DNA of 64,000 nt, from the NCBI GenBank assembly GCA_037379345.1, contig CM074514.1:8680001-8744000 (forward strand), in the 5' to 3' direction. Position 1 is the stretch's first letter, and every line of letters begins with the position of its first letter. Shown here one piece after another: positions 1 to 64,000 of the stretch. The position numbers were made by a program, and so were the translations under genes. Source of the stretch: Perna viridis (taxonomy: Eukaryota). Below the pieces are notes generated by a model, which did not search any database, had not been told where the DNA came from, and saw only the letters and a program-made list of their open reading frames with translations.

Positions 1-3000
1 ATCTGGATGAGAGCAAGAATCGGTGATAACAAGATCAGTGTAGTTTCTGTAAAATGTCAAAGCATCATTTGGTCGAACTTCTAAAACACCCCACTGATAT
101 GAATCGTGGCGTAAAGATGGCCACACAGCTGATAATACGTTTCTAGTTGGTATATAGTCTACATCTGGTAAATTCCATGATGTGTTAGGTTCTAACAAAA
201 CATCCTTTAATGATCCTTCTTCTTTTAAAAAAAAATATACAATTAAAACTAAGTTTTAAATCAAACAAATCGTTCAATGCCTGGCATTTGGTTGAAGATT
301 GTTTTATTTGCAATCATATCACATTTCCTACGTTTATATACAGGCTCTTTTTAACTAATGCATTTGATCAATGGTCAAACACAACCAAACCATCCATCAG
401 CTCAAGGTGGCTTATCTAATTGCATTTTCCTTTTAGGGTTTTTTTATTTTGTAGTTTTTTTCCCAAGCCATTTCATCTCATTTGACAATTGTTAATACTG
501 TATACATTTTACTAGAAAAATATAAATTCAATAAATTGTTTCTATACTTTATCTTACCAAATATTATACCGCATATAGGTTCATTGACAGAAGTAATATA
601 GCTGACATGAACTTGTCAACACATTATAAATGTAAATTAAGCATAAATATTGTACCTACCAGTTCTTCCAATAGCGTCAATTACTGCCCTTGGGATGATC
701 TGGCTATGCTCATCTTTTATGCGACATTTCTTTATTTCTGTCTGAACTTCACTCCATACGCTAGCCTTATTGTATCCTCGTAAAGCAATTCTTTTACACT
801 TTGCAAAATCTATATCATCTTCGAGGATGATGTCAAATTTTACCTAAATACCAAGTTTTGTATTATTTCTTTTTTTGTAGTTGGGTAATTTTTTTTCAAA
901 TGTCAGACATTTCATTTATTTTACAGTCGTGTGTTCAATCTTCAATCAAAGCTGGACAGAAATACTATCGAGTGCTTGACACACTCTCTTATCCATTACA
1001 ATAAAAAAGAAAATACACCGTTGATACAGAAAATGATTTTACAGAAAAGTAAATATTTTGATGACACGGAAATCTAAAATTAGAATAACTCACATGAGTA
1101 TTATTTATCCTTTGAACTGTTAAAACCCTTTCCCACTTTTTATAAACACCCGCTTCTCTTGAACCGTCGACAATTGTCCATTCATAAAAGTCGATAGCTT
1201 CTTTGGCTTCCGTTCTGTCTTCTATATCAGGGTCATACATTTGTTTTGTAAGGACTGTCATCTACAATATAAACTACTAGGACATTGTTTACTTAAAAAT
1301 AATTAAATCAAACAAAATAAAACAAGATACAAAGGTAGATTTGATACGTAAAAGCCGGGTGCTTTAGTGTTAACATAGTTTAAGTGGAATCAGTTCGATC
1401 CATGGAAACACTTTCGTCAGGCAATCTCTTGATCAATCGTAAGATAAAATAAAAAAACAACAAATTTGCCTATAACACAAAAGATAATTTTTGTATACGT
1501 AGCACAATACTCATTAATTAAATTCAGAATACACAAATAGTTCAAACTATCGATAGTGTTTATTATTGTGCGCTTTTTGGAGTTAAAATGGTATATAATA
1601 CAGAACATACTCCTGAACAATATCAAACCACTGTTTCTGTTGAATTGCCAAGTTGTTATATTGATCAGTTTTACCTTCGACTTATCTAGTTGAACTTCGA
1701 TATAGCCTGTAACTGGGGCAGTAGGTACTACTGTAACACCATCACTTCTCAATGGAGGAAAGCAAAGATTGTCAGCACATAATTTTATATTAAACCTGTA
1801 AGTTCTTCCCGGCTGAAGATCTAAATTCCCCAGTACTGCTACTTGATGACTTCCAATGTATCCATACTCAATAAAAGTACCCCAGTAGTCTGTGTAAAAC
1901 AATTTAGGGTATGCATGTTTATATGAACATAGTGTGGGTCATATTATTTCAAGCCAGTTTCAATTTTTCATGTTAATTTTGGTCTGTATTAGCAATAAGT
2001 CAATAGGTATAAAATGTATGGTAAATGTATGAGCTATAATGAAACGTCTATTAATACTGCTAAAGAAATTGCTTTACATAAACAAGTTAATTTAAATATA
2101 GGGCGCACTATTTTGCAAATGTACAACATGTATGAAAATATGCCATATATTTATTCATTCAACCATAAACATTGCGTGCATGCATATAGTGTTATTTCCC
2201 TAACCTCCAACGGGTGATCGTATATCTACAGATATCCAGAAACTTCTGATAATATCGTGTAAAGCTGTTGGAATATCCCATTTAGCAAACAACGTAGTCG
2301 TTGAGGTTTGGTAATCAATATCTTGTAGACAGTCCTTCAAAATATCCTACAACCAAATTGTCACAATACACATAATATTTAAACCTTTATTACAGTTATT
2401 AAAGCATCAAAGCTTTATTGATTGATCATTGGTGTACGCATTGCTGTGTGGAAGCCAAACGGGTGCAAACACCAAATCGTGTATCATGAACTTCTGAAGC
2501 AGTAATCTTTGTCGGCTTGACAGTTAATTAATAAGTCTTAAAATTTGATTATTATACTTACATTTGTATGATGACTTTCATTTAGACTTGTTTCATCTAC
2601 AATGAAATGACGGGAGATGTTACCAGTTAAACTAACATTATTCATGGATATTTTTAAATTCATATTGGTATATTGTTTGTATATATTAGTGTGTGTGTGT
2701 TTTCGGAGTGGAATACCGTTACTGTAATTATGTATAATCTATAGTAATTATAAATTTATCTTAATACTATTGACATTAAAATTATAGATAAATCTCGAAC
2801 CAGAATGGCTGGTTAAATTTTATTGCACAGAAGTTTAACTGATAAGGTCTCATGGAGCTTTCTAATGGGAATATTAAAAGATGAGTTAATCAATGGCTTC
2901 TGACATAAAGTTTTCTGATTAATGTCAATCTGTAAACTATGTATCTCTTGTTCTATACTTTGATACTAAGCATTTTTCAGATTCAACGAGTCGATGCAAA

Positions 3001-6000
3001 CAAACAAAAAACAATATAATTTGATGATTTATTAAATAATCAGCAAATTGAAATCCAGAAACAACTTCATCATCTTCCGTACAATGTAAACATAACATGT
3101 TTCTACGTACAAGTGCAAACGGGACCGTCGTGTATTGAGATTCCTGATAGTTTAGTTCCGGTGTCAACAACCATTACTCCATCAGAATATGACTCAACCG
3201 TACCAGCTGAAGTAACGGCTTTCACAGTGAAATAATATTTCTGAAACATTTTTTTAAATGAATATTAAACAGAACTCTGTTCAGATCACATCTTACAGTT
3301 ACACGCAGTTCTTGATACCATTTTTGAGTTTACACTTATCTTAGTTTGTATGAAATGCATTTAGAACTCAAGTAGAATGAGGTATATCCTACATACGGTC
3401 TATAATGAACAAATATATGTAACACATACAGACATTTATTTTGAAATATTGATGGATCAACTTCTCAGATCTCCCTTTTATTTAAATTTTAGGGCTGTGA
3501 TCGTTGTTTGTCAAAATGCAAAGGGAATTGAGACAATAATAAGAAAGAGGTTTTATTGTTATATATTGCATCAAATATACTCATTCTACATTATCTCCGT
3601 ATATTGTGTGTATAATCTATGAAATATGTTCTGCAAAACTGTTGTATGGTTTGAAATTTAATTTACACCATACATCAGCACAATTCTCGTCCCGTTCAGG
3701 ATCCCAATTCCCATTCCTAAACTCAAATATACTATAGAATAAGTAGATTATGTAACATCCAATAGTATCCTATGTGAGATACTTTCCACCGAAAAATAAT
3801 ACCAAATTTAATCCGGGGATATTTTATAGTTAAATGTTTTCCATGACTATTAAATTGTTTAAATACCCAACCTTATGATAATAGGATTTAACACACACGT
3901 CTGAAAGGGTTTTCTTTAGAGATACTATAACTTTTTTTAAAAAAATGTCAGGCTTGGTTTTCTGTTGGGTAAACATAGTTCACAGTGTTGTAAGTGTTAA
4001 TGATTTGGAAAGTTTTTTGATATGACATATTATCCAGGAAGATTTTAAATATTAATTTTCATCAAGGATGTTTTTCGATATTAATAAGTATCCTGGATGA
4101 TGTTTCATGGGATATTTACAAATAGTTTTTCATCCAGGATACTATTTACTTGATATTATCCATTTTATCATGAGTATGAGCTCTTCATATGTGTATTTTA
4201 TTCAGGATTTTATTTAATACTGTAGTATGAAATAATATCCTGTCTTCAATTGGGAATACCTCTAGCTTTTTCATAACAAACTATAGTAATTAAAATATCA
4301 TTGTTCAAGTAGTGGAAACAATTTGATAGGTGTGGAAACTTTTTCATAGCGAAATAATATCCTTCGGAAAAACAATTAATGTGAAAGAATTTCTACAGGA
4401 TAAGATTTCATCCAGATAGTATTATGTCTTACAATTATATCTATTCAAGAACTATTCATGTAAAGATACCTGAAAGGAGACGAGTTGCAGGTTCGTAAAT
4501 ATAATTCGATTGATAGAATCATCAATGTTGTCTCTTTTGGCGAAATCACAGTCTCCACTTGTTGTTCCTAAGCAGACTATGTACATAACAGGTAGATGAG
4601 GATGACGAAAACCTGTCCATTGCACAGCCAAGGTATTAGATTCTTCCGAAAAATCGACATCTATTACATCCTGTAAGATAAATCCAACGTTCTAACTGGG
4701 TTATGCATCTGATCAGATGTATTTACCTATTGCATGAACATTTATACATTTCATTTTATGTTCGATCAGTAAAATGAAGTCAACTTACAGAAGAGATAGA
4801 AAGAGTAATAATCAAAGCAAATAAGATGCGACCTAAAAAATAAATAGATACACATGCCAAAGAACATGAAATGAATTGAATAATACGTCCAAAGAAACAC
4901 AAGTAAATAAGGTACCCGGACAACTAGAGGCTCTTTAGGGCCTAAATCGCTCACCTTGCTCGATAACCAACATTCATTTTTTTGTAAAATCGGCCATATT
5001 TTTTCTTCAATAAAATTTCCGAACGCTCATACCTAAGAAACAATCATATCAGTTTTCATTAAATTCTGTCCACTAAGGAGGAGCACATCTTTAAAGTAAT
5101 TAAATTAAAAATCGCAAAAATATGTCGAAGTAGGGCAATATTTTTAACGTTTGCTCAACAGATCTACATGAAAATATGACCACAGATAGATATCACCATG
5201 CAAAACATTTATTTTTGTCAGAATTTGGCTAAACTTAACAATTTTGGAAAAATACGTGAAAAACTCCTATCTTAGATCAATATTCTTTTTTTTAGTAACG
5301 GCTGTCAAGTTTTTCGACAGCTGAAAAATCCCCACATCTTTTCTGTACGGAAGACCCTAAGAAACATTCATACCAAATTTGGTACTAATTGGTCTGGTTC
5401 AATACCCTCCATTTGTTTTTTTGTTTTTTTTTTTTCAATCAATTCAGCCATCTAATACCGTACGCTAGATTTCAAGTTTTATGACGTTTCAGATTTATCC
5501 CTGTTGGTGTTATGTATAGTCCCATTGAACTTAGATAGTGGTCCTTCAACAGCAACTGTCGTCTCCTCAGTTCATATATGCTAGTAACTTCTGTCTGCCC
5601 CCAAAGTTCTAATTTCAGTGTGGCGGCCAAGATTTTCTACTGATCAAAAATCCCATCTATATAGAACACTCTAAGGAACTGATTGCAATAGCTAACATGG
5701 CCATTTGAGCAAAAATTAGCTAATAAAAACCTAAACCATTGAGCGTCCTCTGCTTATCTAGAAACATCCATCGAAACGCTAATAGGAAGTCATGTCAAGG
5801 GTAAACGAAAGAAGAAAGGAAAATATGACAGGGTGAACAAACAAGTTCTCATTTTGGAAGATTGATACACCATAGTTCATGATAAATATTATAAAACTTC
5901 TGAAGTGATAACTTCACAGATGAAGCAGCATACTCCTCTTTCCTGAAGCCTTGTTGTTTGAAGTCTAGCACGGTACAAAGGGTCCACGTAGCGTCGGTAA

Positions 6001-9000
6001 GCTCTGGCATAACGTATGGTATGTGATATGAAAACTCCATACACAGGTGCTAAGGGATGTTGCCACAGATGAAAGGGAAATTGACAATACTGTATGAAAA
6101 GTCATCACATTTGTTACATTTATGGTTCAGTACAGTGAAACATACCTTAACATTTTTGTTGTTGACATCGTTTGGATTAATATCATAAACAACACCCACT
6201 GAAGGCACCTGGACATCATGTATATAACCCTCAGATGTCTTTGACGTGCTTAACCCTGCTAGATTTGTTACTTTAATTGTCACATAATACATGTCATGAG
6301 CGTGTAACTTAGAATCTAACACAGATAGATCGATAGCTGTACATTCTGGTGGAAGTGTAGGCGTACATTTAGAGTTATAATTCAATGGTTGGTATCCTGC
6401 AACTTCTGTGCGGACTTTAGTTTGTCCTTAAGTTAGATATAATTAGATAAGTTATTTCATTGATTAATAGAAAAAATATGTACATTAAAATCTAAGCAAA
6501 TCTGAAAAAAATAAAAATAGACCAATGCGGCAAACAGGATAGAATAAAATTACGTAAAACTTAAGTAAAGATAAACAATACTTCACACATCTAGAGTTGG
6601 CTTTTAAATAGCCCCTGGAACTGCTAATATACCATTTCAGTGAATAAGGCAACACACTATACTTTAATGGGCATGGGATCCGGACTTGGGATTTGAGCCA
6701 AAGATTCAGCGGGTATAATTTACAGTAATGTGTCCAAATCTTCCACTTAAACTCGGGCAAATATAATAGCTTCATTATCTTGTTACAGTTTACTCAAATT
6801 TAACACATTATACAGAATGGGTATTGTTTTTCCTGACAATGTACTTTTGATCCGAGTAGCAATTAAAAAAAGCTTAGTAATATTTACCGATTGCAAATTT
6901 AAAATTGAGGAGATAATGGTCCTCGGTGTCTTGAAAGGCTCCTTTTGGCCAATTTGCAATAAGTATTCCGTCCTCGTATTTGACATCTATTGTTGATCCA
7001 TGATATGTTGGAGGTGTCACATCTATTATAATTGGTCCAGTGCTCTATAACATATGGACGATTACCTTAATCTGAATACAAAATGTTTGTAATTCCTTAT
7101 CCATTTTATTTTGTAATAATTAATATGTTTCCGGCCTAAAAATGTTATACAGTTGCATTACAATAGGTTAAAAACATATACAGGAGTTCATCGAATGTAC
7201 TGAACATGGCTTCTTAAAATATTATCAGTTGTAGATCTCATATTAATCCCTGAAAGACACAGAAATATCCATAGAATGTTTGACACAATTGTTAATTATA
7301 CTTTAAATCATTTATTTTGTACCTGATATCCGGACACTCCACTTTTACTGATGCTTTTTATGACAATATAAACAAAGTTCCCTCTGCTAGGTCTGGATTA
7401 TCTACCCTGATGTGACGATGATGTTTGGTTGACCTGAACGGCAAAATATCAGGGGCAGGGCTATGTCTGGTGGATGCAAATCCTATTTCATAGTCAAACA
7501 CAATTCTCTCCTCATCTACTGGGTCCCAGGTAATAACCATCTACAGACGATTTCAATGCAGTTCATAGTTGTTACAGTAACATTTATCAAACATGTTCAA
7601 ATAAGTCATATTACTGGTGGTAATAAAAACTACCAAATAGTTGTAGTTAAAAAAACAGGTTTTGTAAGAAAACTAATATAAAATATTTATACCTCGTATT
7701 TCTTTTATGACCATTATATAAATACTTAGGTAAAATTAATATCGTTAAGTTCAACTTAAATATTACTTGTAACTACATGTATTTATTCTTAAACGTACTA
7801 ATGATATTAGACTTGTTTCGGTGAATTAGAAAATCAGTCTGACTACATGTAATATAATATTGTCTAAATTTATTTTTTAAAGGAAGTTAGCATAGCCTTG
7901 TGTCTTTGTAAATCCATATAACTATTAAAGGTATGATACATACTTGAGATGTTTGGGGAATAATCTGTAACAGGTTAGAAAGGGATGTCTGAAGCTGGTT
8001 ACATGTCACTAAAAATGACCGAGTTTCTGGAATCAGTTTAATATCATCTACTATCAAAGGACTGGCGCTACAAAAAAGTAACAGTTACTTACAATACAGT
8101 TTTAATCTCAATTAATTCAGAAGGCCGAACACTTCAACAATATGTTTAAAAAACCATACAACAAATTTACCTAATATTTTATTAAAATATAACCTTTTAA
8201 AACCAGGACAAAAAGTCGATCGTACTGTATTTACCTGCAGCCTGAAGAATGATTATATGGTGCCAAAACCCACACTTGACCATCCATGTCTTCAATGAGT
8301 TGCGGAGCCGTCCTTGCTCCCTCAAAAACGACATTTTTTACAGATGGTGTAATTGTTACTATGGTGACACCATTTGAACATACAGCATGCGAAGCATCGT
8401 TTGCTCTGTTCATAGCCACCACAGTAATAAAGTATGTACCCTCTACAGTGGCTGTGTGGCTGACGGACGTCAGAGTGGTTTCCTTTATCTATAACATATG
8501 ACATAAAATAATAACAGTAAAATAACAAAACAAGGTAAATACCGCTATCTTTATACATATGGTAAAACTGAGAGTAGAAACATGACTGTAGATTTTTCTT
8601 AAATAACAATAAATAGAGTCAACAACCCTCGAAATCACTGTTTTTACTGCATGTGCGTTTTGCAGGTTTTTTTATCAAATAAACGTGAGACCTCAATTAT
8701 TAAGAAAACAGGCAAAACATTGGTCATCGATGTTCTAAACCATTTCATCTATGCCTGAGATAAAATAATTTATATACCTGATCACTTGTTAAAACATCCT
8801 GTATGTTTTGACAATGATCTGTCACTATGTATTTGTAATACTTTACTCCACTCTCTGGGTCAAAGAAACCGTCCCAGTGAAAGTTCAATGTTAAATCCTG
8901 CTGATAGTCGACTTCTGGACCTCCTGTTACACCATCATGCACACTGCCTGGTTGTGGTGGACTAGTATCAATAGTTATCTGTAACAAAATGGTTTATATT

Positions 9001-12000
9001 CCAAATAAATTGACTAAAGTTTGGTGATTTTTAATCTCCAGTACGATTATATACTTTTAATTGAAATTTCTTTTCTTTTGCACCTTCACAATTTCCTTGA
9101 AAAACTTGAAATTGAAGTTAGTTAATGTCAAAATAACTTGTAGACGGCAAAAGTTAGCCTTGGGTTATTGCGAGAGAAACAAAAAGTATTGAATACAGAT
9201 AAAGCATTCCTTAAAAGATTTCCGAACATTAAATTATATTTAAATGAGTCTATATAGAACTTGTCTTTACGGAGTTAGTACATATATATACACTATATAT
9301 TTATAAACACTGGATGTCAATGGCTTTTATATTACTTTTCAGAGCTTAGCTATGCTCTCAGTTGGATTTTGACAAAGGGAGCTTAAGGAAATCAATTATT
9401 TACCTTTCGAGTAAGTATCGAAGTCAACATTGCCTGGTTAATAACTGTGATCTCTATAAAATAATCTGATTCGTGCAGGCCCTTGTCTTTCCCTGGATCA
9501 AGACCAGCTCCGAGTACTATTTCCGGTTTAATATGAAAATGTCGATGGAAACATCCATGGTATAATGTACAGTAACAATCAGAACCACGAGGAGCAGTCT
9601 CGTAGAGATCTTCACACAAAGTAATATTCTTGAAAAAAATGTAGCATTTTTTTCTCATCAGTATGAAATAAAAGTCACAATAAAACTGATGTTTTGGATG
9701 AAATCTACCTTTTAAAAAGTTTTTACAAAGAGACGAAATTAGGAATATTCGGAATTTGTTTAATCTGAGAATCAATGAGATTGATCTAAGATACAGTCTC
9801 TCCCAATGTGAATAGTGAATAAATGCATTTTCCCTTACGAAAAATATTCTAAATCTATGTAGGAACGATGTAATCATATCATCTTAGAGTCATGAAAATA
9901 ATACATTTTATAGATATTCATGTCTTCAATTTTCACCCGATAAAATGTAGTCACGAATATTCCATCTGTCATAACTGTTGCACTTCACAAATATGAGTTT
10001 TAAGACGTATGTGAATTTCAGTTGGAAATACATACTTCTGCATTGCCCTGAGCGAGGATATGGGAACTTCCATGCAGAATTTCACCTCCTGTAAAATTAT
10101 CGTATAATTTCCAATGAACACTGTGGAGACCGCTTTGGTAATCAAAAGCATTCCATTCAAACCTGTTGGTCCAAAAATTAAAAATGAAAAACGCAAAAAT
10201 TCAGCTCTAAGAAGATTATTTTTCTAAGATTAATCTTTAACTTTGCGTCAAGATATTGAAAATCCTTTCAATCCGGTGCTAATTTAACAGTATTCTGTTT
10301 AAAAATAACTGATCTCTGTGTTCTAGAATCATGATAATAAAACCCCAAAGACATGAACTAAACTACTAATACTAATTGATTGAATATTTTTCAGGAATAT
10401 ATAAAACTTAAAATTGCTCACGTCATTTCTGTAAAGTCCTCCAAACGGTGTACAAATAATTCTGTTTTATTCCCATATGACAACCATAAGTTTTCTATAA
10501 TTGGATAGGTTACATCCCGATATACTGTAATATAATCTTCAATATATTCTCCAATTATGTCTGTTGCTTTAACGAAGATGTCTAGTTTCTCGCCATCTTC
10601 CCAAACGACGTTAAGCACTTCCGTTTCCTGTAAAATATCTATCACGTTGGTGTAGGCTTTGTACGACTTGACATCTTCACCGGATACTGTATAGTTAACG
10701 TCGAATTTAACAACTCCTACAACCAAAGCATATTTAAAACGCTATATTATCGTGTTCGATACACGTGGACTTCACTTCAAATTATATAACACGTTAACGT
10801 TAGTGTTGCGTCTTGACGATATGCAAAACATACATTGTGTTGTATTCCAAAATCATTCAAGAGAAACTGGTGCACCTTGTCCATGCTCCCAATTTTTAGT
10901 GGAGTCCGAGTTGCTCATTTGCTTTTGTTACTTTGTATGTATGATTTTAGTTACTTTATGTTCTTTGTTGTGTATGTCTGTTTTCCATGTCTGGTCTTTG
11001 TCCCTGGATTACATTCTTTTGATTACAGTTATAACCTTGGTTCCCTTGATTACTCTTACATAGCTTTTAGGAGATTTTAAAAAACCGCATTATTGTAAAG
11101 GTTTTACCACTTATAAGAGAAGTAATAATTTGTACAAAACATATGTCACGACATATATAAAACAAAATGACAATATTTTTCTAATTCAATGCGTGTTTCC
11201 TATATCTTTTAGGTTTTAAATTAAGGACGCTTCAGCCAAAGTTAAGTGTAAATATTGGCGAACTAATACCTTTGACATTAGTAAACAAATTAACAGTCCT
11301 TCGTTCAAAGAAGTCGTCATATAAGTTGTCTACGTGACTGTTGTTTTCCACTGGAAATAGCCATTTATTCAAATCATGTCTTTCATTCATAAATCTTCCA
11401 GGCCACGTGACATGAAGCGGAGTTGTTTCTGAGACTACCCATGTCCGGTTGGTATCCATGGTGCTCTCCTTGACTATCGTTCTGGTTCCCTCTATTTTTT
11501 CTACTACTGACTGGTCATCAAAGAACAATAAGGATCTCGTTGACTTATAGTTACCAGCCTTATCAAAAGCTGTTAGGATAATAGAGTACATGCCTGGTTG
11601 TGTTACATTAAATTCACCCTTAAGAAGAAAAAAAATAATATGGTATTATTATCAGGAACATGGCAATATATTACTTGCGTACGGGGAAGAGATGTGGCAG
11701 GAAAGCTTGTGCGTGCACGGTTCACCGTGTATATATACATCGTTATCAGAGGGAGTTTTCAAATTATCGAAATGACAAAGCGTGTTCATCGCTAGAAACT
11801 AACAATACAAATGAAGATGCGTCACAATACAACAAAAGTAACAGATAAGAATATTTGTGACCGCTGTGAACATGTTCTTTTGTGAATATGGTATAAGACA
11901 GTGATAGAGTTCTCTTTTGTTTTCTTTACTTTTACGTTTTACAATATCCATACCTCCTTAAGATTTGTCTTGTTGGAATGAAACAACTTGTTTGCTTCTC

Positions 12001-15000
12001 TAAGAAATTGCCCATAATCAGCTAGGCGGTAAATTTCATACTCATAAAAATCAACTCCAGCTAAATCATCTGACCAAGATTTCCATGTAAACATTATCAA
12101 TTTCTGGAGAAATTAAAAATTCCATTTTGAATCAAAATCCACTTGAAACATATGTTCATGTATCTTGAATGCTAAAGACAAAATCCAAAACTACATCTCC
12201 AGTATCACTATCAAGTTTTCTTTAATAAACTCGTTCCAAATTTAATCGTCAGAGTATATAATAAGACAATAACATAAAACAAAGCTTGGGACATAAAGTT
12301 GATGAGACGAACAACAGTTTTAAGTAACATTAAAATAGCAACTTCAATAAAAGTAGGATGACTTCGGGAGTTTTGGATTGATACGTCCTTTTGCTAATTC
12401 TCAATGCTTTTCAATCAGCGCATGGAAAAAGCAAACATATACCCGACTAAACAACATTTTTCATCTTAGGATTGATATATTGTACACTAGACTCTCGAAC
12501 TTTACTGAAAATTCAAGTATTTTTAAATTTGATTAACATGATAACTAACTATTAATGATAAATGGCTTTAGTAAATTTAAAATCACCTGATCAGTGACAT
12601 CCGTTACATCTATTGGTGAGTCGGAACAACTTCTGCCTAAGTTCTGTAGACAGGTATAATAAGGATTTATATAATCCCATTGAACAGTGTAACTCCTTGT
12701 TGTTGTAATACCCGTGAGTGATGTTCTGACTGTTGATGTCAAAGAGTTTTCTCTGTTCAGATATCTTAAGTAACCTCCATTGCGGACTTGTATTGTGAAA
12801 ATAAGCCTTCAAAATTAAAAAAAAATGATTATATAGCATAATATGAAATTATCAAAAAGTACAAGACGAATCAAGAAGTACAATTTTTTTCCTACTTACT
12901 TGTCTCTATGGCCAAATGTGGGTAGAGATATTGCACTATTGTTAGTGTTTGTTCTTGAACATACATAACTTGTTGTAATAGGGTAATCTTCAGTGGCAGG
13001 ACAACTAAATGTGCTAAAACTGCTGGATGATCCTGTAATTATAAAAACATGTAATGTGGTGTCAACTTAAACTTTAGCACGGGCGATAAATAGAGCGTCT
13101 CAACTTATTGTGTGTTATTACGCTACATATTGTAGACGGAATTCGGATTAGTTTTATTTTCAAAAATATTCAAATTAGATATTCTAAAACAAAATTAATT
13201 CGACAAATAGACGATGATCCTTGCAAAGAGTAATCAAAGAAAACCAAGAACCAAGATTCTAGCAGCAATTTTCCTTTTGCGTTACTATGTACGAAAATAT
13301 TATTATTAATCTGGTCACTCTTGTATTCATCTTATGAATACTGATTTTAAATAGTCAATTCTTATCATATAATGTATACAAACTTACCTATTATATATTC
13401 CAATTGCATCTGGCCATAAACAATGCCATAAGTAAAATACGTCACAAAATGTTCAGGATCCAGAGGTGGAGAGGTACCAGAAGCGACAAATTTTGCATGA
13501 AATTCTATTTCTGCTTTATTTAAATCCCCTTTGTTTGTAAATCTGATCGGCTGAGGACCGGTCTCACTTGGATCTGTCGGTGTTGTCACAGTTTCATGAG
13601 AGGGATTATGTAACTTTATCTCAGCATAAAGGATTGATGTTTCTTCTGTAACTGTTTTGTAATATAATAACAACTTTAATTGTATGTTTAGATCAGTGGT
13701 GGATAATCAAATAATTTCAGGTAGGTTTGATTATCAAGAAAATCATTAGTTGTGTTAGCATTAGAGATTGATCAATGCATTGGAACTCATATCTATGTAA
13801 GATTTAAATAAACGGCTACGAAAACGTTTTACTCTCGTCATTTCTTTAGTATTACTCAGATGTTTTTTCATGCTTATTTTTATCCGTTAAAGTAATTTCA
13901 TACGCGATAAGTAGTGTTTATATAAATATATATTGTCAAGCAATATAATTTCCCCATAGAAAGCAATGCAAAGTCAGCGTGAAATAATTTTCCAATAGCA
14001 CGAATGCAAATATTAATTAATTAAATTTATTAATTGATGACGTCATCCGTGACAAAATTTCATTTTAAACATGACTGAATTATATTTCCATACAATTTAA
14101 GGGTTGTTACATAAGAACTGTGGAATATTATCCCTCGAAGATCGAATATTACATTCGTAAACTCGTGCAATATAAAATCCCATTCGGTTAACCAATTGAT
14201 TAAGTACGCCCAGAAGGGATTATTGTTCAATCATAAACAAAATTGGGAAATATTATCCCACGTGGAATGTATATTGCAATCGTAAACTCGTGCAATATAA
14301 AATTCTACTCGGGATAATATTCCCTAGTATTCATGCAATAACCCTATTTTCTTTGTATATTTGTATTATTATATAGATGCATGGAAGTTTGTTTGTTTAA
14401 GGGTTTGGACGGAGATCGTTCTCACCGTTTTCGACCCTTAAATCGAAGTCAGTCCCAAGATGATGACAAGTGTCCAGCTTTGTTATAATTTAAAGTATAC
14501 TAATTCTCAGCTTTCAATACTATTCATATATTCTGTGTATATTATTCCTTCGGCTACAACAATTTCATATTCGGTAAAGCAAAATTTTCCTGGTTAAAGG
14601 AATTTGGACGTTCTTGTAAATAATCGTGACCAACAAAAATGACCAATAAAATTTTCCTAATTCTAAAATTCCTTAATTTGGAACCTCAAAATACTACAAG
14701 GAGGACTCAGTTGCTGAGTGGGTGGTAGGGTTTCAACTTTTATTGCATTTAATTATTTTTACTCTGTAGAGTTAACAAAAGTAAGCAATTACATAGTATT
14801 ATATTATATTGGAACAAATACAAGCAAATTGTCTTTAAAACAAACAAATCGCTGTGAAGTGAGGCTAATAAAATGCAAGAAATAACCATATAATAAACAC
14901 TCATCTCAACCCGAGGGCGTAATAATATTAACTTGATATAGATGGTTCTGTTAACCATACAAGGTAGAGAACGGAGTGATTAAGCAACGCTCCTTTCAGA

Positions 15001-18000
15001 TTGGACTTCATCAACTGGTTAACTTTTTAAAGTCCACATAGAGTAAAATAGAATTTTGTTACTCTAAAATATGGCGATAAGGATAAGAAAATACGAAATT
15101 GTGTTATCTTCTCCTCTTTACCGTTTATTGAATGGCTTTTATGTCAATAGCATATAAATATTACAAAATATGATCATAATAAAAATGGTGTGAGACAACG
15201 ATTCATATAAGCATAATCAAGGAAACCAAGGTTATAGCAGTAATCAAAAGAATGTAATCCAGGGACGAAGACAGGACATGGAAAACAGACATACACAACA
15301 AAGAACATAAAGTAACTAAAATCATACATATAAAGTTACAAAAGCAAATGAGCAACTCGAACTCCACTAAAAACTGGGAGCATGGACCAGGTGCACCGGT
15401 AGGGTAAGCGTCCTCTGCTCTTCTAGAAACATCCACCGAGTTGCTCATAAAATGTCAAGTCCGGGGTAGACAAACGAGGAAAGGAAAACTATGACCCGTT
15501 GAATAAATCAGTTTTCATGGTGCAGATGGATACACCATAACGATCCACGAATTCATAATGACGACCATAAAACTTCTGTAGTGATGACTTCATTCTTGTA
15601 GCAACAGAACCCTATTCCAGACGCTTATTTGTTAGAGTTCTAGCGCGAACATACTTCTATCACATTGATTGCCTCCAAAGCCAGAGGTACAAGAGCAAGA
15701 CTCTACTATTTCATTTGTACAGTTTCCTGGGTAACATCGGGTGCTATCTGATCGCCATGAACACGCCTCTGAAAGTAGATTGAACAGCGATATGTCAATA
15801 CATTATGTTTTATTTACAGCAATAACATTTCGAAAAGCTAGTGTTATCATATCCCTTCTTTTAAAATTGAAAAGGCATCATACGCAGCTGATAGACCTAG
15901 ATGTATATTTGTACCGACATATTGGGCAATTGAAAAATGTCTGATTTTACAATGTTCTGTTCATTTTATGGTGAGATTTATATAGGTTCAACTGTATTCT
16001 TATTAACCAAATTGATCATGTGCATAAATTTATAGGTAAGTTTGTTTCGATTTGTATGCAGGTTCCTTGTGTTTCTTTCTGTTTTGTTTGTTTGTTTTTT
16101 TCGTTTGTTTTGTTTTGTTCTGTGTTTTTGTTTTATTTTGTGTTTTTTTATCTTTGTTTTTTTTTATTATTTTGCATACTTTTTTTCTTTATATTTTTAG
16201 TCATTTTTTTACTTACTTCTACATTGTTTCATAGCTCCATCATAATGGCGTGTATATCCTCTAAAGTATATCTTGTCCAATATCTCGTTCTGACACCATT
16301 CGCAATAGTTATCACTTATTGAGTTACACCTTCGATGGTTACAATTATCAATACTCGGACAAACTAAAGAATAGTAGAAAAAAAAGAAATTAGAAAATAA
16401 ATAAATATAGTGAATCAAGTAGGATATTTAAGTTGTTTCATTGATAGAGCTTTTTAAACATTTCCAGTGGTATACAGGGATATATGAAACAAAATATTAA
16501 GTGCCCTGACGTATAACAACAAAATGATTGTATAAATGTTTGCATGGTATTTACAATCGAGTAAGCATAAAAAATGTAATTATGGCATCGACTCCACTGA
16601 TGTTCGCTGTGAACATTACCTGTGTACTTTAGGTCTAAAGTTCTGTAGTAAAATTTAGTAGAATTAAGACGATGCAGACCGAAAAAAATAGTAGTTATAA
16701 AAAACTTTATTTAACAAAATGTACAAGGAAGTAACTAATTTTCTTTTCACATCATGGGATGATGCATGTCTTTATGAATATATCGTCATTTTTGGCGACA
16801 ATGTGTGGTTTTTATGCTTTATGGTAATCTTAAAACCCCATTCAATATTTACTCAAACATTGGCCTCCAGATTGGTAAAAGCCATCCTGACAGTTAGTAC
16901 AATATCCAGGAGATGAACAAGTTCCCCCTCCACTATTACGTGAACTACCTGTACGGTATCTTATTATATCGGACGAATAAGGTTCGTTGCAAGCATTGTT
17001 AAGACGTGTACGTCCATTGCATACAGCTGAAACACAATATTGAAAGTCAAAGATAAATATTTGTTTTATTTTCTATTGTAAATAACAAAACTAATGTATT
17101 TAAATGAAATACGGTGAAAAAAAAACGTGAAGGCCTTCAATATTATAGTATTGTTATGAAGTAATTTTCATATTGATATTGGTTTATTTATAGGTCCAAG
17201 GTTTGTCATATATGCATGAGGCAACGCCAAAGGCCAATATGACGAGCTCAGGACACATAAACCACCCAATATAAAAAGTACTCAGTAATGTATTAACTAC
17301 AGGATTAAACTATTCTTTTATATAGAGTAAGCTGCCCAAAGTCATTTTATGAATAAAAAATGGTTCACTATAGGGTTATCTCGACGTGACTAACACTTTA
17401 TATTTTCTCTTCTTATGCTTGTCTTTAGAGTAAGGGTCCAATGTTGCCAAGACTTTAATAACCAAATATAGACCTCAACTAGGGAACAACTTCAACAGTA
17501 TCCCAAAACACTAACAGCATGGTTGTAAGTTACACATGGCGCTATTGATTGATGACGTCAACAGTATTGATCTGCGTTAGGAAAATATTGATTTTATTAT
17601 TAAAAAAAAACAATTTATTGCTTTCTTATTTTTCTTTCCTGATGTTCTTCACATTAAAACATACGAATTGTTTATAAATGAAGGTGATTGGGTAAAAACA
17701 ACTTTGGCTTGGTTTACCCTTCAACATAAACCGCTTCAGGGTAAGGTTTATGACCTAACGCACTAATTAATATAGGGCAGATTAATAACAATAATTAAGT
17801 ATGCAGTATGGGCATTTGGGTAATTTCAATCATAGAAAGAAAAATATATATAACAGTCCTTCCTTATGTTTAATCTTATATCAAACTTTAACGAGTCGAT
17901 CAACAAAAAAGGCTAAAAATACATACAAAAACTATTCTATTAGATGATAGACAACATATTTTATCTTTCCCAGAAGCCATTTGATGTCCTATAATCAATA

Positions 18001-21000
18001 AGATCTTAAACCCACAAAAAAGTCATGCTGATTTATACATTATGAATGATATTGGAACTTAGACACTGAGAAAAACACTGCAAATTTTGATGTTTCTTTT
18101 ATGCTTTGACGTTTAAGGTGATACGTATACAAAATCATATGAGCAAACAATCGAGTATACCCTTTGAATCAAAATTGTCGTTTTCTCTACAGGCGTTTAA
18201 CTCCATTACAATTATTAATGCGGAGATGAGACTATTATAGAAAACAACAAATATTCAAATGCAGTGACGTTTGATATTGATTGGATAGACAGTTGTATTC
18301 TCTGAAAACTGTTCGAAGTATGTCTAACTTGTTCTTATTCTATTGTTTGGTACAGAGGTGTTTTAAAGAATCAAGAAAAGGCACAATAATACAAACCTTG
18401 CTAAAATATTTTAAAGATATAGGACCATTCATACATATCTGAGCCGAAACAGTTCATATATTTGGAAAAATTGCCTTCCGCAACTACCGACCTTAACAGC
18501 AAGCATTTTTCTTTATGCTTATCATTTATATATTTTATTGGCTTTCGACTGATGTATGTTTTAGATATGTGTCAGTAAGGTTGATTGAAATGAAAGTGTT
18601 GCAGAATTTCACGCTCATCTAATTAATCACATCGATTTTGTTTTAATGAAGGCAATTTTCTCTTCATTTTCATCATTTAACCTAGTACTGTGGGTCTGTA
18701 TGATCCAATGACATGTTTGTATTATGCTTGTTTTATTTCATATATATGCTGGTTTGTATATATGCGTGTAATTTACAGTCAATCTCCAAAATTAATTTCA
18801 CAGAAACTTATCATTAAAATGGATATATCTAAGTAACGGTTTAAGTTACATGGTCATTTCATAAATATGAATTAACGACAATAAATGTCATTCGACGACA
18901 AACATTATTGCTCTGTAAAACTCTTTCACTACAGTACTTTTGAAATGTATACACATATGCACAAAGCATATTTACAGACTATTATTAACATTTTTTTATT
19001 CCAATTACTAAATCTGTTGTTTCATGTATAAATGCAATTGCTGCGTAATAAACTCGAACCGTGATTTGTTTTCTGTAACTTCAATACGTACGATAACAGT
19101 TAGGCAAAGGTGAATATCCAGAACAGCAAATGTCTATCTTACGTGATCTACAAAGCAAAAAGAAGTTATTTACTTGGCTCATAGTACCTCTTTTGACTGG
19201 GAGTATTAACCAATGTTCCCCACCAACAACCTTCATTTCCTATTCCTTATACCTATTTATTTTTCTAATCAGTTCACTTAGACATTTTATTTTCTACATA
19301 AAATAAATCTTTTTGAAAATGTTTCGTCTGTTAATTACGATTTTCCTGATATTTCTATTAACAAGTATGCCATGAGTCATATTTGTATAACCCCATGGGT
19401 CAACAGAATAGGCCTGCAGCGGTTAGCTTGTCGTAAAAGGCGACTAAATAGTGCTCAGAAACGGGGGGTTAGGTGCTCTGCCCACAGAGCAACTGGGATG
19501 TGTGCCCCAGGTGGTGGAATGGGGTACCCCTGGTGTGTCACATGCTGGGTTTGTCAGGCTATTATACCGAAAACCTGACCGCAAACCATAGTGGTGCACC
19601 GTGTTGGGAAAGATGCCACGTTCCTTGCATGTTAAAGAACCCTGCTGTGGTATTCGATAGGTGTAGGAACCTTTGCGCTCCGCCACAGGAGGCTAAATTG
19701 CCCGACCCTACCTATCCCTCCCTTTTTCTAGTGGCAATATAAATTTGTCGACCCAGTTGCCCTTGTGTCCCATCCTTTTTTTTTATTTTATCATCATTTC
19801 ATGTTCTTTTTATCATCCCTTTTATGTTCATCGTTTGAATATAGCTGAAATATTGCTACTCGGACGTTAAACCCCAACAATCAATCAATCATATTTGTAT
19901 AACGCAATCGAAAGTCGTCGCCTTTTATCTGAATGAACAGTCAAAATAAAGTTTCAAAAGCTGCCATTTTTGTGCGACCTTAAATGGCGAATCTTAAAAT
20001 GAAATTATAATACGGAAATGAATATTAAAATGAGATGTATGACCTCCCGAATCGATTGCAACTATTCCAAAATCTGTGCGACATTTAATACCAAATATTA
20101 AAATGGATGTTGAAAGAAGAAATGAATATAGAAATGAGCCCTTGTTCCGTCCCAAATTCCCCTTCACATTCTTTTTTTCAAAGATGCTTCAGGATTTGTT
20201 AAAACTTAAAAAAATATTTAATTTGTGAAAAAGCCATTGAGATGTTGTATTAAGTAATTTCCATTTTTTTATTTCGAATGCTGAAAAAGGTGAAAGGAAA
20301 TTGAGTTCCGTTCACTTTGTTGACTGTAAGGTAGTGATTAAGTACTAATCTCTGTAGAAATCAGCTAGTAAACAAATCATGGTGAAAAAAACACACACAA
20401 GTCTTTCCATAAAATCGTGTTCGAAAATGTTAACTGAAAAGCAAAAATGGCATCAATTTCCTTTTTTAATAGTCAGCAATTTCAGGTATAAATTATATAA
20501 AATGAATTCCAATTTCGTTATCAAAGTGATACATCTAACATTCCCCTATTATATATTGTAACTTTGAACTCGCTTGTCTGCATAATCTGACACTTATCAA
20601 ACGAATGAACTGTCAATTCGATTTCAATAGACCATCATCTATGTGACCACTTTGACAAATTCATTTTTTTTTTCTGAGCAAGATTTAATTTCTTTTCAAT
20701 TTTGCTTGACTCTTACAGATTCAAGTAACGAAAGACTTTTTTTCATAATATAGGTTGTATAACCTTGTTATATAAGCTTAATTGTAGTTATTTAGTTCGG
20801 TCAAAAAAAAAATCGGGTTTCAACGGAGTTTTTTCCTAAGATAGTTTTTATGAATATATATTAAGTAAATGCATTTCAGTGTTTATTCCTTTGATTTTCA
20901 CTTTGGGGTAGCCAAATTAATTATGAGTTGTGACATAAATTTCGTTTAAAACATTGCTCATATTTTGCCCTACATCACATTTTCTCCTACCTGTAACAAG

Positions 21001-22242
21001 TACAACTACTCCATCCTAAAAAGCCACAGCTGGTATAATGTGTTGTTTGTGTGTAATAATCACATCTACTGCAATAAATAGGATATAACACGTTTAAGCT
21101 TATATATGCTATATACGTTCGTTAAATTTTTTAATCATTTTATTTATTTATTTATTCAAAAAGATGAAAAATCACGAGAACAGACGAAATTTGAAAGAAG
21201 ATAAAGCTAATTTTTCTTTGCGTTTGTTTTATTTACTTGTGTTTATGCATAGTTTTGTAATTTACGACTATTGATTGTATATTTATTTATGGGTAAAATT
21301 ATGCCCACACGTAAAGGAGTAACGAAATTGAAAAACTTGAAAGACAAATGCAATTATTGATTTTTTTTTTTGGGGGGGGGGGTGTATAATTCGCGCAAGC
21401 AAAGTGAGATAAAAACGTCTTTACGAGATAAGTTGAAAGTAGGTTGTTTTGCAAGTAAGTGATTTTGAAAGAGTAATCAAGGGAACCAAAATTCTAGGGG
21501 AAATCAATAGAATTAAATCCAGGGACAAAGACCAGACATAGAAAACAGACAAAAACAACAAAAAACATAAAATAACTAAAATAATACGTACAACGTAACA
21601 AAACTGGGAGAAGAAACATCTTGGTTTATATTGTTGATTTTCGCCATTAACTATCCTTATTTATTCATACATTATAACTATGTAAAATGAGGTTTCTATG
21701 TGAGTACATTTTGATGTCTTTTATCTCTGTTCTTTGAAGAAACACCCGAAGCCCATATATGGATAAGGGATCGTGAAGAGAGAAAACAAATTACGATATT
21801 CAAGAAACTCAATTGCTACCAAAAAGGTGAACAGTTCTTGCTTCCTACAAAACAACCGCCGTGTTATTCGTTAAAGTTCGTGTTGGTTGAAATACAGGAA
21901 TTACGTTAAAGAATGACAGATGGAAATCGAATGTCATACCGGAATATCCATATTAAACCAGGTCTTGAAGACCATCTAACGGATACAACTTGTTAGTCGA
22001 TATTTTTATAAGCATGGCCGCCTTATTCAATAAATACATTGTTAAACCGAAAGAAATTATTTTTTCTTCAATTTCTCCTGTTCATTTCACACTGACAAGG
22101 TTTCTTTTGGGGGCTTCCTGAGCACAAGTGTGACAAATAAGAGTGCTTTACAAAACTGAATTATAATAACTTACTTTGACGTTACTGGCTCAAATAATAC
22201 AAGAATAATCAATAGTGCAATCATTCTTATTATATAAGGCAT
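1..22242 (-). CDS. Large secreted-type protein: signal peptide, EMI-like Cys module, EGF-like repeats, long FN3-like repeat array; 28 coding exons in window, 3' end beyond left edge; one apparent frameshift
   Basis: Hand-spliced GT-AG exons: 22242-22175, 21068-20991, 19147-19092, 17026-16853, 16363-16217, 15768-15655, 13651-13388, 13032-12900, 12806-12587, 12103-11954, 11618-11270, 10716-10422, 10162-10036, 9628-9404, 8978-8778, 8488-8235, 8067-7944, 7540-7323, 7044-6888, 6426-6146, 4670-4470, 3240-3111, 2596-2562, 2346-2205, 1889-1675, 1261-1094, 843-660, 221-1. All phases agree except one missing base in 7540-7323. N-terminus MPYIIRMIALLIILVLFEPVTS; motifs CGFLGWSSC, ICCSGY, CSCTSGFGGNQC, and repeated DTSPP..G.V.DG..W.GF.DPESG and YY.TV.A.N.AG..SDGV units. 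Confidence 0.88.
4919..5730 (+). mobile_element. Non-autonomous HINE/Helentron-like interspersed repeat (degenerate) in intron
   Basis: Starts aacaactagaggctc...gggcc...gctcacc and ends gctaacatggccattt...agctaataaaa, resembling common bivalve HINE termini. Confidence 0.45.
5740..6070 (-). mobile_element. Penelope-like retroelement 3' fragment (RT thumb region plus 3' UTR)
   Basis: Decayed translation NIP.APVYGVFISHTIRYARA...SLQKFY; 3' part similar to the copy at 15.2-15.6 kb. Confidence 0.65.
8778..8978 (-). CDS. FN3-like repeat exon ITIDTSPPQPGSVHDG...HWDGFFDPESGVKYY
   Basis: Within ORF 8745..8987; canonical splice sites, phase 0-0. Confidence 0.85.
10865..11058 (+). mobile_element. 3' UTR fragment of the same Penelope-like repeat
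   Basis: Near-identical to 24160-24345 and to the reverse complement of 15215-15400. Confidence 0.8.
14099..14346. mobile_element. Short MITE-like element with imperfect terminal inverted repeats and an internal duplication
   Basis: agggttgttacat ... atgcaataaccct; cgtaaactcgtgcaatataaaat occurs twice. Confidence 0.5.
15205..15648 (-). mobile_element. Penelope-like retroelement 3' end
   Basis: Translates RARTLTNKRLE*GSVATRMKSSLQKFYGRHYEFVDRYG, followed by the shared 3' UTR repeat. Confidence 0.75.
15655..17026 (-). CDS. Three phase 1-1 Cys-rich/EGF-like exons of the large gene
   Basis: 17026-16853 (GTCSSPGYCTNCQDGFY), 16363-16217 (CPSIDNCNHRRC), 15768-15655 (CYPGNC..CSCTSGFGGNQC). Confidence 0.8.
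19092..21068 (-). CDS. Two small exons forming an EMI-like Cys module (NRCDYY...SCGFLGWSSCTCYR/SRKIDICCSGYSPLPNCYP)
   Basis: Exons 21068-20991 and 19147-19092 with canonical splice sites and matching phases; CCxGY motif typical of EMI domains. Confidence 0.7.
19392..19888 (+). mobile_element. SINE-like/non-autonomous non-LTR retroelement with 15-bp TSD and (CAAT)n tail
   Basis: TSD tcatatttgtataac at 19377-19391 and 19889-19903; 3' end atatagctgaaatattgct...cgttaaacccc(aatc)n; second copy at 52060-52350. Confidence 0.85.
21470..21610 (-). mobile_element. Diverged 3' UTR fragment of the Penelope-like repeat
   Basis: gagtaatcaagggaaccaa...atccagggacaaagaccagaca...gaaaacagac matches the reverse complement of the 10.9 kb copy. 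Confidence 0.7.
22175..22242 (-). CDS. First coding exon: signal peptide MPYIIRMIALLIILVLFEPVTS
   Basis: AG acceptor 7 nt before the ATG, hydrophobic core, GTAAGT donor in phase 2 matching the next exon. Confidence 0.8.
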
Positions 22243-24039
22243 TTTTGTCCTACAAAAATAAAAACATTTTTAAGCCAGGAGAGACAATACATGTGGGTCA
22301 AAACTTTATATCACAATATACAGACAAGTATTTTTAACAGTAGGTGGACCATGATTTACTTTTGTGTTAACTGTAATATACATGAATGAGAAATAAGCTC
22401 GTAAAAGCATTGGTGTTTAGATGTCTAAAGGCAAATTTGTTTGTAATAAATGTAGCAACGAATTCTGTTCCCTAATGATATCTGCCAAAGCTTGAAACAC
22501 TGTTTTCATATCAAACGCAAATAAAGATTTAACTGTCTCCTGATTCTAACTTTTGAATGTAAAAAGGCTCTGTATAATTATCTAATTAAATGATTTAGAA
22601 TAGCCCTGTCTGTTTTCTCTTACCGGAAAAAAATATCTTAAATACATGTATATGTACAATGTACACATAGCATACATGTCCCTTTATAAATTCGATATTC
22701 TATATGCATTTTAACGCATTTTTGTGTGTACAAAATCCTGTCTCTTAAGATTTTTGTATATAATGTAAAATTACATTTTTTTCGTATTTAGTATACACTT
22801 TTTTTAACACACGCCAAAAAATAAAACTTTTATAAACCCTGACCCATAATTATATAAAAGCTGTCTTTGCCGCACCTTTTACGAGGTGCATGGATGAACA
22901 TCTAAATTCTCAACGGTCATGTGTACATGTCTTCATGTAGTTTTAGGATTTGTTATGAAAGGTATAATCTGATATTGGTTCCAAGCTCCTGTCGTGGTAT
23001 ATGTAGTCAGAAGTTCAGCTTTTTGTCTTTTTTTTTAATATTCATGCAGATTTTAGCGTCTTATTTTGTGTTAACAAAGTTTTATTTTATATCATTCAGC
23101 TGCCTCAAATGATACATTTCATTGATTTCTTTCCAAAGTTTTGTTATCCGCCTCCTGAAAATCTTGAAAAATAAAGGCAGGGTTGTGAACTTGGAGGGGT
23201 TGGAACAATGCATTTTACGTTGTAATGTTATATATGCATGGCTTGGCTGCGAATTATTTGAGGTTTCATGGTAAGAATATCTACGTGACATTTAAACAAA
23301 AATCGTTTTGTCAACCTGATTTTAAGATATGACAAGTTTTTTGCATTGGACTGGAAATATTATCATTTGCATAGGTAAGCGTTAATCTTCGGAAACTCAA
23401 GAAAGAAGACACCCCAGGCACCCCAACCCCGCTGTAAATATTATACGAAAGAGGAAGATTTGACGTAGCGACATATCCATTTGCTATAGAACTATACTAG
23501 AATTCGTGACAGATTATTTTCATACATTTTAACATCAGATTGCTATACGTCTTAAGAAAAAATACTATAATATTGAACCATTATTTCCTCTTTTCTCGCC
23601 ATCTTTGTGACTAATGAATACCGATAATTCCGAAAGCGGCAGGTTCTTAGCTCCCGCCGTGAATCAGACAAGACCGTAGGAGATAACGAAATGTATGATA
23701 AAATAATGAACACCCATATAGATGCATTTATTTCAATCTTTCAGGACTACTTACTTACCCAGTTTTAAAAATGTATCAAATCTATCAGAGTGAACCCTTA
23801 CATTATTTCAACTTGATAATGTTTGGAGTTTGTTATTCTCCTGGTATATGTAACACAAGAAATGCAGATAGATACTCTATAATATGACAGATCTTTTCAT
23901 TCTTCGTTGCCGAGAAAAATTTATAGGAAATATAATTGAATGATCCTATATTGTTGAAACTCATTGCCGACAATACCAGTACTTCACCAAGTATAACAGT
24001 GCTGAGTGGTGAAGTTACAATGATAGTGGCAATTATCAT

Positions 24040-24350
24040 ATAAACTGATTTATTCAACGGGTCATAGTTTTCCTTTCCTCGTTTGTCTACCACGGACTTG
24101 ACTTTTTATGAGCAACTCGGCGGGTGTTTCTAGAAAAGCAGAGGACAATTACCCTACCGGTGCACCTAGTCCATGCTCCCAGTTTTTAGTGGAGTCCGAG
24201 TTGCTCATTTGCTTTTGTTACTTTGTATGTATGATTTTAGTTACTTTATGTTCTTTGTTGTGTATGTTTGTTTTCCATGTCGGGTCTTTGTCCCTGGATT
24301 ACATTCTTTTGATTATCGCTATAACCTTGGTTCCCTTGGTTACTCTTTCT
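24040..24350 (+). mobile_element. Penelope-like repeat 3' end
   Basis: Near-identical reverse complement of 15215-15515; a diverged inverted fragment follows at about 24400-24520. Confidence 0.8.
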
Positions 24351-26313
24351 TATTATTGTTTATATTAGTTCTTTGTATTGATTTTATTCGTAAGTAGAAA
24401 AAGTAATCAAAGATACCAAGATTTTAATGGAAATCAAAAGATCATTATCCAGGGATAAAGAGGTCAATACAAACAGAAACACACACAACACAGATCATAA
24501 ATAACCAAAAAAGGTAATACAAAACCAGTTAACAAATCAATATAGACCATGATTTCCAAGTTAATAAAGATTTATTTGTGCTCAAAGAGCAAACAGGGAT
24601 CGGAAAAAAAGTTTTCCGACTCACGTGGTCTTCACCCCCTCAATACAATTTATCACAACAATTTCAATATAAACGCAGAAGCATGCAACCGTTGAACAAT
24701 CATTACCAAAGGACATTTACATGTAAAGCAACAGCAATAATAACAGTGGAAAGATTGGACACGATAAAAGTAGAAATCCGTTGACAAATGAAATATTTAA
24801 GTATTTCAAAATCTAGGTGTCGTTATTCTTGTTTTACAAGGGGTCGGTCAGGAAAAAGCTGACAGAATCTATTGTGTAAAACATTTTGGCCTCTTTAATG
24901 CTATGTTTTTTTTATGTTAAAATGAACAAAGATTCCCAGCATGTCAGTGTATTTTTTCCAAAATGAAATTGAAGTGAGTGGTTTTTTTTTTCAGTGTAAG
25001 TTGTGGCAGTGGAAAGTATGTAGGGTTGTTTGTCAAGTGGTTTTTGCAGATTGGTGCCGCCAATTTATTGACTTTGCTTTTCGGATGTTTCGAGTTTATT
25101 GACCACCATGTTCGCAAGGAAACTCATTGCTGCGTATATAGTTAACTTAATGCATATGGTATCAATCTTTTTTTGTCACAAGTCTTATAATGCGTGCTTT
25201 CGTCATACATATACGATATTTCACGTTAATTTGCAAAATTATCGGGTATTTTGCGAAATTATCGAGTTATAACACAATAGTATCAAGTTATTATAAAAGT
25301 ACCGCATTATAACGCGAAAATAATCTTTTTAGTCTACCAAAATATGCTCGATGGGCTTTTGTTGATTTTGAACATAATGTGTGTCCAACAAATATATCAA
25401 AAATTGATATGGATAAAGTTAAATACCTTTGGCATTGTTTGTTGCCAATTTGGCAAGTTGAAATGACATGTATTCATTATTATATTAATTAAATTAATTA
25501 TATAATTATATTAAAGGGTTTTGAAGAATATAATATTTTATTCTTCAATTAATGGAAACAAACAGATACAAACAATCCGCATTGTAAAATGTAAAAGATA
25601 CCATCAATATAAATGCAGACGGAGTACAAATAACCACGACAGTGATGTTGTTTACGAGATCTTTAATTTGTGAATAAAAACATTTGATATAGGCCATTAC
25701 CTTCGAGGCATTCGGGAAGTTTGCACGCAGCATCGTAGAGGGAATTTCCGAAGTTTTATTATCCATACATATTTTTTACATTAACAACACCCTTTCTGTT
25801 CTGATGATTTAAACTTATTAAAATGCCATCAGTTGTTTTTCTTTACCTATGGATACACAGGTTTGTGCAAAACAACTTTAGGTGCTGTTCATTTGTTAAT
25901 AAAACAAGGACAATCTCGCTTCTTATATTTTATCTAAAACCTAAGACGTTTGATAAATTTACAAACTAGTCGTTGATATTGATGTAGAAATGAATATTTT
26001 CATATTAAATCTACTCCAAAGGTCCACTTTAACTGATACGTGAATGCAAATGCGTGATTTAAATTGGGTCTTTCTGCCCTGACATTTAAGGAAACACTGA
26101 ATTTTGTCTAATTCTCATGACCATTCGGCTAACTAGACTGTACAGCCATATTAATTCCTCGTAATAATTTTACAGCGTAAACGATATCGCAAAGAAAGTT
26201 TTGTAATTAAATAATAATACAAATCTATTTTCTGTTCACAAGAAACATTTTTGTTTATATATTATAGACTATATGTAATATATATAATTCTTATATAGAA
26301 TTATAACATTAAT

Positions 26314-26470
26314 ACTTACCAAATCACCCTTGACTTCATTCAAACAGGTTTTGATAGGTTCTTCTCGGTTTAATTTAACGGCCTATTCGTGGTATGTTTA
26401 CAATTCTCCTGCCGAATCAGTAACATCGATTATCACCATAATTTGATTGGCTAAAAATCTGTTGGGCGGT
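26314..26470 (-). promoter_or_regulatory. Candidate promoter and non-coding first exon of the large FN3-like gene
   Basis: GTAAGT donor at 26319-26314, with a CCAAT box (gattgg, about 26445) and a GC box (gggcgg, about 26464) upstream; the ATG exon has an acceptor and so needs a 5' UTR exon. Confidence 0.3.
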
Positions 26471-26875
26471 TCCTGATGATTACAGCTAAGTACCGAAGTG
26501 TCTAACAAGGTATAAACACGGTCGTACAGCTATTTTATCAGATTACACCTTTGGTAAGAACATTTTATCGATTTAATTATGATTCTATGAAGCAGTCTTG
26601 AAAAACCTGAACCCAAAAGTTAACTAGACAATGGAGAATATAAATCTTTAAGCTTTATTTGAAGTCATACAAGTTCAAAGTGACTTTATAAACATACACA
26701 TTCATTACAAACATTACACATTATATATACGACAATGAATACAATGTAAAGATGTATTTCTTTCGTATGTCCGGGATGTGCCGAACATGTTTCGGTGAAT
26801 GAAGTAACACGGAACACTCTGCGCAAACAAACATAACAGTCTGCGGGCTGCAGGTGCACACAGAATTCCACTGAA

Positions 26876-27085
26876 TCGTCTGTACACAGGAAATAGGTAC
26901 CAGGACTGGTTTTCGGTATATTTAATAGATGATTACCGTTAGTGTACGGTGATTCCAGTTTATAGCTACTATACACTATACAGTACCAACGTGGCTATAA
27001 ACTGGAACCACCGTACACCTAGGGAAAGAATGAATTGAAAAAACAGAAAACCAGTCCTGGTACCTATTTTCTGTGTACAGATGAT
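26876..27085. repeat. About 210-bp interrupted palindrome with two pairs of arms
   Basis: Outer arms 26876-26914 and 27046-27085; inner arms 26942-26966 and 26994-27018. Confidence 0.9.
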
Positions 27086-28559
27086 ACACGGTTCAAAATG
27101 GCGGAGCTTTCAATCTTCATTTGTAACTCGAGTTGCTTTTTACTTTTGCTTTATCTTAAAAAATGCATTCGACAATTATCAATGTGCTGGTAAAGGCAAA
27201 CATTCAAGGCTAATTGTTAGTCGTCTGGACTACATGTGTATGTTAATTTTGAAGCGGCTTCAGACATTGTGTTGTACAGAAATCGTGTGAAAGTAAGCGA
27301 GGACCATGTAAAAATAAATGTCCAGTCCTTGCAAGTGACGGAAACAAATATTCATGCAGAAAGTAGGTTGAAAATTAATATTAATAAATTTATTCCCCTC
27401 CAAATTATATCAAATGGTCATACCCAAACTGTAACCCCAGATTGAGCGAATCAATAAAAAATGATAAACATTAACTTTCAAAAATTATTTTTTGTTGCAA
27501 AAGATCGGAACATGTTCAGAAAAGTTCAAAGAATTACACCCTTAGACAAAGAAATGGTTCAAGTACAAAGTATTATGAGCCCCTTGCCCTCAGTTCTAGA
27601 TACTGTTTTGTAAAGGAACCTAATATTTGAACTTGATAAATTAACATAACCCATTAAGGATGAATACAGTAGTCATTGCAAACAACAAAATACTAAAGAT
27701 AAGTGTTCCACCCTTGGTTTCTCTTCACACTTTCTCTTAAATTTTGTCCCAGTTGTCTGAAATTCCATTTAAAGTTTTTTGTTTTTTTTTTAATTTGTAC
27801 AACAATTCTTTCCCAAATTCCACATTATTCCTGACCAACCCAGGTGAAAAAACCACAATGAACAGACACACCAACATACAAATGTATTGAATCATCAAGA
27901 CTGAAAACAAGAAGTGAAAATCATTAGTAACAATTTGGTCTCCTGAAGAAATAAACAGAAAGACAACAAATTTAACCCCCAAAATCTAAAAAACTTTCAT
28001 GTGCCCTTTCCTGCACCACACTTCAATTTGATACGGAAATCCCGACTGGAAAATTGGTCATTTGCCAGATCCCTTTTCATTTTAATCCCAAAGCCCCGTT
28101 ACAAGGTATAACTTTGATCCCAGTGTCCAGAAAACCATAAACCATACTACCATTATTACACTCAACAGTACAATCATCACATCCAGTAGTACTCTCAATA
28201 CACTCAGTTCTCCCTTAACTTGCCACGCATTTATATTATCATACTCCTCACTTGTCTACCACCACATACTATAGAATTATCACGACACTTTGATAGTGGT
28301 ACAGTACAGAAAAGGTGTAGTAAAATCACCACATTGAGTAGTACTATCACATCACTCAGAAGCACAAACACTAAATTCAGTTTTACATCATTACACTTAG
28401 CAGATTCACCACCATCAATAGTACTATTACATCACTAATTGGTAAATTAAACTCAATAGTACCATCACTTAATCGTCCCAACAATACAAGTAGAATTAAC
28501 ATTGCTCCCAGTGGTACCATCATTACACTCAGTTGTCCGTTACAATTCACAACACTCAA

Positions 28560-29174
28560 TAGCACTTTCACCACACTAAGTAGAATCATCAGCAAGATAA
28601 GTAATACAATCACCACACTGCATAGTACAATGACCACACTCATTATTGCAATCACCACACTCATTATTGCAATCACCACACTCATTATTCACCACACTCA
28701 TTAGTACAATCACAACACTCATTATTGCAATCACCACACTCATAAGTACAATCACCACACTCATTATTGCAATCACCACACTCATTAGTACAATCACTAC
28801 ACTAATTATTGCAATCACCACACTCATTATTGCAATCACCACACTCATTAGTACAATCACCACACTCATTATTGCAATCACCACACTCATTAGTACAATC
28901 ACTACACTCATTATTGCAATCACCACACTCATTAGTACAATCACCACACTCATTACTGCAATCAACACACTGCGTAGTACAATCACCACACTCATTATTG
29001 CAATCACCACACTCATTATTGCAATCACACACTCATTATTGCAATCACCACACTGCGTAGTACAATCACCACACTTATTACTGCAATCACCACACTGCGT
29101 AGTACAATCACCACACTCATTAGTACAATCACCACACTGCGTAGTACAATCACCACACTCATTAGTACAATCAC
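28560..29174 (+). repeat. Minisatellite A, 21-bp unit AATCACCACACTCATTATTGC / ...TAGTAC
   Basis: Roughly 26 clear units, decaying leftward to about 28140. Confidence 0.95.
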
Positions 29175-30049
29175 CCGCCAGCTGGAGAGGGATTAATATA
29201 AGTTGTATAACTGGTTTCCCAATCCAGGATAAACAAATAAATTTAAACTAAGGTATTTATAAATTAATGATTATCATCTTTGTAATGTTTCTTTTGTTGA
29301 CTGGTATATTTTTATATATTATATATAGTTTTAAAAGGGTTTTATCCATGAACAATATTTATTCATTAAATGTAGAAATTTGCTATTATTAGTCAAATGT
29401 TAACTGTCCTATTTATTTTTAACTCAGATGTAACCTATGCCGTGAAAGGAGATCAACTGATTTTATATGATGACACTTCGGTGACATTTAAGAACCACGA
29501 TTTCTTACAGAAACGCTTTATTTCGGTAATTATAATTTTTGTCTCACATATAGTGTATTGTTAGTGGCTTCAGTTACTTAATTCATTGAAAAAGTTACAG
29601 TACAAATCCTTCTTGTTACTAACATGAACATAATTACCATATAAATATGAAATTATAGTATGGAAATGAATAGAACTAATTTAATTACCATTACTTTTTT
29701 GATAATTCTTCAACCTTACTTATGCAAAAACTAAACAATAAAACTATAATTTCATCCTTTCTCCATAGAATTTCTTTTTTGATGACGGAAAGCATATCTG
29801 TTTGATTTTTGGACTTTGATAATTATTTTTGTAAATTAACTAAGAATTCTAATTTCAATTTAATTTCCTATATTGTCAATTAATATGTACCTTTTCTTTT
29901 TTAGGTCAATGGATACATTTACCTTTATGAAAAAGAGACATAAATGAAAGTGCTGAAATTAAGTTATTACCCACACAAGAAAATTATAGTACTTTAGTGT
30001 TACATGTTAATGGAAAAATTGTAATATTTAAAACAACAACACTTTAAAT

Positions 30050-30165
30050 ATGAAAATGGGGGTCTGGTATGATTGTCAATGAGACAGTCATCCATAAATG
30101 TTGAAACGTCAAATACGAAGTAATTAAGCTTCTACAGGTCACCGTACGGCCTTCAACAATGGATA
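30050..30165 (-). repeat. Fragment of an abundant interspersed repeat (ggtatgattgtcaatgagaca...ggtcaccgtacggccttcaacaatg)
   Basis: Related copies at 37100-37240 (+) and 61830-62060. Confidence 0.6.
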
Positions 30166-32009
30166 ACTTCTAGTATCACTTTATGCTGGTCTACTAGTTT
30201 TGCCAGCCAGGCGGGCGTCATCAGGACAATTTTATACAAGAATATTTCCCCTGAAGTACTGAAACTGGCATCAGTTTGATGACATCACAATTAACAATTG
30301 TTATTGTTAACAACATGTATAGTTTGTTAAAGTCATTGGAACAATAAGTGAAATTATAAAGGTTATATGAAGGTAAGACAAACAATCACATAAGAGTAGG
30401 CTGTCAGTTTAAATATATTTAAACACATTTTTTATGTAGTTCTTGAGATTATGAAAGAAGCAATTTTGTCAATAAAAGCATAGTATTGTTTAGTTCATTC
30501 ATATAAATAATTGAGTATCATGTGATTCCTAATGGAACACCACTTCATTGAAAATCCATACCATCCCATCTGTCTTCTCTCTGTTAGATACAGCCTCCAG
30601 TTGCGTCAGGAAAATGGACGCTGTCTACGACCTTCATCTTAAACATAAACAACTATGTTTAACATTAGAAAGTTTGCTTAAATGTCCCACATTATTGGTT
30701 TATGTTTGGCATCTGGGAACAACTATGCATGCACTCTATCCATAATTGCTCTAAAAAAGTTGACCAAACATCTCTGGTTCATCAGTTGATAAAAGGAAAC
30801 ATTTTACAGTCATGATGACAGTTATACAACTTCTTATGCTGAATTTACAATCCATGATATGAAGGTCACTGAGAGTGGTATACAGTTTGTAGTGAACAGC
30901 TATAAAGATCAGGGTGACATTTTGTTGTTAAAACAGTTCACAATGTTAGACTCTGATAAATATGATTTTGCACTGTAGCGATATTTCGTGTATAAATGCG
31001 TTATTATCTTGATATATTTTATTGTTGAAATACTCCATGTTAATTTTATGAAGATTTGTCTTATTTAGTATTATTTTACATCCATTTTCACATGGATCAT
31101 ACAGGATTATCTTGTTTGCTAATTTGCTGTTAAAATCACTTTTATCTATTGTATATTTTACAGAAAGCAAGATATTTGTCAAGTATTTGGATTAACAAAA
31201 AGTGCTAATTCCTTTCTTTATTTGTAATTCTCAAATTGTCACTCATTGATGTCAGATTTTTGTGTCAAAGCCTGTTTGTGATAAAAAAAAACCCTTCAGG
31301 GCAGATTATTTGGACAAAATCTATATTGTTTAATTAATTATCAGTATTTTGTAATATTTTACATATTTTATAGGATTTTACATAATAGCTTAAAAACATA
31401 GGATTAATTTGTAACCGTGGTACTCTATATAGTTATGAAATATTGTTTAGTTTAGCAGTTTTTATCCTGAGAGTCTTGTGCGCATCAAATACTATGTAGT
31501 TTAAATATCTGCACCGTGGTGGTGCCCACACTGTGCATCACTTAAGATTATGACTTGTATGTTTTTCATCTCTATGTTTTGAATGTGACATTTAATATGT
31601 TGATTGAACTTGTACATAATAAATTTGTACATATCGTACTTGGACTTTATATATGGAATTTACCCAGCTCTACCGGTGTTTTAAAGTTGCTCTACCAATT
31701 TACTGGACTAAGTTAATAGTTAATTCCACAAGTATGACTCAGGGTGAGGATGCAATATGATGAACATTCCACACTGTACCGAGATGCTCCTTACCCTGGT
31801 CATATAAGTATAAGCTAATTACCTATTAGTTATCAATTGAGAAGCCATCATATCATTTACACTAATATATACAGGTTTATCTATAACATGCATAGACTTA
31901 ATTTTGAAAAATATAAACTTTTGTGTGTTTACTTTTGACACATTGAAGTAGGTGCCAAATAAACCAAAATAAAACTACAACAAAAATGACCCAATTGATG
32001 GTATTTTCG

Positions 32010-33190
32010 TCATGGTGATAGATGTAAGGTTATGTTGCTTGGTGCACATATCATGGTGATAAATATTTAGGTCCTGGTGATAAATATTTAGATCCTGATG
32101 AATACACATATAATGGTGATAGATGTTTAGATCATGGTGATAGATATTTAGATCATGGAGATAGATATTAAGGTCCTGGTGATAGATATTTAGATCATGG
32201 TGATAGATGTTTAGGTCATGGTGATAGATATTTAGGTCATGGTGATAGATATTTAGGTCATGGTGATAGATATTTAGGTCATGGTGATAGATATTTAGAT
32301 CATGGTGATAGATGTTTAGGTCATGGTGATAAATATTTAGGTCATGGTGATAGATGTTTAGATCATGGTGATAGATGTTTAGGTCATGGTGATAGATATT
32401 TAGGTCCTGGTGATAGATATTTAGGTCATGGTGATAGATGTTTAGGACATGGTGATAGATGATTAGATCATGATGATCGATATTTAGGTCATGGTGATAG
32501 ATATTTAGATCCTGGTGATAGATATTTAGGTCCTGGTGATAGATATTTAGATCATCGTGATAGATATTAAGGTCCTGGTGATAGATATTTAGGTCATGGT
32601 GATAGATATTTAGATCATGGTGATAGATATTAAGGTCATGGTGATAGATATTTAGATCATGGTGATAGATATTAAGGTCATGGTGATAGATATTTAGGTC
32701 ATGGTGATAGATATTTAGATCATGGTGATAGATATTAAGGTCATGTGATAGATATTTAGATCATGGTGATAGATATTAAGGCCATGGTGATAGGGTACAA
32801 AACTCAAGGTGATTGATATTTAGATAACAGTGATAGATAATTAGATCATGGTATTAGATATTTAGGTCCTGGTGATAGATATTTAGATCATGGTGATAGA
32901 TATTTAGATCATGGTGATAGATATTAAGGTCATGGTGATAGGGTACAAAACTCAAGGTGATTGATATTTAGATAACAGTGATAGATAATTAGATCATGGT
33001 GATAGATATTTAGGTCCTGGTGATAGATATTTAGATCATGGTGATAGATATTAAGGTCCTGGTGATAGGGTACAAAACTCAAGGTGATTGATATTTAGAT
33101 AACAGTGATAGATATTTAGGTCCTGGTGATAGATTCAGAGTTTATGGTGATATATGATTAGGTCATGGTGATGAATATACAACTCATGAT
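32010..33190 (+). repeat. Minisatellite B, 21-bp unit ATGGTGATAGATATTTAGGTC
   Basis: Roughly 55 units, with higher-order variant blocks in the right third. Confidence 0.95.
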
Positions 33191-35479
33191 GATATATATT
33201 CATTAAATTTCAACATTATATAGACGTGTATGTCAGATTCTTTCATAATATAACACAATCCATAGTGACAAGGATTGCATTAAGTTCAAAAATTGATATG
33301 GAGAAAATGTGCATTAAACACAATATATATGCATTTAATGCTTATAATTATAATACTTATTATGCATGCATGTGATCACTTTAACAGAGGCATCAGGGAG
33401 ATTTATCTTTGATATCAAGGAAATTTAAGAAAAACATATGTAATATACAAAGAAGATCTTTTTTCTATCAGGCATATTTGCAGAATTGGACCGTTTTTGG
33501 TCAAAAGTAAGAGTAAATTTCGGGGAGTCTCCCTGGTGATCAGGAGGTATCACATGTATGATCATGCAGGGGAGCAACACTAAAATAGATCATTGCTCTG
33601 CATATTAAGATATAGCGAAATCGTTCAAGGAGTTCAGCTGCTGACCATTAAATAATTGTTTTAATTCTACACAATAATTAGAAACAATATATGTTGGTTG
33701 GTTGATATGGTTTTACCCTATTGTGGCTCTAGTGTTACACAAAGGAAATAAAATTAAAGGTACAGATTGTACGAATAGCAACATCACTATTTGTAGAAAC
33801 TGTGTGTTCGAGGAACTGATACCATAATGAAAAGAGAGTTGATCAACATGAAATGGTGATGTATTGACGCTAGACCAATAAGGTCAACATCTTTACCTAG
33901 ACTCGACAAAATCAGCAAGGTGGCATCTCTGCACTCTGTACTAGAATGGTATCCCGTATTATATAGTCCGACCAACTCGGCATTCAAGATTGGTCTTTAT
34001 GATTAGACCAGTATCAAATAAAATAATTTTGATTACTAAAATCCTTAATCTTAATTCCTCAATCGCCCTCCTTGTTTTTGGACATTATTTTCTGTTTTTG
34101 TTTTTTATGTTTTGTAGTATGGGAAGGTTTTGAAAGGAATTTTAGGATTTAATATTACATGCCTGTTAACCAATAGGATCCTCTTAGTAAGGAAAAACCA
34201 TACAAAATAAAAATAATTAATGAACATCTTTAATAATTCACTTGAAATCCCTTATAATTTAGAATGCGCAAAATACAGAAAATGCCTCACTTGCGAACGC
34301 TTAAATATATACAAAAGGATGCTGTCATTTTGAAAACATGTTCATTAAATTTCAACATTATATTTAAACTTCTATGTCAGATTCTATCATAATAAAGCAA
34401 GGCCTCTCTACATTTCGTAAAAAAAATGACGAAATAATCATAAATAACAATGCTAGTCATTCAAATATGACCAATATCTAATAAAATCCTAAAATTATTG
34501 AAACTCTCTGTATATATCTTGTGAAGAATACCACCTAATTGAACCACATTAACTATTCATGTCAATAGATTAAAATTTATATTAAGCAAACCCTCGTCAA
34601 ATCATAATTCCACTTATTTTCTGTTATAAGCTTGCATGAAGCATTTCACAGCAACTTGCAGTTTGATTCATTGTTAAGTAGTCTAGATTCCAAGTGCCTG
34701 TATATTTCGATGGGACCAACTGAAAGTTTTTCCCGGAATGGTAGATGTTCTCAGTGTTCCTAAAAGACCCCTAGATAGTCCTATGTTGCTTCCATGTCTC
34801 TGCTATTGTTTCTTTGACATGACGCTTATTTCCATTCTTCTTGCTAACCTAGATATAAATCCTCCTTATTCATATTGCATGGAAACCAGTCACTCAGACA
34901 CTGTATCGCAAGCTTACGGAACAGCATTAATACTTTGTGCAGTCAGTTTGCGTTACAAATAGCGAACGAGAATGGAAATGTGGATTATGTCAAAGATATT
35001 TTGCATTACAAATACGCAAACTGGATAATACATCTTGATATATATCTTCAGAAAAGTTGTATCTTGAGAAAATTCCATCAGGCAAGTCATATTTGGCAAT
35101 ATGTATTCATGATCAGATTCAGAACATAATCATTAATAGGTGCTGTAAATAATCAGGTTGGATAAGCTTCTTGTGATGTTGTTGTAGTTCATCGTTTTTG
35201 CTTATTTAACTATGTCTCCCCAGAGACATAAAACCATGGTTTTATATGTTTCTGGTCTCCCAAACGAAGTTCAGAGACATATATTTTAGTATGTTTTTTT
35301 CTTTCCTTATAATATTGATATAAGCAAATGACGACACTTTTGAGATAACATTATTAGTTTAAGCAGAGACATATGTATATGTCTCTGGTTTATGGCTTAG
35401 CATATTTACAAAAAAAATCAGGTTAGTTAAAGATACTACCCCGATGCATTCACGTACGAAGATTGGCCATCATGTCGTA

Positions 35480-37240
35480 CATCCTATTGTGACTGTGCTG
35501 TATCTAAATTTTAAGAACTTATTGTCAATTATTGTATTAAAGGAAAAGAACACAACTGTGTAATCTACTTTTCGAGTGTAAAAAAATCACTTGTAGTTTG
35601 GGACAAATTACACCGCTTTCTATAAATCATTTGAAACTGTTGATAGCTATGACTTCTCTACTCTCTATACTACTTTCACATTACTTTATAACATAAAGCA
35701 GACATTTTCATATTTTATCGAATTGTGTTTCAAAAAAGCAGATTACAAATATACCTGCTATTATAGAGAAAGGTCTTTTTTCTCCAACGACAATGATAGA
35801 TATAAGAACTATACTTACTGGACCTGTGAGGATATGATTACTAGTAATTCTGTTAATTTCGTATGAATTCCTATGGGCATAAACTATGCTTATTTAATAG
35901 ACGATTTGTTCCTTTACCGTTATGAATCTAAGTTTATGGCCAAACTAGAAAATGATTCATCTAAATCGTATATGCTAGACAAATTAAACAATACCTACCA
36001 TTACCTTGACGATATCTTTTCATCAAATAACCCTGATTTTTATAAATACAACACCGAAATTTATCCAATGGAATTAACTTTGAATAAAACCAACACTGAC
36101 AGTCTCAATTGTTCATTTTTTGGATTTAGATGTTTCTATTATACAAGATAAAATAAGAACCAGATTTACGACAAGCGGGATGATTTCTCATTCATTTGGC
36201 TCCTTCTTACGGTGTATACACTTCTACATGTATAATGGTGCACTTCTATACTTATTCGGTGTATACATTTCTATACTTGTTCGGTATGCCTGTGTTTGCA
36301 GTGGTAGAATGCAATTTCTGTATCATCAAAAAATTATTTAGTCAAAGATTTCGTTACAATAAGTTGTTTAAAACGTTTACTAACTCCTGTCATAAATATA
36401 AAACTTTGGCATCTAAATATGGACGTATATGTCATAATCCTACTTTTTATGAATTTTATGGAAACGTTAATAAAGCTTGTAAATTTAAACTGGATCCACA
36501 TGGTCTTAAAAGTAATCTCAATAAACTCACCCGTAAAAGAGATCCTCATAACATTATTGTCAAAACTTTAAATATGGTTTTTATTGGTATGTATATTGAC
36601 TTTCTCATTAACAGCCTACAAATTGACTAAACATTACATTTTTTTATTTGCCTGTTTCCTGTCCACCGATTTTTTACATTAGCATTTGTACAACCCAATT
36701 TTTTCAGATTTACTTTGATGTTTCGCACTAAATCCAGTGGACTTCTTTTGATTGATGTCGAAATACAGGAAAACTTCTTATTAGTTGTTTTCGGGTTTTA
36801 AATTAGCAGACAGGAACTGCGAGTACTCTTTCGAGGTCTGTCATGTACTTCTTGTTGTACCGTGTTTATTGTTATTGTATTTGTTTTCTGTTGATCTCAA
36901 GAGTTAAACCCATTTCAACTGATTTTTATAGTTTGTCTTATTGTTGTGTTGTCACACCAGTGTCCCTGGTTAGGGGAGGGTTGAGCGGTCACTAAGGGGT
37001 TTGTGGTTGTTGTTGTTTATTTGTTTCTTGTTATTAGTTTTGCATTATTTCAATACATTAGGTCAATGGTTGTATTTCATGAATATTGATACATTTTGTA
37101 TTTTTGGGGCCTTTTACAGCTTCCTTTGTGGTATGTATCATGATCCATTGTTGAAAGCCAAAATGTGTGACCTGTAGAAGTTTTTTGTCTAATTTTGGTG
37201 GGTTGCTGTCTCATGGACAATCATACCAAATCACCTTCAT
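35480..37240 (+). mobile_element. Decayed Penelope-like retroelement (RT, thumb region, 3' UTR repeat)
   Basis: Frameshifted RT motifs DSYDFSTLYT, IPMGINYA..DLFLYRYE, YHYLDD, IYPMELTLNKT, DLDVSI, YDKRDDFSF, GVYISILVRYA. Confidence 0.85.
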
Positions 37241-38341
37241 ATAAATTGTGTAGTTGCTGTGATATTAAATTGTGTTAACCTTGAATGTGCTAATAGTCCA
37301 TCCACAACTTCTTAAAGCAAATGAAAATGGGAAGTATCATTTTACACAGGCATAGCTACCAAATAATTTGGACTAAAATCAGCTGCTGTCACAAAACAAC
37401 TTGCTCCATTCTCACAGAATGCATCGCTCACTGCACAACAATCACCACAGTCTGCATAATGATCTCCATAGTGAAAACTACAGTGTTAAAGTCATTTACA
37501 AGTGGATTTATTTCTTCTTTATAAGCAAAACAAAGGGTTAAGTCGGGAAGGTGTCTCAAGGGTATGAGGATCTTAAGTCTTTGTTTTGTATAGACCTTCA
37601 AATATAGATTGAAAATAACCAATAAAAAAGGCAGGGTCAAAGTTTATTTATACAAAATAATTTTATTCCTATCTAAAATTCTAAACTATGATTTTGATTC
37701 AACATTTGATTCAATATTTCCTATTTAATTGTATAGAAATATAACTTATACAGAGCAAATCTATATAACAAATACCCAAGAAATGAATGATTCATAATAA
37801 CACTCAGATGGTATATACCTTTAATAGATTAATACAATAAATCATGTTTTAACTATTAAAAAATAAAATAAAATAATAACTTCTACTGTCCTGTGCAAAA
37901 ATAAAACGTTACTTTCAAAATGTGAAAGGTTCCAATTGACAAGCTTTTTGTTTCCAAAATTAGAAATTTACTTGTTCCAAAAAGTTTTTAGATGGAACAT
38001 CAAGATAAAGTTTAACTAAGTTCATGAAAGCATCTAAAAGTTTGCTTCTCAGAGAAACGTTTAAAAAAATGAATAATTTAATTAAATCATTCAACTCTCT
38101 TACTTCAAAAAGCAAGCTTGCTTATCAATCAGATGGTTGAATAAAGTCCGACAAATCAAAGTTAACGCTGTCCATTTACAATAAGCTGATCAATAACAGC
38201 CCTTGAAAAGGGGCTTTCCCATACACATGCATATCAACCAACGCAAAATAGCCCCAGAAAAGGGGACTTTCCATCCCACCTAATGTGCATTCAAGCACTG
38301 TGCTTTTGATTAAACTAGCAAATCAATAATTTATCGATAAT

Positions 38342-41300
38342 TCATAAATAGTTTTTTACAAAATATATAGTGCAGACCTTTTCCCCTCTTGTTTTGTCCA
38401 TCACATACTCTCCTCTTTGACATAACTTTGGCAAGTTTGGAAAGAATGCCAAGGAATCTTCTTTAACGCTACCAGAGGTGACATGTCCAGATGAGCCAGT
38501 AAAAGATTTCCTTGTTATGTTGCATATCCTTTCCAATATAACTTTCAGAAAAGAGGGCACATGTCGCAGCCTACATAGCAAATCAAATAAAACAGGCATT
38601 TTCAATTGCAACTGTTTCATCAAATTTCCATTTTGGATGAATTTTGAGTCCCTTAAAACATCTTCCACCATGTTCAAATATTGCAATGGAAATGCTGCAC
38701 AAACTGGAGAATTACAGGCAATCATCCTGATTAAGTCCGCATATTCCTCAGGACATTCATGAGTACAGCCTATAAAAAACATGTCATAAATTTATTTTGA
38801 TAAATATCTTTATCAAGCTTTAGGACACAACCTAGAAAACCATACCCATAGCCAGAATTTTTCAAATGGGGTTTTAAACATGTCTAGGGGGGGTTATATT
38901 GTCTAATTCGGCTTTTGAACAGTTGGAGGAACATAACTGTGTCAAAGTATTTGAATGACCTGTTGATTAAACCTAGTTTTTGATTTGCCTTATCAACTTC
39001 CTTATCAATATCTTCTTGAAAATTTAACTTTTTGTCAATTATAATTCTTGGGTCTTTCTCTGTAATGACTTTTAGAATTGTAGAATTTCCCATTCTGTAC
39101 GAGTTTCTTCCCCTAGGTGCATGTGTCTACACTTGGATTGGTTAAACTTGACATAAAGGGTTGATTAAGTGGAATGCAATGTAATGTCTTTTTCCACAAC
39201 ATATTGGAATAAAGTTATTCTAAGTCTCATGTCAAATATCCTTTAATACCAAACCTGTTTTCTGTAAATAATCAAAGAAATCATTCAAGGCTGGGGCATG
39301 CTGTGATGCTAGTTTCTTCATCTGATGAAACTCCTCAGTTGTAAATTTTGCTTTCTGCTTGGAAAATCTGTAGACTATATCTCTTAAAGGCTTATGCCTT
39401 ATAAAAATTCTGTCTTGGTGCTTACTGAAAAATAAATAGATAATAATAGATGTAGAATAAGTGTATGTGACACAACTCACACAAAGCAGCAGCATTTAAA
39501 AATCTAGCAGCCTTTAAAGTAGCCCACCGACGCTGCTTGCCATCCTCCCATTGGCCCTAGGATAAAATAAAATACATATGATTCGAACAGATCCTAGCAT
39601 CACCATTGAAAGACCCCTCTGGACATTTAGAAAACAAGGTAAATCTGCGAGTTAATGCTCACTACTGATACCCCTGTTTATAAAATAAGTCTTTCATATC
39701 CAAAATATTCAGCAGAAACTAAGTCGTTAAAATACAGGCATGAGATTGCTATACACCATAGAAAATTATAGGATAAAGCAATATGCAAAATATCAGTTAT
39801 CGGCTGCAAGTGGTTGCTGAAAAAACTTTGACAGAAAGGTTTTTACAGGCGAACAGACATATGGACATATGGACAAACAATAATAAGGGTAAAACAGTAT
39901 ACCCAAACTTTTTCAATACAGGTGTCTTCATTTTAGAAGAAAGGAAAAGGCATTGATGAAAACGTAAAGATGTTCAATTGATTTAAGAAGATTGAAAGTG
40001 CATTCCCTGTCACAATTAAAAAAAAAATTGTCGTTTTTTTTTCAAGAAGTGCATTCATCCCAAAGAATATAAGCAAAAATGTTTTCTACTTACTTACTAA
40101 ACATTTGCTAAGTATTTCAATTTGTAACAATACAGTCAAACCTGTATATAAAGGTCACCCTTGGGCCGAAGAAAAACTGACCTTATAAGACAGGTGACCT
40201 TTGAATACAGGTTCAAAATACAAAGATATAGTTACAAAGGGAAAAATTTAAGTGACCTGATAAGACAGGTTTTCGCTGAAAAGAGGTGACCTTTAGAGCA
40301 GGTTTGACTGTACTTTATTTTCCTTTCAGTGGGTATTTTAAAAAGTAAGGCTTTGTGTACTGACAGCTAATGCACCTTTGATGTAAGAATGGTAATGGTA
40401 AGAATTATAAACCTTCCATGAAGCCTTTCTGCATTGTTTTCATCACTGATATTTTCATGACTTAAAAACTGTTTTTGAAATCCAAGGCTTGTTCCGTCCA
40501 TGACCAACATCTTAGGAGAAGTTCCACATGATGGATGGTTGCAAATGAAGTCGGCCTTGAAATCAATATCCAAAAGACCCATGTAGCTATACCAAGACTG
40601 CCGAAAGAAGTTATATGGAAACAACTTGCTAAACTCTTGATTTCCTCCATCCCTTTGGTGATTCTCCCAAACTTTATAAAATCTGAACATGGTACATCTG
40701 AAAAACAAATAAAATAAGTACTTAATATGCTAGCTCACAGGAATTTACAATTCGTTATCAATCGATGATTTGATATATACTAGTATGTGCCTCTACCTGG
40801 ATTATAGACATGTAATGTCTAATACTTTGATGTACTGAGGATTTGTCATGGTCATTCATTCAGCTGTTAGCTGCATTTTAAAACATCCTTATCTTTAACA
40901 ATGTTTAACAGAATGAATGGGATAGACTTAGATGGTGATTGTACTCAGACTATGTGCCTCTCTGGATGGAAATTGAGATAAATTGTTACTTTGCATTATT
41001 GACATTGATGAAGGCAATTAAAATAGATTTTTTGTTATACTATGATTAGGCTATATGGGTATTGCCTAAAATTCACCTGAACAAGTGTCCACTCTGAATG
41101 CATAAAAGGCCATTTCTGAAGCAACCTTTGGAGAAAACAGTTGATCAATTTAAATGAACCTATTTTAAAATTAAATTGACAATTTGAATAGGGTATTATC
41201 CCTTGTAAGAGGTGTAAGGTAACCTGACAGTTTATTGTAAATGCTGTAAAATATACAAAGAGTTTATCTAGTCCTTTAAATAAAATAATTACCCAGAAAG

Positions 41301-44300
41301 TAGATACTGAAACATGAAATCCCGAAGAACCTCATAATGGACCAGATAAATCCCCATATTCAGAATGCAGTCACTACTGCCGTCATAATAAGATGTTTTC
41401 CCACAAGAGGGCTCTGTGCATTTCCGTGAAAAAGCTGAAAATAAAACCTTAAAAATAAATGTCACATATTCCCTCACCCCATTTAGACAATCATCATTTT
41501 TTGTCAGTTATCCTGTAATATCAGGAACTGTTCTCTAATAGCAGAATTTTCCTAACTATCTCTTTAAAAAATATTTTACAAATAAGGGTGTTTTAAAGTT
41601 CAAACTAATCTACACAGGCAGATATAGCAGGCACATTCAATATTCTTTCCTTTTTAAATATTATCAAAGCCTTTGACTCTCGTGCTTGAGTTGTATGCGA
41701 TTATTTATTTATGAGTTTTGGAAAGTGTGTTGGAAAGATCCTGTTTACAGCTTTCCAACATTCAAAATTCTGTTGAATCACTTATCTTGTACATTTGGCT
41801 AATATCTGTTGAGGTTCTGATTCATTTCACTATTTTTGGCTATGGATGTAATTAGATATTATGAAAGTCTAACTGGTCTTCCACATTTTAGGCCTCTAGC
41901 GTATCTGATGAAGGTTAATCCAGAAAAGGAGAATGTGGGTGGTGTCTTTTTGACATATTTGCAGAAAATAAAATATTTTGAAATTCAAAGAAAAAGTCAT
42001 GTAGTCAACCTAGTAATAAAGGATGAGTGTCAATAAGAGGTGAATTTGGCCCAAAATTAAGACTATGTCATACAACCCTATTTTTTTCTGAAATATTATT
42101 TCTATCAATGTCTTTCAATTATTTGAATTCATAAACATCTAAATTATATGAGTTCCATAAAAAACACATGTTGAAATTGCGCTTTTAATGTGAAATGTGC
42201 TGATTTTTCTTAAAAATCTAAAAATTTCATATGGTTTTCATTCAAAACGAAAGTGGCCGCATGTGAACAACAGAAAAATAGTTTGCAGAAAGTTTTATTA
42301 TTATAATATCTTTTATGCCTTCAAATATTTTCCTGTTGTTTCGATGCGGCCATTGTTAAAAGTAAGAAAATTGTTATAAAAATCTTTGATTTAGACGAAA
42401 ATTTGCATATTTTGACGTCATAAAGCAGTTTTATGGCGTCATATTTGTAAAACCTTAATCTTATACTGACAAAATGATGTTATATATGTAAGAGTAGCTA
42501 TCTAGCAATGTAAATATTTATTTAAACACCAACTAATCAGAAAAGTAATTTTAAGCAAAGGTTTGGGGCCAATAATGGGGCTTATTGACCCTCATCCTTT
42601 GTTCTAAATTTCAAGAATACATGTATTACAATATGTAAAAAAAGTTACCTACTTTGCACATCAAGGCAGTCATATCTGGTTAACAGTTTGGACACTGGTT
42701 CCTTGATGAACTCTTCAGGTAATCCACTGCCACACTCTACACACCTTTGTTGATGGTCAAACAACTGGTAAGATCCATCAACAAGACAAGAATTTTGAAT
42801 AAAAGGAGTCTTTATTTTATCAGTCATGGCCCTGGTGAGGATGAATGGTGTCTTTTTTGTTGATAGACATTTCAAGATACTAGGGTTTCTTTTTTGGTAT
42901 TTTTCCAATTTTCCAACTATGCTGTCAACAATTTCTGGTAATTCCAAGTCCTCATATTTTCTAAGAAGGTTGTCTACATGATTTGTGTGGATGCAGTCTT
43001 TGGATTTACAAAAACAACAAGTCATCTGCCCAAACAAAATTTTAACAACAGAAATGTTCGAATTGCAATCAACAACATAATGGTCGTCGAGGAAGGGAAT
43101 TTCACAAATATCACTCATCTGAAATATGAGTTAACATTGATAAGCTAAAATATAAATGTGATTTAAAGTTTTCATTTTTCATTAAAATATAAAACATATT
43201 CGACTCTTTATTGTTAGCACAGGTTTCATAACCACTATTTGTATCCTGCCTTTTGCTGCCACTAGTATTCCACATCTTCAGATATCACTTAAGCTTTCCA
43301 ACAAAAGTTTTGCCTTGCAGCAATGTCAATAATTACCAAATAATGTTGATTATACTTAAGACAATAAGGATAAAACATCTAGCAATCCATTTCTATTTCT
43401 AAATAAAATTTGAAAAGAATCATTAAAATCAGGAATATGTTTAGGAAACATGATGCCCCATCTTACAAAATGTTAGAATAACTAAACTATAGGTAAACTT
43501 GAGTAATACCATCCCTTTTTTATATGATCATTCATCCACAACATTAATGAGGCCGTCATTTTTTTTATGGTGATTTTTTTTATTCATACCCTTATGCATA
43601 TGTGTATAAAGATTCATGACAATCAGATACTCCCATCATGGAAAAACTACAAAACAAATGTACCTTCAACCTGTAGGTAAACCTAAGTACAACAACCCCC
43701 CTTTTTTATCAATAAACCATGAAGTTGTCGAGGCAAGCAAATGTGATGATTTTTGTTTTATGCTATTATGATGCATATGTGCATGGGGTTTCTTGATGAT
43801 AAGATACTTGATCCTGAACCTGATCTGGGATGGACAAACAGATGGATGGAGAGACAGACGGAAGGATGGACAAACAGACCAGAACATTATATGCCCTTTC
43901 TATTTCTTGACGGGGCATAAAAAACATTATTAAACATAAGGAAATTTTCTAACTCAAATTTGATGAATACTATGTTTTTACATGCTGTACTTACATTTAA
44001 ATCTGATTCTTCCATTCTACTCTTACTGTAAACATGGTCAATATCTAAGAAATAATGAAATAAAATATAATGAATGTTACGAATGAATTCAATGATAATC
44101 ATTGACTAAAATCAATCACAATTGATTATAAACTATCATCATCAAGGACTATAACGCAATCACCATGGACTATAAACCAATCACCATGGACTGTAACCCA
44201 ATCACCATTGACTATAACCCAAACACCATGGACTATAAACCAATCACCATGGACAATAAACCAATTACCATGGAAAATAAACCAATCACCATGGACTATA

Positions 44301-47300
44301 AACCAATCACCATGGACCATAACCCAATCACCATGGACAATAAACCAATCACCATGGACTATAACCCAAACACCATGGACTATAACCCAATCACCATGGA
44401 CAATAAACCAATCACCATGGACTATAAACCAATCACCATGGACTATAAACCAATCACCATGGACTGTAACCCAATCACCATGGACTATTAACCATTCCAA
44501 ATAGTACATGTGTAGTAGAAGAATTAGAAGTATGATATCAAAATCTTATTTTTACAAATTTATATTATATGGTGTTTGATTACTAACAACATTAAATAAT
44601 TATTTTCTCTGTCCCTTTTAAATAAACTATATATTTAATGTTATAAATCCCCATAAACAAGAATAAGTATGGATTCTTTTACATACTTCACAGCAATTGT
44701 ATCTTTACATATACTGTGGTTTCATTATATTTTGTAGGGTATCAATTTTTGTGGTTTTTTCTGGGTGTCACTGATCCACGAAAAAGGAAATTTGACATTA
44801 CTCTCAGTCTGTATGCTATTGACTGCAGAACCATACATTCAAGAATCAACAAAGTGATCCTCTCTTATCAAGCCACAAATATTAGTACTAACAAAAATAC
44901 ATGAAACTACAGTACTTAAATTCTTAGTTGATATAAATTACCTAGAATATCTTCATCAACTTCTGTGCCCATCAAAATGTTGTAGTACACATGTTTAATA
45001 ATCATTATGTGGAAACAGGGAGGGAACATTTCATCAATATCTGAAAATTAAGAATATCTACGTTTAAATACTAACAATCAAAGATAGAAATAAAATAACC
45101 TGATTCATTACAAGTTAACTACAGGTTGCCTTTATAATGTAATTATTATGCCCTTGTGACGACTTGTTGGGGGAGACATTAAAGCGGCTCTATCTAAGAT
45201 TTTGAAAAAAATATTTTTTGTATAAAATTAATCTGCAAAGTTAAAATATACATGACTGTATTGCTATAAACACCAAACTGTAAAATAAATATCGTTGGAA
45301 TAATATTAAATCAGCAACATAACACATGTAAACATTATTGGCTTGCAAGCCTTTAATTTAAACTGATAAATTCCCGTTTATTTCCGTATGCACACGACCT
45401 TAGTGTGAACCCTGTCGACTGAGCATATGCACGGTTTAACTTCTGAAAACAAACATTCCAACACAATGAACGGATGGTATATATTCATTTTAATAAGCTC
45501 TCTAGCCTTTTCAATTAAATTGGAATAATTAGTAGGTAAACAGAAGAAAGTCTCCATGAATTCAATACACGTGCTTATCTCCGAATCCATTTTTTGTTTA
45601 CTTTTGAATGGGTCATTATCAGGTCAAATGCGATTCGGCAATCTTCGACGCCACATACGGAAACTAATTTGCTGACCTTCATCAATAGGATGATAATAAA
45701 ATTCTGACGATTTGAGTGGTAATTATCCACTTGTTATTCATAATTATGTAACAAACGCTACTCAGGTGTTCATTTTAGTACTGTATTCATCTAATTAACG
45801 TGTTTCGCATGTAAACAAAAATGATGATTATCTTAGATAATGCCCCTTTAAGTTTTACCCCTATCGATCCGTCTGTATGTCAGTCCAAACAAATTTCCTT
45901 TAAGCTTTTCTTAGAAACAGTACATGATAATGATTTGAACTTTTGTACGATCGTTCTGTAAATGTGACTTTCAGACACCTACTTCCTATTTAGGGCCGGG
46001 CCAATATGAAAGTTTCCATGAATTGAAAATTTCTGTGCAGCTTATCTGAAAAACCATACATAACAATGGTTTGAGACTGGATACGACATTTCATTAATAC
46101 AAACTGTGCATCCTTTTCAGATCTGTTGGGCCCCTACTTCCCATTTGGACAGTAAGGGCATCTGTGTCCTATGGACACATTCCTCCATTTTTTCAATAGA
46201 TACTCCTCACCATATTGCAATGATGTCAACTTCTGGTCAACAAAATTTTTTTTTAGCATTACTGTCTAAGTTGCTCTAAAGAATTGTATGAACCATAAAT
46301 GTTCTTAATTTGAAAAAAAAACAAATATTGAGCAAAACAATGCCAGGAAAATATTTTTTAAAGTTTGCATAATACTTTGTCAACCCTGAATCAAGTTAGA
46401 ATATGGGTATCTAACTGGTGGCTCAGCTATTTGAACATTTAACATAAAATCAATTTATTTACAATCTAATAGAATCTGTATCCTTTTAATAAGGTTTGTT
46501 CTATACAATAAAATGTTATGATGAATATACCTTCTTTGATATCTCCTGACATATTATCCAAATAATTCCTCCTGATATCATTGCACGTACATGAGAAACC
46601 ATGAGAAGTCCGCATCACAATCTGTGGCCTTTTCTGGAAATAAACAAAGAAGTAAAAATTAATTAGAATTAGTAAAAAAAAATTCACTATAGAATTAAAT
46701 GCAGATTTTGTAAGTTTCAAGCGATATGAAAGACAGTGACGAAACACATTTTGCATGAAGCGCGGAAGCGCTTCTTGCTAAAAATGTGCCAAGTCTTACA
46801 AAACTTGCAAAAACTGCATTTAATACTTATAATTACATATTTAAATGAGTCAAATAGTTTATTAACAAGTTTTTAATGAGAAATTTTAATTCTAAATTAA
46901 GCGTGTAGTAATATTGTTACTATCACGTGGATGCCACGCGCGTGAAAATAGTCACTTTTTTCATGTGATATGAAAACAGGTAACCAAATCACATGATACA
47001 TGTCTCGACCAATGACATAACGGAATTTAAATGAAATATTGACACACTGTAATTATTTCAATTTAATGAGAGGCTAATAGGTGCCTGAATTATCAAATCT
47101 GCTTTCGTTGTATACCGAGACTTCTGATGTCATGTGAATCCTTCATGCAGATCTACATATGATGAACTTCGTTTATATTAGATTCATCAAAATCTATCAA
47201 GCCGATCAGGCAAAGTTGCACCTACAAGATATGTGGCCAGATGGACAGACAGGGTGATTCCAATATACCACAAAACCCCGTTTGTGGGGTTAAAAAACAA

Positions 47301-48769
47301 TTAACTTTTGATTTATAAAGTGTTCCCATACCTGATAACTGCAATCATTCTTTTGATGTACATGTACATGTACATGTATGTAGTAAAATATTAGTAGTAG
47401 TTCTTCAATTTTAAATCAAACATATTGCATGTGTATCAACATGTATTCATAGGATAAAATTGAAACAATTTTTTTTCTTGTCAGTCTGTATTATTATCGA
47501 TTTCCATGGATTGCAGATAACAAATGTGTATCAGATAAATCAACTTAGCTACTGATGATGAAAAAATAAATACATAACGATGATAATACAATAATCATAG
47601 CATAGTGAGAGCACAACTCTTATAATACATACCTGTAGAATTTTCTTATCTGAATCAAAGTCAAGAACAACAAAGATGTCTTTTTTGCTAGTTACAACCA
47701 TATATCCAGGTATACCAAGAACACCACTTTTATACGTCTCAAAAGCATCTGCTTTAGACTGATAAACAGAGGTTTGAACTCCACTTGAAGAAGGCTCAAT
47801 CTAAAAAAGGAATTTAGATCAAGTTATCATATTCATTTAAACAAATTGCTTTAAACTCATGTCATTTATTTGATATAGCTTTGTTGTGTATGGTAAAAAA
47901 TAAAAAAGTTTTTATTTTATACATAACTGATATCAATCGATTACATTTTTTTCTCAACCTTAAAAAAGGCCAGTCAATTAATTGATTCATCAGAAATTAT
48001 AAACAAAGTAAAGATGTAGCAGTCAAGAATTGAAATAAGTTTCAATCATATCTTTTTTTGATTTGGCATGAAAAAAAATTGGTTAATGTATGATCTCTTT
48101 TAAAATGCCTGTTTCATATCAGTACCATTGCACAACCATATGTATGTGTGCAATTTTATTTGATTTAGCCTTCTCTTTTTACGTCATACACACTCAGTAA
48201 TCTTGTTACCTTATTTACAAAAGAAATATGAGGGAGATAAAATTACATTAAAATGGCTGCTGGTGGAATTCTCATGGGAATTTTCTTCTACTCTTCTTGT
48301 CTTTGGCTTAAAAGCACTATGTGAGTCGACATTCAATTTTCTCTTTTCTTTACCGTGCAGCTTGGAGTAATCCAATCCAATCTCATCCACTGTACTGTAG
48401 GGAGACTTGAAATCTGACAACTTGGCCTTTTCAACCAAAAAACATTAAGATGTATCATTATCACATTTTTATATCAAAATTACATAGTTTATAATTTACT
48501 TAAAAGTCATTAATTCTTAATGGGTATGTGTATAGCTTTTCACAATAAAATCAATCTAATCTTGACCTTGAAATTTGATTGATAAAAGATAGTCCATTAG
48601 TTGCAAAATAGTTAAAGTATATTCCATTAGTTATATTCTTACATTTTGTCTTATAAGATATTGAAAAATAATTTCAACTCAATTGTTTTGGCATTTACAT
48701 GCACAGTTACTTAAATCATCTACCAATTGGAAAAAAAAATTTACTGACCTTCTTCTTGTTCATTTCCAT
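38342..48769 (-). CDS. SWIM/CxC zinc-finger + KDZ (Kyakuja-Dileera-Zisupton)/HMGXB3-like transposase-type protein, 11 exons, about 700 aa, C-terminally truncated
   Basis: Phase-consistent GT-AG exons 48769-48749, 48426-48247, 47800-47633, 46633-46531, 45040-44942, 44044-43995, 43118-42653, 41434-41293, 40697-40413, 39424-39255, 38769-38342. Motifs FSCTC...PCFH, CCFC..DCIH, CVECG...RKC..SC..YDG, FICNHPSCGTSPKMLVMDGTSLG, GSKHQDRIFI, FFPNLPKLCQRGEY.MD. Confidence 0.7.
38890..39150 (-). mobile_element. CR1-type LINE RT C-terminal fragment in intron
   Basis: FNQSKCRHMHLG...EKD...IDKKLNFQEDI..VDKANQKLGLINRSFKYFD..FLQLFKS.IR. Confidence 0.8.
40133..40310. mobile_element. Tc1/mariner(pogo)-type MITE
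   Basis: TIRs CAGTCAAACCTG..TAAAGGTCACC and GGTGACCTTTA..CAGGTTTGACTG, flanked by TA on both sides. Confidence 0.9.
42018..42600. mobile_element. MITE with about 20-bp TIRs (Kolobok/piggyBac-like ends)
   Basis: aaaggatgagtgtcaataag ... cttattgaccctcatccttt. Confidence 0.75.
43750..43925 (+). mobile_element. HINE/DINE-like element end (GACG/GATG microsatellite, hairpin, ggggcataaaaa)
   Basis: tatgccc...ggggcata terminal stem after a tetranucleotide tract; similar ends near 39850-39925 and 47240-47295. Confidence 0.55.
44135..44490 (+). repeat. Minisatellite C, 21-bp unit CCAATCACCATGGACTATAAA
   Basis: Roughly 16 units in an intron of the KDZ-like gene. Confidence 0.95.
44712..44914. mobile_element. 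TA-flanked MITE
   Basis: tactgtggtttcat ... atgaaactacagta. Confidence 0.65.
45179..45851. mobile_element. TTAA-flanked MITE (Kolobok/piggyBac-like) nested in a HINE-like element
   Basis: ttaaagcggctctatctaagat ... atcttagataatgcccctttaa. Confidence 0.7.
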
Positions 48770-49089
48770 AGCTACAGTATAAAGTAAAATCAGTATTGAA
48801 GATTCTGTATCTAAAAAAATGATAATTATCACATCAATTATTCTTTGGCAAATAAAGATTGACTAAACACACAACAATGAGAACATGTAGTAAGCTTATA
48901 TCAAATTATCATTAATGTAATTAATTTCTGATATGCATAAACATGTATATTTTGGTGTTAAAGAATAATCTGAATGGTGACATAAGTAGAAAATGTGGCG
49001 ACAAACAAACAATAATAATTTTGTTGTAAAAAACATATGGTGAAACACTTATGAAGTGGGGTGATGTCCTGTGTGAAGTGTGGAAACAA

Positions 49090-50072
49090 ATAGCATGGTG
49101 ATACATGTGTAGTATGGTGATTGGAAAACATGTGTTTGTGGTGGTAAAATATCAAATAGCATGGTGATACATGTATTTAGTATTTAGTGTAGTGATATGA
49201 GACCATATGTTTGTCATGGTAAATTATCAAATAACATGGTGATACATGTATTTAGTGTAATGATATGAGAACATATGTTTGTGGTGGTAAAATATCAAAT
49301 AACATGGTGATACATGTATTTAGTGTGGTGATATGAGAACATATGTTTGTGGTGGTAATATCAAATAGCATGGTGATACATGTATTTAGTGTGGTGATAT
49401 GAGAACATGTTTGTCGTGGTAACATATCAAATACCATGGTGATACATGTATTTAGTGTGGTGATATGAGAACATATGTTTGTCATGGTAAAATATCAAAT
49501 AACATGGTGATACATGTACTTAGTGTGGTGATATGAGAACATATGTTTGTGGTGGTAAAATATCAAATAACATGGTGATACATGTACTTAGTGTGGTGAT
49601 ATGAGAACATATGTTTGTGGTGGTAAAATATCAAATAACATGGTGATACATGTATTTAGTGTGGTGATATGAGAACATATGTTTGTGGTGGTAAAATATC
49701 AAATAACATGGTGATACATGTATTTAGTGTGGTGATATGAGAACATATGTTTGTCATGGTAAAATATCAAATAACATGGTGATACATGTGTTTAGTGTGG
49801 TGATATGAGCACATATATTTGAGGTGGTAAAATATCAAATAGCATGGTGATACATGTATTTAGTATGGTGAGTTGAGAACATATGTTTGTGGTGGTAAAA
49901 TATCAAATAACATGGTGATACATGTATTTAGTGTGGTGATATGAAACATGTTTGTGGTGGTAATATCAAATAGCATGGTGATACATGTGTGTAGTGTGGT
50001 GATATGAGAATATATGTTTGTGGTGGTAAAATATAAAATAACATAGTGATACATGTATTTATTGTGGTGATA
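49090..50072 (+). repeat. Minisatellite D, 68-bp unit made of three TGGTG-containing subrepeats
   Basis: TTTAGTGTGGTGATATGAGAACATATGTTTGTGGTGGTAAAATATCAAATAACATGGTGATACATGTA, roughly 14 copies. Confidence 0.95.
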
Positions 50073-50099
50073 CAGATCTTGATTCGTATAACTTAACAA

Positions 50100-50420
50100 A
50101 TGTTTCGTTCGTTTATTCGTTTTCCGTTCGTTTGCTAATCGTTTTCCGTTCGTTCGTTTGTTCGTGTGATTGTTCGTTCGTTTGCGTCAATCGTTCGTTC
50201 GTTCGTTCGTTTACAGAAAAGAACGAACGCTGACCTGAATCGTTTATGGAAATTACCGGACGATTCCGAATGATTCCGAACGAACTGACGAACGCTCTGA
50301 TCGTTTACGGAAACACAAGAACGATTTCACATTACGAATATTGATGAAGAATGATATTATCGTTTCCGGAAATCAACGAAGGCCCAAACGAACGAACGAA
50401 CGAAGGAAACAAACAAATAG
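50100..50420. repeat. CpG-rich tract: (CGTT)n on the left switching to (AACG)n on the right
   Basis: Read directly from the sequence. Confidence 0.85.
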
Positions 50421-51894
50421 GAAACAGATAAAATTTGTGTGAGTATCACGCGAGTTGCGTGACACTTAAAATGTCTGATTACACAAAATCACACAGGTTC
50501 CCGCAAAACATTTGACGTCATAATTCAGAACTGATTACTCTTTTTACGTCAATAAGGTCATTCAGAGCGGAAGTTGCAGTCATTCGGAGCATTTAGCTGA
50601 CCAAAAAGTGTAAATATGTCTATTGACGGGTACACAACAAAGTGAAACTGGAAAGTTTACATTATTTATGATATCTATCTTTGGTGGATCTTGATATTCT
50701 CAAATGGGAGTAAGCACCTTTCATTTAATAGTTTAATACATTTCTTCACCAATGTTACCATCAGACAGGGGTTGCACACCTGATATGCCAGTACTATATA
50801 GACAATATTGATTATTATGAAATCTACTTTCATGCCATTTTTTCTGAAAATGTGTATCTAACAGTCGATACTACTCAATGATAGGTATGTGCAGCGTCGA
50901 AACGTTTTCCCTTCTTACTTTAACTGTGGTATTACCTGAAGAAAGAGTTCCATATTTTTTAAAATAATGTTTTTAAAGTAAGCAAGATCATCGGTTACAC
51001 ATGTAGCTGTAACGTTGTTATATTTTTTGGTAATAGGATATATCAACATAAAAGTAACTCCACGTTAAAGAGCTACTATTAAAGATTTGACCAATCAAAT
51101 TGTGGTGATAGTCGATGTTACTATATCTAGATTCTTTGATATAATATAGTTCCCTATTTTTCGAACACAGGTATTGATCTTCTTCACAACGCAAGTGCGT
51201 AAAATAAGAGAAATATGAAGTATTCACTTCAGAATTTAAAGTCCATATAATTTAAGGTATTTTTTTTTTTAAAAATGCTATCATAACTATTGTATTGAAT
51301 AAAATGATACACATGCTCTTAACTGTCTAAATATTGTAAACTTCCTTATTTATTAAGTTAAAGGATAAAGATTATTTATGTTCGTGCTTTAGCTGTAGAG
51401 ACAACAACAGTTTTATTATGAACGTAAAAAGTGTCTTTTCCGTGCAAGATTCTTTAAAAATTGTCATACATTTAATACCGATTAACTTTTAAAGTGCTAT
51501 AAATGTTGATTTTGACCTGTCCATTGGCTATCTTGTCGCAAAAATTTTTGCTGATGACTACAACATAGTCTGAATATATTTTGACTTTTTATCTGAAAGT
51601 TATTCATGTCCATTCCATTATTTGTTTTGTGTTGTATTGATCCCCTACTGGAGAGAATAAATATATCAACTGAATGAAATGTGTTATTTTGCAAAGAAGG
51701 CCAACATATATCACACTAGCGACGAAGAACCAGCAACTAACGCAACAAGAAATATGTGTAGAATCGCCTAAACACCCGTTCTACTACATAGAGTGTATAA
51801 ATAACTAAACAAAAGATAATCACGTACAACGAAAATAAACATTGACAAAAGCATCTTTTCCACCCTTCTCAACTTCAATTGAGAAGGTTCGACA

Positions 51895-52059
51895 NNNNNN
51901 NNNNNNNNNNNNNNNNNNNNNNNNNNNNNNNNNNNNNNNNNNNNNNNNNNNNNNNNNNNNNNNNNNNNNNNNNNNNNNNNNNNNNNNNNNNNNNNNNNNN
52001 NNNNNNNNNNNNNNNNNNNNNNNNNNNNNNNNNNNNNNNNNNNNNNNNNNNNNNNNNNN
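51895..52059. other. Assembly gap (N run)
   Basis: 165 N. Confidence 1.
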
Positions 52060-52350
52060 AGCAGCAATATTTCAGCTACATTCAGGAGATGAACATGAAA
52101 TAGATAATAGAATGAACATGAAATGATGATAATGAAATGAAAAAGGGATGGGACACATGGATAATAGGATCGACAATTTTGATTGCCACTAGAAAAAGGG
52201 AGGGATGGTTAGGGTCGGGCAATTTAGCCTCCTGTGGCGGCGCGCAAAGGTTCCTACTGCTATCGAGTACAACAGCAGGATACTTTAACTTGCGATAACC
52301 GTTACATAGCCTGACAACCCCAGCATGTAACACGCCAGTGTAACCCATGG
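52060..52350 (-). mobile_element. Second, shorter copy of the SINE-like element at 19.4 kb
   Basis: Shares aggaacctttgcgc.ccgccacaggaggctaaattgcccgaccct...; its 3' end runs into the gap. Confidence 0.85.
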
Positions 52351-52649
52351 AAGAACTGATCAGATAATTTACCCATAGCAATGACATTAAAGACAAACCC
52401 AGACAAAAAGCCATATATATACATATATATATATATTGCACTATGCCGGAGATAAGGTGCAAGATTTTTCTCGACCTTGACCATTGCTCCCTATGATGAA
52501 GATTGTGATCCCGGTGTATACAAACAAGCATTCGATGCATTGAATGCTTAATTTATTCCAAAATGTAATAAGGTGTTTGACATTTACACATTTAGACAGT
52601 GCAAGCAAATGATGAAATAAAAATCGCATATCATACAATTTTGCACATT

Positions 52650-55600
52650 ATGAAGGCTTCGGCGTAGGGCCATCCGGGAAGAGCAAATGACTCTTGATGA
52701 ACTACTATCTTTAGCACGATCGTTTGAAATTAGCGAACAACAAACCGTAAATATTGAAAAAGATGAAACCGTCCATGCTGTCCATCACAAAAGTAAACTA
52801 AAATTTTCGAGAGATCGTGGACCACCTAGCGGGCTAGTAAATTATAGGAGCAACCTTAGAAATCACAGACAAGACAATCAAGGTAGAAATGAAAGAAAAA
52901 AGAATTTATAATTAAGGAGGTAATTTCCCTCACTCTAGGGGATTATGCGCAGCCAAAGTCAAGACTTGTAACAATTGCTAAAAGCAAAACCACTTTGTTT
53001 GCAATTCAGGCACAAAAATACATGCTATGAAGGCACAATCACACGAACAGTAACATGAAAATTACTCAAGCTCTGATGATGAGGATTTGATTGGCATTAC
53101 AAAACAACCAAATTATAAACAACCAAAAGCTAAAATAACAAAAAATACAATGCAGATTTCGAAATAGTAATTGACACGTGTGCAACGGTAAACACTATGG
53201 ATGAAAGAACTTTGTCAAATCTGCAAGTAAAGCCAAGATATTTCTTTATAAATCAGGAAATACTATTAACCTCTTTGGAACATTTGACACTAAGATCAAT
53301 TTCACTATCTACAAGACATGCACTTAAGCGACTGTCTATGTAATGAAAGGAATTTATGGTTCTTTCCTCAGTTACTCTACTGCAGCTGACCTGTACAAGT
53401 TTCCGACTATAAGAGTTGTTGATAGTAGTTGAAGTAGATGATATCAATTAAGAGTATGATGATCGTTTTCATTGCATAGGGAAAATCAAGCCGAAATACA
53501 CATTGACGAGGATGGTACACCGGTAGCACATCCTCACCGCAGAATCACCTTTCACGTTAGATAGAAAGTTGAGGATGCATTAAAGCGTTTGGAGGATTTA
53601 GACATCATCGAAAAAGTTGTTGGCCCCACTCCATGGGTTTTTCCTAAAGAGATTGCACCAAAACCTAAAAATCCAGAAAAAATCCGAATATGCGTCGATA
53701 TGCGCTTGTCTAATGAAGCCGTCAAAAGTGAACAACACTTAACACCTACTAAAAATGACATCATAGTGGCGTAAAATACAGCAAAAGTATTAAGTAAGCT
53801 AGACTTAAACCCTAGATACCACTACATCTAGAACTACATCTGGGCACATGTAGGTTTAAGACGTTATAAAAGACTGATATAGGACATTTCATCAGCTGCG
53901 GAGAAATTTCAGATGATTATCCGAGAATCTTTATAAGGGTTATAAGATACATACTGCTCAAACCTTTTTTCCGATGTATTACTGTTCCGATGTATTATTA
54001 ATATCTCCTTTTTTGTACGGAACTGATTGCACATCCTTGGGTCAGAGGTCAGAAGCTTGTCGACACTGAAACCTGCTTGTTTCATCAACACACTAACAAC
54101 GGTTTTATTGCCGGCTTTCCATGTAATTTTTAAGTTTTAGTCTCAACATAGAATATGTCCAACTATTCCCAAATTTTGATATGCCATATTATTTCATCCC
54201 TTTCAGAAATGAAGAAAATACACATGGAACCAATCATTCGATATTGATTTATCGCCTGCCATTTGAAAAGCTTCCAAAACAATCACATGACCAAAATACG
54301 CCATGTTTCAAAGGAAAAAAAACTATGGAAAGGCAGATAAAACATTGTCCAAAGATTTGACAAATTAAAACATTTCTTACCTCATCTTAAAACAATTTTT
54401 TTAAAGAAAAACATAATGAAAAAAATGGTTGATATTTGACAACTGATTTTCATTAACTGGTTTAATAATTAAACAAAAAAACAAGAATATGACATAATGT
54501 ACAGAGGTGGAAAGTAATTTTTGAATTTTATTTATATAAATAACATTAGTGTCGTCTGGCCAGCTCGGTAACTAGATCGGACGAATGACATTTTAACCAC
54601 CGGATTATCAAGGGGATATCCAAGTATAAGCGACGATATTTTCGTGTATGGAACAAATCAACAAGAACACAATGAACGACTCCAAAAAGTGTTTCAGTGC
54701 CTTCGAGAACGACACATAACACTTAATAAAAAAGTGCGAATTTAATCGAGACAAAGTGAAATTCTTCAGATATGTATTTTCGAAGGATGGAATCACAGCT
54801 TAACGAAACAACGAAACGAAAGCGTTTGAAACACTGAAGACAAAGTTGACTGACAGTGTAATGACCTAATTCCATCTATCATAACATACAGAATTTATCG
54901 TTAATACCCAGTTTGTTTAGGGGCAATTCTTGTCCAGGAAAGCAAAATTCTATTGTATGCAAGCCGTGCGTTATCCGATTTGAAGAAGAGATATTCACAT
55001 ACTGAAAAGAAACCACTGGCCATTTCATGGGGATGCGAACATTATCATTTGATTCTATTTGGATTTAACTTTACTTTGATCACTGATCACAAGCCCTTTG
55101 AGGTCATCTTTAACAACAAAAAGCCACCAGCACGCAAAGAACGTTGGACTACAAGCGTACAGTTTCACTGTGAAGTACCAACAAGGTTCGAACAATCAAA
55201 CTGATTATATGTCATGACACCCTTGTGGAAGCAATAGCCAGACAAGTTTTCGTCATGAAAATAAGGCAGAAGAATGTCAAACTTTTGTGACAAAAATTTT
55301 ATTCCAAAAGCCATGTCGATGTCTGAAATAGCAAACGCGACAACAGAGGATACATTGTTATTCGTGGGAAATTGGAAAGGACTACAAAACAGGTCAGAAT
55401 TAGAATCATTCGTTTGTATCAATGACAGTCTAACTATCGTCCCGACTAAAGATAGTGCTTCACCCTACAACTGTCGTATTGTCATACCGCCACCGCTTAC
55501 ACAAAAGGTAGTAAACATTTCTCAAGGACTGGTAAAAACCAAACAACTTCTGAGAGAAAAAATGTATTTTGGTATAAATAATATTGTTGAAATTTTTAAT

Positions 55601-56400
55601 CGAATCGCACGGAATGTCAAGCCATCATACTCGTTAACAATACCGAACCGTCGCAAAAAAATGACAAAGCTCCCAGATAAATCATGGACTTTCGGCTGAT
55701 TTCTATGAACCGCTACTGACAGGAGAGTATATATCAGTTCTAACCGATGACTATTTGACATTCCCAGTAGTTGAAATTGCGATGTCTACTAGTTCGAAAA
55801 CAGTTATTCGGAAGTTAGGTAACATGTTTTGCGCTATTTTGGAATTCCAGAAGAGCTTAAGTCCGATATTGGACCACCGTTTCAGATCCAAGAATTTGAA
55901 AATTCTCATATTATTTAGGATTACGCCACAGGAAAATCGTTCTGCTTTGGCCAAGAGCAAATGTGTACGGAGAGGCCTAGAGGTCTGTGCGCACCATTAG
56001 CAAGACTGTTAAAGCAGCTCGTACTGAAGATAAAAGCTAGAAACGGGAATGCACAAAGTCTTAAAAAGTTATCGATCGACTCCAGATGGCACCACAGGTG
56101 TAGCCCCAACTACAGCTTTATTCGGAAGGAACATTAAAACTAAACTGCCCGAATACAATATCAAATCAAAAAAGACAACAGACATTTGACATGTTGATGA
56201 AAAGGACAAACAGAAAAATAAAAGACTATTGAGGCGTTAAGAGCAAGTTAAAGACTCTGTTTTAAAGGAAGTTTGTTTTGTACTAGTAAAAACACCACAT
56301 GCAAATAATCTATCAACACATTACAAACCTGTTCCGTACACCATAATTGAAAATAAAGATTCGTTCGAGGATTACACCAGAAACTCTTCACACTTCCAAA
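52650..56400 (+). mobile_element. Decayed Ty3/Gypsy LTR retrotransposon internal region (gag, protease, RT, RNase H, integrase)
   Basis: Zinc-knuckle relic KTCNNC.KQNHF, protease IDTCAT, RT IRICVDMR..N, SKLDL, ISDDIFVYG, LNKKCEF, RNase H YASRAL..RYSHTEK..ITDHKP, integrase SDIGPPF; many stops and frameshifts; no LTRs identified. Confidence 0.9.
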
Positions 56401-57548
56401 TCTAATAAAGCTAAGTTATTTGTGTTTTCCTTTCATTTCAATAGTTTATTTAGTTGCTTAGTATTTATAGTTAATAGGAACTGTTCTTTTTGTGTTATTT
56501 GAAAAGCTGATAATCCAAATTTTGAGTAAAAATGTATTCAATTTTCATTTGTCAATCGCAATACATTTAGTGTATTTTCAAAAGTGACAATCTCGAAACA
56601 ATCGAATGACAATATTTCTTAAACTTACAAGAAAAGAAGAATTGGTTATATCCGGAAGTAATGCATATCCGCTCCGTTATTCTTATTTTGAATTGTTGGT
56701 CTAAAATGTCACAGTTCTCTCCCTCTACAAAGAGAGTAATGGATCAGTTGTGAAATGTACATTAATTTGTTCGGAGATATTATAGCGAGTGACTTTCCGT
56801 GACAATTTTCATTTTTAATGACACCTAATATGAACCTTTGTCAAAAATTAGTCGAAAGCTGACGTTAAGAACTTTTTTGAAAATATAAGTCGCAACAATT
56901 TTTGGGTAAGATATGTTTGTACTTCGGGTCAAATTTACACAACAGAAATTACACTGAATACCTTTTACTATTGTGGCTCTCGTGTCAACTAGAGATCTTC
57001 GAGCTTTAAAAATCTCATGTTTATGAAACACCAAAGAAACTCAGCATGCACAACAAAATTGTATTTTGCAGAGCACCTCGTAAGGCGTCTCGGTAATTTC
57101 TAAAAATCTCGATCGAGAGTTTTGGATAATAAACGCTGTGGCATTGTTATCTGTTATCGCAGTGAAAGAATATTCGTTTTCGTGTCCACCCATGAACCCA
57201 TATCATCAAAGCGGCAATTACAATTGCATATAATTCAATGTAGGCAATTGATAATTCCTAAGTTTCAAAATAAATACTTCTTCCCATTTGAGATACCAAT
57301 TATCCTTTTAATTCTTCACATTCTTGTAATTAAAATTTACCATTTTATGACAAAATCGAATTCGACTGTTGCACATAATTTAGGATATTTTATCTTTATA
57401 CTTGGATATCTAGACTTGATTTCAAGCTTTTATTTTGCAAACACCCGAAAATAAACACTTGTGTTTTACCATATTCTAAAAAACGATTATGTATAGTCAA
57501 CAGCCAACACAAAATAATGATTAATTCTCTTGTACTGTAAAACCTATA

Positions 57549-58690
57549 CCGCTGAAATAAAAACAGTTCAGGCAGTCATGTATATTGATGAGTTTTACTT
57601 CATTCATACTTCGATGCTTAGTCTGTATTTGGTTTTAGCCCATTAACAATGACGAGTATTGGCTAACTATATTCCTTCATTCCTATATAAATTATGATTC
57701 CCAACCTTTCTTTAAAGTTTGATAAAATTCACTTGAGTGACTAAGGAGAAGTTTTCTTGCTGTATTCAATCATATAAATGACTTGTAGTTAGATGAACCC
57801 CTCCCAATATTAATTGCCGGGAGGAAGCCGGTGCAAATAACGTTAATGTCTCATGCGGAAAATTATTCAAAAAAGTTTTTTCCCATGGCACTCTTGATGA
57901 AAAATGTATTCGTTCCATGGAAACTATAATGCATTAACTAAAAATAAAAATCTGTATTTATCTTTTCTGTCCTTGATATTTTTACTTTTATGTAAAAATG
58001 GGCTATTTGATATCTCATTTTGAGTTGTTTTGCACACATAAAACGTAGCAGCAGATAAACTTTATTCATGATCAATTGACAGGGAATACGCAAACATTTT
58101 AACATTTAGAAACAGTTTTTGTCAATTGTTGCAACCTCTAGTAAATCTCCTGTGCACTGTATTGGTATGAAATTCTGAATAATGAGAACAAAAATGTGTA
58201 GAAGGTGTAGAAGAAACTATGATTACCCATTCTTCTGCATGTGTATTAAATAAATGTGTCACTAAAACACCTACTGACTTGTTCGAAAAACAGTTGCTTT
58301 GAAGTAGATCATACACCAAAGAACCTCAAAGCAGAAACAATATCTGACCTCATATGAACAAGACATATCTATTCAGTTCACAAGTACCACATGAGTATCA
58401 AAACATATGTTCATTACTTTAAGCCTGTAAGGGAAATATCTATGTGTAACTGGTATATTCAGTAAAACCGGCAGTTTTAAAACCCTGTTCTTGGCATAGT
58501 TTGAAATACCTCATCTAATAATTTTCTCTACAAATCTGTTCTGGTTGCTTTAAAAGTACATTTGGTCAATGCTTTCTTAGCTGCTATAAAAACAGTTCAG
58601 GCAGTCATGTATATTGATGTATATTGATAAGTTTTACTTCATTCATACTCCGATGCTTAGTCTGTATTTGGTTTTTGCTCATTAACAATG
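57549..58690 (+). repeat. Pair of about 100-bp direct repeats (57549-57650 and 58580-58690)
   Basis: ataaaaacagttcaggcagtcatgtatattgat...gatgcttagtctgtatttggtttt...cattaacaatg occurs twice. Confidence 0.9.
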
Positions 58691-60406
58691 GCCGCTTTGA
58701 GTTTTTCACCCCGTGGGGTTGTTAACTCTGACATATTCACCAAATCCATTCGATTATATTGATTTCGATTTAAGCTCTGACGTGTGGCCTATTGCGATAT
58801 GTATAAAGCGGTCTTACTCTGATATTCACAAGCATGTGACAATTCCATTTTAAGTTCAAGATTTATGGTTGCACAGAATGGGTCTTAGACCATTACTGAA
58901 TTAAAATATGAAATTCCAGTATATGTCTTATGCCAGTTTTCGTCTAATACGAGCATAATAGTATACAATTGAAACCTGATACGTTCCCAGATACGAAGAA
59001 ACATAAATTCAAACCATCTTCCTTTTTATCAGCCTTGTTATATTCATGATAACTTTACAAGCCTCATGTGTAAAATATGAATAGTCCTAATACACCCTCC
59101 GAATTGTCATGGTTTGATATGTCTTAGGTTCGAATTGTTCGGCAAGGAAATAGGTGTATGACTGATAACGTCATTTTCGTAAAGACATGGACGCTATATT
59201 GTTGACTGTTTGACCACTCCTATATTAAAAAAGCTATGATTCGATTTATATTTATTCATCGAATCTAGCAAATGTTTTCCCCAACTGTTTTTGTTCTAAA
59301 TCAGCATTTATACTAACCCCTCAAAATATATGCAAAAAAATGGAGCAGTCGTGTTGATATTTTAAACTGTTGAATGAAGGTACAAACTGGATAGTAAGAG
59401 GCTTTTGAGAAAATCATGCAAAAACATTTTTTTTCCAAAAATCTTTTTGAAAAAGTATTAAAAAACGGAATAACAATAAAACACATTTAAAGTAGATTAT
59501 AATAGTAGAAATATAAGTAATGAAAAAGTCATTGAACAAAATAATATATATCATTAAAATATCTAATTTACTTACCCAAGGTACACAACCCTATTTTATT
59601 TATTCGGGAGTAGAAAACGCATGGTTATACAAACAAACACTTATAGTGTAAGTTGGTCAAACTAGGTCGACAAAGAATACAGAACAAACACTATCAATCA
59701 TTGTCACAAAGTATGAAGAAATAAATTCAGTTGACAAATTATGTAATATCACTCTTTGAACAACAAGTGCACAAAATGGACTTCGTTTCGAGAGGTAAAA
59801 TAATACTCAAATTAATTGTAAAAACTTAAAATAAAAGTTAGGTACTATAATGTACATAAGAAACAATTTAAGACAGCACACCATGACAACATGTGTCACT
59901 AAAGGTTGAAATGTATAAAAAAAAAAAAAGAAAGTAAAAACAAGCACCCTCGTTTAAAAGATAGCTGACACAGTAAAGTGTTCTTTGTACTTGTAATTTT
60001 CTACATTTCATTCAGGAAATAACACATGGCACGCAGTTTTTTTTGGGGTTTTTTTTCGAACGGCACTAAGTCATCAGTATGTGGCCAACTGGGAAACGGA
60101 ATTGCTATCAGGTGACTTGCGTTTTCATGGAAGAGCGTCTTTAAGGCCAAAAGGTTAAAAAAAAAGCGACACTATACCGACTGCGTCGTAAACAAAGTAT
60201 GAACTATTAACGATATAAATCAGAATTTAAGTATAAAAGAGTCATTTTCACACAAAACATACCTTAATCCAAATCAAGGATAATCAAAATCAACAATCAA
60301 CAAAAGTTATTTTTCAAGTTGTGCATTTTAACAATGACTTGTGTCCTTTTGAATTTTTGCGTCACAAATATAGTTTCACGCACACAGAGAGGGCAGTTTA
60401 TTTTGT

Positions 60407-62471
60407 TTATAGAGACACGTCATCATTCATAGTAGAAAACAAACCACTGTCACTGATAGCTCTTATATAGATATAAAATTTAAGAGTAGATTTTGTCTTC
60501 AGTTTTTCAGTTACTGTTACATCAATAAAATGGTTGGTTGTTTCCTGCCACTGTACGACATCAGCTCCGCCCAGAAATGTTCCTACCGATACTTCATAAA
60601 CCAAACGTCCAGTGTGTATAAAACAGTCCTGCCAGTCAACATTTACGACATCACCTGTTCTTGTAATTTTCATCGATGACCCTTCTGAAGAATTACATTT
60701 TATTAAGACTGACATAAAACGAGAACAAATACATTCAAGAAATACCTTCGTAACAACACACTTTAATTAAAAGAAATTATTAACGTTAGAAAAGAATTAA
60801 GAAATTAATAATGATTTATGTCAGTAAACTTTATAACTGGAATAAACAAGTCAGCACAGACTAGCTCTTATATGAGGTAATCATCATGCCATCTCCGTTA
60901 ATCATTGCCCATACCCTCTGACTAGATTTTGTTTTATCATATCAACAACGAAATGCTCGCTGTATAGTGAATGTAAGGGTGGTACATTTGCATACAAATC
61001 TAGGCCTTGTACATCAAAAAAACTTTATGAAAGGAAAACAAGATTTACGAATGGCCTTATTGTGCTTTTCATTATAATTTATAAGGGAAATATATCTTTG
61101 CCAAAAGTCTATTCTTCCTTAGCAATACTATCGGGAACAGTTAAAAGATTTTGAATGAGAGGTTCGATTATTGAAAATGGAAATTATCATGATAGATAAT
61201 ACCGAATGAACTTTGAATACAGAATATGAAACAAAATCTAAAAGAAATAAATATGGAGTATCGAATGGTAGCGGCGACCAATGCCCAAATGATTACCTGT
61301 ACTTGATTTTTATTCACACCATACATATTTATGTATTACTGATCTTTGAATGTATCATTTCTACTAACCTTTAACTGAAGGTGAAGATTGGTTAACAGTA
61401 ATATTAGTATAGACTTGGCTACTTCTAATGTACATAGAATTGGTTGCAGCAACACTCGCTGTATAAACATCATTTTTCAGCGCTAATCCGTGGACGGACA
61501 TGTATGTAACACCTTTATTTATATTTAAGATGGTATTCCTCAAATGAACGTCTCTGCCATCCAATTTAACCTTCAAATGCAACACAGACTACATTGGTAA
61601 AAACGGTAATGAATTTATTGCTATATTATTTTTATGACATTTAGTATTTCTCATGATAGATATCTTAGACATTGGGCTACAAGTTGAATCCTGTATGTGT
61701 TGATTTATGTCGTTCAGTATAATAAACTCGTTTGAAGAATAAAAAAAAACATTAAATAGTTTTACCTGTTTTTTAGTCTTTTATGTTCATTGTTTCCCTT
61801 TTAACGTCTTTTTGTATAAATTTGTATTGATAGGAGATGTTGTATAATTGCCAATGAGACCATCATCCACAAAAAGCTTAAGCAACGAACAATAACTTTC
61901 TACAGGTTGATTTTCGTCTTTTATGAATAGTTTCACATCATTTGTTTTAGGGCTGTTTACAGCTTGCTTTGTTGTGTGGGGTTTGCCAATTATTGAAGAC
62001 AGTGCAATGACCTGTAAAAGTTTAATTGTTCGATGTTTGCCATTTGGTGAATGACTCATTTTTAAGGACAGTATAGTTAATGTAATTGGATCAATATAGA
62101 TGACCTTGCGACCAAATAGATATGCAGTTCAAGACCATTTACCACAAATGACATTATTCCATATTGGTCGGTAAAACCCGTCCATTTCATTCGAATTGTG
62201 GCGGTATTTCCTTGTTCAAAATCTTCCGGATTGTATTCCGTCACAGGAAACGGAATTATAGTTATCTCAGCATTGTCACTAGATGGCGGTTTTTCTGATA
62301 CAGTTACGCCGTCTGATGACGCTGTTGTGTATAATCCTCCTTTGTTATGACATCTAACGGTAGAATATATAGTTTTCTGTGAAACAGATGCTTCGTCTAA
62401 GACAGCAGATGCAGAACTGAGATCAGTGGTCTGTGTGAAAGATTGAAGCTCATTACCAAGTGGTTGTAGAC
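60407..62471 (-). CDS. Last three exons of a second FN3-like repeat protein (probable paralog of the left gene)
   Basis: Exons 62471-62143 (TIYSTVRCHNKGGLYTTASSDGVTV...KWTGFTDQYG), 61570-61369 and 60684-60407 (YEVSVGTFLGGADVVQW...IRAISDSGL, stop); phases agree. Confidence 0.85.
61830..62060. repeat. Two oppositely oriented fragments of the abundant interspersed repeat, in intron
   Basis: gagatgttgtataattgccaatgagac and gctgtttacagcttgc...ttgaagacagtgcaatgacctgta. Confidence 0.5.
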
Positions 62472-64000
62472 CTGAAGAGGATGTATGATATAGATTAAAT
62501 TATTGAATAAGTTTGAAATTCGTCCTTCCCTTTCCAAGTTATTTCTTTTGATTCTATTTTTTACAAATCTGAACATGACCTCAACAATCATAAAGGAATA
62601 AAACTTACCTTTGGAGACTAACCAGTGACTTTTTACAAATTAGTACTGCATTTTGTAGACGTTAAGATTAAATAACAATGTACCTTAAACATGATGAAAA
62701 CATGTATAGTTAAGCGAACAGTAGATATGATTCGATGTAGGCAAAGTCTCTATTCTAAATCTTTTTTCTATGACAGCAATTTTTCTACAACCATGACACT
62801 CTCTCGTTACCAATATGCTAAACAATACAAAGAGTTGAACAACTGTTAGTGCACTGTTACTGCCCAGTTGATATTGTAAGAGTCGGTGAGTAGGTAGCCA
62901 CTCACCCAAGAAAATTTACTTGGGCAGATGTAAAGTAAGCAGTCACTACCCTATCATATGGAATAACCTCAGCTCATGTATATCAATCACATTTGTAGAG
63001 TTTTATGCTTTTTGAACTTTTTTTTTCCTATTTAGATATTATTAATTTAATTGTAGTTGACAATGTCTATAGTCATTTTTGTACAAGTCTTACATAGAAA
63101 ATATATTTTACACTTACAAGTATCATAGTCGATTTCAAGTATGAAATGGCAAGTTAAAGAAAGGCAATTAACACTGTTTTCTTAAAATGAACATTAACTT
63201 AATGATAAAATTTAAAGCATCCTGTCTCTGGACCCATTGAATACTGGCATTACATATAAAATATATACATCAGATAGTGTCACTACACAAGGTATCTACT
63301 TAACTGTTTCAAATTCTTATATTCTTGCATTTTTCCTGCATTAATAATTATGCATGTATACATAGTTCTGATGAAATTTTATGCACATAATCGATATAAA
63401 AGTATAATTCCAATAAGAATCTTTCACACGAAGCCTTCATTTAAGAGCTGTAAAGAATAGTCATTATTATGTTCATATCAATTTATTTATAATCTCAAAC
63501 CATATTTTTAATCACACTAAATCCTAAAGTATAATGAAAGTCATAATAATTAAGACACTTTATCCCAAACTATACAAAGCAGTGTAGTTAATCCATAATA
63601 AGATAATTTACAACTTCACAACTTGACACTTGAAATTTACTTATAATAAGAACTATACACCTTTCATTAAAAGGACATCTTAGTAGGACTATTCCAATTT
63701 TATAAAGGAAGGAATCAGCATTAATTTAGGCTTCATTTTATAATGATGTATAAGACTTCTTTCCAATGTTTAAAATTAAAGTAAAGATTTTAGAGTACTA
63801 TTCTAAATCCCGTTTTTCTATATTGCCTACAAAATAAAAATGAAAATGAATTTTAGTAGCAAGTTTTACCTCACATTACCTAGGAAAATAAGCATAAAAC
63901 AGGTAGCAGCTTCAGATTTAAATAACAAGGAGTTCTACAAGTGAGTATTCGTCAAACTAGTCAGTATGAATACTCAAATAGCTTTTCGTCAATCTTTGGT

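Follow-up and report, generated by a model that had tools for sequence, protein, structure and literature searches.

A probable giant KDZ-superfamily DNA transposon carrying four core-sharing minisatellite arrays in the genome of the bivalve Perna viridis

Positions 26388-51152 of the window (the whole 64,000-nucleotide stretch of Perna viridis DNA that was analysed) probably represent a single, very large insertion in a bivalve genome, a cut-and-paste DNA transposon belonging to the KDZ (Kyakuja-Dileera-Zisupton) superfamily. This level of confidence refers to the identity of the transposon and not to the function of the arrays it contains. An earlier note on this DNA had proposed a giant intron-containing DNA transposon, and the proposal is supported here by three empty sites, a 6-bp target-site duplication (TSD), reuse of one tip, a tip-to-tip copy, a KDZ-family gene and GT..AG splicing. 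It would be a complete KDZ element from an animal, with both ends placed to the nucleotide, a 6-bp TSD, no terminal inverted repeats (TIRs) and a transcribed multi-intron transposase gene.

Insertion site, ends and copies

The inserted element (26388..51152, with its gene on the minus strand) is 24,765 bp long. Its two flanks are the halves of an older repeat, and the other three copies of this repeat are uninterrupted and therefore represent paralogous empty sites. Flank homology to these three paralogues stops at 26387 and resumes at 51153. In the alignment with L064, 25869-26387 is followed directly by 51153-51377, and with L065, 25878-26387 is followed by 51153-51650; L063 gave the same flank-to-flank alignment on the opposite strand. 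A 6-nt overlap, CCTATT, was observed in each of the three alignments. The filled site reads ..AACGG CCTATT followed by CGTGGTATG..., and the empty sites read ..AACGG CCTATT TTCCGAAC.., which places the left and right copies of the TSD at 26382..26387 and 51153..51158, respectively. A TSD of 5 bp is the sole alternative reading of the three empty sites. The element appears to have landed in a copy of the older repeat, duplicating 6 bp (CCTATT) of its target, and the TSD-bracketed insertion expected in general of cut-and-paste transposition is demonstrated by the empty sites. The earlier note had drawn the unit at 26876-50420, so that its left border lay 488 bp and its right border 732 bp too far inside; an alignment with other copies and empty sites, of the kind that the note called for, gave the exact ends and the 6-bp TSD.

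On the plus strand the tips of the element read 5'-CGTGGTATG ... ATATAGTTC-3' (CG..TC). An inverted-repeat search with the arms read from the tips found no TIR at the tips themselves, the first inverted repeat beginning 31 and 30 nt inside. Its left arm (37 nt, 26419..26455, plus strand, 31 nt inside the tip) contains TATCACCAT, and its right arm (37 nt, 51086..51122, minus strand, 30 nt inside the tip) contains TATCACCAC. These arms occupy positions 32-68 and 31-67 counted from the respective tips and are 89% complementary. Near both tips the repeat contains the motif TATCACCAY, with the core ATCACCA (26432-26438 on the left and 51103-51109 on the right) lying 43-44 nt inside each tip. A hairpin in the left part of the element (26872..27088; 98-nt arms, 83% complementary, 21-nt loop) is present in the contig 15 copy as well.

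The 723-Mb genome holds one full-length copy and two partial copies of the element, and its activity is therefore low or recent, a point against the transposon reading. A 113-bp fragment on contig 13 (C13:26550777-26550889) begins exactly at the right tip of the element and is bordered on both sides by the 6-bp AATAGT. The partial copy on contig 15 (C15:9908052-9915592) consists of window positions 46911-51150 joined to 26389-29174, with an overall identity of 96.8% and 99% identity in the unique left part; 5 nt are missing at the tip-to-tip joint (51150 to 26389). The right tip is thus reused on contig 13, and both tips, joined, recur on contig 15. The latter copy would offer a natural example of joined transposon ends that re-integrated in a chromosome.

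The KDZ-family gene and loss of its catalytic part

The gene within the element lies on the minus strand, spans about 13 kb and is intron-rich, with at least seven exons; RNA contigs and stranded reads indicate that it is transcribed and spliced at GT..AG junctions. Judged by sequence homology, it is a member of the KDZ family. The window exons are colinear with residues 62-618 of the relative P0004 (tblastn), and with 40370-40708 as the query 253 relatives were retrieved at E<=0.001. The Pfam KDZ cut-off is passed by the full-length relatives P0004, P0054 and P0059, and the relatives carry CxC4 together with KDZ. Five paralogues of exon 40413-40697, about 40% identical, were found in the same genome.

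Read in the direction of the gene, the first two exons, predicted from tblastn homology, are a weak probable exon at 46550..46621 (P0004 residues 62-85, E 0.004) and a probable exon at 44958..45044 (residues 91-119, E 3e-4). A 50-nt exon at 43995..44044, 55 nt from array C, was recognized from the loose end of an RNA contig that maps to 43995 after 43118, and is bordered by a ..ttcttag acceptor and a gtaagt donor. Four exons are supported by both RNA or spliced joints and tblastn: 42653..43118, which carries a SWIM-like CxCx4CxH motif and is single copy in the genome; 41293..41434, which carries part of a CxC4-type cysteine cluster, the aligned region of P0054, P0059 and P0027 being Pfam CxC4; 40413..40697, which carries ..HPSCG..LVMDGTSLGF; and 39254..39424, with GT..AG joints 38768/39254 and 39424/40413. 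The last exon in this allele, 38335..38768, is supported by RNA contig X10 record 2, X21 read joints, an open reading frame and tblastn to P0004 residues 488-618. Exons 41293-41434 and 40413-40697 are 38-56% identical to the Pfam CxC4 stretch of P0027, P0054 and P0059; single window exons gave no CxC4 match in Pfam because the domain is split by an intron. The LVMDGTSLGF stretch aligns with ..LLFDGTSLSF of P0004, and its aspartate is likely the first catalytic Asp.

Pfam KDZ (PF18758) had no match in the window, and the C-terminal 160 residues of the relatives also matched nothing there, because a deletion removed the catalytic part. The deletion joint lies at 38365..38369 and was located with ENA contig L058 and with DNA and RNA samples. 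At this joint the frame of the last exon enters foreign sequence and reaches a stop at 38342-38344. L058, which is 99.7% identical to 39129-38370, continues past 38370 as coding sequence ..SHPSLLPGTFTVFCPHG, which corresponds in the alignment to ..SHPSLLPGIFTVFCEHG.. (about residue 625 of P0004), a short way before the Pfam KDZ start (637). DNA sample X3 branches at 38370, and X5 and X10 continue past 38364 with different letters. The L058 continuation of the exon has no match in this assembly. Alleles free of the deletion occur in other samples; natural variants of the locus lack or, presumably, keep the catalytic domain. The copy in this assembly, having lost its catalytic C-terminus to an internal deletion, cannot move itself.

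The arrays, their possible role and alternative readings

The earlier note had described four ATCACCA arrays with a spacing of about 21 bp and alternating orientation, and both Tandem Repeats Finder (TRF) and core counts agree with this description. Array A, the outer left array (28541..29175, plus strand), is built of about 30 copies of the 21-bp unit AATCACCACACTCATTAGTAC (TRF: period 21, 30.5 copies). Array B, the inner left array (32051..33200, minus strand), contains about 55 copies of the 21-bp unit TATCACCATGACCTAAATATC, read on the minus strand (TRF: period 21, 54.8), and has no second copy genome-wide by DNA search. Array C, the inner right array (44100..44494, plus strand), contains about 19 copies of the 21-bp unit AATCACCATGGACTATAAACC (TRF: period 21, 18.8). 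Array D, the outer right array (49087..50072, minus strand), consists of about 14 copies of a 68-bp unit formed by three core-bearing subunits of 23+24+21 bp; TRF reports 49180-50072 (period 68, 13.3 copies), with degenerate units from 49087, and the array recurs, longer, in the contig 15 copy. The core reads + (A), - (B), + (C) and - (D), and exact cores are spaced mostly 21 bp apart in A, B and C and 21/47/68 bp apart in D. ATCACCA occurs 114 times in the window, 112 of these within 26432-51109, against an expectation of 11.05 +/- 3.36, and no shuffle exceeded 20. TRF found no other array longer than 110 bp in the window, and the earlier note had likewise seen no such core array elsewhere in it. 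Its view that the arrays enclose a KDZ-type gene holds for the presence of a KDZ-family gene but not for the arrangement, array C lying inside an intron of the gene, upstream of exon 43995-44044; the unit of C does not match the adjacent exon-intron junction 55 nt away, so that C is not a splice-junction minisatellite whose unit is a copy of its neighbouring junction.

The arrays form nested inverted pairs, A/D outer and B/C inner. This bears out what had been proposed, namely the absence of long TIRs and an inverted outer pair A/D with shared sequence: ATCACCACACT is common to array A and one D subunit, and ATCACCATG to arrays B and C and another D subunit. Compared inward from the tips, the two arms align only at the 37-nt inverted repeat and array to array (B/C 64% over 431 nt; A/D 72-79% over 28-50 nt). 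The arrays lie 1.1-7 kb from the tips, the outermost beginning 1.1 and 2.2 kb inside. The D1 subunit matches the left-arm motif of the subterminal repeat at 17 of 22 nt and the right-arm motif at 16.

The left arm carries A and B and the right arm D and C, the same core recurring about every 21 bp, and instead of TIRs at the tips the element has the subterminal 37-nt repeat. The N-terminal zinc modules of the transposase (SWIM-like motif and CxC4 cluster) may recognize TATCACCAY in the subterminal repeat, with the arrays as additional binding platforms; we give this reading rather less than an even chance. As multi-site platforms, the arrays could concentrate transposase locally and assist the pairing of the ends, a role shown for tandem repeats within the long TIRs of Galileo. 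A bolder scheme, speculative and on the whole unlikely, is that a bivalve KDZ lineage exchanged TIRs for distributed recognition, in which the zinc modules would recognize TATCACCAY at a set distance from each tip as well as at hundreds of further sites in the helically phased minisatellites, which are arranged as two nested inverted pairs. Foldback-like clusters with the same core would then be non-autonomous partners, and the joined-tip copy on contig 15 the relic of an element that was excised, circularized and re-entered the genome.

Alternatively, the element could be a KDZ transposon whose arrays are passengers, minisatellites that play no part in transposition, their core coming from the common descent of a scattered array family and their inversion dating from an ancient inverted duplication of the arms. 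This explanation stands close to an even chance. Tandem arrays grow readily in bivalve mobile elements. The earlier note had tied core arrays to KDZ genes and had named their occurrence independently of such genes as grounds for giving up its proposal, and the genome search supports each side in part. The exact pattern ATCACCA-N14-ATCACCA occurs 188 times genome-wide, against 21 for the reversed control, and more than half of these phased pairs (100 of 188) belong to the element (65) and the contig 15 copy (35), which speaks against mere passengers. Minisatellites are also present at other KDZ loci of Perna viridis and of other bivalves, in favour of the main reading. Yet A-like arrays (72-77% identity) are found at at least eight other loci with none of the tips of the element and no KDZ coding sequence within about 5 kb. 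Core-bearing 21-mers and a same-core 32-mer sit there in foldback-like clusters, in inverted orientation; these clusters have outer inverted repeats of their own as well as a 62-mer satellite, and lack the tips and 37-nt repeat of the element. Array A shares 18 of 21 unit positions with the dispersed 21-mer, and array B shares TGGTGATAGATAT with the 32-mer, both as expected of passengers. The arrays also lie kilobases inside the tips, whereas subterminal binding sites are usually much closer, and their core is conserved only weakly above background (0.94 in A and B, with 0.85-0.87 for the rest of the unit; 0.96 in C, with 0.91 for the rest), a gap largely due to a few higher-order variant positions. 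Against passengers, the core-anchored units of A, B, C, D1 and D3 share none of the 14 other positions (by our own reading of the consensus units), and unconstrained descent would not keep exactly one contiguous block; moreover, the same core stands at an equal offset (43-44 nt) inside both tips, within the sole inverted repeat near the ends.

It is improbable that the 24.8-kb unit was moved in trans by another transposase or integrase family making 6-bp TSDs (for example hAT6-, IS3EU- or Polinton-type), with the KDZ gene as cargo or an older resident. Such a history would suit a TSD that differs from the published KDZ lengths, tips unlike the CA..TG of Kyakuja and a copy without a catalytic domain, but TSD lengths have been determined in only a few KDZ lineages, from fungi and fish. 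The subterminal motif has only five occurrences genome-wide, and tips and motif were found in a genome search only at the three loci of the element itself; these are therefore not the ends of an abundant family. The open reading frame list also holds no other transposase, polymerase or integrase frame in the element. Its longest frames are KDZ exons, apart from array frames and a non-coding 152-aa frame outside the element (52082..52540). Pieces of open reading frame on the plus strand at 35597..36627 (..YLDDIF.., ..YGVYISILVRY..) form a frameshifted fragment that we take to be reverse-transcriptase-like, with no above-threshold Pfam hit and a weak Tet_JBP match (E 0.024), and that is probably a nested retroelement remnant. 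A host (domesticated) KDZ-derived locus that was copied or placed here by segmental duplication, or captured as extrachromosomal DNA through end joining, is very improbable. In its favour are a gene that is expressed, rich in introns and present once in the genome, the odd permutation of the contig 15 fragment, and joined tips that could, empty sites aside, be read as a palindromic bidirectional promoter. Against it, the 6-bp duplication is exact at a site intact in three paralogues, another locus starts at precisely the same tip nucleotide and is flanked by a 6-bp repeat of its own, and end-joining capture makes no target duplications.

For the KDZ transposon that we favour, one motif by both tips and in four phased arrays (two inverted pairs) would turn the question of how giant transposons lacking TIRs find and pair their ends into a simple experimental one. 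The element is also a possible source of the dispersed core-sharing minisatellite family in this bivalve genome.

Comparison with known systems

Zisupton occurs in animals and was first reported from fish. It is mainly fungal KDZ elements that have been characterized in full, ends and TSDs included, with TSDs of 7 bp for Kyakuja and 8 bp for Zisupton and Dileera (PMC12730594). Kyakuja has CA..TG tips and no TIRs, and Zisupton and Dileera have TIRs (Kojima 2025, PMC12730594). The present element differs from both patterns, with CGTGGTATG.. and ..ATATAGTTC as its ends, a 6-bp duplication (CCTATT) and a contig 13 fragment likewise flanked by 6 bp (AATAGT), and these differences speak against its assignment to KDZ. 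It resembles Kyakuja in the KDZ-type relatives of its transposase, the lack of TIRs and a short TSD (7 bp there, 6 bp here). Unlike Kyakuja, which has CA..TG tips, a 7-bp TSD and a fungal host, it has CG..TC tips, a 6-bp TSD and a bivalve host, together with an intron-rich 13-kb gene, a length of 24.8 kb, a subterminal 37-nt inverted repeat and four core-sharing minisatellites. A TET/JBP partner gene, looked for in this comparison, was represented only by the chance-level Pfam hit (E 0.024). With Zisupton and Dileera the element probably shares the transposase superfamily, as judged by Pfam on full-length relatives, but neither their TIRs nor their 8-bp TSDs.

Systems outside the superfamily were also compared. 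In CACTA/En-Spm elements, short motifs in inverted orientation in both subterminal regions bind TnpA. The multiple inverted-orientation motifs in both subterminal regions are a shared trait, and the earlier note had drawn this analogy, but CACTA elements have CACTA tips, a 3-bp TSD, an unrelated transposase and motifs within a few hundred bp of the ends; CACTA termini and a 3-bp TSD are absent here, as is any other defining CACTA feature. Polinton/Maverick elements make 6-bp TSDs and measure 15-25 kb, but the present element contains no protein-primed polymerase B, retroviral-type integrase or capsid frames and no long TIRs. The foldback-like clusters of 62-mers, 21-mers and 32-mers in the same genome are alike in their A-like 21-mers, ATCACCA-core 32-mer and inverted orientation, but differ in their separate set of outer inverted repeats and in the absence of KDZ coding sequence within about 5 kb; they may be non-autonomous partners of the element, donors of its arrays or unrelated to it.

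A Foldback/Galileo-like assignment was rejected, as no long TIRs of tandem repeats reach the ends and the arrays begin 1.1 and 2.2 kb inside. Galileo has a THAP domain and a P-type transposase in place of zinc modules and KDZ, and its arms are genuine long TIRs, whereas the paired arrays of the present element have little but the core in common and stand 1-7 kb away from the tips. In Galileo, the THAP domain has one binding site about 70 bp inside the end and others among the tandem repeats of the long TIRs (Marzo et al. 2013, PMC3688188). With a first transposase-binding site tens of bp inward from the end, more copies of it in tandem repeats (PMC3688188), and with internally repetitive arms carrying inverted tandem repeats as in the present element, Galileo and the Foldback-like elements of the P superfamily provide the closest working model.

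An insertion with exact ends and a joined-tip copy

The insertion target proved to be a repeat, and a search with the right border of the element, whose outside sequence is repeated, traced three uninterrupted copies of it, at 8646 kb (L064) and 8589 kb (L065) on contig 4 and at 16.07 Mb on contig 1 (L063). In each of these the left flank of the window to 26387 and then the right flank from 51153 align without interruption, and the two flank alignments overlap by 6 nt. The empty sites read AACGG CCTATT TTCCGAAC; the filled site reads AACGG CCTATT, then 24,765 bp running from the tip CGTGGTATG to the tip ATATAGTTC, then CCTATT TTTCGAAC. Positions 26388-51152 are an insertion made through a staggered cut, with a 6-bp target-site duplication (TSD) for which 5 bp is the sole alternative reading. 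The right tip is reused on contig 13, where a 113-bp fragment, 26550777-26550889, begins at the identical nucleotide of that tip and extends inward, having lost 19 nt internally; AATAGT borders it on both sides. The earlier note would have taken a lack of shared boundaries as counting against its reading; shared boundaries clearly exist. The tips were absent from the other loci examined, and flank ORFs looked up in other assemblies for an empty allele returned no records. We regard the island as probably a transposon.

The target repeat, which in the window comprises 25869-26387 and 51153-51841, is present at least four times: about 120 kb of contig 4 hold three of the copies, and another lies on contig 1. 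To the two other contig 4 copies its left part shows 99% identity, its right part only 92-96%. Outside the element, a pair of 137-nt inverted repeats (85% complementary, 2.6 kb apart, at 21467-21603 and 24213-24349) may be another DNA transposon, and a dispersed repeat at 19399-19897 has copies of 86-90% identity on contig 10 and, at 9.894 Mb, on contig 15.

The tips of the element are not inverted repeats. Read inward from the tips, the two arms align at two places only, in a 37-nt inverted repeat and in arrays B and C (64% over 431 nt). The 37-nt repeat occupies positions 32-68 from the left tip and 31-67 from the right, is 89% complementary and contains TATCACCAT / TATCACCAC; its motif is absent from the genome outside the element and its partial copies. 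The left arm also holds a hairpin at 26872-27088 (98-nt arms, 83% complementary, 21-nt loop), which may have a structural role in the arm or may represent a miniature element nested in it.

The first borders of the element were supplied by a partial paralogue on contig 15 (9908052-9915592), in which window 46911-51150 is joined directly to 26389-29174. Identity to the window is 96.8% across both blocks and 99% in the unique left part, and the hairpin is kept. The tips meet as ATATAGT followed by GGTATG, with 5 nt missing relative to an exact junction and no TSD between them. Most simply, the copy would stem from an excised element, circularised or end-joined, that went back into the genome and lost its middle; alternatively, it may derive from a tandem pair through later deletions. 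A reading of the joint in terms of a bidirectional promoter or palindrome breakage (CCAAT-like boxes, both arms of the inverted repeat) was abandoned given the empty sites and the TSD. The copy lies among many copies of one LINE with an RNase H and C-terminal ORF (L055:4783-8703, L056 and L054, at 9.89-9.93 Mb of contig 15), which share one 3' end position; LINE 3' transduction as the source of the copy is unsupported, the adjacent LINE copies all stopping 189 bp before the border of homology.

The KDZ-family gene and its deletion allele

The element carries an expressed gene of the KDZ family on its minus strand. RNA supports exons at 38335-38768, 39254-39424, 40413-40697, 41293-41434 and 42653-43118, the last with a CxCx4CxH motif; to a further minus-strand exon of 50 nt (43995-44044) the next piece of the RNA contig maps, at 43995, and acceptor and donor sites are present. 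Two more upstream exons were placed by weak homology alone. The RNA contig, 2202 nt long and from run X10, lacks the introns, whose minus-strand ends are GT..AG, and raw stranded reads of run X21 (28 on the stretch) confirmed three of the same joints, with all first mates on the plus strand, as a minus-strand RNA predicts; contig depth is no measure of expression. The exon at 42645-43118 is single copy in the genome, and that at 40370-40708 has distant paralogues only, at about 40% identity.

Pfam searches with single exons gave no useful match. In a representative library, 253 relatives of the exon at 40370-40708 were found at E<=0.001; the full-length relatives contain Pfam CxC4 and KDZ, and one of them, P0004 (775 residues), is colinear with the window exons over residues 62-618. 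The last 160 residues of P0004, its Pfam KDZ part, are matched neither in the window nor within the 50 kb examined from contig 15, and a genome search with Pfam KDZ matched five other loci and not that of the element. Both absences are due to a deletion. An ENA contig (L058), 99.7% identical to window 39129-38370, prolongs the last exon by codons for ..KHTGSHPSLLPGTFTVFCPHG, in agreement with the relatives; contigs of DNA run X3 fork at 38370 into 910 other letters; and sequence to the left of the joint, in runs X5 and X10, continues beyond 38364 into other letters. The continuation of the last exon seen in L058 was not found in this assembly. The haplotype here is a non-autonomous deletion allele, and un-deleted alleles exist in the species. 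The deletion allele is transcribed, since the X10 contig crosses the joint. We file the element as a variant within the KDZ superfamily, with a catalytic domain predicted for the un-deleted allele.

Retroelement debris was observed at two places inside the element. A LINE-type reverse-transcriptase tail at 38887-39126 (minus strand) lies in the intron between the last two exons and is also present in L058; a frameshifted reverse-transcriptase-like fragment at 35597-36627 (plus strand) lies between array B and the deletion joint, and a Tet_JBP match inside it (E 0.024) was judged to be chance.

Core-bearing arrays inside and outside the element

Tandem Repeats Finder (TRF) placed array A at 28541-29175 (core on the plus strand, period 21, 30.5 copies), B at 32051-33200 (minus, period 21, 54.8 copies), C at 44100-44494 (plus, period 21, 18.8 copies) and D at 49180-50072, with degenerate units from 49087 (minus, period 68, 13.3 copies); no further sizeable array was found by TRF in the 64-kb window. 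The earlier note's description of four arrays sharing one core, ATCACCA, at about 21 bp and in the orientation +, -, +, - was borne out, far above chance. The core occurs 114 times in the window against 11 expected, and shuffles never exceeded 20. Exact cores are mostly spaced by 21 bp in A, B and C, and the 68-mer of D holds three core-like sites spaced by 23, 24 and 21 bp. ATCACCACACT is common to A and the D subunit D3, and ATCACCATG to B, C and subunit D1, which also matches the inverted-repeat motif of the left arm at 17 of 22 nt and that of the right arm at 16 of 22. When consensus units of all types were aligned by eye on the core, none of the 14 remaining positions was common to all. 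Across the 723-Mb assembly, exact ATCACCA-N14-ATCACCA pairs number 188, versus 21 for a reversed control, with 65 in the element and 35 in its partial copy on contig 15. Within arrays, conservation of the core versus the rest is 0.94 versus 0.85-0.87 in A and B and 0.96 versus 0.91 in C, a weak signal of selection that is partly confounded by higher-order variant positions.

The arrays form two nested inverted pairs at roughly matching distances, in the order tip, 37-nt repeat, A(+), B(-), gene, C(+), D(-), 37-nt repeat, tip. A and D, mutually inverted, lie 2.2 and 1.1 kb from their own tips, and B and C 5.7 and 6.7 kb; the set of core repeats has two-fold symmetry. Array C is intronic, the mapped exons are all downstream of D, and A and B follow the truncated 3' end. 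An origin of C as a mirage, a splice-junction echo, was rejected. Just inside D, in the presumed 5' region of the gene, is a (CGTT)n-rich 45-bp repeat (50104-50213) with an inverted partner at 50387-50417, 180 bp off.

DNA searches found no other genome copies of B and C, and D only in the element and on contig 15. Arrays resembling A at 72-77% identity were found on contigs 7, 13, 10, 9 (twice), 3, 6 and 2, with similarity from array to array alone and no homology in the flanks. Most of these loci combine a 62-mer satellite, the A-like 21-mer and a 32-mer containing TGTGGTGATAGATAT into clusters: on contig 7 at 3.395-3.410 Mb (L032/L033), contig 10 at 10.40 Mb (L035), contig 13 at 18.29 Mb (L034), contig 9 (L036-L037), contig 3 (L038) and contig 2 (L040). 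They are often in inverted order with outer inverted repeats, for example 62(+) 21(+) .. 21(-) 32(-) 62(-) on contig 7 and with a 43-nt outer repeat on contig 10, and from their sequence look like foldback-type elements. The earlier note had tied the arrays to KDZ genes; for the A family they occur independently of them, since the 10 kb examined at the clusters are free of KDZ coding sequence, and neither the tips nor the inverted-repeat motif of the element occur there. The main rival reading denies the arrays a function and takes them as passengers akin to this dispersed family.

Minisatellites do recur in KDZ loci. Two related loci in this genome share a 32-mer array (L001:2080-2210 and L002:775-1065) and a third has a 31-mer array (L012:1260-1532), all close to KDZ exons. 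In GCA_902652985.1, a scallop assembly, the 15-kb, intron-rich KDZ homologue P0031 has a 4.6-kb array of 139 33-mer copies across the gene start (L060:7453-12032), and in GCA_021869535.1 (source name Mytilus californianus) the intron-rich homologue P0154 has a 2.6-kb 64-mer array in its 5' part (L066:10524-13152). The Mytilus 64-mer is homologous to the 62-mer of this genome (score 28, with shuffles reaching at most 22). B has 13 nt in common with the 32-mer of the foldback-like clusters; against the 62/64-mers and the scallop 33-mer, units of D, B and C showed no significant similarity.

Proposed mechanism and known transposon families

The transposase of the un-deleted allele would bind TATCACCAY in the subterminal repeat through N-terminal zinc modules, proposed to be the CxC4 region and the CxCx4CxH motif of exon 42653-43118, make its cuts at the tips and integrate the element with a 6-bp stagger. 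The arrays would offer many additional copies of the TATCACCAY-type site and aid the assembly or pairing of the ends. That they bind the transposase is a putative role, which we advance tentatively and by analogy, at somewhat under even chances against readings such as that of dispersed passengers. The proposal is modelled on Galileo, whose THAP domain was found to have one binding site about 70 bp inside the end and others in the tandem repeats within its long TIRs (PMC3688188).

The element described here lacks the hallmarks of CACTA, Foldback/Galileo and Polinton elements, although by analogy it may work like Galileo or CACTA in its use of repeated internal binding sites. Among KDZ families, Zisupton and Dileera have TIRs and 8-bp TSDs, and Kyakuja, which lacks TIRs, has CA..TG tips with 7-bp TSDs (PMC12730594). 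By the homology of its gene, the element has its transposase family in common with all of these, and it has the absence of TIRs in common with Kyakuja; it differs in its 6-bp TSD, its tips, its size, its intron-rich gene and the architecture of its arrays.
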